Part shown: positions 1 through 64,000 of the stretch, piece after piece | Layout of the letters: each line of letters opens with the position of its first letter | Numbering within the stretch: the first letter of the stretch is position 1 | From: a virus | Virus record (IMG/VR): IMGVR_UViG_3300009701_000004 | Span: 27,376-91,375 of that record | DNA length: 64,000 bases | Strand: one strand, 5' to 3' | Translations under genes and position numbers: made by a program | The notes under the pieces: model-generated | What the model was told of the DNA's origin: nothing | What the model saw: only the letters and a program-made list of their open reading frames with translations | Databases searched by the model: none

Positions 1-1339
1 TCATCATCTTTGCTAATTCAGCATGTTCATTAGAAGGGGTAATGCCATTACGCTCTTTGAAATATTCGTAAGGGGAAGGTTCCGCTATCGGACCATTACC
101 GATGTACCCAATATTAGAAGCAATTCTATCGTAGGACGCACGCTTTTCTACAAACTCTGGGAGTAACGAACATTCCCCTAAGCTTGCACACAGGATATTG
201 GCAATTTCTTTACGGGGACAATCTGCCGCGCTAATGTCGTCGGGGATATCAAAGGGCGAGGGGCCCAACTCATCAACCATAGATTCTACTACATGGCCTA
301 AACCACGAAGTTTTTGATCATATTTTTTAGCTATGATTAGTTCAGCCAGGAAAGCAATACTAGGAGAAATTCCCAGGTGAGCCATAGTTTCAAGAGTGTC
401 TTCAAGTTTATGTACTGACAATGAATTTATAATAGCATAAGCCGGGTCTTGTACTTTGTCAAGAATAGGTTCTATGTGGTTAAGGTTCTGAGCTACTTCG
501 CCTTCAACTTCCTTAACCATTTCACTGATTTTCCTCAGACCGGCACGTTTAGTTTGAACTGCAACTTTATCTAAGCCTTCTCTTTCAGCAATTTCTGCAC
601 TACTAATAGGCTCACTGCCATCTTCTGTTTGAGCTACTATGCCATTAGCATTTGCAGCAAACCCAGCGGTGGCCAGTTTTTGCAGAACACTGCTGACCGG
701 ATCAGCCGGTCTAAGTACCCAACTCATATCGAAAAAAGTTAATGGGGCAGTATTTAAAGCCATGACTCTAGACCCATCTTGATAAATTCTACCAAGCTCT
801 TGGCTAAGATGTTTGCAGTACTCCATTCTTGTACGCGCTTTGTTACCACAAACACTGCACTCATCCCAAGGAGTCCTACAAGCCATTGAAGTTTTAGGGA
901 ACTCGCCAGATTCTAACTTATCTACGATATCCCAGCCTTTATCACGGTCTATGTACGCAATTACTTCCACTCTATGCATGCGGTGGTTGTATATAGAAAA
1001 CACAACTTGACCTATAGCTATAGCCGGATTTTTATTAACGTGATTCTTGAATATATGTGCAGGCGTAGTATAGAATGTTTCATGACATTTTATAAGATTT
1101 TCCTCGGGGAAGAAATCTGAATTGCGATTTGCCCCCCAGTATTCACCTGCAGACATAGCCAAAATATGCACATATACTTTGGAAGGGTCCGGTTTGATAT
1201 TAGAAGCGTATTCAGTAATTCTGTCATCAGCCGCAGCGGATTTGATAAAGCCCTTAGTTTTACTAAAATCTATTATCGTTATAGTCGGCTCATCGTTGTG
1301 AAAAAACGAATCACAATCTATTAATTTAGTTAGTGCCAT
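1..1339 (-). CDS. Prohead (capsid maturation) protease, HK97/assemblin-like fold, with Zn-finger insertion; 3' end runs off the window
   Basis: Not in the ORF track; translated by hand from ATG 1339: MALTKLIDCDSFF...NRNSDFFP...HIFKNHVNK...KTSMACRTPWDECSVCGNKARTRMEYCKHL...FFDMSWVLRPADP. His, Ser and (D/E)xSxVxxPA motifs match HK97-type proteases. Still in frame at position 1. Confidence 0.75.
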   Translation of the reverse strand, partial: MALTKLIDCDSFFHNDEPTITIIDFSKTKGFIKSAAADDRITEYASNIKPDPSKVYVHILAMSAGEYWGANRNSDFFPEENLIKCHETFYTTPAHIFKNHVNKNPAIAIGQVVFSIYNHRMHRVEVIAYIDRDKGWDIVDKLESGEFPKTSMACRTPWDECSVCGNKARTRMEYCKHLSQELGRIYQDGSRVMALNTAPLTFFDMSWVLRPADPVSSVLQKLATAGFAANANGIVAQTEDGSEPISSAEIAEREGLDKVAVQTKRAGLRKISEMVKEVEGEVAQNLNHIEPILDKVQDPAYAIINSLSVHKLEDTLETMAHLGISPSIAFLAELIIAKKYDQKLRGLGHVVESMVDELGPSPFDIPDDISAADCPRKEIANILCASLGECSLLPEFVEKRASYDRIASNIGYIGNGPIAEPSPYEYFKERNGITPSNEHAELAKMM

Positions 1340-1342
1340 AGA

Positions 1343-1810
1343 TTAAATCTTACCCCTATTTGTATTCACCGGACTAGGTGCCATTTGAGCAGGAGTCAAG
1401 GTTTTGTTGATATCATTTAAAGCTCGTAGACTCTTATGTTCCAGCTTCAATTTATCCTGATTAGCCCTAGCAGTAATAGAACTATTATGGTAATTAGCTA
1501 AAGATACTGCGAGAGAAGCCCCGCTAATACCTAAACCTATGCGGGGAATCTTAGTGTTGAAGTCTGCTAATTTTAACAAATATCTATTTTCACTGGAAGT
1601 TTTACTAAGGGCCTCATACGGTCCGGCGTCAGAATTATTCCAAAGTGCCTGTGAATTCTGGTTACCTACAACCATGGCATTGCTACGAATCTCTTCGCAC
1701 CAAGGCCCTGTTCCCGAATAGCTCTGAACGTTACCACCGGCATTTTCTGTCGAGGGATCGGAATCTACAATTCTAGCTATAGCACCAAGATAATCGCTTT
1801 TGTTAGGCAT
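1343..1810 (-). CDS. Putative virion/head protein with NRYLLKLA motif
   Basis: ORF in the head gene cluster; shares the N(K/R)YLxK(I/L/V) motif with other late proteins. Confidence 0.5.
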   Translation of the reverse strand: MPNKSDYLGAIARIVDSDPSTENAGGNVQSYSGTGPWCEEIRSNAMVVGNQNSQALWNNSDAGPYEALSKTSSENRYLLKLADFNTKIPRIGLGISGASLAVSLANYHNSSITARANQDKLKLEHKSLRALNDINKTLTPAQMAPSPVNTNRGKI

Positions 1811-1822
1811 ATACTTAACCTA

Positions 1823-2380
1823 TTAAATGTAAGATTTCGGAGTAAACGTAGTATTGTCTCTGTATGTACGTTGTAAGTCAGTTACGGTTTTGATAATAGT
1901 AGGGTCAATGCCAGAACCGTGGACTGCATTAGCCAAAACCGTGCTTAACAGATTACGATCCGCGGCAATATCAGGAGCAAAACGGAAAATAGTTTCAGCA
2001 TATTCCTTAACACTTTCAAGTTCCCTAGCACCTTTGATAGCCTCTTCTTTTACAATAGGATTGGTTACCAGTACGTATTCCAACGCTTGAAGAAACTTGG
2101 TACGCAGACGGTCATGATTGATACTATTAGCAGCAGCACCTAATGCACCTACTCCAGTAGTGATTAGAAGTTTACCTAAACTTTCGCCGAAACCCTTGCC
2201 TAAGCCAGCAGTAGCGGCAGCGCCAATGCCTCGTCCACGAATTTCCATTAACTTATCCGCAGCACTTTTTTGATCAAAACGGCTATTAGCAGCTTTAGTA
2301 AAGCCACGAACGAATTCGTCAGCCATTTGCTTATCACCAGCGTATTTTTCTAAAGCGTATGCTTTTACTTTTTCTAACAT
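1823..2380 (-). CDS. Putative virion head protein (K-x-A motifs, Gly/Ala-rich amphipathic segment)
   Basis: Likely start ATG 2380 (MLEKVKAYA) after an AGAGGA RBS; motifs LEKYA, FTKAA, DQKSA. Confidence 0.55.
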   Translation of the reverse strand: MLEKVKAYALEKYAGDKQMADEFVRGFTKAANSRFDQKSAADKLMEIRGRGIGAAATAGLGKGFGESLGKLLITTGVGALGAAANSINHDRLRTKFLQALEYVLVTNPIVKEEAIKGARELESVKEYAETIFRFAPDIAADRNLLSTVLANAVHGSGIDPTIIKTVTDLQRTYRDNTTFTPKSYI

Positions 2381-2405
2381 GTATTGTCCTCTTGTTCTTT
2401 CGTTC

Positions 2406-3425
2406 TTATTCTCTTTGTAATGCTTTCCAAACATCCCTGCTTGTATTTGTAGATTTGTCTACGCCAGGACTATACGCTGCAACATCAAATATTGGAGTGG
2501 CTAATTTACCTGCAACAGTACCAATACCGATTTTCTTAGCAACCGGTGCTACGTGACCAATACCTGCTTTTGCAGCAGCAACTCCAACACTATTCGTAGA
2601 GTTGGCTAAAGTATTTCCGATACCAGTACCGAGGGCTTTAAAGGGCGCTGACGCAACAGATCCAATAGCTTTGCCTAACGTGCCGAAAATGGCCTGTTTT
2701 GTCATTTTAGCACGTTCGCCCAATTCTTCAGCGGATTTAATTTGAGCATTAACTTCAGCAGCTTCCTTATATAATGCTTGTACTTTGAATACGTTTTTCA
2801 AATCAGCTTCTTTGAAAATGCCGCTGTTATTATGAGCCTCTACTTTGTTATATACTAAAGTCGAGAGTAAAGCGAATTCTTTTCCATCTGCAATAGCAGC
2901 TAGTTTTTCCAAACCTTGAGGATCCTTGCTCACAACCGATGCAGCTTTGATTAGTTCTGGAACAATCGTAATTGCACGATCTTTTAGTAATTCCAGATCA
3001 CGTTCATGCATAGAAGCAGTCTTGTTGAAAAACACATGTTTCTCTGCTTCTTCTAAAGAACGAGATTTATACTCAATTTCGGACGAAGCTTTGACCAGTG
3101 AAGGAGAAGAGGGGGCAGGGGCGCACAAAGGTTCCTTAGTACTAGCTGACGCTGATTTCATCATATCTGGGATAGAGATGTCTGCCATAACCTCGGCCAT
3201 TTTAGCCAAAGGAAATTCAATCGTTCTATCATTAGTAACGTCTTGAGCTTTAAGGAATGCAATAGAATTAGTAGCTTCAATAACCCGTTGAATTTGTTCT
3301 GAGTTCAATTCCATAGCCGATGCTTGTTTTGCAATACCTGCACTTAGAGGAACTTTTTCGTTCAAAAACATCTCTGTAGCCCTAACGGCTATATCTCGGA
3401 TTTGGTCAGAATTTATAACAGTCAT
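2406..3425 (-). CDS. Putative head/scaffold or internal virion protein, rich in K-x-A motifs
   Basis: 339 aa with about 10 K-x-A motifs (IAKQA, MMKSA, FNKTA, LIKAA, LEKLA, IFKEA, LYKEA, QIKSA, MTKQA); AAAGGA RBS and TAAAAT upstream. Confidence 0.55.
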   Translation of the reverse strand: MTVINSDQIRDIAVRATEMFLNEKVPLSAGIAKQASAMELNSEQIQRVIEATNSIAFLKAQDVTNDRTIEFPLAKMAEVMADISIPDMMKSASASTKEPLCAPAPSSPSLVKASSEIEYKSRSLEEAEKHVFFNKTASMHERDLELLKDRAITIVPELIKAASVVSKDPQGLEKLAAIADGKEFALLSTLVYNKVEAHNNSGIFKEADLKNVFKVQALYKEAAEVNAQIKSAEELGERAKMTKQAIFGTLGKAIGSVASAPFKALGTGIGNTLANSTNSVGVAAAKAGIGHVAPVAKKIGIGTVAGKLATPIFDVAAYSPGVDKSTNTSRDVWKALQRE

Positions 3426-3461
3426 ATCGTTTCCTTTAATACATTATTTTAACAGACGGGG

Positions 3462-3620
3462 TTACTTGTATTCATGAGTCTTGAAATGAGTGAGGAATTT
3501 AGTTAATCTCGGTTTATGAATACGTTTTGGTTTTTTATAGGATTTTTCACTACGGGGAGGAGTAGGTGCTTTTAGAAGAGCACACACTTTAACTAAATAT
3601 TTGTTTTCACGATCATCCAT
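3462..3620 (-). CDS. Small basic protein (52 aa, MDDRENKYLVKVCALLKAP...), possible DNA-binding core protein
   Basis: Below the ORF-track cutoff; fills the gap between neighbours; very Lys-rich; NKYLVKV motif. Confidence 0.55.
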   Translation of the reverse strand: MDDRENKYLVKVCALLKAPTPPRSEKSYKKPKRIHKPRLTKFLTHFKTHEYK

Positions 3621-3625
3621 TGCTA

Positions 3626-4354
3626 TTAAATTCCATATCCATTCAAATCATTCAACCCTTCAAACCCCTCAAGGCTGAAACTTTCCGTGCTCACTTCACC
3701 TACCTCAGCATCTGTTCCGTTATCTCTTGTTATAGATTCAAACCCTTGAAAGTCAGGCTCTATTTCCTGCAAAGCCAATTCGATATCTTGGCGAGCAGCA
3801 CCTGCATCCATGACCCATGCTTTGATAAGCCTTGCCAGATCCATGCTTAGCTTTATGTACTTAGTACTTTCTTTAGAAGCCTCGGTTGAGTTACTATTAA
3901 ATACGGCTTCTTTAGATTTCATAACGCAGGTGGTAAAAAGGTCTTGTAACCCTTCCACCGGACTGACACTAACTTGTTTACCTAAACGCCAAGCTAAAAA
4001 AGAGAGGCCCTGCGAAAGCCCCCACATCTTCATACTCGCTTCAGCCGAATCTGGAACATCTAATAATTCCATACGACTTAAACGGTCGAACCCTATTGTA
4101 TCATAAAATATCTTGCTATAAATATCTATGACTTCAACAGGAATTTCTAATAGTTCAGAAATTTCTTCGATATCGTCTGTAGCTAATAAAGCAGATTCTA
4201 CGTAACTTTTTTTAAGAGCACTCTTATTTAGTACTGAAGCTTTTAAATACAATTGAGCCTCGGAACCTTCCGGGTTGCCAAGAATGGCATCGACCAGAGG
4301 ATCTGTTCCGATAACTCTATTTCTGATAAGAAGTTCCCTTGCATTTACAGGCAT
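3626..4354 (-). CDS. Hypothetical late-cluster protein
   Basis: 242-aa ORF tightly packed with neighbours. Confidence 0.6.
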   Translation of the reverse strand: MPVNARELLIRNRVIGTDPLVDAILGNPEGSEAQLYLKASVLNKSALKKSYVESALLATDDIEEISELLEIPVEVIDIYSKIFYDTIGFDRLSRMELLDVPDSAEASMKMWGLSQGLSFLAWRLGKQVSVSPVEGLQDLFTTCVMKSKEAVFNSNSTEASKESTKYIKLSMDLARLIKAWVMDAGAARQDIELALQEIEPDFQGFESITRDNGTDAEVGEVSTESFSLEGFEGLNDLNGYGI

Positions 4355-4359
4355 TATAA

Positions 4360-6303
4360 TTAAGCGTTAGATTCGTTAGGGCGAAGGGTAGTCAACTCTT
4401 TAAGCTTGATAAGGTTATTGCCTAACATACGATATACGTTACGTAAATTATCAAGGAAAGAAAACACCCCATCGGCATCGTTATTTTCAGCAAGTTGACG
4501 GATATGTATGCGGGACAATAGAAGTACTCTGCCCAGTTTATCTACGCAATCCTCAATTTCAGGAATGTATTCATCGATTAAGCCAAACATGTCTGGATTC
4601 TGCAACAGTTCAGAAATGATTGTAGCCTCAGTCGCTTGAGGATCTTTGATGCTAAAGGAACTTTGAGTGTTAGGCATAAAGCTACCATTCAAGCCAACCT
4701 TAGGAACCGGAGGAGGGGGATTACCCATTTGAGGGATTTCACCTGCATTAAAACCTGGGCCGCCAGGAGCAGTTCCGGCTTGTTTACTCAAATATATCTT
4801 GGCAAACTTACGTTCCTTAGCTTGCTTAACAAAGGTAGTAGCTTGTTCAGGCTCAATGCCTTCTGTAATAACCAGCCTAGACATCATGTCCGCTTCAGAG
4901 CCTACAATTCTACCATTGGCGGTGAATTCAACGCCGTCATACCCCAGATTCAACTGTTCACCTAACAAACCTGCCTCAGTGATTTCACGTTTGACAGAAG
5001 CACTGTTCACACTACGCTCAAGTTCATCCGCTACGTTTTCATTCAATTTCAGAATAATTGTGTTAAATGGGGTAAAAATGGTCTTATGATTATATTGCGC
5101 TTTAGCTGTGTAATTGCGCAGGGCATGAATACATACTTCTCCTGCACGGGAAAAACCTCCACGAGGGAAAGCTTTAATTTCCACTCCCAAATTACTAAGG
5201 ATCACGCGTTCAGTATTGAACACGCCAATTAAATCGAATTCATTGTCAAACATGGCAAAGTTATCGCCCGTCTCCAATTCACGAGGAGACACTGGAGTAT
5301 TAAACTTGAACAAAGTATCCAGCACATCGGTACGATTCATTTTCGTACCCTTAACAACGAAAGATTCCGCTTCAGCCCAATCGCCATTCGAGAACAAAGC
5401 TACGCTCTTCCAAGTTTCCCTAATTACTTTACCGAATTGGCCTATGTTAGATTGCTTAGGAATGAACGCTTCCCTACCTGCTCCACTCTTCAGAATTACT
5501 TCGTAGTCTGAATTGCCGTCAAGAGCAGTAACAGAAGTATAACGACCATCGTCAAAATTAGTAGCGGCCACAGCAAAACGCTTAGTAGGAACCTCGCCAC
5601 TAATAATATACCCGTTATCAATAATTGAAGTAATTTCATCTGGAGTAAGATTTCCTTTACCCACACCCGTAACAACGCTTACTGGAACTGCATTAGTTTG
5701 AACAGCAGCTCCCTTAGGGGCCGGCTTTAATGCAGCGAAGATATCCCGGATATTGAATAACTTATGCAATTCTTCATATACGGATTTTTCCTCGGCGATC
5801 TTCTCCATTGTGAATTTCTTGAGATAATCAGGCATTTCTGACAAGAAATCTCCCAAACGGCTTGCAGAAGCATAAACGAGCTTACCTGTGCGAGGGGGAA
5901 CAATCAATTGAGTCATATCTGGATTGATAGACACAGTTGGCGGAATTTTAACAGCCTTACCTTGGCTAAGTTGACTAGTTGATGTAATTAGCTCTATAGT
6001 CTTTTTGGTAAGCGGGTAGAACTTAGCCAAAGACGCAAAGAAGATACTATCCACTGGGTAAACGCTATCGCCTTTACTAACCACTGGAACATAGAAAACT
6101 TCTCGGCCTACTCTCAACACAAAGATACCGACCTTTAAGTCAGCGTTGTCATCATTCTGTATTTCGTCGGTTACATCTTTGAATCCTATGATGTAATTAC
6201 CAAGTTCAGGAGATGAGCTAAGGAATTTGGCTAGGGCTAAGGAATTAAAGTCAATGCCTTGGTCTTCACCCATACCTTGATCTTGTTGATTATTTTGCGC
6301 CAC
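4360..6303 (-). CDS. Large putative virion head/structural protein
   Basis: Likely GTG start at 6303 after an AAAGGA RBS; K-x-A motifs MEKIA, FVKQA, LSKQA; TAAAAT at 6332-6337. Confidence 0.55.
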   Translation of the reverse strand: MAQNNQQDQGMGEDQGIDFNSLALAKFLSSSPELGNYIIGFKDVTDEIQNDDNADLKVGIFVLRVGREVFYVPVVSKGDSVYPVDSIFFASLAKFYPLTKKTIELITSTSQLSQGKAVKIPPTVSINPDMTQLIVPPRTGKLVYASASRLGDFLSEMPDYLKKFTMEKIAEEKSVYEELHKLFNIRDIFAALKPAPKGAAVQTNAVPVSVVTGVGKGNLTPDEITSIIDNGYIISGEVPTKRFAVAATNFDDGRYTSVTALDGNSDYEVILKSGAGREAFIPKQSNIGQFGKVIRETWKSVALFSNGDWAEAESFVVKGTKMNRTDVLDTLFKFNTPVSPRELETGDNFAMFDNEFDLIGVFNTERVILSNLGVEIKAFPRGGFSRAGEVCIHALRNYTAKAQYNHKTIFTPFNTIILKLNENVADELERSVNSASVKREITEAGLLGEQLNLGYDGVEFTANGRIVGSEADMMSRLVITEGIEPEQATTFVKQAKERKFAKIYLSKQAGTAPGGPGFNAGEIPQMGNPPPPVPKVGLNGSFMPNTQSSFSIKDPQATEATIISELLQNPDMFGLIDEYIPEIEDCVDKLGRVLLLSRIHIRQLAENNDADGVFSFLDNLRNVYRMLGNNLIKLKELTTLRPNESNA

Positions 6304-6350
6304 AATAATTGATCCTTTTAGATATATGAATATTTTAACATGGAAGCTTA

Positions 6351-7184
6351 CTATGCTCCACAACCGGGCATTTTAGGATTAGAACCTGATGCTACAGTCT
6401 GTACTGGACCAGATGTCATTTTGGTATTAGAGGCGGAACTTCCCCCTCCTGAGTAAGAAGAGTTATTAGCCAGTGCGTAATCTTTCTGAATTACATCGTT
6501 AATGTATTGCTGAACACTTGGTTGAGGAACCCCGTTGGCAACTACAGCTTTACCGATACCATAATACCCTGCAAGTGCATTAACTATTTTGCTACCATAA
6601 TTTATAGATCCAGGGTATAGATAATGTCTTTCAAATACTATAAGCCCAGCTATAAGTTGGTTGGTTATCTGTTGATCGGTAGCAAGTTGACCTCCAATTG
6701 GACCCATAGTGCTGGTTATGTCGTCTCCGGGATTAACTAAGATAGGGTTTACAACAGAAGCCAAGTCTGGGCGACAGACTAATAATTGACAAGGTTTCGT
6801 CACACCCTTGATTAGGTATTGACCCATTACTTGACAAAGGCCGAAAGCACGACAACTCTGCTGAAGATTATATCTTTGTTGTTGGGTACCGTTGTTATAT
6901 ACGTTAGCCACAGCAGAATATTGGAGAAATTCTCTTTGAAAATAATCCCCTTTACTACCCACCACAATAGCCCCAAGCCTAGGAGGATTGACAAAAGCAC
7001 TTTCGTGTTGAATCAATGACATTAATATATTTATAATATCATTAGGTATTTCATTGGCCAAAGAGGACGAAAAGTATTTAGGTATGAACGTAGTCAACTT
7101 TTGCCTTACTATCTGTTTTAGAGAAGTAGAGGCTGAAGTAGTAATAGGAACTCCAGAAGTTCCAGTTGCAGGGGTTGTAGCCAT
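6351..7184 (-). CDS. Lysozyme/lytic-transglycosylase-fold protein, probably virion-associated
   Basis: IQHESAF (catalytic Glu-Ser), AFGLCQVM and ALAGYYG match the three SLT motifs. Confidence 0.6.
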   Translation of the reverse strand: MATTPATGTSGVPITTSASTSLKQIVRQKLTTFIPKYFSSSLANEIPNDIINILMSLIQHESAFVNPPRLGAIVVGSKGDYFQREFLQYSAVANVYNNGTQQQRYNLQQSCRAFGLCQVMGQYLIKGVTKPCQLLVCRPDLASVVNPILVNPGDDITSTMGPIGGQLATDQQITNQLIAGLIVFERHYLYPGSINYGSKIVNALAGYYGIGKAVVANGVPQPSVQQYINDVIQKDYALANNSSYSGGGSSASNTKMTSGPVQTVASGSNPKMPGCGA

Positions 7185-9019
7185 TAATATTGCCCTTCAG
7201 GACCGGAGCCAAAGTCCCTGCCAATTATGTAAGGAGTAATTGGGCTAGTGCTATGTTCAGGAGAATCTTCACTATATGCAGCAGCATTGAGAATAGAATC
7301 TTTAAGTTTGTTAAAAGACAAACGAGATATCCAATCCTTATCAAGCAATTTAGTAGATTGCAGCCCCGGAACAATAGGGGACACAGTTAAACCAGAAGAT
7401 GAAACAGCCACTTCCTTAATGCCCTTAGCTTTTAACTCGTCAACGTGATTACTATCCAGGAAAGTCCCTGGCGTTAAGCTTAATACCCCTTTAGCTAATA
7501 CTTTTCCTTCAGCTTGAGATATCGGAACAATCCCGTTGTTATGGGCTAGATATTTCGCCACGTTATTGACGGGTATTTTATCTCCAGGTAAAAATCCGCT
7601 TTGGCCAGGATTAACTACCTGTACATATTTAATCAAGTTTTTACTAATAACTTCGAACCACCGGGGATCGAGATCAGCACCATAAATGCCTCGCAATTCC
7701 TGAGTCATGTAATCTCTACCGGCACCAATGCCCCGTAACCCTACGAGTTTGCGAGGATTGATAACTCCCGTGGATAACCTATCTCCTTGACGAATTTTAT
7801 CGCCTTGAGATACTACAACGTTCTGCGATATAGGTACGAAGTGCTTTTTTTCGTTGATGAATACGTTGGTATCGCCCAGAGGTGTTTTCTCAATCTTAGA
7901 TACTACACCGTTTAATTCAGAGATAGTTGCTTCGTCTTTGAAGTTTTCAGCCGGGTTATTCAAAATATTACTGGCTTGATCATATGCATTACCACGCCGT
8001 TCTCCCACCGAACTCTTATGTTTAGTAGAAAGCATTGATTGCGTAAGAACTTCCGATACCGATTGTGCGGCTATAACACCAATGTTCTCACCTATTTCGG
8101 GAAGTTTGCCATTTGCAGCTAAACCAAAACATTTAACACAAGTACCTTCAGGAGCCTCGCAGGTAGTTGTACTACGAACTTTAACCTCTTTAACATTAGA
8201 AGATCGTAAATCGTCGTAATACCTCTCATCCATTAATGAATTCGTCCCGGCTTGAAACCTACCAATCAAAGATTTCTTATCGGAAATAGGCACCATAATA
8301 CCGTTGGTCGTGCCGCAGTCTTGGATAGTAATAACCTCGTTAAACAGGGTTGGGGAAATACGCTTGAATAGAGCCCCTGGGAGGGCCGTAGAGAGCTGCG
8401 AGAGGACAGTTGAAGCTCTACCCATGTAGCTGAGTGCTAAGTGCTCTGCGGGCGTCATACCCTCTGCAAAGCCGTGTTTGATAACTAGTGGTACCAACTC
8501 GCCTTTAATGTTCAAAGACATCAGGGGGGAAGAGGTGGCGTTAGCCAACTGAGATTTGTTACCGCGGGCTCCAAAGCGAGCCATATTAGCAGCAGTAGAA
8601 CCTTTGTTTACCAAGTAGGAAAGATTCTGGTCCTCAATCTTTGTGTTGTATTTACTGGTGAGATCCCCTAGATTTTTATTGATTTCAGCTTTACTCTTAC
8701 CGCTATTCTTAATATCCTGAACCTTGTGCGAGAACTCTTGAATCAAAGCTTGTCGTTCGTCGGAATCATTAATGTAATCTGACAATGGGGTAGATGCGCC
8801 AATCTCGGTACTTTTAGAGAAGAAAATTTTGCCTAAATCATTAATAGTTTCATGAGCGTTGTCCCCGCCTTTTGATAGCAGAGTGTTAATCATAGAAGAC
8901 ATGCCCTTTTTATCTAAAACTTTATAGGGATCATAAGCGGCTTTTGCTTCAGGAGTTGGCATTTGAGACTTGATCCACAAACTCCCGGCAGTTGTGATTT
9001 TCTTAGCATTAGTAGTCAT
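7184..9019 (-). CDS. rpoC: DNA-directed RNA polymerase beta' subunit, C-terminal piece (bridge helix, Zn site, trigger loop)
   Basis: GARGNKSQL, FAEGMTPAE, DCGT...RSTTTCEAPEGTCVKCFG, GENIGVIAAQSVSEVLTQSMLSTKH, WISRLSF, IIGRDFGSG correspond to bacterial RpoC C-terminal regions. Confidence 0.92.
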   Translation of the reverse strand: MTTNAKKITTAGSLWIKSQMPTPEAKAAYDPYKVLDKKGMSSMINTLLSKGGDNAHETINDLGKIFFSKSTEIGASTPLSDYINDSDERQALIQEFSHKVQDIKNSGKSKAEINKNLGDLTSKYNTKIEDQNLSYLVNKGSTAANMARFGARGNKSQLANATSSPLMSLNIKGELVPLVIKHGFAEGMTPAEHLALSYMGRASTVLSQLSTALPGALFKRISPTLFNEVITIQDCGTTNGIMVPISDKKSLIGRFQAGTNSLMDERYYDDLRSSNVKEVKVRSTTTCEAPEGTCVKCFGLAANGKLPEIGENIGVIAAQSVSEVLTQSMLSTKHKSSVGERRGNAYDQASNILNNPAENFKDEATISELNGVVSKIEKTPLGDTNVFINEKKHFVPISQNVVVSQGDKIRQGDRLSTGVINPRKLVGLRGIGAGRDYMTQELRGIYGADLDPRWFEVISKNLIKYVQVVNPGQSGFLPGDKIPVNNVAKYLAHNNGIVPISQAEGKVLAKGVLSLTPGTFLDSNHVDELKAKGIKEVAVSSSGLTVSPIVPGLQSTKLLDKDWISRLSFNKLKDSILNAAAYSEDSPEHSTSPITPYIIGRDFGSGPEGQY

Positions 9020-9025
9020 AGTCAG

Positions 9026-9031
9026 ATTTTA
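9026..9031 (-). promoter_or_regulatory. TAAAAT -10 element 6 nt upstream of the rpoC C-terminal piece ATG (probable leaderless transcript)
   Basis: Minus strand reads TAAAAT-CTGACT-ATG; no SD. Confidence 0.6.
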
Positions 9032-9058
9032 AACTATTGCAATGTTTTTTGGTATAAG
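9028..9058 (+). promoter_or_regulatory. Phage-type promoter TTTAAA-N16-TGGTATAAG
   Basis: One of 11 exact intergenic TGGTATAAG copies. Confidence 0.75.
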
Positions 9059-9154
9059 AAACTTAGAAGACAAACATCTTCAATCAAAAACTCACTGCTC
9101 TTTTAATCTCATGTAAACTTCAACTAACCTCATACTCAAAAAGGAGGAAGTGAA

Positions 9155-9436
9155 ATGCACAGTGTTAATTCACATATGTACCCGGATGTACCTACGGGGG
9201 TATTTAGGGCCGAGTTCGTAGATAATCTCGGTGACTGGGATGGATACTCATATGCCATCAATAAGGGGGACTTGCTCAAGGATATTAGGGCAAGAACGGA
9301 AACAATGGGTGACAAACTCATTTCTGAACCCAAAGTGGTGTTGGTCCCGGTCGGGTTAACGGTAGAAATTCATAAGGCTAAAGGTCATACAATGAGAACT
9401 AACCGTGACCTGGCGTACAAGAAAAGAACGCACTAA
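9155..9436 (+). CDS. Hypothetical early protein
   Basis: Strong AAGGAGG RBS; follows a TGGTATAAG promoter. Confidence 0.65.
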   Translation: MHSVNSHMYPDVPTGVFRAEFVDNLGDWDGYSYAINKGDLLKDIRARTETMGDKLISEPKVVLVPVGLTVEIHKAKGHTMRTNRDLAYKKRTH

Positions 9437-9457
9437 TTTTAATCTACGGGAGTAAAA

Positions 9458-10171
9458 ATGAATTCCATGCAAGAAGCTCTTAAGAAGGTAATATCTCAGG
9501 CACCACAGCTTCAGCCTCAACCTGACGAACGTACAGTAGTTCTTCCCCCATTAACCTTAACCCCAGAAGCACAACGGGAGATTGCAATGAGCAAGGTAAT
9601 TATTTCTACAGAAATGAGTCCAAAAACTGCAATCTGGGAACTCATGAAGGACCGGAAACCGTACACTTGTCAAGAGGTATCGTTGTTGTTGGAGCAGGCC
9701 GGGTTCTCTGCGAAGACAATTACTAACTGTTTCTATGCGCTACGTAACGAGGGCTGGTTTACCAAGTTCCCGAACGGATCCCCCAGGAATAGTTCGTATA
9801 CTTTGTCTGTAACTACTAAAAGGCCTAACGACGGGGGCAAGACCTATACTCGCCGTGCTTCGAGAAGTAACAAGGTTATTAAAAAGGGAGAAGTAACAGT
9901 TCTGCGCAGTGGCGAGTTCACTGCAACTGTTCAGGAAATGAACGATTCGTATCTTGAAGCCAAAAGGGGCGAAGCGATTCCTTCTAAGAACGTTCCGATT
10001 CCGCCCATTGCAGTGCCGGTCAAATCTCTAGAAAAACCAGCAGAGGAGTTTGCCGGTATTGTAGAAGTAATGATAACCATCGATGGTCGGCAATACACGG
10101 AGGCCAATGCTAGAAAGATATACGAGGCTCTTCACAAAACCTTCGGGGCGTTGGGCTTGAATTACAATTGA
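9458..10171 (+). CDS. Hypothetical protein, possible winged-helix DNA-binding domain
   Basis: GGAG RBS; IWELMK...TCQEVSLLL...ITNCFYALRNEGWF resembles a wHTH. Confidence 0.5.
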   Translation: MNSMQEALKKVISQAPQLQPQPDERTVVLPPLTLTPEAQREIAMSKVIISTEMSPKTAIWELMKDRKPYTCQEVSLLLEQAGFSAKTITNCFYALRNEGWFTKFPNGSPRNSSYTLSVTTKRPNDGGKTYTRRASRSNKVIKKGEVTVLRSGEFTATVQEMNDSYLEAKRGEAIPSKNVPIPPIAVPVKSLEKPAEEFAGIVEVMITIDGRQYTEANARKIYEALHKTFGALGLNYN

Positions 10172-10210
10172 ACATGAGTAGTGAGTAGTAGGTAGTAAAG
10201 ACGTTCCCTT

Positions 10211-10236
10211 AGACCCAGAGTACCGGGTCTTTTTTT
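10211..10236 (+). terminator. Intrinsic terminator
   Basis: AGACCC...GGGTCT hairpin plus T run. Confidence 0.7.
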
Positions 10237-10312
10237 GCTTAAAAATTTCAACAAATACTACGAAATTGGTAAAAGAAAAGTACCTTAACTATAATTATAA
10301 TCGAGATAAAAC

Positions 10313-11557
10313 ATGGCCATGCTCAGACCTGAAAATATATTGAACCTTTATACCCCTTCACCTCCGTCTCCCCCCGATTTTTTGAGAGAGACAGGTGCAG
10401 GATTCGGAGAAGTAGATCCTAATAATCGCACATTCTCACAATATATGTATAGAGATGTTGTGAATGCACTTACTCAACCAGTTAATCCCCCTACCACACC
10501 TACTATCAATATGGAAACTCCAACAATTCCCCATCTTACAAACACCGTATTTACTTTAGCTGCAAGAGAGCAGCAGGACAGGCTAATTCGTCGCCTGAAA
10601 CAATTGTATACCGTTTATGATTCCTCAGTAATTGCTTGCAATGAATACCCGAATTCAATTAGTTTTGGGGCAAATATAGAACACCCGTCGTTAGAGGTTT
10701 TGGTAAATACAGAAGCTGTTTTTGAAAAAATTGATTTCAATAGCCTATTGGAAGGGTTGGAAAGATTGCCTTCCAATACTTCCAATTCTTATAGTTTTTT
10801 AACTACCTTCAGGAATCATACATATAGGGTTAATCTATATATGGTCAACGGTGCTACTATGATGTATACCCGTAGATTTCTTGGTTACAAACCCTCTTAT
10901 TTCGTGTATAAGAAAATTCTTAAACGAAATTACAATATGGATTTGGAATTAGGAGGTCTATATCTAAATACAACTATTGCAGGAGAAAATAGAAAAATTC
11001 TTATAGACCGTAGCCCTACTGGCCTTCAAAATCTAGTAGGTATTTATGAATCTCATAATTTAAGCTCATTGAGATTTGAAGATTTTATATCTCAACTTGG
11101 ACAATGCAGACTTGCACATAGACAAATGTTTTCGGAAGATGACATTGAGACGGCTGACCCCTTGTTGATGAATGTTTCAATATATAGGAAATTTCTGGAA
11201 ACTATTAGAAATCCCTCCATATATTTTCACAGCCTCCCATTTACGGAAATTACTCCTGGACAAGCTAAGGCGAATGCCGATAACGCCCTGGACAGGTATT
11301 ACCCTAGTATTAAGGAATATCTTAAGCAAGAGGAAGGAAGTGTTAAATTGAATAGGATGATTGAAGACAGATTTGCGGCTTTGCCAAATATTACCGATCC
11401 TGAAGGCTTAAATGCTTTTATCAGTAAACTTCGTAATATGGTGAATTCGGAATCGGAATTCCTGCAATTAGTTCTTGGAAGTAATGCAGCAAATCTGGAA
11501 AGTCTCATTGATAAATGTAACAAGAAACATGGATTTGCTGTACCCTTAGCAGCGTAA
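10313..11557 (+). CDS. Hypothetical protein, possibly a degenerate nucleotidyltransferase (PolX-like) fold
   Basis: 414 aa; the pattern SFG..LEVLV/YSF/RVNLY/GGLY/YRKFL loosely recalls phage NTase-like proteins; variant promoter TGGTAAAAG at 10267. Confidence 0.35.
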   Translation: MAMLRPENILNLYTPSPPSPPDFLRETGAGFGEVDPNNRTFSQYMYRDVVNALTQPVNPPTTPTINMETPTIPHLTNTVFTLAAREQQDRLIRRLKQLYTVYDSSVIACNEYPNSISFGANIEHPSLEVLVNTEAVFEKIDFNSLLEGLERLPSNTSNSYSFLTTFRNHTYRVNLYMVNGATMMYTRRFLGYKPSYFVYKKILKRNYNMDLELGGLYLNTTIAGENRKILIDRSPTGLQNLVGIYESHNLSSLRFEDFISQLGQCRLAHRQMFSEDDIETADPLLMNVSIYRKFLETIRNPSIYFHSLPFTEITPGQAKANADNALDRYYPSIKEYLKQEEGSVKLNRMIEDRFAALPNITDPEGLNAFISKLRNMVNSESEFLQLVLGSNAANLESLIDKCNKKHGFAVPLAA

Positions 11558-11569
11558 CGTAAAAAGTAA

Positions 11570-11630
11570 AGGGCCTCTGCCAAGGGGTCTTTTTTAGCTA
11601 AAAAAACATCCTCTTCTACTGAAGATGTTT
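11570..11630. terminator. Back-to-back intrinsic terminators at a convergent junction
   Basis: GGGCCTCT...AGGGGTCT-T6 on plus; A7 then AAACATC...GATGTTT for minus. Confidence 0.6.
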
Positions 11631-11643
11631 CCCCCTTACATTT

Positions 11644-11748
11644 CTACTTCTTTTTGTTTCTATTTCTTATATACACTACTGCTACCATAACTATTACCAA
11701 TGAATACATTATGGTTAGATGATTATCTTTCAAGAATTGGACAAACAT
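11644..11748 (-). CDS. Small membrane peptide (34 aa, MFVQFLKDNHLTIMYSLVIVMVAVVYIRNRNKKK)
   Basis: AAGGAG RBS; own TGGTATAAG promoter (11777-11785, minus) and terminator; one TM helix plus basic tail. Confidence 0.7.
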   Translation of the reverse strand: MFVQFLKDNHLTIMYSLVIVMVAVVYIRNRNKKK

Positions 11749-11776
11749 TGAATCTCCTTTTTAAGTTATATACTTA

Positions 11777-11809
11777 CTTATACCAAATCGAATGGTCGAA
11801 GTTTAAAAT
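11777..11809. promoter_or_regulatory. Overlapping divergent promoters: TTTAAA-N16-TGGTATAAG (minus) and TAAAAT-N6-ATG (plus)
   Basis: Same geometry as 9026-9058. Confidence 0.65.
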
Positions 11810-11815
11810 ATAGGT

Positions 11816-12859
11816 ATGTTTAAAGACCAAACCCCCATCCTGTTAACCCGACAAATCCATGATGCTAAACGAGCAGGGCTGCATTATGACATCCGGTTGG
11901 TTCTTGGGGATAAAGCCTATTCATGGGCGACCCGCAGAGACATGCCAAAATTAGGGGAAACTATAAATATATATGAGCAACCAGTTCACGATTCCTCATA
12001 CGCCCTACGTAAATATATCTATATACCTCCTGGCAATTACGGTGCGGGGACTACGACATTAGATTTTGTCCGCAAAGCAGTTGCTCATAATAAAGAAAAC
12101 TTCAAAGGTAAATTCACTTTAACTGTCCCTTCTATTGGAGAGAGATATTTATTCAGGAAAGTTCCCAGTTATGGAGAAAATACTTGGATACTCAAAAATT
12201 TACCGCCTAAAGTAGAGACTGAAACTACTGAGAAAATAGAAAAACTAGCCACGATTATGCCTAACAAATATTTAACAAAAATAGCTTCTGACCTTGCCAA
12301 AGCGGAGCAATACGAAAAATCCGAGAAGAAAGAAGTACGTATGTATTCCAAGGAAGAGAAGGAGGCTGATTGCCCTGATCTTAAAGAAAAGCTTAGGGAA
12401 ATTATCCCCCAAGAGAAAGAGCACGCTAAGAAGTTTGAATCAGTTGTTAAAGCTGAGGAGAAAGAGAAGCAGGCTTCGATGGCCTACGAAGACCCATCTC
12501 CTGCTGTTGCGGTTGCTCTTACCGGAGGAATTCCTATAGGGGGAGGTTTAATTTTAATACCTAAATCTAGATTTAAAAATGGAATACCTAAAGCAGCAGT
12601 AGTTTCTAAGGATTCTGTTATGATGTTAATTCCCGATGTATTAAGCCATTTCAGTAAGGAGGCCTTTACCTCTCTTACTAAAAAAGCGTCCATTAATATC
12701 AAACCTTCTCATAAAGGTCTTTTGCATAAAAAGCTAGGTCTCAAACCCAATTCCCCAATCTCTGAATCTACTTTGGAATCTGCAGGTAAAGATGCTACTG
12801 GAAAATTGAAGAAAGAGATTGTGTTTGCAGAAAATGCTAGAAAGTGGCATCATAGTTAA
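11816..12859 (+). CDS. LigD-type 3'-phosphoesterase domain fused to a K-x-A-punctuated C-terminal extension
   Basis: HDAKRAGLHYDIRL, YSWA, QPVHDSSYA, IPPGNYGAGT match the LigD PE domain; then EKLA, NKYLTKIA, EKQA, SKEA, TKKA. Confidence 0.8.
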   Translation: MFKDQTPILLTRQIHDAKRAGLHYDIRLVLGDKAYSWATRRDMPKLGETINIYEQPVHDSSYALRKYIYIPPGNYGAGTTTLDFVRKAVAHNKENFKGKFTLTVPSIGERYLFRKVPSYGENTWILKNLPPKVETETTEKIEKLATIMPNKYLTKIASDLAKAEQYEKSEKKEVRMYSKEEKEADCPDLKEKLREIIPQEKEHAKKFESVVKAEEKEKQASMAYEDPSPAVAVALTGGIPIGGGLILIPKSRFKNGIPKAAVVSKDSVMMLIPDVLSHFSKEAFTSLTKKASINIKPSHKGLLHKKLGLKPNSPISESTLESAGKDATGKLKKEIVFAENARKWHHS

Positions 12860-12862
12860 ACA

Positions 12863-13762
12863 ATGTATCCTCGCCATACCTATAAATCAAACACAGTTAC
12901 CTCCTGGACTGAACTTAAAGATCCTGTCGCAACTCCTAAGTATGATGGGGCGAACTTCCACATGGTTATTGATAGTATAGGTAAGGTTAGGCTATTCTCA
13001 CGAGCTAAAGCTGTTGACGGAACATACCCTGAGCGCACTGAACAGTTGCCGCAATTGACTTCAAAGTTATTGCCTCAATTCGCAGGCCATGTGTATAACG
13101 TAGAATTGATCCATACGGGCCACAGTTCTCATAACAAAGAATCACATGGCAAAGTCAGTGGAATACTCAATTCCTTAACACCCAGGTCTCTGGAGACTCA
13201 AAAAGCTGAGGGCCCAATACGCGCTGTACTTATCAATGTTACAAATCCTGAATTACCTACTTACAGGGATAAGCTTCTTCATTTGAAAGAAGTAGAAAAA
13301 GCTTTCGGAAACTCTTCCCTGATGTTTGTCCCCACTCCCGCCATAGATAAGCAGGGCATTGTAAACCTAATACATTCAACCAAAATCTCGGGACGAGAAG
13401 GCGTTATAGTCACAAGTTTAACAGAACCTGAATATAAGAATCCCCGTATCAAAATTGTCCACACCAATATGTACAACCTCAGAGTCGTCAGGGTGAATCA
13501 AGAAATTGATATCACAGGTAAGCCTAAAGATTCTATGGGGTCTTTAACCGTAGTCGATGCAGTCGGCAGAATAGTCGGCAATGTTGGTACCGGTTTTAGC
13601 CGTGAAGATAGAATAGATGCTTGGGAAAACAAAGGGAAATGGGTCGGCAAATTAATCCAGGTTAAAGCCAGAGGCATTGTACGGGAGGAAGGTCTGTTAA
13701 AAGCTCCAGTGTACAACGGTTTTAGCGACGGTGAAATAGACACTGTAAACTTCAACTACTAA
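12863..13762 (+). CDS. ATP-dependent DNA ligase (minimal NTase + OB domains)
   Basis: TPKYDG (motif I), FSR, ELI, REGVIV, MGSL, VGTGFS, KAPVY. Confidence 0.88.
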   Translation: MYPRHTYKSNTVTSWTELKDPVATPKYDGANFHMVIDSIGKVRLFSRAKAVDGTYPERTEQLPQLTSKLLPQFAGHVYNVELIHTGHSSHNKESHGKVSGILNSLTPRSLETQKAEGPIRAVLINVTNPELPTYRDKLLHLKEVEKAFGNSSLMFVPTPAIDKQGIVNLIHSTKISGREGVIVTSLTEPEYKNPRIKIVHTNMYNLRVVRVNQEIDITGKPKDSMGSLTVVDAVGRIVGNVGTGFSREDRIDAWENKGKWVGKLIQVKARGIVREEGLLKAPVYNGFSDGEIDTVNFNY

Positions 13763-13780
13763 TCCTCATTGTGGTATAAG
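13751..13780 (+). promoter_or_regulatory. Phage-type promoter TTCAA-N16-TGGTATAAG
   Basis: Exact motif. Confidence 0.75.
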
Positions 13781-13820
13781 TATATAGTAATACCTAACTA
13801 CTCATCCGAGGAAATTTTCA

Positions 13821-14078
13821 ATGACCTACTTGTTAATGTTTGTCTCTTTAATAAACCTAATTATACTTGTAAGATACGGGTTTACTATTTACAATATCAA
13901 AGAAGAGCATCAATATTTAAGAAAAACCTTTGCTGCAAATCTTGAACTTGAAAACAAACGTTACAATGAACTACTACAAGAGGTATGGAGGATAAAATCA
14001 AATGCTGAACAAAATAAAACAAGCAGTGGCACGTATGATATATCCCGATTCGAAAAAGGAAGAAACGAGAAAAACTGA
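13821..14078 (+). CDS. Small membrane-anchored protein
   Basis: N-terminal TM helix; GAGG RBS. Confidence 0.6.
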   Translation: MTYLLMFVSLINLIILVRYGFTIYNIKEEHQYLRKTFAANLELENKRYNELLQEVWRIKSNAEQNKTSSGTYDISRFEKGRNEKN

Positions 14079-14163
14079 GGCGTATCTTCAGGCTAAACAG
14101 CGTGCAAAAGAACGGCGGCAAAAACGGGAATCAGAAAAAAATCAAACTTTTGACTTCACGTAA
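14002..14163 (+). CDS. Small basic protein (53 aa, MLNKIKQAVARMIYPDSKKEETRK...)
   Basis: GGAGGA RBS; ends just before the terminator; below ORF-track cutoff. Confidence 0.5.
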   Translation: MLNKIKQAVARMIYPDSKKEETRKTEAYLQAKQRAKERRQKRESEKNQTFDFT

Positions 14164-14170
14164 AAGATAG

Positions 14171-14199
14171 AAAAAAGCCCGAATTAATCGGGCTTTTTT
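14171..14199. terminator. Bidirectional intrinsic terminator
   Basis: AAAAAAGCCCGAATTAATCGGGCTTTTTT between convergent genes. Confidence 0.85.
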
Positions 14200-14206
14200 A
14201 GTTTAC

Positions 14207-15754
14207 TTATCCTGTGAAATACGTGCTACCATCAGAGAAAGTTAGCAATATAGCACCGTGTATTCCCCGTTTTACTTGAGTTATGATTTTACCAGTTAAT
14301 GCCGTTGAAACTTGAGTAAGGGCAGCCATAGTATGAACATTTCTAGTAGGATTGCCTAGATACACACTATCCAAAGAATATCCGTAAGATCCCGCCAGCC
14401 CCAATAGAGCATGCTCTACATACACCCGTTTTATTTGTATTGCCTGATAATTGGGGTCGGTAGAATTGTAAAAAATACTTGATACATTTTCAAATCCCCA
14501 TTCTGAAACAACTATTGGTAATGCAGCCCCACCCGCTTGGACCATTGTTAATTTAGCTCTAACTACTTGATTCTTTACATCAGTAGTTACATTAGTCATA
14601 TACGCCGTAGAATACTGTTCTAAAGCATCATAAGGATGTATACTTACTTCATCTAACCATTGGTACCCAGTTTTATTTTGTACAGAATCAACCGCTGTTA
14701 AAAAATTAGCAAAATGATTTAAATTACTAGTCCCATAAGTCATGGGGTAAGCAGATATGAATCCACATCCTGCAATTTTTATCAAGGGGTCTACTGCTTT
14801 GGCAGCAGTATTTATAATTCTCGCTACGTCACAAAGTTGACTGGCAGTTCCTATCCAGTAATATCCGCTAACTTGGCCTATTGATGCCCCACTGGCTCCG
14901 AAAGTTGGTTCATTCCAAACTTCCAAAGTATCTATTAATCTGGTTCCTGACGGAAAATGTAGACCGGTTACAGGATTAACTAAACTACTAGCGTTTACGT
15001 TATATCTAGTCACTAAAGCTGTGATGAATCCCCAGAGCCCCACATTAGGAGTGTTCAAAGTAAGTCCCGTAGCTGTTAAAGGGGAACTACCTCCATTATA
15101 ATTATTATAGATAGAGTCTGCAACGGTAGGATATTGAGCGTAGTTTACTGGGGTGCCATAAACGGTATGGAATATTTTACGTCCCATACCCGCATGATAC
15201 AATATGCATTCATCTAACGCCGCCCAGTTATAATTACCTGAACCATCTCCAGGATCAATAGAGTACCACCTTATATGCCCGTTGCCTACCAATCCGCTAC
15301 CTCTATAATCATGGGTGCGAATAGCTTCTATCCCGGATGGTAATGCAGGTATGTTAGGCCCACCCGTTGTTACAATAGACACGGTTGGCGCTATGGACTG
15401 ATAGTCCCCCGGATTGGTAATAACTATATTTGTTATAGCTCCAGTGGTTTGGTTTATAACGGGATATCCGGTAGCTTGACGAGTTTTTGGATCTCCTCCG
15501 CTAAACACTACTGCCACCCACCATTGAGTAGTATTACCATTGGAATACCCCGCACCTTGCCTAGTAACAGTTACTGAAAGAACCCCGTTTGTCAAACTAG
15601 CAGTTGCTAAAGCTGTGGTAGTAACAGGGTACACTCCGGTCCCGATAGAGTTATTATGCATACCTATAAATTGACTCGGCACCGTTACCGGTAAAGAAAC
15701 CGTAGTATCATTGTAAAAGGTAGTAGATGTAGTAGTAGCCGTGTAAGACGTCAT
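14207..15754 (-). CDS. Clan GH-A (GH39/GH5-like) glycoside hydrolase, probably a virion-associated depolymerase
   Basis: IRTHDY, YNWAALD, TVYGTP, EVWNEP (acid/base), SIHPY, IVVSEWG (nucleophile); no signal peptide; ATGA-coupled to the upstream fibre gene. Confidence 0.75.
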   Translation of the reverse strand: MTSYTATTTSTTFYNDTTVSLPVTVPSQFIGMHNNSIGTGVYPVTTTALATASLTNGVLSVTVTRQGAGYSNGNTTQWWVAVVFSGGDPKTRQATGYPVINQTTGAITNIVITNPGDYQSIAPTVSIVTTGGPNIPALPSGIEAIRTHDYRGSGLVGNGHIRWYSIDPGDGSGNYNWAALDECILYHAGMGRKIFHTVYGTPVNYAQYPTVADSIYNNYNGGSSPLTATGLTLNTPNVGLWGFITALVTRYNVNASSLVNPVTGLHFPSGTRLIDTLEVWNEPTFGASGASIGQVSGYYWIGTASQLCDVARIINTAAKAVDPLIKIAGCGFISAYPMTYGTSNLNHFANFLTAVDSVQNKTGYQWLDEVSIHPYDALEQYSTAYMTNVTTDVKNQVVRAKLTMVQAGGAALPIVVSEWGFENVSSIFYNSTDPNYQAIQIKRVYVEHALLGLAGSYGYSLDSVYLGNPTRNVHTMAALTQVSTALTGKIITQVKRGIHGAILLTFSDGSTYFTG

Positions 15755-16998
15755 GAAGCACTCATAGTTAATCGAACATTAGCAGTCATGGACAGCCCGG
15801 CTGGAATAGCATTTCCCATAAACGTGACACTAAATTGCTCATTAGGACGAATCATAACTTCCTTAGAGTGCAAAGCTCCCCCAAAATATATAGTTTTTCC
15901 GGGATTATACACAGGGGAAGTAGTCGAAGGAACCCATAGATTACCTTGGTATATAACGTTTCTAGTCCCAGAAGTGGTAGGATTAGCAGTGTAGTATTGA
16001 GCAGTTACTGATCCAAACTGGAATCCATCTTGAGAGTCAAAATGGCTAGAACTATTCATAGCCGTGGCAGTTTCACCGGTATTTGCAGTAAATCCATGAA
16101 TTACCTGAAACGGAACATAGGCCCCGGTCGTGGCAGTAGTTGTTCCTGATAGTTCCAATGCACCTATTCTAGCGTACCCAGTTGTACGAATAACAAATAT
16201 ATCAGTAGGGGTTGCTACTGGGGAAATATTTAAAAAGGAATAATTGAAAGTATCCCTCATAGATTCTGTACTTACTGGCTGATCCACGGAGACAACGCCC
16301 GATATCTGGTTAGTCTTTATAACCCCAGTAGAATTAGCCGTACTATAGACGTTGGCTCTAACCTGGAAAGCTGTAAACCCTTGAGTGTTGAATCTGTAAA
16401 TGCCGGTTGCACCAATACCTGTTAAAGGTGGACCGTTGTTAGTTTCCGAACTTACATATGTTTGAACGCCGTATAGAGGACCAACCCATATCGGGCTAGA
16501 GGAATCTAAAGTTCCATAGCATTGTAATTGGCTTCCAGAACCAAGAGAGTCTACGCTCAAGACTACAGAACCTGCACCATTTAAATTGAGGATTTGGCTA
16601 CCTGTAGCATTATTAGATGAATATGAACTAGATAGAGTGAAAGCTTGGGTTGTATCGGTAGCTGCAGTCACTCCGGTAAGTGTCATGCTTCCTGATTGTA
16701 CTGCAACTGGTACGGTTTGGTCACTGGCTACAACTACGGGAAGAGAACTAGCTGATACTGCAGAACCTAGGGAAGAAGGTAAGACCCCACTTGCACCGCC
16801 GCCTCCACTCCCGACAGTGGGGTCGGTCCAACCGGTAACAGATATTAATCCTTCAAATTGAGATAATGCAAAATTTTGATACAGTAAATCTTGGTTATTT
16901 ATAGTTAAAGTACCGTTAGGAGCTATAGTATATTTAAAGCCAGCTCGGTTGATGATGTCTACTGGTGTTGTAGAACTTAAGTTTGTGATTAACGCCAT
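15751..16998 (-). CDS. Virion fibre/appendage protein with shared N-terminal anchor domain
   Basis: Ser/Thr/Gly beta-rich; SASSLPVVVASDQ fibre-like motif; N-terminus similar to 20310-21113 and 24260-27160. Confidence 0.55.
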   Translation of the reverse strand: MALITNLSSTTPVDIINRAGFKYTIAPNGTLTINNQDLLYQNFALSQFEGLISVTGWTDPTVGSGGGGASGVLPSSLGSAVSASSLPVVVASDQTVPVAVQSGSMTLTGVTAATDTTQAFTLSSSYSSNNATGSQILNLNGAGSVVLSVDSLGSGSQLQCYGTLDSSSPIWVGPLYGVQTYVSSETNNGPPLTGIGATGIYRFNTQGFTAFQVRANVYSTANSTGVIKTNQISGVVSVDQPVSTESMRDTFNYSFLNISPVATPTDIFVIRTTGYARIGALELSGTTTATTGAYVPFQVIHGFTANTGETATAMNSSSHFDSQDGFQFGSVTAQYYTANPTTSGTRNVIYQGNLWVPSTTSPVYNPGKTIYFGGALHSKEVMIRPNEQFSVTFMGNAIPAGLSMTANVRLTMSAS

Positions 16999-17097
16999 TT
17001 ACCAGTCCTTATTATATAGAGTTATTTTAGTATAATTAAAGAATAGGGATATTGATGGTATAATCTTTATGAGACTACAAACCTTATATTAAAAACA

Positions 17098-18630
17098 ATG
17101 AATACAGAAGAAGCAATTAAAGTATTGAAAGAAATACATAGAGACAAAAATTACTCCTGGGATAAATTTGTCTATGTCAATGCACGCACTAAAGGCATAG
17201 TAACTTGTAATGTTGAAGGACACGGGGACTTTTTAGCCCTATATGATTCCCTCAGAAAAGGTCATGGGTGTAGATTTTGTGGATATCAAACTGCCCGAGT
17301 AAGTAAATCTTATACTACAGACGAATTCGTAAAACTTGGAAGAGAACGTAATACGGATATGAGAGGAGATACTTATCTGTACGATAAGACCCTTTATGTA
17401 AATAGAGAAACCAGGGTTACTATTACCTGTAGAATTCACGGAGATTTTTCAGTTTCCCCTGCCAACCATTTGAACAATTTTACGGGGTGTAAGGAATGCG
17501 GAAAAATCAAGGCCCACTCTAAATTCTTAAAGCCTGTTGAACAATTAAAAGAAGAAATATCTAAGATACTGGATCCTGAAAAATACACTCTGGTCAACAC
17601 GGATAACTATACTAGTAATAAATCTTACGTAACTATGAATTGTAAGGAACATGGGGACTGGATTACTAAACCTAACTGGATACTAAGTAGAGGCACTGGG
17701 TGCGTTAAATGTACTAATTCAGGTATATCCAGAGGTGAAACGGAGTTACTTGAGTACATAAAATCTCTAGGGTTTACTGATATAGAACCTGGGGGCAGAA
17801 GAATAATCCCTCCTCTAGAAATGGATATGGTACTAGAGTCTAAGAAGATAGCTTTCGAATATAACGGTCTGTATTTTCATTCTGAAGCTATGGGTAAAAC
17901 CGCGGAATACCATTTCGATAAAACGGTATTAGCTAAAAGAAAAGGGTATAGATTAATACAGATATACGAAGATGAGTGGGTACATAACAAAGACTTGGTG
18001 AAGATAAAAATAGCCCACATATTGGGAGTTAATCCGGGTAAGAAGTTATATGCTAGAAAGTTATTCTTGGATAGGGTTTCTTTTAACGAGGCAAAGACAT
18101 TTTTTGAAACCAATCATATACAGGGTTCCCCTCCTAATCATAAGATATGCTATGGACTATTTGAAGACGGAGTATTAGTAGCAGCTATGTCTTTCGGTCC
18201 CCTGAGATTCAATGTAGAGAATGCTCCTGAAAATGCCTATGAATTATACCGGTATGCTACTTCTAAAGTATACTATGTAATAGGAGGATTTTCTCGGCTG
18301 CTAAAAAATTTTGTTAGGGATAATAATGACATTGGGAAGATTTACAGTTTCTCAGATAGAAGATGGTCTGTAGGAGAAGTATACAAGAATAATGGGTTCT
18401 CTTATATTGGATACACTAAGCCAAGTTATGATTACACCGATAATCAAGCTAGGCGATACAATAGGCAGAATTTTATGAAGCAACGTATGCCAGAGTTAGT
18501 TAAAAAAGGTATCTTTAAATCCTTCGACCCTGATAAAACAGAAGTGGAAAATTGCAAAGACAATAATCTATACAGGATATGGAATTGTGGTATGGACAAA
18601 TGGGAATTGGATCTGTCTCGTTCAATATAG
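17098..18630 (+). mobile_element. Free-standing Hef-like homing endonuclease
   Basis: Three CxxHG...GCxxC Zn-ribbon repeats; EMDMVLESKKIAFEYNGLYFH...IQIYEDEW nuclease core; C-terminal NHIQG/SFSDRRWS/YRIWNCG region; opposite strand to flanking late genes. Confidence 0.75.
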
Positions 18631-18650
18631 GTTTACTTTTTTGGTATAAG
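18621..18650 (+). promoter_or_regulatory. Phage-type promoter TTCAA-N16-TGGTATAAG
   Basis: Exact motif. Confidence 0.75.
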
Positions 18651-18683
18651 TATATTACAAAGAACACTTCGGGAGAAATTTGT

Positions 18684-19013
18684 ATGTATACTTTAACGAT
18701 GGTTTACTTCATTTTCACAATGACGGGTCAGATTCTTACGGTATTTGGAGGAATTTTAGATGCCCTCTTAGCTAAAACTCCAGAAATGCCTAAAATAATT
18801 GTCAACCTCCTTAGCCCTACGGGATACTTGAGAAAGGCCTTTAGGCCGGTTAACAACATGTCTGCATTGATAGGGGCAATATTGGGTCATACTGTGGCGG
18901 GGTTAGCATTGGCATACTGGTTTTCGCACTACATAGGGGCTACGTTTGCATACGTGTACTTGACCTTTATTGTATATCACATATACAAAACTGTAGTGAC
19001 TTATAAAAAGTAG
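18684..19013 (+). CDS. Small multi-pass membrane protein
   Basis: Likely start ATG 18684 after GGGAG; about three hydrophobic helices. Confidence 0.6.
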   Translation: MYTLTMVYFIFTMTGQILTVFGGILDALLAKTPEMPKIIVNLLSPTGYLRKAFRPVNNMSALIGAILGHTVAGLALAYWFSHYIGATFAYVYLTFIVYHIYKTVVTYKK

Positions 19014-19017
19014 TAAT

Positions 19018-19050
19018 AAAAAGCCCAGATTAATCTGGGCTTTTCTTTTT
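19018..19050. terminator. Bidirectional intrinsic terminator
   Basis: AAAAAGCCCAGATTAATCTGGGCTTTTCTTTTT; near-copy of 14171-14199. Confidence 0.85.
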
Positions 19051-19054
19051 AGTA

Positions 19055-20233
19055 TTAACCTATGGTAATAGGAGTATTTTCTTTAATCTTACCTTCTTTA
19101 AGAGCTTCTAAAGCTTCTTCCTCGGTTTTAAAATTAACAACTTTTTGGGATTCGTCAGGCTCTGTCATGTACATACTGCCTATAATAGCTTCGTGACCCG
19201 GGGAAACGATAGAATTATTTAAACCCTTTCGATAATCGTGTATATGGTGCATAGGCAGAAGTTTAGTCTTAGCCTCCTCTACCGCTTCGGGTGTCATAGG
19301 AACCTGTGTAGTCAAAGCGTCACCGTCGTAGTCACCAGCATACATGGGTAAGTGTAACGGATTGAGGCCAATAGTGTTACCCTTGATAGGTACTGGATAG
19401 TGGGCAGTAATATTGGTCCTCATCAAGGTTGGGGCCCGGTTTAACAGGATAGGAATCTGCTTAATAACCTTGTTGAAGGAAGCTTGGGCTGACGGGTTAC
19501 GGTCTGCAACTGCTTTTTTAGCTGAAACATAGTCAAAGCCACTTTTAACCAAATCCCGCAGAATATGAAATTCGTACATACTCCACAGCATGTCAATAGG
19601 GATTGCAGCTTCATTAAATCCCAGATTGGGTTCGGCGTAAATCGTCCCGCGCCCAGAGAAATCTAATTTCTTACTTAGGAGCTTAGAGTGGAAGAATCCC
19701 CCCTTTGGTCCAAGGTTACCCCCTACCTGCTTGATATAGCCCTTTAGAGACGCTCCGCGGCTTGACCCCGCTATGGCATCACCCAGCCCGAAAATCGCCT
19801 TAGCGCCGTTATAGAGGGCTCTACGCTCGCTTATAAGTTGACTGGCAGGGAGGTATTGGATATTGTCTTTGAAGGGTTGGTTGACCAACATGTGGTCTTT
19901 GTATAGATTATTTACGTCAGCATACTTCACACTTTGGTTCCCCATAACGGTAACCGGGCGGGTTATAGGAGGGGCTACGGGCATATTGTGGATAACATAC
20001 GCCTCTTGAGGTTCAAGACCGCTTTTCTCCAATCCCGCCAAGAATTTTAATCGCTTTATTAAAGCATCTTTTTTGGAAGGAGATTTAGTAGCTTGAATCT
20101 CTTTTTTTAGACTCTCTATCTGTTTAGGTACTTTAACCTCTCCTAAGAGTTGTTCAAAGGCAGGTCCTCCCACAACTAAGGAATCGAGGGAGTCCGGGTT
20201 TATATCAGGTATTTTCTCTTTAGTATTTGCCAT
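19055..20233 (-). CDS. rpoC: DNA-directed RNA polymerase beta' subunit, catalytic middle piece
   Basis: PVAPPITRP, KGGFFHSKLLSKKLDFSGRGTI, LLNRAPTL, GLNPL, YAGDYDGD (Mg-binding DxDGD). Confidence 0.95.
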   Translation of the reverse strand: MANTKEKIPDINPDSLDSLVVGGPAFEQLLGEVKVPKQIESLKKEIQATKSPSKKDALIKRLKFLAGLEKSGLEPQEAYVIHNMPVAPPITRPVTVMGNQSVKYADVNNLYKDHMLVNQPFKDNIQYLPASQLISERRALYNGAKAIFGLGDAIAGSSRGASLKGYIKQVGGNLGPKGGFFHSKLLSKKLDFSGRGTIYAEPNLGFNEAAIPIDMLWSMYEFHILRDLVKSGFDYVSAKKAVADRNPSAQASFNKVIKQIPILLNRAPTLMRTNITAHYPVPIKGNTIGLNPLHLPMYAGDYDGDALTTQVPMTPEAVEEAKTKLLPMHHIHDYRKGLNNSIVSPGHEAIIGSMYMTEPDESQKVVNFKTEEEALEALKEGKIKENTPITIG

Positions 20234-20239
20234 AAAGAT

Positions 20240-20245
20240 ATTTTA
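20240..20245 (-). promoter_or_regulatory. TAAAAT -10 element 6 nt upstream of the ATG (probable leaderless transcript)
   Basis: Minus strand reads GCTAAAAT-ATCTTT-ATG, directly after a terminator. Confidence 0.6.
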
Positions 20246-20259
20246 GCATTCATATAAAG

Positions 20260-20286
20260 AAAAAGCCACGTTTATACGTGGCTCTA
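20260..20286 (-). terminator. Intrinsic terminator separating the fibre genes from the rpoC middle piece
   Basis: Minus strand reads AGAGCCACGT-ATAA-ACGTGGCT-TTTT. Confidence 0.7.
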
Positions 20287-20309
20287 AACTTATAAGGTTT
20301 AACTACCTA

Positions 20310-21113
20310 TTATTGTTCGTCAATATTGATCAAGAAATCAATCTTAGCAGAGGTAACGATATTGGTAGATGCACTCCCCGTGAAACTTACCTTCAATCCA
20401 CCGTTGGTCGCGTCCGCCGTTACTGCCAATGCCCATGCCGAAGCGCCAGAATCCTGAGCCACCATAGTCGGAGATACCGCAGCAACCATTGCAGTGGCAG
20501 CAGCATTTGCACCACGTTTGATAGCACCTGTAAATGTCCAATAGCTAGTATTACCAGTTAAAGTATCACGGGCAATAACTTTACCTGCAAAACCTGCCGA
20601 AGAGTTATTAGGCAAAATCAATTGATTGTTAAGACCTGCAGCATTACCATCCAAAGTTAAAACCTTAGCAGTAGCATTAGTAGTAAGGCCAGTCAACATA
20701 TAAGACTGGTTCGATTGAGGAAACAAACCGTAATACCCCAAAGAGTAGTACCCCAGGCCAGACCAGGTAGTACGACCGTCACCAATCTTGACATTGAAAG
20801 TATCTGTTTCCAGACCAATTTGACCAACAGCCAGAGTAAAAGAAGCTCCAACGGAAGTCCAACCAGCGGCAGTATTTTCCAATACTTGGATACGTGTTGG
20901 TAGAGCATTTTTGGTAACAACGACATCCGCCAGAGACCAACCGGTGATAGTCAAAGTACCATTAGATAAAGCAGAATAAACGTTAGCAAAGCTAATCAGC
21001 GACGCTGGCAATGTGATTGAACTGGACGGGGCAATATTATACACATCCCCGTTAATATCATTAACGGTCATCGCGGCTGTAGAGCTTAAGTTGTTAAGGG
21101 TTGCAATTTGCAT
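20310..21113 (-). CDS. Virion fibre protein with shared N-terminal anchor and an Mtd_N/hyaluronidase-N-like segment
   Basis: IQVLENTAAGW...GQIGLETDTFNVKIGDGRTTWSGLGY is a common fibre module. Confidence 0.65.
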   Translation of the reverse strand: MQIATLNNLSSTAAMTVNDINGDVYNIAPSSSITLPASLISFANVYSALSNGTLTITGWSLADVVVTKNALPTRIQVLENTAAGWTSVGASFTLAVGQIGLETDTFNVKIGDGRTTWSGLGYYSLGYYGLFPQSNQSYMLTGLTTNATAKVLTLDGNAAGLNNQLILPNNSSAGFAGKVIARDTLTGNTSYWTFTGAIKRGANAAATAMVAAVSPTMVAQDSGASAWALAVTADATNGGLKVSFTGSASTNIVTSAKIDFLINIDEQ

Positions 21114-21217
21114 TTGAATTCCTATAAAGGGTTATTTTATTACCATTACTACCGTATCACCTCAAGGGACTACGATAGGAAAAAATCTTTGTATGTCTAT
21201 ATTTTAACGTATAGATA

Positions 21218-21649
21218 CTACGAGAAGAACAGCTTAACAGTACAGTACTGTTCCAACACCGTTGGAGGAGTTGAAAGTATAGTAGTTATTAATTCCGTTG
21301 TTACTGCTGTTACTGGAACGCTAATAGTCCCTAGTCCAGGAGTTGCAGCCCCGTTGATATACGAAAGAGCTGCTATAGTTTCAGGGCTAGAAAGGTCTAT
21401 CCAATTTCTCACCATCATATTTCTTAAGAGTGCATGTAAAGTAGCATCTGGATTGGATAGAACCCCTAACCACGCTGGCCCAAACCTGTCTATAAAAGAC
21501 CCCTTATCTATAAACCAAGTATAGTCTATAGTAGATGTCGAATTTGCAGGAGGAGTGTCTACGATAGTTATAACTTGATCCTGACCATTGTTACCCCCCT
21601 GAGAGGCAGTTCCTTGGGCTTTCACACCCTCTATGTTAATTATCGTCAT
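21218..21649 (-). CDS. Putative tail-fibre-associated/chaperone protein
   Basis: Directly downstream of fibre genes; WFIDKGSFIDRFG...WIDL pattern. Confidence 0.45.
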   Translation of the reverse strand: MTIINIEGVKAQGTASQGGNNGQDQVITIVDTPPANSTSTIDYTWFIDKGSFIDRFGPAWLGVLSNPDATLHALLRNMMVRNWIDLSSPETIAALSYINGAATPGLGTISVPVTAVTTELITTILSTPPTVLEQYCTVKLFFS

Positions 21650-24258
21650 TATCTAACCTTTACAAAGTAATTTGCAGTGCCAGCGGGGATGAATACCGCA
21701 GGAACTGGAGTAGGATTTACCGATGTTACCGTATATTGAGTAGTATAAGTATTGGCAAGTCCCGTAGGAGTATAATCCGACCCTATATACAGATAAACTG
21801 GAGATATTGTAAATGTTCCATTATTCGGGGTAAGCATCAATGCGTTTCTAGAAGTAGTATTAGCTGCTAAAGCATCGGCTAAAAAATAAGACCCATTATT
21901 AGATACTACCCTACGTAATCCTGGGGGAGTTCCCCAAGGGACATTAACAGGGGATATGCCTGTTAATGTGATGTTAGAAACTACATATCCGTTTACGATC
22001 AACTGTAGTGGGCCATAAGGATTTAACTTCCAAACATTTAAAACTAAATTTGAACCGCTAGTATATAGAACGGCCAAGTAAGAAGATCCATTGTATACTA
22101 TTTCCCAGAGGCCGAAATATGGGGAACTAGTAGATATTAAAGTTACCGCAGTATTGCCAGTAGCTATTTGAACATAATAGCTGCTAGTGGATTCTACCCC
22201 GGTAGCTAGTACCATCCCATTACTTAATACATCTACTGAGGTAACAGCCCCATATCTACCCGCCCCACCGCATGCAAAACTAATTAGAGGGGAAGGGGTT
22301 CCTGTCAACGTAGTATTTGTGTTTACTACCCCTGAATACGTAGTTACTGAAGAGTCGAGGGCAATGCAGGGAGAAGCGTAAACGTATGCATTATATAAAC
22401 TACTCCACTTAGGAATGCTAGGAGCAGATCCTGGCAAATTAGTAGTTCCAGAACTATAAGATCCACTTGAACCAGCACTACTTGCTGAGCTAGGCAAATT
22501 ACCAACATAAGTTAAACTGGTCCCGTTAAAACTAAAAATAGGAGTAAAGTTAAAAGAGAAGTTGTTTATAGCAGACCACACATATCCGACCCAATTAATA
22601 GCCGTACCTGTAGAATTAAGTCTGCCCGCGCTTATTGCCATCATATTGGTTCCGCTTCCACTGACATTACACGCTATTGCCGAAGTAGTAGCAGAAAGTA
22701 CGGCAGGAACTGGGCAAGAAAATGTGGTGAAAGACGAGTTTATTTTGAACAGATACATGGCCATCTGGTTCCATCCTCCGCCAGTATATTGAACCATTAT
22801 ACTAGCAGCAGCGTAATACGACCCTCCTAGATAGGATACTCCTCCCCATACTTGAGATTGAGGAAGTGTTGTCGAATAGTAAGTATTAGTATTGGGGAAT
22901 TGCAAACTCGTTGTAATACCCGTGGTACAAGTTGCCCCGCTGCTTACAATTAACCATCCATTGGATCTCGCGGTACTTCCTAACAGTATATTGCTAATTT
23001 GGTTAGCGTATATTGTTATCAAATTACCGTTTAACCAAATAGATTTAGCAGTGCCCAGATTGGTGCTTAAAGCATCCACAAACTCAATTTGTGCAGAAGT
23101 CATAATGTTGCTACTTGCAGTGTTATAACTGGCACCGTAATAGAAATTATGAGTTATGCCTGAACTGGTGAAAAGGATACCTACATTAGTGCCGGTATCT
23201 ACGATATCTATATTGCTGCTCTGGGCATTAACCGAGGTATTTGTTGCAGCACCACTGTAGTAATTAGTCCACGCTGCTGTAGCCAAAGTACCTGTGGTAC
23301 TCACAACTGTATACGCCCCTGTAGTTGAAGTATTGGTAGCGGTAACTGCTAGGTAGTACAAGCCTGTGCGGGCAGAGTAAAATACCTGCTTAATAATGGC
23401 ACTTGTCAACCCAGTAGTTGAAGTAGTTGCAGTAAAGGAAGTGCCGTTATTAGTACTTTTTAAGGTAGTATCATTAGAACATCCAACCAATATCTCAGTA
23501 GATGCTCCTGAACCCGCCCCTTGACAAATACTTGTAGCAGGTGCTGCTGCGGAAGTATTCTCTATAACCGTAGTCCACGAAGTTAGATTAGAAGATGAAC
23601 TTATCCTGTAACCTGTTCCGGTAGTACTCCCACCGATTGCGTACCAAATTGAGTTGAGATAAGTAAGCTTCCTGTATCCATTAACAACTGAAAGATTAGG
23701 CAAATAATAATAGGTAAGTCCAGCAAAAGTATTTAAGTTAGTTACAGATATAATAGTTCCATTGGCTTCAAGGAAATACCACGCACCAGTTGTAGAATTA
23801 TAGTATACGTCTGCTATGACCAGCCCTGCGCAGGGGGTTATTTGAACAAACGGGGTATAATTAACTAAGTCAGTTGTACTAATAAAACCTATAGTATTGT
23901 TAACATCATTTGCGCTAAAAAAGTAATAGGTAGATCCTACGTACAACCCCCTAGTACTCATGTATAGTGCAGGATTAGTAGTAGGTATTAATCCCGAATA
24001 GTTTCCAGAAGTAACGACATTTGCCGCCATTTGAAAAGGCAGTAAATTAGTCTGTGTAGAGGTCATTATCAAGTCATTTGTCGTTGCCGCCAACACAGGA
24101 TTACAACTAGAAGCCGGAATTATAGTCGGAGTGGTAGAATTTACATATAATTCGTTAGACGAAGTAGTAAAAGAACTTTGTGTAGACAAAGCTGGCATAG
24201 GAATAGATGCACCTACCGGATAGCTTCCCCCGCCCAAAAATTGTGATATATTGCTCAT
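21649..24258 (-). CDS. Beta-rich (propeller-like) receptor-binding/tail protein
   Basis: 869 aa, Ser/Thr/Tyr-rich; BNR-like SxNxGxSF/SSNLTSW repeats; coupled to the fibre gene. Confidence 0.6.
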   Translation of the reverse strand: MSNISQFLGGGSYPVGASIPMPALSTQSSFTTSSNELYVNSTTPTIIPASSCNPVLAATTNDLIMTSTQTNLLPFQMAANVVTSGNYSGLIPTTNPALYMSTRGLYVGSTYYFFSANDVNNTIGFISTTDLVNYTPFVQITPCAGLVIADVYYNSTTGAWYFLEANGTIISVTNLNTFAGLTYYYLPNLSVVNGYRKLTYLNSIWYAIGGSTTGTGYRISSSSNLTSWTTVIENTSAAAPATSICQGAGSGASTEILVGCSNDTTLKSTNNGTSFTATTSTTGLTSAIIKQVFYSARTGLYYLAVTATNTSTTGAYTVVSTTGTLATAAWTNYYSGAATNTSVNAQSSNIDIVDTGTNVGILFTSSGITHNFYYGASYNTASSNIMTSAQIEFVDALSTNLGTAKSIWLNGNLITIYANQISNILLGSTARSNGWLIVSSGATCTTGITTSLQFPNTNTYYSTTLPQSQVWGGVSYLGGSYYAAASIMVQYTGGGWNQMAMYLFKINSSFTTFSCPVPAVLSATTSAIACNVSGSGTNMMAISAGRLNSTGTAINWVGYVWSAINNFSFNFTPIFSFNGTSLTYVGNLPSSASSAGSSGSYSSGTTNLPGSAPSIPKWSSLYNAYVYASPCIALDSSVTTYSGVVNTNTTLTGTPSPLISFACGGAGRYGAVTSVDVLSNGMVLATGVESTSSYYVQIATGNTAVTLISTSSPYFGLWEIVYNGSSYLAVLYTSGSNLVLNVWKLNPYGPLQLIVNGYVVSNITLTGISPVNVPWGTPPGLRRVVSNNGSYFLADALAANTTSRNALMLTPNNGTFTISPVYLYIGSDYTPTGLANTYTTQYTVTSVNPTPVPAVFIPAGTANYFVKVR

Positions 24259-24259
24259 A

Positions 24260-27160
24260 TTATGTTATTTTCCATCCTTGAATCGAATCTATGTAAGTCA
24301 TTCTAAAAGTTATGTCGTTGACTCCTACGGTCATACTTTGTGCCAAGCCCATTATGTTACTACCATTATTGCCCACAGTCAAATTGTTAGTACTGAAAGT
24401 TCCTGCATAATCGCAAATATCCACCCATTGGTTAGTGGTAGGATTCGCTGGTAAGTTAAGAACAATTGGGCTAGAAGTAGTATTTACCATATACCCGGTC
24501 CACGCACTTGCCGTAGTATTAGCGGTAATTACGCTCCAAGCAGTAATAGGGGAAATGCCTTGAGTAATTAAATCATTGGACGCTATTAAAACGTTAGTAC
24601 CATCGCAGATTAAATCCAGGGTTTTGCCCTGAGTAATTGTAACCCCAGAACCGCCTGTTGGTGCTAATGTTAAGGTGTACGCTCCCGAAGTAAAGTTTTC
24701 AACTGTGAATGCCTTGGAGGTAGCCGGTATAGTTACAATTATATTACCTGTCAACGCCCCTGTAAATGTTAATATTCTAGGTCTGATCTGAGGGGTCGTC
24801 AAAGTAACATTAGAATTACCTGCAACATTAATGGTAGTTTGTCCATTAATAAAAATGTTGGCCCCGTATGGGGTCAAAGCATCCATTATAGCTATCCAGG
24901 ACGATCCTCCATTAACTAGGATTAGGCTTTCCCCGGTAACTAGAATATAGGTACTAAGATTTACTCCGTTTGCACTTGTAATAGTGTCAGAGCCATTAGA
25001 TATAACACTACCTCCGTAGTTACCCCCCATTATGGAAACTGTTGATCCTATGGGGCAACTAGCCAAAGGTGGTAAAGTTAAAGTTAGGCTAGCAGCATAA
25101 AATAAAAACCAGTTATTCATCTGAGTAACATTAATGCTGGCGGAAGCCGTAACAATTTGACCCGCGGTTCCTGGAAGAGAGAAGCCGTTATTTTTAACAA
25201 AAGCAGTTGTAGCTAATCTTGTGGAATTATCAAATTGAGCAGGAGTAGTCCAATTAGGCCCGCTAAATACAGAAGTATACGGGAGTGCGGCACTACCTCC
25301 AGAAGCAGTCCAGAGATTACTAGTAGTTTGAGCAGTAATTATAAGCTCATCATACTTGTTTAGCACCAATATATTGCTACCTATAACTGTGTTATCACTA
25401 CCTGCACATTGTAAAGTTAATGCATACGGCGTCAGATTTTGAATGATCATATTTTCACCACCGCTCATAGTAGATATAAGAGGTAATGTAAATGTAGCAG
25501 GGGCAGTTCCAGTGTAAGTAATCAAATACCCGGTTTGAGCTGCGGTAAGAGTTTGTGAAGAAGTGTAGGTAACTTGTCCTGCAAAATTACCTGCGCCAAC
25601 TGCAATTCCGGCTTGGGCAACAATACCCCAATAAGTTGCATTAGGAGGTACTTGATTTGTGTTGGGGGAAATACAAATATAGCTTGAGCCATTCAACGCA
25701 ACTTCATCGTTTAAGTTATACGCTGTAGAACTGGACCAATTACCTTTCCATTGATTCCAACCCGATCCTGGAACTCCGGCCAGCGCTAATTGCCAACTAG
25801 CATATGTACCTGAACCCCCTGTAGAAACTACGTTTACAGTCATAGCTCCGGTCGTGGAGTTATACGAAGAAACATTGCCCGTCATATAATTGGCGTTATT
25901 GACCGTACTGGCGATGATAACCCATTGAGGGGCTGAAAATTGAAGGCCAGTCTGAGTGGTAAAAGATCTAGTTCCCGCACCGATAGTTAAGCTAGTCGTG
26001 CTGGTTCCATTGTAAGTAGTGCCTGAAGCACTTAATGCAGCAGCGGCAGCAGACGCGGCAGCAGCGGCAGCACTCGCCCCGGCAGCAGCATTATTAACCA
26101 TTAAATACCAATACCCATTTGCAATATCAACAGATAAAGTACCGGAAGTATGTGGAACTAAGCATTGATAGATATTGCCTGTGCCTGCAAAGTCTTTTAC
26201 TGTATCATTTAAATTGTAAACAGTAGCAGTGGTCCAGTTACCTCTATTATCGATACCCTGAGTCATCAGGCTCCAGTAGGCATTATTAGGAGGAGGCTCA
26301 TTAGTGTTTGTAGCTATACATAACCAAGCAGAACCGTTGTAGTTTACTCCAGTAAACGGTTGGTAAGTGGTCATGCTTGACCACGCCCCGTCCCAGTTCC
26401 AGCTTGTACCAACGAGTCCCGAAAGGGCAATACTCCAAGTAGAAATAGAACCGCTACCCCCGTATTGAGATACATTAACTGTCAATAGTCCACTACTAGG
26501 TTGATAAGAAGTTACTTGGCCAAACATGTAGTTTGTGGAATTAGCAGTATCTGCAATAATAACGTACTGCGGATACGCATACAGCATGTTCGTCTGGGTC
26601 GTTAAAGAAACGCTGCCAGTATGAGGAGTAAGAGTGGTGGTACTCGTACCCGTTACAGAAGTAAGAGATGCAGCGGCTTCGGCTTGAGCAGCACTTGCAG
26701 CAGCTTGAGAAGCACTAACGGCGGCTAAAACCCCATTAGAAGATACGACTGCGGCACTACTTACGATACCAGTATTACCTACCAATTGCCAGTAAGTATT
26801 ATTACCTGGAGAAGTAGGGGGGGATTGGTTAGTATTTGCGACTAAACAGATGTAGGTGTAGCCATCGAAATTGACTACATCATTAACCACATAAGCCCAA
26901 TTATTAACCCATGTACCTTTATACTGATTCCAGCCTGGGCCAGCAATAAGAGAGGCTAGAACATTATCATAGTCCCCTTCAGTATTAATCCAGTAAATGC
27001 AATTAACCTCCCCGTTGGCTACAAGAGGATTTAATGTCGAAGTTTGTATATTAGTATTGGCGATGAGCAACGTACCGCCATTAGCAGGGATTGAAAAGGT
27101 CTGACCCTGAGTACTTAAAATGCTTACAGGATAACTGGAGGTATTGGTGATAAAGGCCAT
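24260..27160 (-). CDS. Long modular tail fibre protein
   Basis: Four (K/D/R)GxW...Y..ND.V...Y.C repeats (CBM5/12-like); two GTSTT(T/S)LT repeats; Ala-rich linkers; TPAQFDNSTRLATTAFV fibre motif. Confidence 0.8.
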   Translation of the reverse strand: MAFITNTSSYPVSILSTQGQTFSIPANGGTLLIANTNIQTSTLNPLVANGEVNCIYWINTEGDYDNVLASLIAGPGWNQYKGTWVNNWAYVVNDVVNFDGYTYICLVANTNQSPPTSPGNNTYWQLVGNTGIVSSAAVVSSNGVLAAVSASQAAASAAQAEAAASLTSVTGTSTTTLTPHTGSVSLTTQTNMLYAYPQYVIIADTANSTNYMFGQVTSYQPSSGLLTVNVSQYGGSGSISTWSIALSGLVGTSWNWDGAWSSMTTYQPFTGVNYNGSAWLCIATNTNEPPPNNAYWSLMTQGIDNRGNWTTATVYNLNDTVKDFAGTGNIYQCLVPHTSGTLSVDIANGYWYLMVNNAAAGASAAAAAASAAAAALSASGTTYNGTSTTSLTIGAGTRSFTTQTGLQFSAPQWVIIASTVNNANYMTGNVSSYNSTTGAMTVNVVSTGGSGTYASWQLALAGVPGSGWNQWKGNWSSSTAYNLNDEVALNGSSYICISPNTNQVPPNATYWGIVAQAGIAVGAGNFAGQVTYTSSQTLTAAQTGYLITYTGTAPATFTLPLISTMSGGENMIIQNLTPYALTLQCAGSDNTVIGSNILVLNKYDELIITAQTTSNLWTASGGSAALPYTSVFSGPNWTTPAQFDNSTRLATTAFVKNNGFSLPGTAGQIVTASASINVTQMNNWFLFYAASLTLTLPPLASCPIGSTVSIMGGNYGGSVISNGSDTITSANGVNLSTYILVTGESLILVNGGSSWIAIMDALTPYGANIFINGQTTINVAGNSNVTLTTPQIRPRILTFTGALTGNIIVTIPATSKAFTVENFTSGAYTLTLAPTGGSGVTITQGKTLDLICDGTNVLIASNDLITQGISPITAWSVITANTTASAWTGYMVNTTSSPIVLNLPANPTTNQWVDICDYAGTFSTNNLTVGNNGSNIMGLAQSMTVGVNDITFRMTYIDSIQGWKIT

Positions 27161-27222
27161 GTTTAGTTTTGATTAAGTATCTATGAGCTTATTTTAGCCG
27201 ATTAATCAAAACCTACAAAGAC

Positions 27223-28563
27223 TTAGAACTCTTCAAAACGGTCTTTAGGAGGAATAGTTACTATGTAATTGAAGTAATCCATGAAGCGGGCGGGATTACG
27301 CGGGGCTCCGTCAAAACCTATAGTTAGGAAAACAAAAGAAGTGTAATCTGTACCCGCATCAACGTCGGGGATATTTCCATAATAAGCTATTCCTGCGCTA
27401 GAAATATCAGAAGATGATATTGTTTCTAACAAGGATGCTGGTATAGGCTGGTAGGTGTATTCCTGATCCGATGAAGAACTGGAGTCAGAAATCATAATGA
27501 TATTACTACTACCTGAAGCAGTTATAGAAGATATTACGGAATTTATATCCGTAACTGATAGATTGGCAAAAGTAACTTGTGCGGAGACATCGCTACTCAT
27601 GGAAGTGTCCACAGATATTGCAGTATTAGATAGCGATATTTGATTGGAATCAGAACTTGCACCAGCATCAGAGCTATTCAAATAATATATAACGGTATTA
27701 TATCCATTATCGGAAACCCCATTATTATCAAAAGCAAAATAGATAATAGAAGAACTTGAAGAATATCCATCCGTAACAGTTATAGAATCCGATAATAATT
27801 CACTTGACTGCATTGAACCTATAGATGTATCAGAACTAGAATCGGTATCAGTAGCATTTACCAATATAGTATTTGCAACTGCCGATTCTGAATCGCTAAC
27901 AGAATCATTGTCAGTATCAAATATGACGAATTGAGGGACGTCTGTAATGGAGTCGCTAGAAGCATTGCTATCCGTATTTGAAACTGTAGTAGTTGTAGTA
28001 TTAATATCTGAAGACGCATCTGAATCTGTCAAATTAGCAGTAGAACTTCCAGTACCTAGAGAAATACTGTCAGCAGAAGCATCGGTTTCTATAACTGAAA
28101 TAGAAGAGGCCATGCCATCGGTAATGGAATCCCCACCAGCATTAGTGTCAGTTAAAGATTTTGGTACGGCCATGGACTCAGTCAGGGAATCGCTGCTTGC
28201 ATCGCTATCAGTACCGGAATTGATATAGGCTAATTGATTTGAGTTGGAATCGCTACTCGCATTAGTATCGGTGGAAGAACTAATAGAAGCCATAGCTTCA
28301 CTAAAAGAATCAGAACTTGCACCGGTATCTGTTTGAGTTAATAGCGCAGCCAAGGTTTGAGATAGAGAATCAGAAGACGCTCCAGTATCCGTATTAGATA
28401 GCAAATATCCCAATATAAACGTAGTTGCATCTGAGCTAGAATCTGTGTCCGTAATAGACGCCATAAAAGTCCCTGGTGGAGTAGGGACAAAATTAAACCA
28501 TGTAACAGTAACGTCTGTTATATACGGTTTAAAATTAAGCCAGGTTACAACTACGTCTGACAT
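27223..28563 (-). CDS. Ser/Asp/Thr-rich repeat virion protein
   Basis: Many ~19-aa repeats built on TD(T/S)xASSDS. Confidence 0.6.
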   Translation of the reverse strand: MSDVVVTWLNFKPYITDVTVTWFNFVPTPPGTFMASITDTDSSSDATTFILGYLLSNTDTGASSDSLSQTLAALLTQTDTGASSDSFSEAMASISSSTDTNASSDSNSNQLAYINSGTDSDASSDSLTESMAVPKSLTDTNAGGDSITDGMASSISVIETDASADSISLGTGSSTANLTDSDASSDINTTTTTVSNTDSNASSDSITDVPQFVIFDTDNDSVSDSESAVANTILVNATDTDSSSDTSIGSMQSSELLSDSITVTDGYSSSSSIIYFAFDNNGVSDNGYNTVIYYLNSSDAGASSDSNQISLSNTAISVDTSMSSDVSAQVTFANLSVTDINSVISSITASGSSNIIMISDSSSSSDQEYTYQPIPASLLETISSSDISSAGIAYYGNIPDVDAGTDYTSFVFLTIGFDGAPRNPARFMDYFNYIVTIPPKDRFEEF

Positions 28564-29969
28564 TAAGCTTCTACTTCAAGCATTACCTGCGTTGAAGCTC
28601 CTGTTGTTGTAATTTGCACTTGATAATCAGCTACGGAACTTCCAAGAGTAATCCAAGAACTTACTCCTTGGTCAGTACCACTACTATTTTGTAAATGAGC
28701 CCGCACTTTACCGGATGTTCCTGAGTAGTAAGCAGCTATGTTCATAGTCCAATTACCTGCCGGCAGAGTTGCGGATAGGCCAAAAGTTATATTATTAGTA
28801 GTAGGTATTGCCGGACTAGTAACATAATTGGAATCGTTTTCCGTAACTTCATTTAATGTAGTATAAAACGAACCCGAGGGCATAGCAGTCCATCCTGCAG
28901 TAATAATATCACTTGCCGGTGTTACAGGATATAGGATTATAGATATAGAATCTGAAGACGAATCAGTATCTGTCAAAGACGCGGTGAAATTACCACTGGC
29001 TACTACTAATTCATACGCCCCGATATCCCAGGCAGACCCTTGAGGACGAGAAGTTCCCACAATATCATTTGCCGCTGGTACGTCAGTAGTGTCAGCAGTT
29101 CCATTGTCAACTAAAGAAGATCCGCTTGCTTTAATTCTAAAATCCATGGCGGAGCTGGTAACCCCGACGAATTGATTGGCGTACGTTAAGGATTGTTGGT
29201 TAGCTGAGCCGAAGCCTATAGTTCCATTAGAAGCATTATTACTGCCTGCCCAAGTACCTGCACTTGTATAGAAATTAGTAGCAAAACCAAAACATGCAGT
29301 ATTTGTAACAGTAAAGTGTTCACTAGACCCCGCAATGCCATATGCACTATTACTCACATCAGAAGGGGCTACGACAGTACAGTTAGCTATGTTCAAATAA
29401 TCGTAGGCTGCGGTAATGCCGCGAAGATTAGAAGAATTGGCTATGATTAAGGAATTAGATATCGTGGAATAACTACCCGGATTATACACTGCAATCCCAG
29501 TGCCGTTACCGTTAGTTTCTTGCAATATACATTGATTAATGTAATTGTTATTATCCGTTTGTAAACAAAACGATCCCGACCCATATCCTTGCAAATACAT
29601 CTGCAAACGATTTACGTAAACGTTCGGTTCACCGATGAAAAAGAGGCCGGTGTAAGATACGTTAACACGTAGCCCGACACCATAAGATTGATTGTATACT
29701 CCGGGATTAGTTGTAGCATTAGCATTGTCTACAAAAGACTGGCCCGCTGCTGCTGTAAAGGTAAGAGTATTGGTTGTATCAGTAGTTATACCAGTTACAC
29801 TTACCAAGATGCCTGAAGTGCTATAGAATTCTCCATCATTATAAAGAGAAATGATATAAGGGGTATTGGACCCCGAACTGGAGATATTGGCAGGTACATG
29901 AGAAAGTGCCGTAGCAATAGAGGTATAGTTTCTAGTACCGCCGGTACCAACGGTAATGGTTACTGCCAT
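28563..29969 (-). CDS. Beta-helix (pectate-lyase-like) tail spike/appendage protein
   Basis: Asn-ladder repeats; DFRIKASGSSLVDNG...DIVGTSRPQGSAWDIGAYE motif typical of beta-helix proteins. Confidence 0.6.
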   Translation of the reverse strand: MAVTITVGTGGTRNYTSIATALSHVPANISSSGSNTPYIISLYNDGEFYSTSGILVSVTGITTDTTNTLTFTAAAGQSFVDNANATTNPGVYNQSYGVGLRVNVSYTGLFFIGEPNVYVNRLQMYLQGYGSGSFCLQTDNNNYINQCILQETNGNGTGIAVYNPGSYSTISNSLIIANSSNLRGITAAYDYLNIANCTVVAPSDVSNSAYGIAGSSEHFTVTNTACFGFATNFYTSAGTWAGSNNASNGTIGFGSANQQSLTYANQFVGVTSSAMDFRIKASGSSLVDNGTADTTDVPAANDIVGTSRPQGSAWDIGAYELVVASGNFTASLTDTDSSSDSISIILYPVTPASDIITAGWTAMPSGSFYTTLNEVTENDSNYVTSPAIPTTNNITFGLSATLPAGNWTMNIAAYYSGTSGKVRAHLQNSSGTDQGVSSWITLGSSVADYQVQITTTGASTQVMLEVEA

Positions 29970-30319
29970 TATGACACCTTAGTTGTGGCGTTTAGTACAT
30001 CATCATTTTGTAATACTACAATGCCTTGGGTTCGACGCCCTCCTGCAAATTCTTGTGCGTTAGGCAGTTTATCTAAATCTAGAAGATGGCTTTTACGTGG
30101 GTAACGTTGCCCAGGCTTCATTAAATGTAATGGTGTGTGGAGGTCTTGTAAAGCTTGAGCGTGGGAGTGTAGAATAGGTGCCCGTATGATATGTAAATCT
30201 TGACGAGTTAATTCCAGGGCCGACCAATTCCACCCATCAGGTTTAATATCTAGTACTTCCCCACGCTGCATATGGTCGATATTAGGACCTTTAGCTACAG
30301 TTAACACAACTAATTCCAT
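29969..30319 (-). CDS. Hypothetical protein in tail operon
   Basis: Translationally coupled on both sides. Confidence 0.55.
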   Translation of the reverse strand: MELVVLTVAKGPNIDHMQRGEVLDIKPDGWNWSALELTRQDLHIIRAPILHSHAQALQDLHTPLHLMKPGQRYPRKSHLLDLDKLPNAQEFAGGRRTQGIVVLQNDDVLNATTKVS

Positions 30320-30850
30320 TTATTTGTACCCTAAAGTATTTAACAACGCTGCAGGTTCTTCGCTTGCCCAAAATGCTTCAACAGCTGGAGTCCAGTACTT
30401 AGTATAGTCACTGTAATTAGGGGTTCTCCCCGAGCCAGTCCAAGTACGAGTAAATCCACAAAGATTAGGGAAAGCAGAATCCAAGTAATTTACACCCAGA
30501 TAATTAGCCAATTTCCTAATTTCAGCATCATTTTTTATCAAATCTTCGAATTTTAAAATGAGGGTACTTGGATCATTCATCCATCCTACGAATTGGCTTT
30601 GCAATTTTACCGTATTCGTTGCAGCTGCAATGATAGTGCCCTCTGTGATATCTTTTCTTTGAAAACGTAACCAGCTAATTACAACATTTCTGGGGTCTCT
30701 AAAAATGACTATGTGCTTATCAGTGCCTTCAGGCAAAGTGTTGCCGAAAGGAATGTGGTTTACCATATAAGGATTTACTCCTAGCAGTTCACAAGCTTTT
30801 AACAGGGCGTGAGTGCCTGATTTAGGGCTACCGTTTACGCAAATAGTCAT
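30320..30850 (-). CDS. PAPS-dependent sulfotransferase-family protein
   Basis: 5'-PSB motif NGSPKSGTHAL; 3'-PB motif FRDPRNVVIS; LKFEDL. Confidence 0.75.
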   Translation of the reverse strand: MTICVNGSPKSGTHALLKACELLGVNPYMVNHIPFGNTLPEGTDKHIVIFRDPRNVVISWLRFQRKDITEGTIIAAATNTVKLQSQFVGWMNDPSTLILKFEDLIKNDAEIRKLANYLGVNYLDSAFPNLCGFTRTWTGSGRTPNYSDYTKYWTPAVEAFWASEEPAALLNTLGYK

Positions 30851-30861
30851 TTAACTTCCTA

Positions 30862-31488
30862 TTATGAAATAGAAGTAGAATAGCTAACAGTCAAAGTGTT
30901 AGTAGCTACAACTGGTTGAGCAGTACCGAAAGCACCTGCGCTATACAAAGTTCCCGAGGTGTTCATAAATGTTGACGAGGCACCCGTGCCTGTAACAATA
31001 AAGCAGCCATTGACGGTACCAGAGCCTGTAAAATAAAACGACAGGCCAGCGGATAATGCCTTAGTTGCAGTGCCAGAAGACACTGAAGATGCAGACCAAG
31101 CGCAAGTAGCACGAGTACCCGCACCACCAGAAGTAGTTCCTAATGTGTAAGTAGGTGCGTTAGTCGAACCTGCCTCAAGCCAGTTGGAGTGCGAAGACAT
31201 TGTGTCTCCGACAACCGGTGCGCCAGCATACGAGACTGAGCTGATCAAGCCCATGTACGGACCTACGACAGTGTAACTAGAACCTGCCAAGGTTGTATCT
31301 AATAGCAATTGCTTACCAACTGCTACAACGGTATTCTTCCACTTTTCTTCCCACAGCACATTGCCATCTGCATCTCTACAAACAGCAGTAAATACGCCGC
31401 CAACGGAAGTGTCGTCTTCAGCTACTGCACCTGTGCCAACAGCCGTGATAGTTTGTTCGTTTGAAATTACTTTATCGTTAGTATTCAT
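30862..31488 (-). CDS. Putative virion structural protein
   Basis: AGGAAG RBS for the next gene follows; beta-rich; VVAVGKQLLLD...GTLYSAGAF pattern seen in phage tail modules. Confidence 0.5.
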   Translation of the reverse strand: MNTNDKVISNEQTITAVGTGAVAEDDTSVGGVFTAVCRDADGNVLWEEKWKNTVVAVGKQLLLDTTLAGSSYTVVGPYMGLISSVSYAGAPVVGDTMSSHSNWLEAGSTNAPTYTLGTTSGGAGTRATCAWSASSVSSGTATKALSAGLSFYFTGSGTVNGCFIVTGTGASSTFMNTSGTLYSAGAFGTAQPVVATNTLTVSYSTSIS

Positions 31489-31492
31489 TTAA

Positions 31493-31681
31493 TTAAGCTC
31501 CTGACTCATCAGGTGTAATTTGATTTTCTAAAAACCACTTTGTGTGGTTTTCACCAGTTCCGTCTGTATATTCCACAAGATATTCTAGGGAATCATGACT
31601 TTCGTTGAATTGTGTCTTAACTACAGTTCCCGTAATTACTTGCACAATTTGTTTAACCTTTGTTCCTTTTGGTATGGACAT
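31493..31681 (-). CDS. Small hypothetical protein (SH3-like)
   Basis: First gene of the tail cassette; AGAG RBS; TAAAAT at 31775-31780. Confidence 0.55.
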   Translation of the reverse strand: MSIPKGTKVKQIVQVITGTVVKTQFNESHDSLEYLVEYTDGTGENHTKWFLENQITPDESGA

Positions 31682-31799
31682 TTGTTTCTCTCTTTTGAAA
31701 TGTTTCTGTAATACAAGTGTTCAGTGTTCTGTAGTCTTCCCCGTAACCGCTACAGCCGGAATGTGTATACGATTATTTTAACCCAACACTACAACAATG

Positions 31800-34700
31800 T
31801 TACATTTCGTCTATACTTTCAACTTCCTCTGCTTCTGGTTCATCTTCTACAACTTCTCCAGATGTGTGTACATTTAGAGATTTTAGAAATTTCCCAGTAG
31901 TAGTATCGTGTAAATTAAAAGTCCCTTTACCAGTTTTTACTATACCTATCGAACCATTTGCCAAAGCTTCAAACTCAGAAGTTTTTAATCCCAAAAGGCT
32001 TTTTACAGGTCTTTCAAATACAGGATTCACTATACTTTCTGCTAATTTATAATGGGTCCACTTGTTGCCTCTAATACCTCCAGTGGTTGAAGAATCGAAT
32101 AAACCACCTTTATCGGGTTCCAAATTCTTTGTTTGCAACATGGTAGGTTCTTTAATTTGACCATTGGACATTGATAAAATATCTTTATCTGTCAACGGAG
32201 AAGCTGTAATTACCCCATTACGAGTCTGTGTCTTAACCCCGGAAGCTGTTAAATAATTAAAGAACTTTTGAGTTGCAAAAGTCATTTTCGGTTTAGGCAA
32301 AGGTTGACCGGTAACGAATTTGTTCCAATATTCAGAATTCTCTTCGGATTTAAGAGTTGCAATTTCTTTCAAATTTTTACGAGCGTCAGATCCTAATAAT
32401 CCCAACATCTCCATATATCCAACACTCTTAGATCCTTCTTCACCGCCCTTGGTAGGTTGCATTACGTTATCATAGCCACCGGTACTACGAGCAGAATAGT
32501 TCTGGTCAGAAGTCTTATAAAGCTTAATGAAGTATTGAGGTCCAGTTAAAACTTTACCCAAATCTTTACCAGTAATAGGGTCAACCATCATTTCAGTATC
32601 GGAAAGGCCATGAGCTTTAAGTTCATTGTTCAACTCTACAACATTAGACCCTTTAGAGAAATTGTGAACTAGATAAGGTTTACCTGTTTTCTTGGCAATT
32701 TTTCCAGCCACGGTTTCCATCAATTGGCCCAAGTTAATACGGGATGTAACAGATGCCGGATTCAACACTATATCAGCGGGTTTACCGGTATCTTTCATGT
32801 ACGGCATTTGGTTATCATCTAGAATTTTAGACACAATACCTTTATTACCGTGCAGTCCAGTTAATTTATCGCCTATCTCCAACTCTTTTTCAGAACGCAT
32901 CAGAATACGTACCGATTTCCCTTCTGTATGAGCGTCCACAACAACACCTTCCTCGGTATGTGTCCAAGGCTCAGAAACGGGCTTGTAAGGCAAAACTAGG
33001 GTCTTGTGTAGCCTACCTAGCATCTTGTCCTCTGGAGTCGGCTCACGCTTCTCCAAAACGATATAAATAGGGTCCCCATTACGGAAGACCTGGCCAACTT
33101 TAGGAAAACCTTTATCATCTAATTTATCCAATTGCTCTTTGGTAAATTTGCCTGGAAAATAACGGGATATTAACGATTTCTTTAAAATAGTAGAGGGTTG
33201 AATGTCATAATCTACTTTATAGCAGTGGAGGCTAGATAGGCTGTCTGCGCAGGACTTGCTGATAACCAGACCGTCTTCGTGGTTATAACCCTTATACGGT
33301 AGGTACGCAACATTGAGATTCTTACCAAGCGCAAGCACCCCATTTCTAGTATAGTTATTATCTACTAGAGTAGTATTTGCTTTAACTTTATCACCTACTT
33401 TGACGAGCGGAGTTTCGTCGTTAATGAAACCCTTCATATTAAACGGAAGGTTTTTAACTAAAGGTATTGTGTGGTTTTTCTTACTCTCATCCTGGACTAC
33501 AATCTTATTAGCATCAACAGACATAACCGTACCATCTACGGGAGATACCGTCGAAACTACATTAGCTAATTGCTTTACGAAAGCTTTACCATCTTCATCA
33601 GTAGTTTGCACTAATGGCTGTTCACGATTTACCAAAGACAGGGCCTGAGGTATGCTTTTACCTGCCATGGTTAAGCGGCCAGGATGGTTGGAATTCAGGA
33701 AAGGGACTAGATTAGTAGTAACCGTGTACATATCGGTAGTATCGGCAAGCCAGTAATCAACCTTGCTTCTATCTATATCCCCCAACTCTCCCTTAATCTG
33801 TGCCTGTACAATCTTCTTTCCTTGTTGATGAGGAAATCCTATAACAGAAGACATAGCTTCCTGAACTGACAGAAAATGTTCTTGACCTTTATTATCTACA
33901 ACTCTAGAATAGAGATTACCATCCTTATCTCGACGGGCAGAAATGGTAAAACGAGTATCAATACCTGCATGACCTGATTCTGGAGTACGGGAAGGGTCGA
34001 TAATACCTAATTGGGATGGATCCAAATCGCGGGCGGACATAGGTACACCTCTATCATTGGAGATACCCCCCTCTAATCCGCCTAGCACCGTAACTTTACC
34101 AACGTTTTCAAGGGACTCAATAGGATTTGTTTCTGACGGGGTGGTAACCAAGTCGGAGTCTATGATGTAAGAACTGAAAATCTTATTGAAAGGACGGGAT
34201 ATGACAGTGTTACGAATTTTAATAGGTTGCCCGGTCTTTTCAGCTTTTTCCAAAGAGTAGCTGATACGATTCTTTAATGTGGAGGTGAGCAACTTCTCTT
34301 TACGGAAACGAGTTTCTAAGAAATCTGGTAGGTTTTGAACAGATTTGAATTGTAAAGAATCTCGGTTATCCTCTTCAACTTTACCCCCGTGGACATCGAC
34401 CAATTTCTTAAGAGATAGCAAGATAGTTTCTGCAGTAATGCCGGTCAACGGCTTACCTAAGGTAACATTAGTAACTACTGCCGAAAGCGTAGATTCAGCC
34501 AAGGACGTTTTCAAAGCCAAGATCTTATCTTCTTCTGAAGCTTTGGTGTCCTTCTTATACGTTAATTTATTGTACAGGTCCGTTATAACCTTACTCTCTT
34601 TACCGGCTGCAGCTTTCAGGTTATCAATCCAAACTTCTGGAGGGATGTAGTGCGCAACTTCGGTCGGGCCAATACCAAATACGCGAGTAATCAATGGGGC

Positions 34701-35216
34701 AAGAAGAATTTTAGAAGATTTAACTTCTAGATAGAACAGGTTAGTAGTAGGATCTAGTGTAATGGAAAATGACGATCCTTTACCCGTGTTATACATGGAT
34801 TCAAGCTCACCCGTATCTCTTGAACGAACATACACGCCTGGACGTAGTTGTAGCTGAGATGCAATATTGTAGTTGTTCCCGCGGTAAAGGAGCGTATGCT
34901 TATTTGTCAAATGAAAACTATCCATTAGATTAAAGTTATCCTGCTTATCTATAATTTTCCCAGTAGCATTGTCGGTTAATATTAAAGTTCCTCGAATAGG
35001 GTAAGTAAGGGATTTACTCTGCAGGATAGCATCTTTCTCATCAGCTAGAGTGTAATCTTTATGGTCGGGATGTATATTAGAAACTGAAAGAGTATAATTT
35101 TTTGTTACAATGGGGAATTGGGTAGTAAGCCCTGCAATAAGGGCTTTATCTACACGATCTGTAACCTCTTTTGGGGAGGCGAATATCTTCTGTAATTCAG
35201 CAGCGGTCTTTGGCAT
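31800..35216 (-). CDS. rpoB: DNA-directed RNA polymerase beta subunit fused to the N-terminal part of beta'
   Basis: SQLQLRPGVY, TPESGHAGI, LVPFLNSNHPGRLTMAG, GYNHEDGLVIS, GDKLTGLHGNKGIVS, LNPASVTSRINLGQ, GYMEMLGL; then beta'-like SPLTDKDILSMSNGQIKEP...PDKGGLFD...WTHYKLAESIVNPVF. Confidence 0.93.
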   Translation of the reverse strand: MPKTAAELQKIFASPKEVTDRVDKALIAGLTTQFPIVTKNYTLSVSNIHPDHKDYTLADEKDAILQSKSLTYPIRGTLILTDNATGKIIDKQDNFNLMDSFHLTNKHTLLYRGNNYNIASQLQLRPGVYVRSRDTGELESMYNTGKGSSFSITLDPTTNLFYLEVKSSKILLAPLITRVFGIGPTEVAHYIPPEVWIDNLKAAAGKESKVITDLYNKLTYKKDTKASEEDKILALKTSLAESTLSAVVTNVTLGKPLTGITAETILLSLKKLVDVHGGKVEEDNRDSLQFKSVQNLPDFLETRFRKEKLLTSTLKNRISYSLEKAEKTGQPIKIRNTVISRPFNKIFSSYIIDSDLVTTPSETNPIESLENVGKVTVLGGLEGGISNDRGVPMSARDLDPSQLGIIDPSRTPESGHAGIDTRFTISARRDKDGNLYSRVVDNKGQEHFLSVQEAMSSVIGFPHQQGKKIVQAQIKGELGDIDRSKVDYWLADTTDMYTVTTNLVPFLNSNHPGRLTMAGKSIPQALSLVNREQPLVQTTDEDGKAFVKQLANVVSTVSPVDGTVMSVDANKIVVQDESKKNHTIPLVKNLPFNMKGFINDETPLVKVGDKVKANTTLVDNNYTRNGVLALGKNLNVAYLPYKGYNHEDGLVISKSCADSLSSLHCYKVDYDIQPSTILKKSLISRYFPGKFTKEQLDKLDDKGFPKVGQVFRNGDPIYIVLEKREPTPEDKMLGRLHKTLVLPYKPVSEPWTHTEEGVVVDAHTEGKSVRILMRSEKELEIGDKLTGLHGNKGIVSKILDDNQMPYMKDTGKPADIVLNPASVTSRINLGQLMETVAGKIAKKTGKPYLVHNFSKGSNVVELNNELKAHGLSDTEMMVDPITGKDLGKVLTGPQYFIKLYKTSDQNYSARSTGGYDNVMQPTKGGEEGSKSVGYMEMLGLLGSDARKNLKEIATLKSEENSEYWNKFVTGQPLPKPKMTFATQKFFNYLTASGVKTQTRNGVITASPLTDKDILSMSNGQIKEPTMLQTKNLEPDKGGLFDSSTTGGIRGNKWTHYKLAESIVNPVFERPVKSLLGLKTSEFEALANGSIGIVKTGKGTFNLHDTTTGKFLKSLNVHTSGEVVEDEPEAEEVESIDEM

Positions 35217-35237
35217 AATGTATCCAGTTTTCCAATC

Positions 35238-35543
35238 TTAACCTTGATATTCCAGGTAACGAAGCAGTACGAAATATTGCTGCATAAAAGAATAAGTGTC
35301 TCTTGAAAGTATCACTACTTCTTCCCCTTTCAACCCTTTTGTTTCAATACTCTCCAACATGGCCATATCTTCCAAATTGCATGTGTCTGCTTTAAAATAC
35401 CTTACGACATACTTATCCGGGTCTGGTTGAAAATCTTTCTTTTTAGCATTAGCAAATACTGGCATATCGGCTATATTGATAGGTTCCGGTCTATTAGCTT
35501 GAATAGCTCTAATAAATTCGTTTCCAGAAGCATTGTTACTCAT
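35238..35543 (-). CDS. Hypothetical protein between portal and rpoB
   Basis: Overlaps the portal stop; same operon. Confidence 0.6.
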   Translation of the reverse strand: MSNNASGNEFIRAIQANRPEPINIADMPVFANAKKKDFQPDPDKYVVRYFKADTCNLEDMAMLESIETKGLKGEEVVILSRDTYSFMQQYFVLLRYLEYQG

Positions 35544-37440
35544 TATTCATTCCCTTTTTAATATCTGTTTTTGATTGAGGCTTTTTACCATCAGTGCTAG
35601 GTTTCATTCCTCCGCTAGGCGGTTCTCCTCCCCCGCCCCCTTTGGAACCCTGCCCATCTGACCCCGTGCTATCATCACCTTGTTGTGCATTAGGATTATT
35701 AGGGTCACTTAACGTACCCATTCCCTGAGAAGCTTGACCTTCATTGAACTCATCTAACAAACGTCCCACCAATAAATACATAGGATAATCGGCGATTTCC
35801 AACTGATTCAACGTAGTCATCTGAGACATATAATCTACGGAGTACAATTGTTGAGCAATAGCTTGAGCCTGGCCTAGTTTAGTTAGATATTCGCTATCCT
35901 TGTCAAATTTATCTACCACCTCTTTACTTGCAACGAATACTGCTTGGTCTACTAAGAACTTAGTTTCAATATCCTTAATAGCTTTTGCCAACATGTCCTT
36001 TTGGCCACTCTCTAATTCATCAGTGTAATTCATGCCAAATGCTTCGTAAACGGTACTAGGAGAAACGGAATTATCCCCGGCTAAGGATTTCTGTGCCAAA
36101 AATTGACGCAAAGAATCATCATCTGTAAGTTTGAAATCTTGCAGCTTTACCGAGCAATACTCTAAGCTCAAATATTTGCAAATCTTAGCCATCATCCAGT
36201 CAATCAAACCCTGAATCTGTGAAGTGTAGACCAGCATTGTGTTTTCAAGCAACCGTAGACCTACTGACGAAGATTGCCAATTGGTAACGCCCATTAACAA
36301 ATCTCGACTAACCCCGAGACTCAACAATATAGATTCTTCCGCAGCTTGAATTTCTGCAGTTACTAGTAGATTCTTACCCTCTCCAGAAACGGTTTGGTAC
36401 CCAATAGGGACCGGTGCAATCAAAACATGATTCTTATCCTTTTTATGAGCAACCATCGCTCTTGTCATATGATTAACGAAATTTCTCATTGACATTGCAG
36501 CAACCGGATCACTTTGCCCAGTTTGAGCAGTAGGGTAGATTACTCGCAGAGGGGCCATATAATCAGAGCTGATACTTTCATTCGCCCTACGCAAAGTTGT
36601 TTGATAAAATACTAATCCAAACAAGGAGATCAGCGGGGGGATAGCGACCCCATTTAACTCATGACCAGCACTGACGTTCTTCAAGTGGTAAATGCTATCA
36701 TTGTCGAATTTGAAATCTTGGTTATTCTTAATGGCCTCTATGAAATCCCATGGGGTAGAATTAACGAATAGCCTGTCTCCCATATGAACCCGTTTCTTAA
36801 CATCATTAGGGATTTTGTAATAATATTCACATTCTCCGGTAATAGGATTATTATGCACGGCAATATTTAGAGGATCCCATTTGATCATATTCATATCTGA
36901 AATATTGGTGCTTTTAGTATCCGTTCTACGGAATTCTCCAGAATATCCGCAAGTAGGGCAAGTGCCTACAAACTTGAAATTTTTAAATTGCAAGAACTCT
37001 GCATTCTTAGCTGGATAACACGCCTTACATTCTTTACACTCAAGGGTGCGAAGAATGGGCCAATATATAGAAATGAAAACGTTGCCAACAGTATAGTACT
37101 CAAAGCCTACATTGTGGAGGGACTGTTTAAGTCTGAAACTCTTAAAGATTTCTTTATACTTATCAGATAAACGTTCACTCTTAGTATCAACTATAAATTC
37201 TGTAATAGGATACGTACTAAATTTACGAATAACCTCAGTAGTTACCGGGCTTTGCATAGTAATAAATTTAGCCCAGCGAATTACGTCGTGAAGGTTACGA
37301 GGTAAGAATTGATTAGCAACAGAGAAGAACGGACTATTGGTCTGTGCATAATTACCGCTTGAACCGAACGGTCCTACTGTACTCAATCCTGCGCTACCAT
37401 TTGTACCGGGGATTGGAGGTAGTGGGAAATCTGAATCCAT
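35536..37440 (-). CDS. Portal protein (putative) with CxxC...CxxC insertion
   Basis: 634 aa; GFEYYTVGNVFI, WDPLNI, IYHLKN, GVAIPPL, ILLSLGVS pattern; acidic/Gly-rich tail typical of portals. Confidence 0.65.
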   Translation of the reverse strand: MDSDFPLPPIPGTNGSAGLSTVGPFGSSGNYAQTNSPFFSVANQFLPRNLHDVIRWAKFITMQSPVTTEVIRKFSTYPITEFIVDTKSERLSDKYKEIFKSFRLKQSLHNVGFEYYTVGNVFISIYWPILRTLECKECKACYPAKNAEFLQFKNFKFVGTCPTCGYSGEFRRTDTKSTNISDMNMIKWDPLNIAVHNNPITGECEYYYKIPNDVKKRVHMGDRLFVNSTPWDFIEAIKNNQDFKFDNDSIYHLKNVSAGHELNGVAIPPLISLFGLVFYQTTLRRANESISSDYMAPLRVIYPTAQTGQSDPVAAMSMRNFVNHMTRAMVAHKKDKNHVLIAPVPIGYQTVSGEGKNLLVTAEIQAAEESILLSLGVSRDLLMGVTNWQSSSVGLRLLENTMLVYTSQIQGLIDWMMAKICKYLSLEYCSVKLQDFKLTDDDSLRQFLAQKSLAGDNSVSPSTVYEAFGMNYTDELESGQKDMLAKAIKDIETKFLVDQAVFVASKEVVDKFDKDSEYLTKLGQAQAIAQQLYSVDYMSQMTTLNQLEIADYPMYLLVGRLLDEFNEGQASQGMGTLSDPNNPNAQQGDDSTGSDGQGSKGGGGGEPPSGGMKPSTDGKKPQSKTDIKKGMNNE

Positions 37441-37469
37441 TGTTATAATACCCTTAATTGTATTTCTCT

Positions 37470-37498
37470 ATTTTAAAGCAATATGAATATTAAGTCAA
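37470..37498 (-). promoter_or_regulatory. Sigma70-like promoter TTGACT-N17-TAAAAT for the portal-rpoB operon
   Basis: Near-consensus hexamers with 17-nt spacer. Confidence 0.7.
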
Positions 37499-37529
37499 TT
37501 CCAATAGAATACTGTGATTTTGGTATAAG
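37499..37529 (+). promoter_or_regulatory. Phage-type promoter TTCCAA-N16-TGGTATAAG
   Basis: Exact motif, divergent from the portal promoter. Confidence 0.75.
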
Positions 37530-37577
37530 TATAGTATGTATAACTATTGCAGAGAATCTGTCAATTTAAGGAGCGAT

Positions 37578-37841
37578 ATGAAGAAGACTCGTCAGATACG
37601 CCAAGATGTTACTATCTGGCAAACCGTAGGCAGCAGGGTTTTCAAATTGAAAGGTTCGGGCCAAAATGCCGTTGGCAAAAATGATGAAATAGTTGAAGTG
37701 TTAATCAACGATTTCTCCATTGAAGTTCGGTGTGATAATTGTACAAGAGATTACATATCTGAAGCAAAGGAAATATTACTTGCCGAGCATATAGCGAATC
37801 TCCTAAATGCAAATCCCTGCTTGTCATTGAATCATCCGTAG
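37578..37841 (+). CDS. Hypothetical early protein
   Basis: TAAGGAG RBS before ATG 37578 (alternative in-frame ATG at 37536). Confidence 0.55.
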   Translation: MKKTRQIRQDVTIWQTVGSRVFKLKGSGQNAVGKNDEIVEVLINDFSIEVRCDNCTRDYISEAKEILLAEHIANLLNANPCLSLNHP

Positions 37842-37889
37842 TACTAACCTGGGGAGATGTTTCTCCCCTTACTCAAATAGGAGGGTAAC

Positions 37890-38174
37890 ATGGAAGAGAG
37901 TGTTATAGATGTAGAGGTAAAGGAAGAAAAGAGGCCTCTGGAATTCCCTTATGGCATCACCTACGAGGAAATACTGGATATCGAAAGTGCAGCTTTAGCG
38001 AGAGTAATTAGGGAGTTGCAAATTATTGAGGTTTGCAAAATAATAAACAACATCCCCTCGCCTCGCCCTCGAAACAATCTGGAGTTAGGATTGGAATTAA
38101 CTACCTCATTCCTCCAAAGCCTCTCGTGGGGGCTTATAGTAGCAGGTATTATGTCAACTCTTGCCAAAAAGTAG
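37890..38174 (+). CDS. Small protein with C-terminal membrane anchor
   Basis: AGGAGG RBS; hydrophobic C-terminus. Confidence 0.6.
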   Translation: MEESVIDVEVKEEKRPLEFPYGITYEEILDIESAALARVIRELQIIEVCKIINNIPSPRPRNNLELGLELTTSFLQSLSWGLIVAGIMSTLAKK

Positions 38175-38182
38175 TTGAAATT

Positions 38183-38212
38183 TTCAATATCCCAACATCA
38201 GTTTGGTATAAG
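38183..38212 (+). promoter_or_regulatory. Phage-type promoter TTCAA-N16-TGGTATAAG
   Basis: Exact motif. Confidence 0.75.
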
Positions 38213-38307
38213 TATTATGCAGGTAAAGAATACCCAAATCCAATAATGGGTTCCAAGCTTGCGGTCACTATCGAGTATTAATTAACCTTTAAACAGGAGT
38301 AAACAAA

Positions 38308-38586
38308 ATGTCTTTGACTGCACAAGAACTTCAAACTTTGAACGATTCCCTTTCCAAGAGCTTGCTCGAAAAAATGAACGTACTGCAAAATCAAGCAACT
38401 CCGGCTTCAACCCCAGCAGCGGCAAATAGCAACGCAGCACTGATGGGCATTACCAATCGCACCGGCATGGACCTGGCTCGTGACATCGCCCTCGGCGTTT
38501 CTCTGGTCGGTACAATCACCCTCGGCACCATTGCCATTGTCAAGGCTTTCTCGGGTGACGGCGGCGAAATGGCAGCGGCGAAGTAA
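38308..38586 (+). CDS. Small protein with C-terminal membrane anchor
   Basis: AGGAG RBS; TM helix near the C-terminus. Confidence 0.7.
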   Translation: MSLTAQELQTLNDSLSKSLLEKMNVLQNQATPASTPAAANSNAALMGITNRTGMDLARDIALGVSLVGTITLGTIAIVKAFSGDGGEMAAAK

Positions 38587-38743
38587 TACGGTAGCGGCAC
38601 CGTAGTAGTAAGCATCAAGAAGAGAGTTGGAGGGACCGTAAACCCTCCGGCTCTTTGGGGATTAGTCAAGCACTAACAGTAGAAAGATCACATGAAGAAG
38701 GTCCTGATAAACGACTGTAGGCACGTGAGGAAAGTCCTAATAC

Positions 38744-38998
38744 ATGACTAATGCACAGGAACAAGACCGAGAAAAAGGTAATGTCGTCCCATTTCCATCT
38801 TCTGATGTACATCAAGGAGGGTTTGAGAATCAAAAATCATTCGACCAAATAATGTTGGATGTCGCGCTGAGCAAAGCTCAAATACGAGAGGCTAATACTA
38901 ATGCGGCCATTAATGTTGCGGTAGCTGCCACTATAGTAGTGGCGCTGGGGTCAGTAGTGGCCATGTCAATAAAGAGTGCATTCGGCAGTAAAAAATAA
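38744..38998 (+). CDS. Small protein with C-terminal membrane anchor
   Basis: Same layout as 38308-38586 (TM then K(S)AF(S/G)). Confidence 0.6.
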   Translation: MTNAQEQDREKGNVVPFPSSDVHQGGFENQKSFDQIMLDVALSKAQIREANTNAAINVAVAATIVVALGSVVAMSIKSAFGSKK

Positions 38999-39151
38999 AA
39001 GCATTGGCAGTAAAATATAAGAAGTAATAGATACGTAAAGTATCAAAGAAATGAATCCAGAGGAAAGTTTTAAGAGATGAAACAAAGTTGACGGATAGCC
39101 ACCGTACTCTTTGTTTTAGCTTTTAGAGAATAGCAAAACAACAAAAACATC

Positions 39152-39484
39152 ATGACCATACCTATAGACTTGACTTTTAAAAATCCATTAATACTTAACT
39201 ATTTCAATGGTAATAATGATTATATACCTTCTTCGGAACTAGTGTTTGTACATCAACATCCGTTATTGCGTAATTCCTTTTTAGCTGAAATAGAGGTGTT
39301 AATTAACAAAACCCGAAATCATATTGTAGCTAGAAATATGACTGGTGTTGTATTGGAACGCTTTACTAACTACACAATACAATTAGGGGCAGAATTGCCA
39401 AAACTATCTCAGCAAAACGCCCCTATTATTCTTAATATCCTACGAAATATCTATCAGCTTTGCAATCAATTACTGAAGCAGTAA
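39152..39484 (+). CDS. Hypothetical protein
   Basis: 110-aa ORF. Confidence 0.45.
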   Translation: MTIPIDLTFKNPLILNYFNGNNDYIPSSELVFVHQHPLLRNSFLAEIEVLINKTRNHIVARNMTGVVLERFTNYTIQLGAELPKLSQQNAPIILNILRNIYQLCNQLLKQ

Positions 39485-40663
39485 TACATTCAACAATTGA
39501 AAGCTACCAGTATTGGTATCGCTAGTCCCTTCTCTTTCAAGAACAATAGCTAAAGTTTCCACATTAACCTGCCAAACTCCGCTAACCCAACCTGCAAAAG
39601 CAGTATTAGGTATAACAGCATTAACGGTAACAAAATCTGCTACTGCGTTTGCGGTCCCTCCCGGAGTAATAGTATCTGCTGCGGTATTGGTTTTTGTTGC
39701 AGTAGTTAAAGTCCCGATAGTGTATCCTAGATAGCGCATGCGCATTAAGAAGGTTCCAGTATTGCTACTAGAAGGTGCGTAAGACATTTTTAGGTAAATA
39801 GGCTTGTACGGATTTAACTTAGATACATAGCTATGTATTGGTAGCACTACACTAGATACGCTGGATGCGGGGAAGGTCACTGCCAGCATTTCATTTACCA
39901 CGGATAGAGTAGTGTTACTGTCAACTACTGGGGTTAAGTATTGCTCCGTTACTTTCATGTATGGGGCCCCTGCGGATACCGGTGCCATAGTAACGCTAGG
40001 CACGGACGAACCATATGTCAACGTAATATAGTATATGGGGAAATACCCAGAACTAACGGCAGGAGGTGTTTGCGAACCTGTAGCTGCTTGAGCGCCTGCA
40101 ACCATATTAAGTTGCAATTCGCCATGAGTAATGGTAGAAGGCAAAAATGGATTAGTGTAATCCAAGTTTGGAAGTAAGGAATTTTGCAACGCGGTAGAAG
40201 TGGATAGCTCAATCCAAGTTCCTTGAATTGTGTAAATAATAGAATCTCCAGAAGTCGATGGAGGTACCAATGTGAACGTATTAGTAACTACCGACAACGC
40301 CTGTTTCATAATAGGATCTGTAATGGAAGTGCTAATGTTACGCGTTTGATAAACTGCACCTGGTCCAATAGTAATTACGTTAGTACTAGGATTTCCTACA
40401 GCCAGTCCCGTAGCTGACATTGTCGCAGCATTATAAGAAGGAACACTGTAGGTATCTGCATAAATCATCGAATCGTTCAAAGAATTTAACAGAGAAGTTC
40501 TTCGCCCACAATCTCCCCCCCACTGCCTGTCGTTAGTAAGATTTGTTTGGATATCGGTCAAAGGACGATTATCTATAGTGTAGTAATAAGGGTCGGTAGC
40601 TGTATAGTAACGAATAGATGTAAAATTACTACTATTCTGCGGCACGAAATCTGGGGTTGACAT
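39470..40663 (-). CDS. Putative virion structural (baseplate/fibre-type) protein
   Basis: Thr/Ser beta-rich; YYTATDPYYYTIDNRPL N-terminus; upstream TTGACC-N18-TAAACT. Confidence 0.5.
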   Translation of the reverse strand: MSTPDFVPQNSSNFTSIRYYTATDPYYYTIDNRPLTDIQTNLTNDRQWGGDCGRRTSLLNSLNDSMIYADTYSVPSYNAATMSATGLAVGNPSTNVITIGPGAVYQTRNISTSITDPIMKQALSVVTNTFTLVPPSTSGDSIIYTIQGTWIELSTSTALQNSLLPNLDYTNPFLPSTITHGELQLNMVAGAQAATGSQTPPAVSSGYFPIYYITLTYGSSVPSVTMAPVSAGAPYMKVTEQYLTPVVDSNTTLSVVNEMLAVTFPASSVSSVVLPIHSYVSKLNPYKPIYLKMSYAPSSSNTGTFLMRMRYLGYTIGTLTTATKTNTAADTITPGGTANAVADFVTVNAVIPNTAFAGWVSGVWQVNVETLAIVLEREGTSDTNTGSFQLLNVLLLQ

Positions 40664-40749
40664 TTAAAGGGTTTCCTAATTTGAGTAATGGTGCTATAAT
40701 ATCTGATCACTATATAGTTTAATATAATTCTACCGATCAGGTCAAGCAA

Positions 40750-41157
40750 ATGATGGCTCTAATACAATCTCTGTTGAAGTATTTTAATAGAACAAAACCT
40801 ACGTCTAAAAACGTACATAAGAAGGAAGGCCCCTCTCTCTCGTATGACTTTGGAAAATCTAAACTCCATTCCCTTTCATACTCTTCAATCATAGATAGTT
40901 GGGTATTTTTGCATTTCCATGGTCAAACGGTAATAGTTCTTACCAATATAAATGTTCAAGCTAAAAATATAGAATTTTGGGCCAAAATACCTCCTGAACA
41001 AAAAATCAAATTTGTTAATGATGTATCTATACTTAAATGCAAAGATCGAAGAGAGATGTTTAAACTTTTGGGAAACATAGGTCAAGATTTTGCAGATGCT
41101 AAGGGGTACATAGATGGAATTGAAGTGGCCAGTAATATGGAAGGGTCAGAGAAATGA
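40750..41157 (+). CDS. Hypothetical protein
   Basis: Follows the extended -10 TGCTATAAT (40692-40700). Confidence 0.55.
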   Translation: MMALIQSLLKYFNRTKPTSKNVHKKEGPSLSYDFGKSKLHSLSYSSIIDSWVFLHFHGQTVIVLTNINVQAKNIEFWAKIPPEQKIKFVNDVSILKCKDRREMFKLLGNIGQDFADAKGYIDGIEVASNMEGSEK

Positions 41158-41450
41158 AAGCGTACGTGTATATAGATTTAGATAGCAGATTAAGTCTTAG
41201 AACCGCTGAGTACATAGATACTGTTGATCCCGGATTTTTCCTCAATAACAGCCATTACATTATTAAGTATTGGAAAGTAGATACTGATGATAAACATAGT
41301 CTATGGCGTATGATGAAATACTGCAAAGATTACAAAATTAATCTGACGGAATTTCGCAATATACTAATGCAGCTTGGAGTTATAAGTGAAGATACAAAGA
41401 GTAAAGATTTTGATGAAAAAATGCACGAAATTGGTAAAGCCAATCATTAA
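41154..41450 (+). CDS. Hypothetical protein
   Basis: ATGA-coupled. Confidence 0.6.
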   Translation: MKAYVYIDLDSRLSLRTAEYIDTVDPGFFLNNSHYIIKYWKVDTDDKHSLWRMMKYCKDYKINLTEFRNILMQLGVISEDTKSKDFDEKMHEIGKANH

Positions 41451-41470
41451 ATACACTAAGTCTGCAATGC

Positions 41471-43225
41471 ATGAAAATACAATTTAGCCAAAATAAAGAA
41501 AGAGTAATATTCACTCATGAAAGTGACAGTGAATATAAATTTATAAATGGCTTCCCAGCCTTTCTTAAAGATGGAACTACCTTCTGGGCCCCTGCAAAAA
41601 CTCACATAATATACAATATTGTTTCTAGGCTGAAGACCTCTTGTAAAAATATAAAGATAGATAAAGAGGTTCAGACGTTGATGAATGCCGAGATGGCTTT
41701 AAAGCCCCTGCCTCTCGGCTTTAAATTTCTTACAGCCCCGATGGATTACCAAGAGATCTCTCTAAGGTATATGTACACTCTGGGCTCCGCTGGTCTTTTA
41801 TTAGATCCGGGTATGGGTAAATCCAAAGTGGTTTTGGATTATATTGCCTTGATGAAGTTTAAACGATCTCTAATCGTTTGCCCCTTGCCATTGCTGTTTG
41901 TATGGCAAGAAGAAGTCGCCACCCATAGATATGATTTAACTATCTATTGTATTGAAACTACCAATTGGGAAATAGAATGGGAGAAAGCTAGTAAAGCTGA
42001 TATAGTTTGCATTAATTATACAAAGGCTAGCATATTTAAATCTCAATTGAAGAAAGAGCAATTTGATTTTATACATCTTGACGAATTTCTAATCAAGGAT
42101 ATTAACTCCCAAAGAACTCAGGATATAACTGAAATATCTCTGGGTATTTCCTATCACTGCGGAGGTTCTGGGACGTTGATTAATAATGGGGTGGAGGATA
42201 TGTTTGCCCCCGTTAGGTATTTGGAAAGATCCTTGGTAAGCGGTAGCATTGTTAAATTCAGAGATCGGTATACATATCAAGTGCCTATAGATAAACGAAA
42301 GCCTGAAGGTAGAAAAATACCTGTAGGGCCTAGAAGAATTGACGAAGCTAGATCGATATTAGAATCCTGTTGTATTGTGATGAAAAAGGATGAGTGGCTC
42401 AAATTACCTGATAAAGAGTTCTACGATTACTACTATCAACCTTCAGAAGCCCAACGAGAATTTTACCAATGCTTAGCTCGTAATTACATTGCTAAATTCG
42501 ATGATGAGTACTTGGAAGTAGATAATGCTTTGACCATGATGTCTAAGTGCTATCAGGTTTCCAATGGTTTTGTTTATATTTCAGATAAGCCAGATAAGGC
42601 CGAGCAAGACGATTTATTAGCTAATCCTGATAAACCTAAAAAGAAAACCAAGCTAAATCGCAGGACTAAGTATTTTGCAGAACAGCCTAAGATAACAGGA
42701 ATGTTGACAGTTATAAAAGAGAAGTTGGGAACTGAGCGTGGTATTATTTGGTACAACTGTGAAGCTGAATATACTTTAATATCAGAAGCATTGGCTTCTA
42801 ACGGATATACTTTTTTAACTATCAAAGGGGGTACTAAAGGTTTGGGAGGTATAGTTAAAGAATTTAATAGCAATCCGAAGTATCAATTTTTAATTTGTCA
42901 ATCAAAATCAGTCAATTATGGTATCACTATATTAGGTACAACTATAGAGAAATTAGAAGATGCCGAATTTGAAATCTTCCCAGGCATTGAACCTTCTGTT
43001 CACAATCAAATTTTCTACAGTTGTAATTTTTCCCTTGAAGTGTTCTTACAACAGCAGGATCGTATTCATCGTATAGGGCAAAAATATGTATGCAAATACT
43101 ACAGGTTGTGGCTGAATACTCCTGTGGAAATGACCATGAAAAAGGCATTGGAAGATAAGATGATAATACGAGGGGACATGCTCATCGATATTGCAGAAAA
43201 ATTAAAAGAAGAAATATCAATTTAG
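41471..43225 (+). CDS. SNF2-family (SF2) helicase/ATPase
   Basis: MDYQ, LDPGMGKS, IVCP, LDEF, SGTLINN, QQQDRIHRIGQ. Confidence 0.88.
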   Translation: MKIQFSQNKERVIFTHESDSEYKFINGFPAFLKDGTTFWAPAKTHIIYNIVSRLKTSCKNIKIDKEVQTLMNAEMALKPLPLGFKFLTAPMDYQEISLRYMYTLGSAGLLLDPGMGKSKVVLDYIALMKFKRSLIVCPLPLLFVWQEEVATHRYDLTIYCIETTNWEIEWEKASKADIVCINYTKASIFKSQLKKEQFDFIHLDEFLIKDINSQRTQDITEISLGISYHCGGSGTLINNGVEDMFAPVRYLERSLVSGSIVKFRDRYTYQVPIDKRKPEGRKIPVGPRRIDEARSILESCCIVMKKDEWLKLPDKEFYDYYYQPSEAQREFYQCLARNYIAKFDDEYLEVDNALTMMSKCYQVSNGFVYISDKPDKAEQDDLLANPDKPKKKTKLNRRTKYFAEQPKITGMLTVIKEKLGTERGIIWYNCEAEYTLISEALASNGYTFLTIKGGTKGLGGIVKEFNSNPKYQFLICQSKSVNYGITILGTTIEKLEDAEFEIFPGIEPSVHNQIFYSCNFSLEVFLQQQDRIHRIGQKYVCKYYRLWLNTPVEMTMKKALEDKMIIRGDMLIDIAEKLKEEISI

Positions 43226-43245
43226 TTAGTGAATATTGGTATAAG
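43216..43245 (+). promoter_or_regulatory. Phage-type promoter ATCAA-N16-TGGTATAAG followed by a 5' hairpin
   Basis: Exact motif; TTACGAAG...CTTCGTAA hairpin follows. Confidence 0.75.
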
Positions 43246-43311
43246 GTAGTTACGAAGTGAAATACCTTCGTAATCCAATTTCAACTTTTAAATTCTCACC
43301 AGGAGAATACT

Positions 43312-43569
43312 ATGACTACTGCCAGCTGCAACACCGAGTTTAAATGTGAAAACTGCCAAAACTTCGCAAACGCCCCAGAAGGTCGTCATTGCGTAGCTTA
43401 TATTGATCAACCGCCGATGAATATGAGCGCCTGCCCAGGTCGTAAAGACATCGTTTTAGCACCAAACAATTCTGGTACTAAACCTGTTGAAGCTTCGGCA
43501 AATATGCCTACAGGTGAGTATCTGCATTTGCGCCGTGCAGACCCAACCGTAACCCGTAATACGCACTAA
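43312..43569 (+). CDS. Small Cys-rich (Zn-binding) protein
   Basis: CENC...HC...CP; AGGAG RBS. Confidence 0.6.
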   Translation: MTTASCNTEFKCENCQNFANAPEGRHCVAYIDQPPMNMSACPGRKDIVLAPNNSGTKPVEASANMPTGEYLHLRRADPTVTRNTH

Positions 43570-43620
43570 TACCTAGAAGCGTCGTAACGGAACAATAACT
43601 AAACATAGAAAGAGTAAATC

Positions 43621-44418
43621 ATGACTCACAATCACCAAGTTCAAATGGGTGCTGCAAATAGCACCGTGATTTTGTCGGATGAACAAAACCAACAAATCCA
43701 AGAAGCAGTTGATGCTTCAGTAGCCTCCTGGCAAGCATCGAAAGCTCGTAAGGGTGAAACTTACAGCGATGATTCTGTCTCGGCTTTCAGGGAATATGTG
43801 GCTGAACGCGTAACCAAATCCGTAATCAGCGGCTCTACTCGAAATGCTACGCAATTAGCCGAGAATGCTCGTAAAAAGGCGGCACGTATCGAACGTAGTT
43901 CTCAGATTCGTGATCTGGAATTGATTGCACGGGATAACGGCATCGACTTCTTTGTTCGCCGAGAGTATTTACCTGACCAAAAGGAACTTTCCCAATGGGA
44001 AGTAAATCCTAGTTCACATAACAGCCTTGTGTGTAAGGTTTTCCGTAAAGTCATTGCAAATCAAGGTGGCGCTGTTTTCTGCTCCAGACCTATTCTCGAC
44101 ACTATGGGTCACAAAGTTCTGCTAGACATTTCCATAGCCGTCTGTCGGCCAGATGAAAACTTTGACCTTGTCGAAGGGATGGATTTGGCATTGAAGCGTT
44201 TCCTTCGTGGGTACACTTTGGAATTTGAATGCGATTTCAAAGTAGGTATTTTACGTGCGGAAGACATGACCGACAAAGACCTGGACTGGGCAATCACCGA
44301 TTACATTCGCCAGTTAGAAATTGGCTTTCCCAATTCTCTCGACACGCACGAAGACCTAGTGATTGATGTAGCAGCTACGGTTCAACCTGATTCAACAACC
44401 GAACCGGTAGAGGTATAA
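43621..44418 (+). CDS. Hypothetical early protein; C-terminus resembles T7 gp1.7-like domains
   Basis: GGAVFC...AVCRPDENFDLVEGMDLALKR pattern (weak, by eye). Confidence 0.4.
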   Translation: MTHNHQVQMGAANSTVILSDEQNQQIQEAVDASVASWQASKARKGETYSDDSVSAFREYVAERVTKSVISGSTRNATQLAENARKKAARIERSSQIRDLELIARDNGIDFFVRREYLPDQKELSQWEVNPSSHNSLVCKVFRKVIANQGGAVFCSRPILDTMGHKVLLDISIAVCRPDENFDLVEGMDLALKRFLRGYTLEFECDFKVGILRAEDMTDKDLDWAITDYIRQLEIGFPNSLDTHEDLVIDVAATVQPDSTTEPVEV

Positions 44419-44421
44419 CAA

Positions 44422-44778
44422 ATGCACCGATTGATACATTGGATTTATAATCACTTTCTGGGGTGGATGGATGCTAATTCCCCAGATCGATACGTATCAG
44501 TCGGTGCAAAAGCTCTCCCAGGGCTAAGCACCGATCCAGTTGTTCCTGAAGATCTTCGAACACCTGATGTTCCTTATTTAGGTAAAGATCAAGAGGAATT
44601 GCTGAGAAAAGCCGTTGCCAGTTATCCAGACAGAATTAACCGTATTAAGTGGCTTCGTGCTATTCAGCACTTACGAGCAGAAAGCAAAACGGGCTGGGTC
44701 ATCGAAGGCGGCAAAAAGAAGTGGGGTAACCCAGAAACTACAAAAGCTTCAGAATTAAATCATATGATATTGCAGTAA
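44422..44778 (+). CDS. Hypothetical protein
   Basis: GAGG RBS; coupled to the previous gene. Confidence 0.55.
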   Translation: MHRLIHWIYNHFLGWMDANSPDRYVSVGAKALPGLSTDPVVPEDLRTPDVPYLGKDQEELLRKAVASYPDRINRIKWLRAIQHLRAESKTGWVIEGGKKKWGNPETTKASELNHMILQ

Positions 44779-44785
44779 AGCATCG

Positions 44786-44814
44786 TTGCATTTAGCTATT
44801 TCATATGCTAAACT
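44786..44814 (+). promoter_or_regulatory. Sigma70-like promoter TTGCAT-N17-TAAACT with TGn extension
   Basis: Canonical spacing. Confidence 0.6.
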
Positions 44815-44820
44815 AAGTAA

Positions 44821-44854
44821 AAGGCTAGAGGTAATACTCTGGCCTTTTATTTTT
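44821..44854 (+). terminator. Intrinsic terminator
   Basis: AAGGCTAGAG-GTAATA-CTCTGGCCTT plus T-rich tail. Confidence 0.65.
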
Positions 44855-44873
44855 AACCATAAGGAGAATTGAA

Positions 44874-45551
44874 ATGGTGCAATCATTGACCATGAGACTT
44901 ATCCGAGCGGCCATTTTAGTAGTAATCTTTAGTACGTTGGCAGCGTGCTCAAGTATGCAAAAGCCCTCGATACCACAAGAGCAACAAGTGGTAAGTCCAG
45001 TACCAGCTTTATCGGTACAAGAAAAGCAAGAACAGCAAAAAATCCTAAATACTTTGGATTCAGAAGCTGCAGAAGATAAACCTCAAAAACAAGAGGAGCT
45101 GCCTCAAGCCCCTCAGGTCACTGAAGACCAAAAGTTGGCAACAAGAATATCGGATAAATTTCTAATACCGATAGAGCTAGCTACAACAATTATAGTTTTA
45201 GCTACAAAAAACGCTCATGAGGATTTCCCCACCCGAAATGATATATTGGCTGTTATAGCAGTAGAATCTGGATTTCACCCCAAAGTTTCTTACCGGGGAA
45301 GTCACGGATTAATGCAAATAGAAATGAAAAGCCACAGAGATAAGCTATACGGTAGGAGCATCTTTGATCCAAGTACGAATACAGAAATTGGAGCTTTTGT
45401 TCTTAACCAGCTTTATGAAATGCTAGGTAAAAACAAACGCGGGGCTTTTCTAGCCTATAATTCTGGTATAGGTAATTATCTTAAAGGGCACTATAGGGAG
45501 GATTATTACCGAAAGGTAATGAAACAGTTGCAGTTCATTTCTGCACCATGA
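44874..45551 (+). CDS. Lipoprotein lytic transglycosylase (SLT domain)
   Basis: Signal peptide with lipobox LAAC; AVIAVESGF, GLMQI, NTEIGA, AYNSG. Confidence 0.85.
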   Translation: MVQSLTMRLIRAAILVVIFSTLAACSSMQKPSIPQEQQVVSPVPALSVQEKQEQQKILNTLDSEAAEDKPQKQEELPQAPQVTEDQKLATRISDKFLIPIELATTIIVLATKNAHEDFPTRNDILAVIAVESGFHPKVSYRGSHGLMQIEMKSHRDKLYGRSIFDPSTNTEIGAFVLNQLYEMLGKNKRGAFLAYNSGIGNYLKGHYREDYYRKVMKQLQFISAP

Positions 45552-45563
45552 TTTTGGTATAAG
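45534..45563 (+). promoter_or_regulatory. Phage-type promoter TTCAT-N16-TGGTATAAG
   Basis: Exact -10 motif. Confidence 0.7.
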
Positions 45564-45594
45564 TTAAATGTACAATAAGAGGAGAATTCCTATC

Positions 45595-45723
45595 ATGAAG
45601 AAGATTCGGGAAGCTTTACCCATGCTTATCCTTTCTGTGTTGATTCTCTTAGGATGCGTATGGCAATTCGCCGCTGTTTTAGACAGAGGTAATCCAGAAG
45701 TAGAAATTCATAGGAGTAAGTAA
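45595..45723 (+). CDS. Small membrane peptide (42 aa, MKKIREALPMLILSVLILLGCVWQFAAV...)
   Basis: GAGGAG RBS; single TM helix. Confidence 0.6.
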   Translation: MKKIREALPMLILSVLILLGCVWQFAAVLDRGNPEVEIHRSK

Positions 45724-45724
45724 A

Positions 45725-45856
45725 ATGCCAATTCTGATAGGCGGTATTCTCATCATCGTAGCAATGGCCTTTTCCGCTATAGGAGGTCTTTTAGCGGGAG
45801 GCGTTACTGTTGCTAAGGCAGTTAAAGCAGCAGTCAATAAAGAACATAATAGCTAA
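45725..45856 (+). CDS. Small membrane peptide (43 aa, MPILIGGILIIVAMAFSAIGGLLAGG...)
   Basis: AGGAG RBS; hydrophobic; followed by terminator. Confidence 0.6.
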   Translation: MPILIGGILIIVAMAFSAIGGLLAGGVTVAKAVKAAVNKEHNS

Positions 45857-45873
45857 ATCAAGGGTGAAAGAGG

Positions 45874-45906
45874 GGCAGGGATGCGGTGTCACATCCCTGT
45901 CTTTTT
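45874..45906 (+). terminator. Intrinsic terminator
   Basis: GGCAGGGATG...CATCCCTGTC-TTTTT. Confidence 0.75.
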
Positions 45907-45956
45907 AGCTTGTTAAAATCATAGAGGTGTGATATTCTAACTTCTGGAGATTTATA

Positions 45957-46295
45957 ATGGTTGAACATAAGCAACAAATTGTCAGTTCCAATAATCCCGA
46001 TCTTCCCCCTGAAACTGTTGTAGTTCTAGGTAAAACGTTTAAAGTTCATTTAATAGAACCTGACGAAAAAGAAGATAGCGATGGAGAGATGGACTTAGGT
46101 ACTCAAAGAATAAGTATTAGGTTACAACCTTCTCCAGAGTACAATAGTGATACAATGCTACATGAGATAATTCACGCAGTTGATGAGATGTTAACTTTAG
46201 GATTGAAAGAAAAACAAGTACATCAATTGTCTGTAGGGCTTATCTCTGTATTTACACAGAATAAAGACTTAATGGCATGGATGCTGAAGAACTAA
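45957..46295 (+). CDS. Small HExxH zinc metallopeptidase-like protein
   Basis: DTMLHEIIHAV...EKQV; upstream TTGTTA-N17-TATTCT. Confidence 0.7.
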   Translation: MVEHKQQIVSSNNPDLPPETVVVLGKTFKVHLIEPDEKEDSDGEMDLGTQRISIRLQPSPEYNSDTMLHEIIHAVDEMLTLGLKEKQVHQLSVGLISVFTQNKDLMAWMLKN

Positions 46296-46939
46296 AACCT
46301 AAAAAAATAATAACGTCATCCTCACCTCAAAAGCAGGTTTGGTTTATACATGGTGCAAACGCTACCCCAACTTCGTTTGAGTATCTTAGAGATAAGCTTA
46401 AATCCGATCCTGATTTCAAAGATTTTTCTTTGATAGATATAAAGTATAATTGTCAAGAAAATCTATCTGGTATTATTAAAGCTTTAACCCTCTCCATACG
46501 TAAAGGTAGTCAGGTATATTTGGTAGGGCATAGTCTCGGCGGAATAATTGCAACTGCCATTTCTCAACGAATAAAGGTCTACGAGTTGCCTTTGAACATT
46601 AAGGGGGTGTTTACTATTAGTAGCCCTTTCGGTGGAAGCGAAAGTGCTGAATATCTGCAATGGCTATATCCTACTTATCATTTATTCAGAAGTATTGCTA
46701 CTACTAGTAGAGTAATTACTGACTTAATATCGCTAGGCGCAGTAGTACCTACAACTTCTCTGGTAACCAGCAGTGGTAACAACCCTTTATTTTCTACGGC
46801 GAATGATGGGGTAGTAACCATTCGATCTCAGAGATCTCTCAAGGGTGCAAACTATATAGAGATAAACTCAAACCATTTCGAAGTTTTAATGAATCAAGAT
46901 ACTGTAGAACATTTGAAAGTTTTCTTAAAGAATACGTAA
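46277..46939 (+). CDS. Alpha/beta hydrolase (lipase/esterase-like)
   Basis: FIHGA, GHSLGG, SPFGGS, NDGVV, NHF give the triad pattern. Confidence 0.85.
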   Translation: MDAEELKPKKIITSSSPQKQVWFIHGANATPTSFEYLRDKLKSDPDFKDFSLIDIKYNCQENLSGIIKALTLSIRKGSQVYLVGHSLGGIIATAISQRIKVYELPLNIKGVFTISSPFGGSESAEYLQWLYPTYHLFRSIATTSRVITDLISLGAVVPTTSLVTSSGNNPLFSTANDGVVTIRSQRSLKGANYIEINSNHFEVLMNQDTVEHLKVFLKNT

Positions 46940-46953
46940 TTTCGTGGTATAAG
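46925..46953 (+). promoter_or_regulatory. Phage-type promoter TTAAA-N15-TGGTATAAG
   Basis: Exact -10 motif. Confidence 0.7.
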
Positions 46954-46992
46954 GTTTAGGAAAAGCTAACTTAACTAACTTAACTTAATTAT

Positions 46993-47023
46993 AAGGCCCA
47001 GTGTTTACTGGGCTTTTTATTTT
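46993..47023 (+). terminator. Intrinsic terminator
   Basis: GGCCCAGT-GTTT-ACTGGGCT-TTTTATTTT. Confidence 0.75.
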
Positions 47024-47037
47024 ACAGGAAAAAAGAT

Positions 47038-48537
47038 ATGATCCTAGATAATGAAACCAATGAACGAATAGAGATCTTTAAGCGCGATAAGATTAGGACG
47101 TTGAAAAATGAAATACGAAACGGTTTAGCTAATCTAGTTAGAATGGAATTATCATATGGAAGATACCTAGACAACAATTACCTTGTGCGTTCAGCCATTG
47201 ATTTTATAAATTCTAGACTATCTACTTGGGTTAGAGAAGAGCTTATAGAATCCAGGTATTTGATAAGAAATGTAAGCTTTATGACGCTAACTGAGTTGCA
47301 TTTTGATATAGATATTGTCCCCATTGTAAGACCAGTAGATATTGTTCATATCCGTCTACAATCAGAAGAAGAACGCAATCTTATAAATAATTCTCCTCCG
47401 AATATTCCTTACAAATACCTAGCTGAAAATCCGGTTTTACCGCAAGGGTATGGCGACCTTATGAGGGTTGAAGATGCTAACCTAGATTGGGTAATTAGGC
47501 ACGTTTATCTGAATATCATAAAGGAAGTTCAATTATTAGTAGAAGGGCCCGAAGCATTTAATACTACAGGTTCCTGTTTTAGACAAATACGCGATATGAA
47601 TCTTTCTCGTATAGTAAACGCCTATGGATCCCATATACCTTTATACTCTGAAATTTTCGGGACTATATACGTAGAAGTACCTCACCCTGAACAACGACCT
47701 TCTAACGTTCGTGCGATTTTTTACAGGGGAGAAGAGTCCTCTGAGAATTACCTGGTATTTCGTAGGAAAGTTAGAAGTACGTCTCCCCCTATTACCATGG
47801 CGCTGCCTCCTTTACCTTGGGGGTATAAAATCCGAAATGAGGTAAGAGACATCGTAGCTCGTAATCAACTTGAAGGTAGGAAATTTAAAGATTTCGGAGT
47901 TGCCCCTGACTACAATGAAGATTACCGTAGAATTCGTTGGCCCGCCGATCAGTACACCAGAAATAGGGCTTCTATAAGATACGACCTGAATTGTAAACGT
48001 GAAGGTCGATGGACTAACAGAAGTACCGGACAACGCCTAAACGTTGATCTGTGCATTTGTTTAACTAATAATATACCGTTCAAAACTAAATGTTTACGTT
48101 ATGACCACCGAACCTCGATATTGCATATTAACGAAACTGGGTGGATAATGTGGGACGTTGTAAGAAATAGGACAGAATCTTTTAATTTGGGAAATAGATA
48201 CGACAAGTTAGTTGCCATGTTTTTCAGGCGATTAGGCATAGATGTTACTAAACGTGGGCGCGTAATATATTGGAATAGATCTAGTACCCGGGGAGAAAAC
48301 GAAGAAGTATTGCAGTTAAATAAAACTTATAGTGTAGTAAAGGGATCTCATTTAGTAAATCCGCTTTTTCATTCATCTCAAGTAATAAGCTCTAGATTCA
48401 CATACGATTCAGGTATTACCTATAACGAATCTAGGGAAGTACATATAAATAGATGGTTAAAGTTGGAAGGTATTAAAGAGCCGGAAGAGGTTGTGGGAAC
48501 TATGGAAACTGTGGAAACTGTGGAAACTCAAGGATAA
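47038..48537 (+). CDS. Hypothetical protein (499 aa)
   Basis: AGGA RBS; ends in 9-bp tandem repeats (VET). Confidence 0.6.
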   Translation: MILDNETNERIEIFKRDKIRTLKNEIRNGLANLVRMELSYGRYLDNNYLVRSAIDFINSRLSTWVREELIESRYLIRNVSFMTLTELHFDIDIVPIVRPVDIVHIRLQSEEERNLINNSPPNIPYKYLAENPVLPQGYGDLMRVEDANLDWVIRHVYLNIIKEVQLLVEGPEAFNTTGSCFRQIRDMNLSRIVNAYGSHIPLYSEIFGTIYVEVPHPEQRPSNVRAIFYRGEESSENYLVFRRKVRSTSPPITMALPPLPWGYKIRNEVRDIVARNQLEGRKFKDFGVAPDYNEDYRRIRWPADQYTRNRASIRYDLNCKREGRWTNRSTGQRLNVDLCICLTNNIPFKTKCLRYDHRTSILHINETGWIMWDVVRNRTESFNLGNRYDKLVAMFFRRLGIDVTKRGRVIYWNRSSTRGENEEVLQLNKTYSVVKGSHLVNPLFHSSQVISSRFTYDSGITYNESREVHINRWLKLEGIKEPEEVVGTMETVETVETQG

Positions 48538-48539
48538 AC

Positions 48540-49100
48540 ATGGATACATTAAATCTGAAATCATTTCTAGATATGCAGTTGGCAGTAAGAAAACCGCCGA
48601 CAGTATTGGAGTTTACAAATAAACAGGATTACATTCAACTTAGTTTATCTATGATGACTGTATTTGCTGCTAAAACTTTGCCGTACTTACTAAAGGTCTC
48701 CCTACCCGATCTCGGTAAAACTAAGGAACCGCCCTCGAAAAAACTACGTAGTAAAGTAGCCGAAGACTTGGGGAATGTATTGCAATTCCTATTCATGTTT
48801 GCAGATGTATGTCAATACGACCTCCCCGATGAAGAGCAGGTGGAGGAGCACATAAAGAACGTTGTCCCAGTAGAAGTTAAGGTAGATACTATCCTGGCAA
48901 TACTGGGTATTATTCGTGCGGCAACCGATATTGCAGAATTCGTATATCTTGTTGATGATTCCGGTACCAAAATTTGGGAATATACAGAGCTTCCAGAAGA
49001 CGTGAAAGAGTCAATATATGACCTAGTTGCTGATATAAGCATTGTGGCAGAAAAGTTCGATTTAACCTTAAAAGATTTGGTTGATGCTTCATTAATTTAG
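48540..49100 (+). CDS. MazG-like (all-alpha NTP pyrophosphatase fold) protein, possibly degenerate
   Basis: VAEDLGNVLQFL and VKESIYDLV resemble the MazG EExGD helices. Confidence 0.4.
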   Translation: MDTLNLKSFLDMQLAVRKPPTVLEFTNKQDYIQLSLSMMTVFAAKTLPYLLKVSLPDLGKTKEPPSKKLRSKVAEDLGNVLQFLFMFADVCQYDLPDEEQVEEHIKNVVPVEVKVDTILAILGIIRAATDIAEFVYLVDDSGTKIWEYTELPEDVKESIYDLVADISIVAEKFDLTLKDLVDASLI

Positions 49101-49147
49101 TAAAACAGTAATATTTTAATTAGGGTGAAACAGCCCAGAAAGATAAA

Positions 49148-50764
49148 ATGTACACAGAAGACATAATGTCGTATTTCCCATTAGAGAAAGCGAGAAAAGG
49201 TCAAATAGCAGTTATCAAAGAAATAGATAAGGTTTTCAAAAACGGTAAAAGATTCATAGTATTTGAGGGTCCAGTAGGCTGCGGTAAATCTGCAATTGCT
49301 ATGACTTTTGCTAAGGCGTTTAAAAACGCTCATCTAATTACTCCCCGAAAAAGTCTACAAAACCAATACTTCGATGACTTTTCAGAAGATGTGGTTTTAA
49401 TGAAAGGGCGTAATTCCTATCCATGTTCCTATGGAAATCGTAAATATCATAGCGTTATTATGCAGCAGATCAATACTGGAAATGTACCGCAGCCTCTTAA
49501 GGGGGAGCCTAATTGTAGTACTGCCCCTTGTAGAGGTAACCGGGATGTTTACCGACAATGCGTAGATGATACTGGTCAATGTCCATATACTGCTGCAATG
49601 GAGTTGGCACAGGGGCATGATTGCGTTATTCATAATCTTCATTCATTCATATATCAAACTGCATTTACTGCCAGATTCGAAAAACGGGAATTGCTAGTAA
49701 TTGATGAAGCCCATGAAATTGAAGGGGTTGTTAGAGATTTCATTTCCAAGAAAATTACCATAAATAAACCTATACGCGAAGGGGGCCCAGCCGATGCTAG
49801 CGATGTGGGATCCTGGTGCGATTACTTTCTACAAGAAGAATTTGTACCTAAGCTTTCCGCGCAAGAAAAGGCAATCAAAGAGGAAGACCCTTCCTGGGTT
49901 AGCCCATTAGATGCTTATGTTAATCGAATAGAAGATTTCAGATTGCAAAAGGATTATTTTGGCAATAAATTCTGTGTAAAGAAAACTATAAACACAGTTG
50001 GTAGAGTTGATGTTTCAACTGGATTTGAATTTGTTCCTGATAGTTTAGGTAACGCCCCTACAAATCTCTTATTCTCTATGGGAGAACACGTTTTACTAAT
50101 GTCAGGAACAATATATGACAAGAACGTATTTTGCCGAAACCTAGGCGTAAATCCCGAAGAAGTTCATTTCATCCGTATAGGCTCAACTTTCCCGGTTGCT
50201 ACTAGACCTATATACATGAAGCCAGAATACCAGGTCGATACTTCTTTTGCTATGTGGGAAGAAAACTTCGGGGAGATGATTGAGAAGATTCAGAAAATTT
50301 CTAGCATATTCAACGATGTTAAAGGGCTTATACATGCCCCCTCTTATGACGCTGCTAGGCAAATTGTAAATGCTCTTGGGCACGGTAGATTTGTAACACA
50401 TGAGTCAGAAGACTTCCAAACGCGTTTAGAGACGTTTTTTGAGGCGGAGGGTAATCAGGTATTCATCTCACCTGTTTGTCAGCAAGGCGTCGATTTTAAG
50501 CAGGATAGAAGCCGTTTCCAGATACTTCTTAGGGTACCATATGGAAGTACTTCAGATGAGTTTATAAATTACAAAGTCAAGAATGATTTTCCTTGGTATA
50601 ATTATCAAGCTTTAATAGTGTTTGGGCAACAACTCGGCCGGGTTAATCGTAGCGAAGATGACTATGGGGCTACGTTCCTGCTAGACTCTCGGTTTAACAA
50701 ATTTATATCTCGTAACCAAAAAGTATTACCGGATTGGGTTCAAAAAGCAATTATCAGAAAGTAA
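49148..50764 (+). CDS. DinG/XPD-like SF2 helicase
   Basis: RKGQ, EGPVGCGKS, KGRNSYPC, Cys cluster ending CPY, IDEAH, MSGT, GVDF, RVPY, QQLGRVNRSEDDYG. Confidence 0.9.
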   Translation: MYTEDIMSYFPLEKARKGQIAVIKEIDKVFKNGKRFIVFEGPVGCGKSAIAMTFAKAFKNAHLITPRKSLQNQYFDDFSEDVVLMKGRNSYPCSYGNRKYHSVIMQQINTGNVPQPLKGEPNCSTAPCRGNRDVYRQCVDDTGQCPYTAAMELAQGHDCVIHNLHSFIYQTAFTARFEKRELLVIDEAHEIEGVVRDFISKKITINKPIREGGPADASDVGSWCDYFLQEEFVPKLSAQEKAIKEEDPSWVSPLDAYVNRIEDFRLQKDYFGNKFCVKKTINTVGRVDVSTGFEFVPDSLGNAPTNLLFSMGEHVLLMSGTIYDKNVFCRNLGVNPEEVHFIRIGSTFPVATRPIYMKPEYQVDTSFAMWEENFGEMIEKIQKISSIFNDVKGLIHAPSYDAARQIVNALGHGRFVTHESEDFQTRLETFFEAEGNQVFISPVCQQGVDFKQDRSRFQILLRVPYGSTSDEFINYKVKNDFPWYNYQALIVFGQQLGRVNRSEDDYGATFLLDSRFNKFISRNQKVLPDWVQKAIIRK

Positions 50765-50779
50765 ATGTGAGGTAATAAA

Positions 50780-50986
50780 ATGATCTATTTATTGTCAGTA
50801 GTAATATGTTGGATAGTGCTGTTGGTAGAATTTGCAATGTTTAGTGGGGGCAGGGTTAAAGCGGTAGAAGTTTTCTTCATTACTGTCGTAAGCTTTTTAC
50901 CGTGGGCAAATATCTGCGCACCAATATGTGCTCTATGTAATATTTACGCAACTATTAAAGAAAAGAAAGGCGGGGCACAACTATGA
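50780..50986 (+). CDS. Small two-TM membrane protein (PxxNI family)
   Basis: SFLPWANI; GAGGT RBS. Confidence 0.6.
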   Translation: MIYLLSVVICWIVLLVEFAMFSGGRVKAVEVFFITVVSFLPWANICAPICALCNIYATIKEKKGGAQL

Positions 50987-51201
50987 CTCAAGAAGGATTT
51001 GGTCAAGGATTTTTCTTTGTTGGGGGATCTCAGTCTTCTCCACAACCTCAACCTCAGCAACAAAGAGTAATTATCGAAGGGGCAATTAAGGAGTTGAAAG
51101 ATGACCCCTCTATACCTATGGTGAAGTTAGATAAAGCTACACCAGTGGGTTGGGTTCCTTACAATTATGATCCTAAAACTGGCGAGATAAAGGAGATTTA
51201 A
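50983..51201 (+). CDS. Hypothetical protein
   Basis: ATGA-coupled. Confidence 0.55.
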   Translation: MTQEGFGQGFFFVGGSQSSPQPQPQQQRVIIEGAIKELKDDPSIPMVKLDKATPVGWVPYNYDPKTGEIKEI

Positions 51202-51202
51202 T

Positions 51203-51415
51203 ATGTTGGAAGGATTTCTATTAGGGTTAGCGTTTATCATAGGGTATGTAATTCCTATGACTGTAAACATGTGGACCTGCCTATACGAAATGAACGGCGA
51301 GAGGATGGAGGCAGGAGATGTAATTACATTTCTGCTACTGGTATTTACACCACTTTTGAATATTGTAATTATGGCTATGATTATAGCCGAGTGTTTGCCA
51401 AGGTATAGAGAATAA
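51203..51415 (+). CDS. Small two-TM membrane protein (PxxNI family)
   Basis: FTPLLNI; AAGGAG RBS. Confidence 0.6.
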   Translation: MLEGFLLGLAFIIGYVIPMTVNMWTCLYEMNGERMEAGDVITFLLLVFTPLLNIVIMAMIIAECLPRYRE

Positions 51416-51594
51416 TGCCGCATACTCATTTAGATGAAAATGGAACCTTGATACGTTGCCTGCATAGTTGTAAAAACAGCTTATTAAGTGTCAGCTTCTG
51501 GTTAGGAGTCACTATATCGTTTCCTTTGGAACACCTCATTTGGGAGAAAGTGTGGCCCTTTTACCTATTAACAAAATGGATGGGATTACAATGA
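51415..51594 (+). CDS. Small membrane protein (59 aa, MPHTHLDENGTLIRCLH...FPLEHLIWEKVWPFY...)
   Basis: Fills the gap with TAATG and ATGA overlaps; below ORF-track cutoff. Confidence 0.6.
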   Translation: MPHTHLDENGTLIRCLHSCKNSLLSVSFWLGVTISFPLEHLIWEKVWPFYLLTKWMGLQ

Positions 51595-51839
51595 TTCAAG
51601 TTCTGTGGTGGGCTTATGGCCTACCTATGTTATTTTGCGTTTTAATTGGGCCTATTATAATGGCATCTATTAGAAGTATGGCGTATGATCATAAACCCGT
51701 TATAGAAGAAGAGGATGTTCAGAAATGGCAAAAAATTGCGGTAGTGCCAGGTTTGAATATATTCATAATGCTAGGCGTGTCGGGTGCTTTGCTCATTGTT
51801 TTACCTGTTTGGACAATAAATTTATTTCTGAAAGATTAA
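51591..51839 (+). CDS. Small two-TM membrane protein (PxxNI family)
   Basis: Likely start ATG 51591; YGLPM...VVPGLNI. Confidence 0.6.
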   Translation: MIQVLWWAYGLPMLFCVLIGPIIMASIRSMAYDHKPVIEEEDVQKWQKIAVVPGLNIFIMLGVSGALLIVLPVWTINLFLKD

Positions 51840-51845
51840 AACGTC

Positions 51846-52115
51846 ATGATGACTTTGTTTTTATTATTCTATGTAGTTCCTATGCTTATATGCTTTTTTG
51901 TAATGCCGCGGTTAGTAAAAACAAAACAGTTCGATAAGACTTTGCTTTTTGATGCAAATACTGATGTTGTAGAGATTTTTACTAGAGTAGGTCTTTTCCC
52001 CACACTTAATATATTAGTACCGGTAGTATTTATAGGCTTTCTTCAACTTGTATTGATTTATGAAACATTAGTATCTGTAGTCAAATGGGCCAATTTGAAA
52101 ATTTGGGGAATCTAA
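51846..52115 (+). CDS. Small two-TM membrane protein (PxxNI family)
   Basis: YVVPM...LFPTLNI. Confidence 0.6.
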   Translation: MMTLFLLFYVVPMLICFFVMPRLVKTKQFDKTLLFDANTDVVEIFTRVGLFPTLNILVPVVFIGFLQLVLIYETLVSVVKWANLKIWGI

Positions 52116-52125
52116 AGAGTAAAAC

Positions 52126-52743
52126 ATGGAAAGAATCAAGCAACGTAAGCACATGAACCATGCTAAATTCATAGCTGAGAATTATAGCAAAGATGCTTCC
52201 ACGAAAGTTGGCTGTATAATCATAGGTTCGGGTAATAATGTTTTATCCACCGGGTATAACGGCATACCCAGAGGCTTGGACGATAACATAGAAGAGCGTC
52301 ATGTAAGGCCTGAAAAGTATAAGTGGTTTGAACATGCGGAGCGTAATGCTATATTTAATGCCGCCAGGAACGGTATTAAATTAGAAGGTTCTCATATGTA
52401 TTGCACCTCTCTAGTCACCTGCATAGAATGTGCGAGGGCCATAATTCAGTCAGGTATTCTCATGCTATTCTTAGAATTATCCGCATTTGCAGATACCAAT
52501 GAACGCGGGCAAGTTTGGATGGACCAATGGGCCATTTCCAAAGAAATGTTGGATGAAGCGGGAGTAAGAGTATTTGCTGTTCATGACGAAAACGCCAACT
52601 ATATGGAGCGCATATATTCCGATTCATTACTCCCACCGTCTATGAGAAATGAGGTAGTTCAACTTTCTTCCCTTCCACAACTTCAAGAAGAGGTAAGAGA
52701 TGTAGGTATGGACGCGGCTTGGAGAGATGTACTTAGTATTTAA
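52126..52743 (+). CDS. dCMP deaminase
   Basis: SKDASTKVGC, TGYNG, HAERNAI, TCIECARAIIQSG. Confidence 0.92.
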   Translation: MERIKQRKHMNHAKFIAENYSKDASTKVGCIIIGSGNNVLSTGYNGIPRGLDDNIEERHVRPEKYKWFEHAERNAIFNAARNGIKLEGSHMYCTSLVTCIECARAIIQSGILMLFLELSAFADTNERGQVWMDQWAISKEMLDEAGVRVFAVHDENANYMERIYSDSLLPPSMRNEVVQLSSLPQLQEEVRDVGMDAAWRDVLSI

Positions 52744-52745
52744 TT

Positions 52746-52774
52746 TTCAATTCCAATTCAAATTTTGGTATAAG
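52746..52774 (+). promoter_or_regulatory. Phage-type promoter TTCAA-N15-TGGTATAAG
   Basis: Exact motif; hairpin AGAGAGAT..ATCTCTCT follows. Confidence 0.75.
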
Positions 52775-52840
52775 AGAATTAGAGAGATTAACATCTCTCT
52801 TTTAGTTTTCAGTAACAACCTTCACTATTAGGTTAAAAAT

Positions 52841-53137
52841 ATGCTTACTCAACAAGCATCGAAATCAAAAGTCAAAACCATAGGAAAAGTAGCTACGGCT
52901 ACCCATCAAAATGTAGGTGACGAGAAATCTAAAGCATCTTCTAAGAAATGTTTTAGGGATCCTTTTCGTGTCATTACGACTTTGACTTTGGAAGAGCCGG
53001 AAGATGCTCTTCATATTTTACAAAATCAAAGTATAAACACACGAACAGGAGGCAGTGTTGAGCGTATGCATCGAAGTTCTGATTACGATGAGCAATGCTC
53101 ATTGGAGTACTGGACTTCGAGGGGTATGGATTTTTAG
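52841..53137 (+). CDS. Hypothetical protein
   Basis: AGGT RBS; downstream of a promoter. Confidence 0.45.
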   Translation: MLTQQASKSKVKTIGKVATATHQNVGDEKSKASSKKCFRDPFRVITTLTLEEPEDALHILQNQSINTRTGGSVERMHRSSDYDEQCSLEYWTSRGMDF

Positions 53138-53265
53138 TACAGCAGTAAAGTAGTGGATACTGGAGGGGCCCCAAGGAAGGTATCTGTTTATCACGTAGTA
53201 TTTCTTAGCAAAGGCTAGTATGTTAGAATTGTGGAATTGGGACGCTTTTCCTGGCAAGGGTAACA

Positions 53266-54084
53266 CTATTCCTCTGCCAAAACCTGGTCGTCATTAATAC
53301 CAGTTTCTGGCTCAGGTCGTAATTTTGTTTTAAGTAATAGGAGGGCCTCAGCTTTGAGGTCCTTCAATTGATCCTTACTAATACCTAATGTTTTTAGTAT
53401 AGTTGCATTAGTCGATTCTTCCCCGGTTTCTGTGCCAAACATCATTTTGATTACATCAGCGTGGGGCTGTGGCAAGGATTCAATCATGGAATGAATGCGT
53501 TCTCTATCTAACCGGATTTCAACTTCTTCTCCAATAGGATCAATTTCAAAAGCGGGGTCATCCCCCAGATCAGAAATGAAATAAGTCAAATACTTATTTT
53601 GGCTAAGATCTCTGAGATTTTTTTCGCTTACATCGGGAAACGCTTCTTTCAGTTCTGCAAAGGTTATCCCCGATTCTTTACTCTCAATGAATTTCCAAAT
53701 TCGTGCTGAAACTTGTTGTAAATAAATGGGTAACGCGACTATACGGAATTGACTAGACTGTTTAAGTATACGCTGGTTAACCCACCATCCGGCATAGGAT
53801 AAGAATTTATTACCACTATTGAAATTAAACTTGTTAAATCCTACTACAAGGCCCTCATTAGCAGAAGATATGAGGTCGGGCATCAATTCGGGGTCGTTTT
53901 TACTGAACCGTTTTGCCTGTTTAAATGCAAATCTCATACCGCTCTTTATAATCATATCCCTTATTTGTTCCTTACGTTTTCTATTGACCCCGGGGTCTAG
54001 ATATTCTAAGAACAAGTCACTTTCCTCTTCACGAGTAAACATCGGGTATTGACATATTTGAGCGTAATAACGGCTAAGGTCCAT
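53266..54084 (-). CDS. Phage-encoded sigma70-family (RpoD/RpoS/RpoH-like) sigma factor
   Basis: Region 1.2 DLSRYYAQICQYPMFTREEE; region 2 DLISSANEGL...KFLSYAGWWVNQRI; RIVALP; degenerate region 4 HTH. Confidence 0.9.
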   Translation of the reverse strand: MDLSRYYAQICQYPMFTREEESDLFLEYLDPGVNRKRKEQIRDMIIKSGMRFAFKQAKRFSKNDPELMPDLISSANEGLVVGFNKFNFNSGNKFLSYAGWWVNQRILKQSSQFRIVALPIYLQQVSARIWKFIESKESGITFAELKEAFPDVSEKNLRDLSQNKYLTYFISDLGDDPAFEIDPIGEEVEIRLDRERIHSMIESLPQPHADVIKMMFGTETGEESTNATILKTLGISKDQLKDLKAEALLLLKTKLRPEPETGINDDQVLAEE

Positions 54085-54107
54085 TGGGAATTTCCAGGTT
54101 AAAATAT

Positions 54108-54162
54108 TTGCCTTATAAGGCTTAATAGGGTATACTTTAACACAATGATTGAATTACGTCAA
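54108..54162. promoter_or_regulatory. Overlapping divergent sigma70 promoters: TTGCCT-N17-TATACT (plus, gmk) and TTGACG-N17-TAAAGT with TGn (minus, sigma gene)
   Basis: Both have canonical 17-nt spacers; the -10 hexamers overlap at 54134-54136. Confidence 0.7.
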
Positions 54163-54180
54163 TAACAGGAAAAAGAAATT

Positions 54181-54792
54181 ATGAATGAATCAACTATTTT
54201 AGTAACTCTAACAGGTCCTTCTGGCAGTGGAAAAACAGAGCTATTGAATAGACTTGTAGATGGGTTCGGCTTTACTGATGTAATCAGTCACACAACCCGA
54301 CTTCCCAGACAAGGGGAGGTGGATGGTAAAAGTTATTTTTTTGTTAAAGACGAACTATTTTCAGACATGGTAAAAAACGATGAATTCATCGAACATATTG
54401 AATTCAAAGGCTTCAAATACGGGGTATCCGTAGGAGAACTAGAAAAGGCCCGTAACGCCGGAAAAATTCCCCTGTTAATTGTAGAACCTAACGGGCTGAA
54501 GCAAATTAATGCGTACTCTCAAACCCACGGTATAAAGTTAATGAAGTTATACATTTTCCACGAAACTGAGACTTTGGTTAGAAGATACTTAGGGCGTTTA
54601 GGTCCAGACGATATGAAGACCCCTTCATTGAAGGATTTTCACGCATCTCGTATATCCTCTATTTTCGAAGAAACAAACTGGTGGAAAGAAATGCCTTTTG
54701 ACAATACTTACAAAGGCGAAGGGGAAATTGCCTCCAAAGTAGCTGAAGATATAAAAGGCTGGGCGTCCAGACGAGAAATATTCAAAACGTAG
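54181..54792 (+). CDS. gmk: Guanylate kinase-like nucleotide kinase
   Basis: TGPSGSGKT, ISHTTRLPRQGEVDGKSYFFV, FIEH...YG, IVEPNG. Confidence 0.85.
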   Translation: MNESTILVTLTGPSGSGKTELLNRLVDGFGFTDVISHTTRLPRQGEVDGKSYFFVKDELFSDMVKNDEFIEHIEFKGFKYGVSVGELEKARNAGKIPLLIVEPNGLKQINAYSQTHGIKLMKLYIFHETETLVRRYLGRLGPDDMKTPSLKDFHASRISSIFEETNWWKEMPFDNTYKGEGEIASKVAEDIKGWASRREIFKT

Positions 54793-54803
54793 AATGTGAA
54801 ATT

Positions 54804-55025
54804 ATGGTAAAAGTAGAACTATTAAAAAATGAAAAAAACGGCAGTGTTAAATTGGCTTTTGAAACAAATGACAATGATGGGTTGGAGGTTATTGACATCG
54901 TCAGAGTTGCAATGCTTGGAGATTTCGCTAAACGGGGTGCTTATATTAATTCTCGTCGCTTAGTTATAGAAATTGACGATATTCTCAAGAAACCAGAAGA
55001 AGAGGATTTACTTCCGGGTACATAA
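54804..55025 (+). CDS. Hypothetical protein
   Basis: Packed ORF. Confidence 0.55.
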   Translation: MVKVELLKNEKNGSVKLAFETNDNDGLEVIDIVRVAMLGDFAKRGAYINSRRLVIEIDDILKKPEEEDLLPGT

Positions 55026-55031
55026 TAATGA

Positions 55032-55060
55032 TTCAAGTTTTTGCGTATTCGTGGTATAAT
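55032..55060 (+). promoter_or_regulatory. Promoter TTCAAG-N17-TATAAT with TGG extension (fits both sigma70 and the phage class)
   Basis: TGGTATAAT variant. Confidence 0.65.
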
Positions 55061-55085
55061 TACATTATAACGAGACAAAACTATT

Positions 55086-55283
55086 ATGCTAGAAAAGACT
55101 GGTACAATTCGGCTTACCTCAGAAGATTTGATACAAGCCGAAAAGGGTATTGTATCTCAAAGGGTTAAGGACACCTGGAACCTTAGCCATGAGCAGTTAC
55201 AGGAAGTGATTCAAAACAAAGCATTTACAACGACAAGCATTGGCTCTCCACAGGAAGTCGATAAAACAAAAGAAAGAACATAA
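55086..55283 (+). CDS. Hypothetical protein
   Basis: Downstream of promoter. Confidence 0.55.
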   Translation: MLEKTGTIRLTSEDLIQAEKGIVSQRVKDTWNLSHEQLQEVIQNKAFTTTSIGSPQEVDKTKERT

Positions 55284-55287
55284 TAAT

Positions 55288-56166
55288 ATGAATATCGAAA
55301 AACTAGCTCAACTAGTAGCAGATCTCCCAGAACCATATAAAGCAAACGCACAAGCTCTGGTTGAACGTATGGGTGCAGTCATCGAAGGTATCGGTGACGA
55401 AGGTGTTAAATGGCGTACCCCTACTGCAAAGTTGATGCAAGCAACATCTGATCGTTCCAAGTTGCCACGTGGCGCAACCATCGGGGACATCATTGTTGGC
55501 GAACGTATTCTGCAAAAACCAGCTCGCTTCATTCCTATTAAAACTTGGGATTCACGCCAATATTGGTCCCCAGATAAGGATGAAGAAAAGATGTTGTGCT
55601 CAAGCCCCGACGCAAAGGTGGGCTATATCGGTGCAAATTGCGCTACCTGCAAACATGCAGTATTCGATGAAACTACAAACAAAACAGAATGCAATAAGGT
55701 CAAGAGCTTTATTGTTATCCTAGAAGATCTTTCCGATATCTTTATCATGAATTTCGGTAAGACTTCTTACAAGATCGGCCTCGCTTATGAAAAGAATCTG
55801 AAAAAGGCTGGAGTAATGCCTTACCGCCGAGTGTACGGATTGTCAAGCGTTAGCAATAAGCAATACAAGAACGTTGAGAACTTGGATATTGAACTGTATG
55901 ACGGGGATAAGCGTGACACCCCTGCAGTATTGTTGCCATTCGTTGAAGAGTTGTTCAAACAGGTAAAGTTTGACCGTGAAGAAATGCTCATTGCTTTCCA
56001 TAAGATGGTGACTGAGCGTCGTCAAGACCCTTCATTGTTGACCGGATCCAATTCAGATTCGGAATTGGTTATGCTGGAAGATGGTAGTGATGAAGCTTCA
56101 TCCCCCCCGGTAGGAATTGAAGCCGCCCCTGCAAAATCTTCTATGGCGAAGAAATACGTAGTGTAA
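55288..56166 (+). CDS. Putative single-stranded DNA-binding/recombination protein with Zn-binding Cys motif
   Basis: Likely start MNIEKLA; CSSPD...CATC...ECNK; acidic C-terminus; replication cluster; followed by terminator. Confidence 0.5.
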   Translation: MNIEKLAQLVADLPEPYKANAQALVERMGAVIEGIGDEGVKWRTPTAKLMQATSDRSKLPRGATIGDIIVGERILQKPARFIPIKTWDSRQYWSPDKDEEKMLCSSPDAKVGYIGANCATCKHAVFDETTNKTECNKVKSFIVILEDLSDIFIMNFGKTSYKIGLAYEKNLKKAGVMPYRRVYGLSSVSNKQYKNVENLDIELYDGDKRDTPAVLLPFVEELFKQVKFDREEMLIAFHKMVTERRQDPSLLTGSNSDSELVMLEDGSDEASSPPVGIEAAPAKSSMAKKYVV

Positions 56167-56193
56167 TTAGTATTACAATTTTGTAACACCGGT

Positions 56194-56230
56194 AAAGGGT
56201 TTGCTAGGCTAGGCAAACCCTTTATTCTTT
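56194..56230 (+). terminator. Intrinsic terminator
   Basis: AAAGGGTTTGC...GCAAACCCTTT hairpin. Confidence 0.7.
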
Positions 56231-56257
56231 AGACCTTAGAATAATAAAAAGAATTAT

Positions 56258-56824
56258 ATGACGAAAGAAATTCCTCAAGTAGAGGCGACCAATACAGTAG
56301 AGGCTATTGAGCCTACCAGTGTTGAACAATTACCGTCTTTTTTAGTGCAATGTTTGCAACTAACAAATTCATCTCTTAATATCATCGATCCTGAGGCGTT
56401 GAATATACGATGCGTTCATTTTTTAGACGGGCGAGTATTCTTTGGGGTCATGTTGATGGAGACTTTAGATTCTTTTGTATTCACTTGCTGTGTAAGATTT
56501 GAATGGGGTGAAGATGGTATCAATGATATTAGATTGCGGCCATTCTTGGGCAGACCTATCTGTAGGGTTTTTAAATCCAGCATTGGGTCTATGAGTTTCG
56601 AATTACAGAAATATGTGGTATTCTATTACAAGTACTTACGTAAATTTGGAGTAAGAGACAACCCCTCATATTTTACAAGTACTATACTAGATAAACTGGA
56701 TGTGTTGATAGCCGAAGACGAGAATCAAAACGGGGGTTCTGTCAGTAGTGCCCAGTTAGAAGAAGTAGGTAAGCGTGGCAAAGATTCATTCACGCCATAC
56801 CAAATAAGCGAAAGAATTCATTAA
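56258..56824 (+). CDS. Hypothetical protein
   Basis: 188-aa ORF. Confidence 0.55.
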   Translation: MTKEIPQVEATNTVEAIEPTSVEQLPSFLVQCLQLTNSSLNIIDPEALNIRCVHFLDGRVFFGVMLMETLDSFVFTCCVRFEWGEDGINDIRLRPFLGRPICRVFKSSIGSMSFELQKYVVFYYKYLRKFGVRDNPSYFTSTILDKLDVLIAEDENQNGGSVSSAQLEEVGKRGKDSFTPYQISERIH

Positions 56825-57780
56825 TGGAAAATCCTGCCATACTAAAAAGAATAGCGGCAGCTGAAGATCAGTTAGAAAAATCGGGAGGCCTCAAATGGGA
56901 TAAATATTCCCAAGCGGCATGGAGTCCTTCCAAATTGAAATTGCTAAGCCAATGCCCGTACCAGTATTACCTTAAATACGTTCTCAAGGTAAAAAACGAA
57001 GAAGAAATACCTGATACCGCGGCGGCAGATGTAGGCACTATAGCCCACCATATACTGGAGTATGCTATCGAGGGCAAAGATGTAGGCGATGCATATCGAG
57101 ATGCAAAGATGGAGCATTGTGGGGAATATGTAGGACCGAGGATTGCTCGTATAAGCGAAGAAGGTTGGCAAGAGAAAATAGTTCCTTTGGAATATAACAT
57201 TACAAACTTTGTTGAGAAAATAGAAGAATTTAAGAAAGCTAACGGAGTTAGTAATGTATACACGGAACTTAAACTTGGCGTGACCAAAGATTGGAAGAAA
57301 ACCACGTTCTTTGCCAACGATGTTTACTTTCGAGGAATTGTCGACTTTACTATGGAAATTCCTCAAAGTGGATACGCTCCAGATTTTATAGTATGGGATC
57401 ACAAACACGGGCCAGCTGAAATCTTTGGAGGTATTCGAAATTATGAAGATCAGCTTAATGCGTATAAACCGTTGATCAATGGCGGATTTAAACCAGCCAG
57501 CGGCATTCAGGCAGGTATTAACTTTATCAAAGCTGGTAAGTGGGTATTGGGGGAATATTCTCCTGCAGAAGAAATTACAGGTAGAGTTACCAAACAAATC
57601 GAATGGAACATCGATTGCGCCATCGATAACGTAAAAGAACAGGGATTTTTCAAACACGTGGCTGGAGGATATTGCAACTATTGTGAATTCAAAACCATGT
57701 GCAAAGAGAAAGTACTTAAACCGAATGAACTGGGGACTAAGAAATGGTTCCCTATAAAGGAAGAAAAATGCATAAATTAG
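56824..57780 (+). CDS. Cas4/RecB-like PD-(D/E)XK exonuclease with four-Cys cluster
   Basis: SPSKL...CPYQYY, GTIAHHILE, TELKL, FRGIVD, WDHK, QLNAY, CNYCEFKTMC. Confidence 0.85.
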   Translation: MENPAILKRIAAAEDQLEKSGGLKWDKYSQAAWSPSKLKLLSQCPYQYYLKYVLKVKNEEEIPDTAAADVGTIAHHILEYAIEGKDVGDAYRDAKMEHCGEYVGPRIARISEEGWQEKIVPLEYNITNFVEKIEEFKKANGVSNVYTELKLGVTKDWKKTTFFANDVYFRGIVDFTMEIPQSGYAPDFIVWDHKHGPAEIFGGIRNYEDQLNAYKPLINGGFKPASGIQAGINFIKAGKWVLGEYSPAEEITGRVTKQIEWNIDCAIDNVKEQGFFKHVAGGYCNYCEFKTMCKEKVLKPNELGTKKWFPIKEEKCIN

Positions 57781-58103
57781 TATCTACTAAAGAGTTGGAA
57801 GAAATGGTTGAAGAAGCTCAGAAGCTATACGAAGGGGTGAATGAATTAGATCCTAGTGCGGCGGATATCATATCGAAGTTTTCTCAGGAAGGAATTTTTG
57901 ATGAGGATTTCATAGATGGAGGCTCTGGGAACGGAAAAACATGTGTAGAAACAAATTCCGGTAATAATAAAGTGGATGAGGCCATAGAAACCGTATTAAA
58001 GTTCTACAAAAGCGCAAACGATGCAGTGGCAATGGGTCAGGTTGAGAATTGTGTTAATAACATGATGACTGTTTACTATAATTTATCTTTGAGAAACCTA
58101 TGA
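57768..58103 (+). CDS. Hypothetical acidic protein
   Basis: Likely start ATG 57768 after AAAGGA. Confidence 0.5.
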   Translation: MHKLVSTKELEEMVEEAQKLYEGVNELDPSAADIISKFSQEGIFDEDFIDGGSGNGKTCVETNSGNNKVDEAIETVLKFYKSANDAVAMGQVENCVNNMMTVYYNLSLRNL

Positions 58104-58378
58104 ATCTCACCCCAAGCGACTTGGAGGAATTGCATTTCAGTGAAATATCAGATAGAAGCTTAGAGGTATACACAAAATTAGTTAAAGAAGTTAACGATTT
58201 TGAGACTAAGTTACTCTGGAAACTTAATGCGTTACATTTAACTAAATGTATAAGTTATCATGAGGCGGGTTTGGAGATACCCCTACAGTGGGGATTCTTT
58301 AAACATAAATTTTTCCCTATCTTACTGTTTCCGTTAGATATAGGTCTCCAGTATATCCTGGGGATGGTAAAAATTTAG
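58100..58378 (+). CDS. Hypothetical protein
   Basis: ATGA-coupled. Confidence 0.5.
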   Translation: MNLTPSDLEELHFSEISDRSLEVYTKLVKEVNDFETKLLWKLNALHLTKCISYHEAGLEIPLQWGFFKHKFFPILLFPLDIGLQYILGMVKI

Positions 58379-58396
58379 ATTTAATCCTAGAAGAGG

Positions 58397-58606
58397 ATGA
58401 CGATAATATGGAACGTTTTTTTATATACGATCCCTATTAGTTATCTACAATTAAGCGCTACTCAACTGGAAAAACTGTTTGACTCAGAAGCTAAAAAATT
58501 GAAACCTGCATTAACTGAAAAACAACGTGCGGCTAAACGAGAACAGATAAAGACCCATCAAGCTATCCTGGATAGACTAAAAGCGGAGTTGGAAATTGAT
58601 CCTTGA
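58397..58606 (+). CDS. Hypothetical protein
   Basis: Packed ORF. Confidence 0.45.
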   Translation: MTIIWNVFLYTIPISYLQLSATQLEKLFDSEAKKLKPALTEKQRAAKREQIKTHQAILDRLKAELEIDP

Positions 58607-58678
58607 TTAACCCTACACTTTCCTGTAGACTTAATCCCTCGTAATTTTACAAACAACAAGAAAACAGAAAACAGGAAT

Positions 58679-61561
58679 ATGTTCGATAACGTGAAAAAGG
58701 TTGTTAACCTGATGGATTTCCTTGTAAGAGAATTGGGAGTTTTTTTCAAGGAGTGCGGGGATAACATCTATCAGATAGAAGATGAAAGAGATCATGGGGG
58801 ATGCCCGCTCTGTCATCATAATGATTGCTTCAAACTTATGCACGACGAAGACAATCTGGTAGAGTCCCACTATCATTGTTTCTCTTGCAACAGTCATGGT
58901 TCAGTACTGGATATTGCTGCCTTTTTATGGAAAATGCCGGTACTGGATGCAACTCGTAAATTGGCAGCAGACTATGGAATACCTCTGCCTAATGGATATT
59001 CCCCTCTCCAGGAAATATTCGATATTGCAGCGGGGTATTATCACAACGGATTCAAAGATGTGTGCAATAAGCCACAAATCAAATTATCCAAGATGACTCC
59101 CCTGGAATACCAGACTCAGGTACGTAAACATAAGCCTGAAACTCTGGAACATTTCAAAGTAGGATATAGCGATGGGGGCTTGGTAGAGTTTTTGGCAAGC
59201 TTCGGATATTCAGATGAATTACTGCTGGAATCTGGATTAAAGAATAAAAAGAATGGTAAAGATTTCTTACCTGCGGATTGTTTTATATATCCTCATTATG
59301 TGAATGGCAAAGTTAGCCATTTTACTTTCAAAGATAGTTTGAAGCGCCTAGCGTACCAATTACCTAACAAACACGTATTGAATGGTGCAGAATTCTATAA
59401 TCAGGATTCAACGAAAACTTTCGAAACTATAATCGTTGTTGAAGGGGAAAATGATCTATTAAGCGTATTTGAAAATAATGCCAAGTACGGAGTTATTGGA
59501 ACTATTGGTCAAATAGGGGCCTCCCAACTTGATTGGATGAGAGAAAATCTTACTTTCAAGAATGTTATTACTATCTTTGATGCGGATGAAGCAGGGGATA
59601 AGTACCGCACTAAAGTTGAGAAAATCCGGGGATTCTTTAAAAGTCTAATCCATGTTAAACCTGAGGGCACAAAAGATATTGATGATCTTTTGACCGGCGG
59701 AGCTGATCTGGATGAGATCATAGAATCCTGCAAAGTATCCGTAGAAGTAAAAGATGGGCCTAAACCTTATCAACCCCCCAAAGCGTTAAAAACTGAAAAT
59801 GTAGGGAATAGCGGAGCGGAAAGTAATGAGGCAGGAGCCGAACCTGAATTAGAAGCTGAAGTTGAGGATAAATACTTCGTTCAACGACATGGTGCGTATT
59901 ATTCTGTAAAGTATAAAGACGGTACCCCTAATTACGTCAAGATCAGTGATTTCACTTTGGAGTTAAATAACGTATACGTCAGTGAGATGGGGGACCGTAT
60001 TCGTGAATTAGTTGTAGTAAGAGAAGATGGGTTTAGATCCAGTCCAGTAGAAATCAACTCCGAAGCCAAGACTTCCTTAAGGCTATTTAGGGTATTCTTG
60101 GCTAATGCTGCAGATGCAGATTTTACTGGTACCGAACAGAATCTAGCTTCTATGTGGAATCATGTGTACTCTAAGTTCCAAGGTATACCTGTAAAAATTA
60201 CCAAAGTTGTAGGTAGACATGAGCGCTTCCGTTCATGGTTTCTGGCTAACAAGTTAATCCCTGATGTTGGTGAACCTATTTCCCCGGATGCTAACGGGGT
60301 GTTTTGGGGCAAAACCGAAAACGGTCCTTTTGGCATCAAAGCTGATAGGCTGGATAAATCGGCAGAAGCTGAACTAGATTCAGGTATCCCTAAGCTAGTT
60401 GATACTTTAACCGAAGAAGAGTCTGATGATTTATTAAGATTCTTCATTGATAACTTGGCAAAAAACCTCGGGGACATGGGTGCAGCTTTGTTGTTAGTGG
60501 GTTGGATGAATGCCTGTGCATACTCTAATTCCCTGTACTGGATTAACCGGGGTTTTCCTTTGTTGTTTATTTGGTCTACTCACGGCCAGGGCAAAGGCAC
60601 TATTGGTTCATGGCTAATGTCAATCTACAACATGTTGCCGCAGGGTAAAACTACAATTGCTCAATTAAAGAGCGGAGTAGGCTTTGGCCGTAAGGCAGAA
60701 TACTATGGATCATTACCTTTATGGATCGATGAAATTCGCGCAGATAAAAAAACTGCTGAATATGAGGATATGATTCGGAGTTACTTCGATAGGGATGGTA
60801 GAACTATCGGGGCTAAGGATGGGGGTACAATTAGTATACCTATTCGTTCTTGTGTGATGCTTAGTGGAGAAGATCATTTCCAGGATCCTGCTACAAAAGA
60901 GCGTTGCGTAACTGTACGTTTAGCTAGTACCGGCAGAGAGACGGTAGAGTCTTATAAGGAAATGCGGGAACGTTCAGCAGAGTTTTCGGCAATAGGATAT
61001 AAATGGATTAACGAATCAGTAAAAGCTAATAAAAAAGAGTTAATTGATAACATCAATGACCTGGATATGAAGTTGGTAGTTAAGGCTAAAGCCTCTTCTC
61101 GTAAGAGTAAGTTGTGGTCTATAGTAGGGCATTTTGCTTTGGAGTTAGGGGCTAAATATGCTCCCGATTTCAAGATGGAACAGTATCTGTATAGTGCAGT
61201 TGCTGGGGATTCCACTGATCAAAAAGAGGAGTCCACCCTAACACAATTCTTTGAACATGTGGAATCGATCATGTCTCAAGAAGGGGTTAAGCAAATTGAT
61301 ATGAATCATATTCAGAAGGAAGGTAGATACCTTCATATTTGGTTACCTCACGTTTATAAAGTTGTTAATAAATCGTGTAATGGTAGATTTCCTTTTAGTA
61401 AACGAGCAGTAAAATCTGCCTTGATGGAGGAATCCTATTACGTCTGTGATGATAGAAAAGTTACTATGGGTAGTAGTGGAGCCCGGCATCTTTGTGTAAC
61501 CCTAGATTTAGAAAAAGCCCCTGATATGATTAACAATATTTCTTCGATGTACTTGTCGTAA
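58679..61561 (+). CDS. DNA primase-helicase (CHC2-like Zn finger + DnaG TOPRIM + C-terminal P-loop helicase)
   Basis: CPLCHH...YHCFSC, VVEGENDLLS, FDADEAG, KDIDD; Walker A HGQGKGT; Walker B LWIDE. Confidence 0.9.
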   Translation: MFDNVKKVVNLMDFLVRELGVFFKECGDNIYQIEDERDHGGCPLCHHNDCFKLMHDEDNLVESHYHCFSCNSHGSVLDIAAFLWKMPVLDATRKLAADYGIPLPNGYSPLQEIFDIAAGYYHNGFKDVCNKPQIKLSKMTPLEYQTQVRKHKPETLEHFKVGYSDGGLVEFLASFGYSDELLLESGLKNKKNGKDFLPADCFIYPHYVNGKVSHFTFKDSLKRLAYQLPNKHVLNGAEFYNQDSTKTFETIIVVEGENDLLSVFENNAKYGVIGTIGQIGASQLDWMRENLTFKNVITIFDADEAGDKYRTKVEKIRGFFKSLIHVKPEGTKDIDDLLTGGADLDEIIESCKVSVEVKDGPKPYQPPKALKTENVGNSGAESNEAGAEPELEAEVEDKYFVQRHGAYYSVKYKDGTPNYVKISDFTLELNNVYVSEMGDRIRELVVVREDGFRSSPVEINSEAKTSLRLFRVFLANAADADFTGTEQNLASMWNHVYSKFQGIPVKITKVVGRHERFRSWFLANKLIPDVGEPISPDANGVFWGKTENGPFGIKADRLDKSAEAELDSGIPKLVDTLTEEESDDLLRFFIDNLAKNLGDMGAALLLVGWMNACAYSNSLYWINRGFPLLFIWSTHGQGKGTIGSWLMSIYNMLPQGKTTIAQLKSGVGFGRKAEYYGSLPLWIDEIRADKKTAEYEDMIRSYFDRDGRTIGAKDGGTISIPIRSCVMLSGEDHFQDPATKERCVTVRLASTGRETVESYKEMRERSAEFSAIGYKWINESVKANKKELIDNINDLDMKLVVKAKASSRKSKLWSIVGHFALELGAKYAPDFKMEQYLYSAVAGDSTDQKEESTLTQFFEHVESIMSQEGVKQIDMNHIQKEGRYLHIWLPHVYKVVNKSCNGRFPFSKRAVKSALMEESYYVCDDRKVTMGSSGARHLCVTLDLEKAPDMINNISSMYLS

Positions 61562-61562
61562 T

Positions 61563-61593
61563 TTGTAATTATTTGAGGAAAATATGGTATAAG
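61563..61593 (+). promoter_or_regulatory. Phage-type promoter TTGTAA-N16-TGGTATAAG
   Basis: Exact -10 motif. Confidence 0.7.
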
Positions 61594-61659
61594 CTATTGA
61601 CGTACCCCGTTTCCTCTTGTAAAATAAAAGCTCATAAACAAAATTTAGTATCAAGCAAA

Positions 61660-61983
61660 ATGACAACAATAACAAAAGCTGCAGTAAATACAAACGGTAC
61701 AAACAGTTACGTTGGATACAGAAATTTCTACGGTATCGGCAAATTCACATATTTCATTTACCCCGATGATGGTTGGGATGTTAAGAAATGGGGCCCTAAA
61801 CCCTTCTTAGGTACGGTATATGCTGATGAACCCTTCTATGCCGTTAGAGAAGCTTATACAAAAGGATTGACTTCTCCTAATTCAACTTTTGGGCTCATTG
61901 CCTTGAAGACTAGGCTGGGGGAAGGATTAGAAGCGCCGCCAATTCGTAAGTTTAAAGGGATTAACGGCAAGACAAACAAGTAG
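61660..61983 (+). CDS. Hypothetical protein
   Basis: Likely start ATG 61660, downstream of the promoter. Confidence 0.6.
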   Translation: MTTITKAAVNTNGTNSYVGYRNFYGIGKFTYFIYPDDGWDVKKWGPKPFLGTVYADEPFYAVREAYTKGLTSPNSTFGLIALKTRLGEGLEAPPIRKFKGINGKTNK

Positions 61984-62025
61984 TAAAAAGAAGTAAAATA
62001 TAATAATTACAAAGGAAGAGACAAA

Positions 62026-62349
62026 ATGAACAAGAGTGAAGTTGTATACGAGTTGGCACAAATTACTGGCGGTACACAAGTTAATGCTAAGTATGCCGTT
62101 GAAAGTTTGATGAGTGTGGTTGCTTCGGCATTGGTTGAAGGTCTTGATGTATCTTTGCCAGGCATCGGTAAGTTGAAGGTTTCCACACGCCCTGCACGCA
62201 ATGGGCGTAACCCTAGGACTGGTGCTGCTATTTCGATCCCAGCAAAGACTGTGGTTAAGTTTAAACCGAGTTCTAATTTTGCAGCTGAGCTTGCGGCAGA
62301 ACGTGCTGCTACAGAAGCAGTTCAAGTTGAAATTCAAGCAACCGCCTAA
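62026..62349 (+). CDS. hup: HU/IHF-family histone-like DNA-binding protein
   Basis: MNKSEVV...VSLPGIGKLKVSTRPARNGRNPRTGAAISIPAKTVVKFKPS. Confidence 0.92.
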   Translation: MNKSEVVYELAQITGGTQVNAKYAVESLMSVVASALVEGLDVSLPGIGKLKVSTRPARNGRNPRTGAAISIPAKTVVKFKPSSNFAAELAAERAATEAVQVEIQATA

Positions 62350-62377
62350 ACACTGAAGTACAATTTAAGTAAGTATA

Positions 62378-62405
62378 CGCCCGGCTAGACCGGGCTTTTT
62401 CTTTT
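62378..62405 (+). terminator. Intrinsic terminator
   Basis: GCCCGG-CTAGA-CCGGGC-TTTTCTTTT. Confidence 0.75.
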
Positions 62406-62730
62406 GGAGAAAACATTAATGTATCTAGTTAAATCTATTTCTGGGGGCACCGATGTGCTAGGGACTTCTTTGCAAGCTCCCGCAGAATTAAGGGGTCAAG
62501 GTTCTATTGTAGGTATTGCTACAAGTATGGAAGAGGCTCTTAGCCTGATGGGGAAAGATATTTTGGATTTAAAGCGGCTTGGGCAAATATCCCCTATGTT
62601 CCCCCCTAAATTCATTGTGGATTCAGAAAATCTTTCTATATCTACTAAGCCTGACGAATCAGTAAATTTGAAATGGTCAGCTGTAAAAATTGAACCAAAC
62701 ACTCTGTTGAACTTTACATTCAACCTTTAA
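62404..62730 (+). CDS. Hypothetical protein
   Basis: ORF; real start possibly the ATG after GGAG at about 62419. Confidence 0.55.
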   Translation: MEKTLMYLVKSISGGTDVLGTSLQAPAELRGQGSIVGIATSMEEALSLMGKDILDLKRLGQISPMFPPKFIVDSENLSISTKPDESVNLKWSAVKIEPNTLLNFTFNL

Positions 62731-62760
62731 CACCTAACCTTTAAACTAAAGGAAAAAATC

Positions 62761-63807
62761 GTGATTACAAAGCCTCATAATCCTCTATTCGAGGGAGCTG
62801 CAATTTCTGCTACTCCTACCGTCCAAACTCGCAGAGTCATTGACCTTGAGCCTGTAAAAACCTCTTTGGATCCACTGACGGATTTCTTAGTTGATGGCAT
62901 AGAATCCGCACGAGATCGTGCTTTAGAAGCTGCTAAAGCTCGGGTGGTTGAGCTAGAAAATGCTCGCCAAACCAGAAACCAATTGCTGGAACAACTGGTT
63001 ACACGTACAGAGATTCGCGTTTCTGATACTCCCGCACAAACGTTGCCACCATTGGAAGAAGTTCCTCGGGTTAGACCAGTTATTGACCTTGCTCCAATTT
63101 TGGAAGAAGAGGGTGAGATTGGGGAGGACGAGGGCAAAGATGTTATGTATAAAAGAGAAGCGGAAGTCGGGGATCCTTGGCCTTTTGCAGCTCAAAGAAG
63201 GGTACTGCCCGCCTTGGAAGTTGTGCCCCGGGTTCGTGAGGTTGTCGATTTGGAGCCAAATTGGAATAGCGGGCCTACAATCGATTTTTCTGAGCAGGTT
63301 GATACCGATGTAGCCAACTCTTTAGAAAACGTCTCTGAGACCCCATTAGAGGCCTTGGTGACCCCTTCGGCGGGTCAAGGGTTGCCCCCTTTGGAGATTG
63401 TTCCTCGCAATGCGTTCCAAGCCTCAACTAACTCAAATCTTGCACCTAAGAGTTTGTTTTTCACAATAACACTTACAGATCTGACACAAACTGATACGCA
63501 TTACGTGGGGACCTATACATCTCAAGTAGATTTTAGAGAAGCTATAACTGCTATCAAATCCCGTATTGAGGTTCACTTTAACGACAAGAAATACTACAAT
63601 TCAAGCTGGCATTCTGACTTTGATTGCTTCGAACTTCAATTTGAAGAATTTAATACTCGTGTTGCGGGAAAAGAAGAGTGGAATTTGGTCGGGGAAGTAT
63701 ATCTGTGCCTTGATGGGGATAACGGGGAGAGTAGAGAATTGGTATATCAATACATTGTGGCCTTTGCAGATCCTGATAAATGGGATCATCCAGATGTAGA
63801 GTTCTAA
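62761..63807 (+). CDS. Acidic protein with internal LPxLExVPR / R(V/E)(V/I)DLxP repeats
   Basis: AAGGA RBS; three to four copies of the peptide repeat. Confidence 0.6.
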   Translation: MITKPHNPLFEGAAISATPTVQTRRVIDLEPVKTSLDPLTDFLVDGIESARDRALEAAKARVVELENARQTRNQLLEQLVTRTEIRVSDTPAQTLPPLEEVPRVRPVIDLAPILEEEGEIGEDEGKDVMYKREAEVGDPWPFAAQRRVLPALEVVPRVREVVDLEPNWNSGPTIDFSEQVDTDVANSLENVSETPLEALVTPSAGQGLPPLEIVPRNAFQASTNSNLAPKSLFFTITLTDLTQTDTHYVGTYTSQVDFREAITAIKSRIEVHFNDKKYYNSSWHSDFDCFELQFEEFNTRVAGKEEWNLVGEVYLCLDGDNGESRELVYQYIVAFADPDKWDHPDVEF

Positions 63808-63820
63808 TAGGTATTAATGA

Positions 63821-63846
63821 AAGGCCGGCTTACAACCGGTTTTTTT
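63821..63846 (+). terminator. Intrinsic terminator
   Basis: GGCCGG-CTTACAA-CCGGTT plus T run. Confidence 0.75.
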
Positions 63847-63919
63847 AGTTTCCTGTGTCTAGATTTTTGACCACCTCGGCATTTCCCTGTCCAATCTCCA
63901 AAATCAAAATATCCTTATA

Positions 63920-63984
63920 AATCAAAGACTTAGCTCATTTGTCCTGTTTTGTCCAAAAACGAAAACTGGCTTAAGTGCTTGATT
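63920..63984. promoter_or_regulatory. Pair of inverted IHF-consensus sites flanking TGTCC repeats
   Basis: AATCAAAGACTTA (63920-63932, plus) and AATCAAGCACTTA (63972-63984, minus) both fit WATCAANNNNTTR. Confidence 0.6.
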
Positions 63985-64000
63985 ATATTAAGGAAAGAGG

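Follow-up and report, generated by a model that had tools for sequence, protein, structure and literature searches.

The question raised by this locus is whether three open reading frames (ORFs), scattered over 28 kb on one strand of a phage genome, encode a single RNA polymerase (RNAP), and, if so, how the enzyme came to be dispersed and how it may work. The DNA analysed (the window) is a 64,000-nucleotide stretch of the 91-kb IMG/VR record IMGVR_UViG_3300009701_000004. An earlier sequence-only reading had recognised in it a collinear cellular-type RNAP in three pieces, here designated P1, P2 and P3 (Table 1), and this was borne out by the ORFs, by Pfam and PDB matches and by MAFFT alignment. 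The Pfam model RNA_pol_Rpb2_6 matched P1 (E 9e-66), Rpb1_2 (2e-16) together with Rpb1_1 matched P2, and Rpb1_5 matched P3 (6e-15). In a PDB sequence search, P1 residues 30–985 matched residues 34–1045 of cyanobacterial β, P2 20–359 matched E. coli β′ 179–516, and P3 34–521 matched 586–1105 of the 1161-aa β′ chain 7l7b_D. The identity of the pieces to bacterial β/β′ was about 26–32% (E 1e-40 to 1e-68).

Alignment of the concatenated pieces with Salmonella RpoB and RpoC (MAFFT), also proposed in that reading, was collinear and near full length, with the catalytic elements intact. It covered β 1–1341 and β′ ~20–1405 and placed the two breaks at β′ ~170–178 and 551/552 (E. coli numbering). The run of rpoB into the β′ N-terminus was found in P1 as described (GGLFD...THYKL), β′ residues 1–18 being absent at the β::β′ joint, and both motifs ascribed to the catalytic piece, NRAPTL and AGDYDGD, were present. 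The latter aligns with NADFDGD, and the active-site Asp triad is kept. The conserved β motifs GDK..HGNKG and NP..SR.N.G are represented by GDKLTGLHGNKG and NPASVTSRINLG, which match their Salmonella counterparts. P3 contains the F-loop, the bridge helix, a second Zn site (four Cys), a trigger loop lacking SI3, the jaw and the C-terminal clamp; its bridge-helix and trigger-loop regions could be aligned, and His936 is retained. The β′ N-terminal Zn-binding domain (four Cys at E. coli 70–88; domain ~66–100) is gone through a 32-residue deletion in every clade member aligned. The separations, given earlier as 11.5 and 10 kb, measured 11,566 nt between P1 and P2 and 10,035 nt between P2 and P3. The three ORFs thus probably constitute the catalytic core of one bacterial-type phage RNAP.

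Table 1. Features of the RNAP locus and of the related genes in the window.
Feature	Position	Strand	Size	Details
RNAP piece 1 (P1)	31800–35216	minus	1138 aa	complete β and β′ ~20–170, without Zn ribbon
RNAP piece 2 (P2)	19055–20233	minus	392 aa	β′ ~178–551: clamp helices, lid, rudder, catalytic DPBB with AGDYDGD
RNAP piece 3 (P3)	7184–9019	minus	611 aa	β′ ~552–1405
Portal protein gene	35536–37440	minus		heads P1 operon; 45% identical to Arash gp204; weak PHROG portal match
Conserved ORF between portal and P1	35238–35543	minus	101 aa	homologues in the same place in L004, L005, L006 and L008 (33–41% identity)
Insert 1, late-strand cassette between P1 and P2	20234–31799	minus	11.6 kb	Pfam CBM_5_12, PHROG tail-fibre matches
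Sulfotransferase-like ORF in insert 1	30320–30850			
Tail fibre in insert 1	24260–27160			
Fibre-like Mtd_N protein in insert 1	20310–21113			
Interval 2, between P2 and P3	9020–19054	mixed	10 kb	Pfam
Mom/CapR-like protein in interval 2	17098–18630	plus		
Two late-strand ORFs in interval 2	14207–16998	minus		
DNA ligase in interval 2	12863–13762	plus		
LigD-type phosphoesterase in interval 2	11816–12859	plus		
SLT-like lytic transglycosylase	6351–7184	minus	277 aa	start overlaps P3 stop
Sigma-70-family factor	53266–54084	minus		Pfam Sigma70_r2; 39% identical to Arash gp196
CTAAAATA, candidate late-type promoter element	20239–20246	minus		5 nt ahead of P2 ATG
TTTAAAAT, candidate promoter element	9026–9033	minus		6 nt ahead of P3 ATG
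Terminator-like hairpin directly upstream of P2	20262–20285	minus		10-bp stem, 5 GC pairs, then T run
Palindromic terminator-like hairpin just past P2 stop	19019–19044	unspecified		11-bp stem, 5 GC pairs, flanking A/T runs

A scattered layout could also result from a chimeric assembly, or the pieces could be decaying pseudogenes, both of which are extremely improbable here. Inverted terminal repeats were flagged in the source record, a 91-kb fragment, as might befit a chimera, but a 74,985-bp contig from another study (2022 run) spans positions 18500–36000 collinearly throughout these 17.5 kb, with 706 differences and no gaps. The layout is therefore not an assembly artefact. Near-identical contigs were also found in a second moss metagenome, one of them (31722–32916) spanning the P1 stop codon, and the relatives L014 and L018 carry gaps of 8.2 kb and more than 10 kb, respectively, at the identical site. 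Decay is contradicted by the three intact ORFs with retained catalytic residues.

RNAPs of the same family, with 46–54% identity, are encoded by Salmonella phage Arash (OQ632216; PMC10585845), of which the phage studied here is an uncultured relative, and by Vibrio phages D69, D148 and D181. The β::β′ joint, the loss of the Zn ribbon and the 551/552 break are common to the window and these four phages, and in Arash the RNAP gene adjoins the portal gene, as P1 does here. In Arash and the Vibrio phages, however, P1 and P2 correspond to one ORF, whereas in the window they form two genes separated by 11.5 kb; the distance from the second to the third piece is 0.66 kb in the Vibrio phages, 4.8 kb in Arash and 10 kb here. 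The Arash ORF product, gp206, is a single chain of 1525 aa, termed simply 'beta' in its description (PMC10585845). P1 1–1131 aligned flush with gp206 1–1144 (54% identity) and P2 20–392 with gp206 1146–1525, and P3 is 52% identical to Arash gp216. The fused chain typical of the Arash-like family (~1450–1530 aa, comprising β, β′N and the barrel) is absent as one chain here. Each piece had one match in the complete Arash genome, which accordingly holds a single RNAP set.

Could trans-splicing or a split intein rejoin P1 and P2 into an Arash-type chain? Homing endonucleases do occur in this family, an HNH gene being located within β in L073 and in the Vibrio phages, but outside the flush gp206 alignment P1 has only 7 extra residues at its end and P2 19 at its start, which leaves no room for intein halves. 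In addition, 11.5 kb separate the genes, and terminator-like hairpins bracket P2. Rejoining is scarcely credible and was rejected.

The split is conserved among relatives. P1 homologues with at least 59% identity were present in 31 sampled relatives, which form one clade (SH-aLRT 96). Twenty-nine of the 31 are split at the identical point; the gap ranges from 31 nt to 8.2 kb and exceeds 10 kb in L018. The other two have no P2 within 4.7–6.6 kb downstream. P1 and P2 are fused in all sampled relatives with P1 identity of 55% or less, and the distant relatives L075, L077 and L080 possess single β::β′ ORFs of 2035–2037 aa. The layout is thus real and common to the whole clade. In the tree the split forms make up one clade, sister to the two-chain forms, and the state changes number the minimum of two; the tree is rooted on one long bacterial branch, flagged by the tree tool, on which the fused-then-split order depends. 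The window represents a further-split variant, because the P1 reading frame is closed by a stop at 31800 and P2 opens with a start codon of its own at 20233, and it groups monophyletically with 28 further split forms and two probable ones. In a family search the best 120 of 399 clusters were nearly all of 1113–1178 aa, on contigs of up to 188 kb. Stand-alone homologues of ~385 aa exist at 35–37% identity. No description of a three-gene β::β′N layout was found in the literature searched, which covered few subscription journals.

These forms suggest an ancestor in which β and β′ were joined as one gene. A first cut would have fallen after the catalytic double-psi β-barrel, at β′ 551/552, giving the two-chain state of Arash and the Vibrio phages, and a second one, in the clade of the window, in a variable acidic linker at β′ ~170–178. 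This second cut lies next to the position of the ~290-residue insertion of Thermus β′. The intergenic site so created would later have collected unrelated genes, in this case the 11.5-kb tail-fibre cassette.

Comparison with other known RNAPs showed both shared and distinct features. The phiKZ/AR9-like jumbo phages likewise encode their own multi-chain two-barrel RNAPs and have no α or ω genes, and one of their two enzyme sets is virion-packed (PMC7598289). Their β, however, is also split and never fused to β′, whereas here it is whole and fused; they possess two enzyme sets and lack a sigma homologue, as against one set and a sigma-70-family gene here, and their enzymes have been characterised as strongly diverged from cellular RNAPs (PMC7598289). 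The position of their β′ break past the barrel reportedly matches that in cyanobacteria (PMC7598289). In cyanobacteria and plastids (γ/rpoC1 and rpoC2) β′ is cut past the catalytic barrel into two genes, as here, but the end of P2 corresponds to γ residue ~523–554 of 624–626, so the cut lies about 70–100 residues earlier, in agreement with the earlier statement that the second break is close to the cyanobacterial one without coinciding with it. In Helicobacteraceae and Wolbachia the C-terminus of β is joined in frame to the N-terminus of β′, like in P1 (Zakharova et al. 1999, cited in PMC7483510). These are complete cellular fusions with α and ω kept, whereas only ~150 β′ residues are attached here; full fusions in this phage family are confined to the distant relatives L075, L077 and L080. 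The mReC phages (Weinheimer & Aylward 2020, PMC7481178) are uncultured Caudovirales whose RNAP subunits can be aligned with cellular ones, as can those of the window. Among the entries compared, the subunit genes are separate and adjacent (e.g., 1364 and 1004 aa), and selection was for at least 800 aa and NADxDGD, as opposed to AGDYDGD and shifted boundaries here. The 'beta/beta'' of Ralstonia phage RP13 was set aside as a different partition outside this clade.

The absence of α and ω genes from the window, noted earlier, was confirmed and extended by Pfam models: α (PF01000, PF01193) and ω (PF01192) gave no match at E ≤ 1 in the whole 91-kb record, two relatives and the complete Arash genome, whereas 14 of 14 control genomes were matched. 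The record is ~52% complete by CheckV and may therefore miss a subunit gene, which is partly offset by the complete Arash genome, although a diverged α-like protein there could escape Pfam models, the sole method applied to it. Two neighbouring ORFs were considered as substitutes. For the 101-aa ORF as an ω analogue, family and fold searches gave no lead; Arash gp205 is not among the listed rows of the virion mass spectrometry (MS) table (PMC10585845). The 277-aa ORF, with only three homologues, was ruled out as a hidden α by its invariant ES motif and by SLT-family neighbours in feature and structure comparisons.

The product of the sigma-70-family gene is likely the initiation factor of this RNAP. 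In E. coli, sigma binds via the β flap-tip and β′ clamp-helix regions, and both regions aligned without gaps with the bacterial enzyme. Sigma factors are likewise encoded by Arash, in which no α or ω was detected. The phage might supply only the β/β′ pieces and sigma, and borrow the α dimer of the host, perhaps with ω, as an assembly platform. The pieces indeed resemble bacterial β/β′ far more closely than is described for phiKZ-type enzymes, the use of a sigma-70-type factor points to a holoenzyme that is canonical in other respects, and host proteins are not among the listed rows of the Arash MS table (PMC10585845). Such borrowing nevertheless appears doubtful: an enzyme packed in the capsid would require co-packed host α, the β to β′ fusion would be expected to substitute for α in tethering, and jumbo-phage RNAPs function without α (PMC7598289). 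A self-sufficient holoenzyme of the three chains and a phage sigma, lacking α and ω, packed in the capsid and injected, in which fusion to ~150 β′ residues would replace α tethering and P2 and P3 would be expressed from leaderless mRNAs initiated at late promoters of their own, is proposed tentatively, as a conceivable rather than an expected form of the enzyme. If this is true, infection would proceed without the host RNAP and would resist rifampicin from its first minute onwards.

That the enzyme is packaged in virions, a further claim of the sequence-only reading, is likely in this phage by analogy, since homologous Arash subunits are among the most abundant proteins in virion MS; the evidence for the window itself is indirect. 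In the Arash report (PMC10585845), gp206 gave 3516 spectra and gp216 1210, and the sigma factor gp10 was also abundant. The alternative is an unpackaged late or middle polymerase that is merely encoded among structural genes. Such a position alone proves no packaging, and the Arash authors cautioned that virion preparations may be contaminated by late enzymes made in abundance (PMC10585845), but gp206 had the most spectra of any protein, exceeding the major capsid protein. The order of a ~600-aa ORF, a ~100-aa ORF and P1 is moreover kept in relatives with listed ORFs down to 31% identity, portal identity being established for the ORFs of the window and Arash only. Finally, Arash has one RNAP set, so a late-made enzyme would have to be at hand early on in the following cycle. 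An unpackaged polymerase is thus considered unlikely. In the packaged enzyme, the three chains would assemble as a core without phage-encoded α and ω and would use the phage sigma-70-family factor; the core would enter the host with the DNA and start phage transcription. The account as a whole, a split β::β′ core of three chains with a phage sigma factor and packed in the capsid, is held with considerable confidence.

Phages usually follow one of two strategies, either an own, very diverged and sigma-less multisubunit RNAP or the supply of sigma factors to the RNAP of the host (PMC13282480). The Arash-like family combines both, with an enzyme still easily aligned to RpoB/RpoC. Its one-, two- and three-chain versions of one core, with only two permissive cut sites, are a natural experiment on the covalent links and accessory subunits needed for assembly of a bacterial-type RNAP, and Salmonella phage Arash is a cultured and tractable member. 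The extent of fission is such that a functional "gene" stretches across 28 kb and houses a host-range cassette, and automatic annotation mislabels the scattered pieces or overlooks the enzyme.

Homologues of insert 1 were absent from the compared three-quarters of the Arash genome, and a single weak match was obtained across the loci of 75 relatives. The fibre-like ORFs showed no significant similarity to each other (BLASTP). No homing-endonuclease gene is present within the insert of this window. HNH and RRXRR genes do occupy equivalent places in L073 and L069, and an endonuclease origin of insert 1 remains a lead only. The Mom-like, ligase and phosphoesterase genes of interval 2 recur 3′ of P2 in many relatives of the split clade, sitting between P2 and P3 where the locus of the relative includes P3; they were not found in the Arash regions compared.

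P1 would be expressed from the portal operon, and P2 and P3 each from a separate late-type, promoter-like element immediately before the start codon. YTAAAATA was not over-represented across the whole window, and it is informative only by where it lies with respect to start codons. TAAAATA occurs 4–6 nt ahead of P3 in L003, L007, L034 and L038. TAAAAT is enriched at the starts of P2 and P3: it directly precedes one or the other in many relatives, versus about 6 of roughly 370 other ORFs. New in this window are the widest measured spacing of the pieces and the separate promoter-like sites abutting the starts of P2 and P3.

The genes of the multisubunit RNA polymerase (RNAP) in the window encode three pieces, P1 (beta and the start of beta'), P2 (the catalytic middle of beta') and P3 (the C-terminal piece of beta'). 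A search against solved structures mapped P1 30–985 onto beta, P2 20–359 onto E. coli beta' 179–516, and P3 34–521 onto residues 586–1105 of a 1161-aa beta' chain. The concatenated P1+P2+P3 sequence was aligned to Salmonella RpoB+RpoC using MAFFT, and the alignment upheld the collinear three-piece RNAP proposed in the sequence-only reading: beta 1 to beta' 1405 was covered collinearly, with chain breaks at E. coli beta' ~170–178 and 551/552. In P1 the beta C-terminus directly continues as beta' residue ~20, a deletion has removed the beta' Zn ribbon (E. coli ~66–100), and none of the lineage-specific insertions SI1, SI2 and SI3 was found in the aligned pieces. Retained elements are the Asp triad (AGDYDGD), the trigger-loop His and the bridge helix; no gaps interrupt the alignment in the flap-tip region of beta or the clamp-helix region of beta'. 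The second Zn site is also retained, its four Cys being the sole cysteines of P3; cysteine is very scarce in the pieces, with two residues in P1, none in P2 and four in P3. Since the rifampicin-pocket residues D516, H526 and S531 are each substituted, the enzyme is predicted to be insensitive to rifampicin.

Coordinates and products of the RNAP pieces and associated genes
Feature	Position	Strand	Product and remarks
P1	31800-35216	minus	1138 aa; Pfam Rpb2_6, E 9e-66
P2	19055-20233	minus	392 aa; Pfam Rpb1_2 and Rpb1_1
P3	7184-9019	minus	611 aa; Pfam Rpb1_5
101-aa ORF	35238-35543	minus	between portal gene and P1
Tail fibre	24260-27160	minus	966 aa, CBM5/12 repeats; between P1 and P2
Fibre-like protein	20310-21113	minus	Mtd_N domain; between P1 and P2
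Third fibre-like protein	15751-16998	minus	
Mom/CapR-like protein	17098-18630	plus	510 aa; CapR homology domain and Mom-family domain (DNA modification)
LigD-type 3'-phosphoesterase fusion protein, directly followed by ATP-dependent DNA ligase	11816-13762	plus	between P2 and P3
Sigma-70-family gene	53266-54084		two such genes in Arash
Single-ORF beta::beta' fusions	L075:2-6115; L077:10001-16108; L080:8343-14450		distant relatives

The 91-kb IMG/VR record containing the window is ~52% complete (CheckV), and the window is syntenic, in reversed orientation, with positions 118.8–148 kb of Salmonella phage Arash. An assembly artefact was ruled out by a 74,985-bp contig from a different study (2022 run), which is collinear with the whole of 18500–36000, differing at 706 positions and showing no gap, and by near-identical contigs from a second moss metagenome, one of them running across the P1 stop codon.

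Arash gp206 is a single 1525-aa protein spanning P1 and P2. P1 1–1131 corresponds to gp206 1–1144 and P2 20–392 to gp206 1146–1525; because this alignment is flush, nothing has been lost between the pieces and no space is left for an intein. The same fusion was found in Vibrio phages D69, D148 and D181, with P3 0.66 kb downstream. Seventy-five IMG/VR loci of relatives were compared. P1 and P2 were separated at the break point of the window in 29 of the 31 sampled relatives with a P1 identity of at least 59%; the gaps in these split relatives ranged from 31 nt to 8.2 kb, and L018 showed more than 10 kb. No P2 was found in the remaining two (L022 and L042) within the 4.7–6.6 kb downstream covered by the locus. 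All relatives with a P1 identity of 55% or less were fused, and in three of them (31% identity) the entire enzyme is one ORF of 2035–2037 aa. In L073 (10001–15492) an I-HmuI-like HNH homing-endonuclease gene (11831–12448) cuts beta into ORFs of 515 and 997 aa, which is a different, third cut within the same RNAP family.

In a maximum-likelihood tree rooted with Salmonella and built from the beta part only, the 29 split and two probable split forms fell into one clade (SH-aLRT 96). The two-chain forms of the Arash type were its sister and the single-chain forms were closest to the root, and the changes of chain state needed were two, the minimum. The best reading is a fusion followed by a cut and a second cut, an order that is not proven because the root depends on one long branch. 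The three-gene layout is real and common to the entire clade.

The Arash-like RNAP family is very large and widespread. The P1 C-terminal region gave 399 clusters at 90% identity, and the length of the P1-region homologue was nearly always 1113–1178 aa in the first 120 of them. For P2 there were 4740 representatives at 50% identity, most of them chains of 1450–2800 aa in which the P2 region lies around residues 1080–1850; there were also forms resembling beta'N+M alone (about 450–530 aa) or a beta'M–beta'C fusion (about 1000 aa), and stand-alone homologues of ~385 aa.

Like the RNAP of the window, those of jumbo phages have neither alpha nor omega, and one set is packaged (PMC7598289), but they differ in a split beta, no sigma homologue and the presence of two sets (PMC7598289; PMC13282480). 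Their beta' is reported to be cut at the cyanobacterial site (PMC7598289; PMC13282480), whereas the second cut of the window is located about 70–100 residues earlier, near but not at that site, as had been read from the sequence. The first cut adjoins the site of a ~290-residue insertion in Thermus beta': P2 residue 21 corresponds to Thermus beta' 456, but to residue 165 of the 1233-aa beta' chain 2gho_D, which appears to be without the Thermus-type insertion. Complete beta and beta' are fused in Helicobacter and Wolbachia (PMC7483510), and the mReC phages have separate full-length subunit genes among the entries compared (PMC7481178). No description of a fused-and-recut RNAP was found in the literature searched, the coverage of which was incomplete. 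The RNAP of the window is a real, clade-wide three-gene variant of a widespread, essentially undescribed phage RNAP family.

The pieces had been described as separated by tail-fibre and accessory cassettes, and both were found, the tail fibre between P1 and P2 and the Mom/CapR-like, ligase and phosphoesterase genes between P2 and P3 (9020–19054). The P1–P2 insert (20234–31799) contains late-strand genes only. Its homologues were absent from the compared three-quarters of the Arash genome and almost absent from the 75 loci. Since the nearest relatives, L014 and L018, hold different structural and fibre-like genes at the P1–P2 site and an RRXRR nuclease gene occupies it in L069, this site behaves as an insertion hot spot, filled in the window by a host-range module. 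The accessory genes recur 3' of P2 across the split clade, standing between P2 and P3 where the locus includes P3, and the Mom/CapR-like gene is found beside P2 in many of these relatives. The three fibre-like proteins of the window have a similar start of ~40 residues (M-A/Q-x-I/A-T-N...Y/F-x-I-A/P-P..., seen by eye), which reached no significance by BLASTP among the three. It could represent a common attachment module.

Spacing between the portal gene, the 101-aa ORF and P1 is almost nil, and the order ~600-aa ORF, ~100-aa ORF, P1 is kept, down to 31% identity, in relatives with listed ORFs. The 101-aa ORF is conserved throughout the clade. Terminator-like hairpins flank P2 on both sides; CTAAAATA lies 5 nt upstream of the P2 ATG and TTTAAAAT 6 nt upstream of the P3 ATG, and the same element stands 4–7 nt upstream of P2 or P3 in many relatives. 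In split-clade loci TAAAAT ended 0–9 nt before the ATG in 17 of 405 ORFs, about 11 of which were P2 or P3. The bracketing of P2 by hairpins and the concentration of this element before P2 and P3 suggest that each may be transcribed from a late-type promoter of its own into an almost leaderless mRNA. What is new from the window is the widest measured spacing of the pieces, a tail-fibre cassette within the former gene, confirmation by an independent assembly, and the elements resembling promoters immediately upstream of P2 and P3.

Homologues of alpha and omega were detected neither in the 91-kb record nor in two relatives nor in the 180.8-kb complete genome of Arash, while 14 of 14 control genomes were positive, in agreement with the initial observation that the window contains neither gene. 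Independence of alpha is slightly favoured. Two ORFs were considered, by their position, as candidate accessory subunits: a 277-aa ORF coupled to P3 was identified as an SLT-like lytic transglycosylase, and the 101-aa ORF gave no family or fold match.

In the Arash report, gp206 is the top protein by spectra (3516) in purified virions; likewise detected were sigma gp10, the P3 homologue gp216 (1210 spectra) and a helicase from the neighbouring gene, gp217. Its authors warn of possible carry-over of abundant enzymes, and a counterpart of the 101-aa ORF is absent among the virion MS rows shown (PMC10585845). On the basis of these Arash data and the conserved place beside the portal gene, packaging in the phage of the window appears reasonably likely, and its phage-encoded multisubunit RNAP is probably virion-borne.

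Exact copies of TGGTATAAG, an extended -10-like element (TGnTATAA), were observed at 9050–61593, 11 of the 12 on the plus strand ahead of plus-strand (non-structural) genes. The element may mark promoters of an early class, transcribed by either the host enzyme or the injected one.
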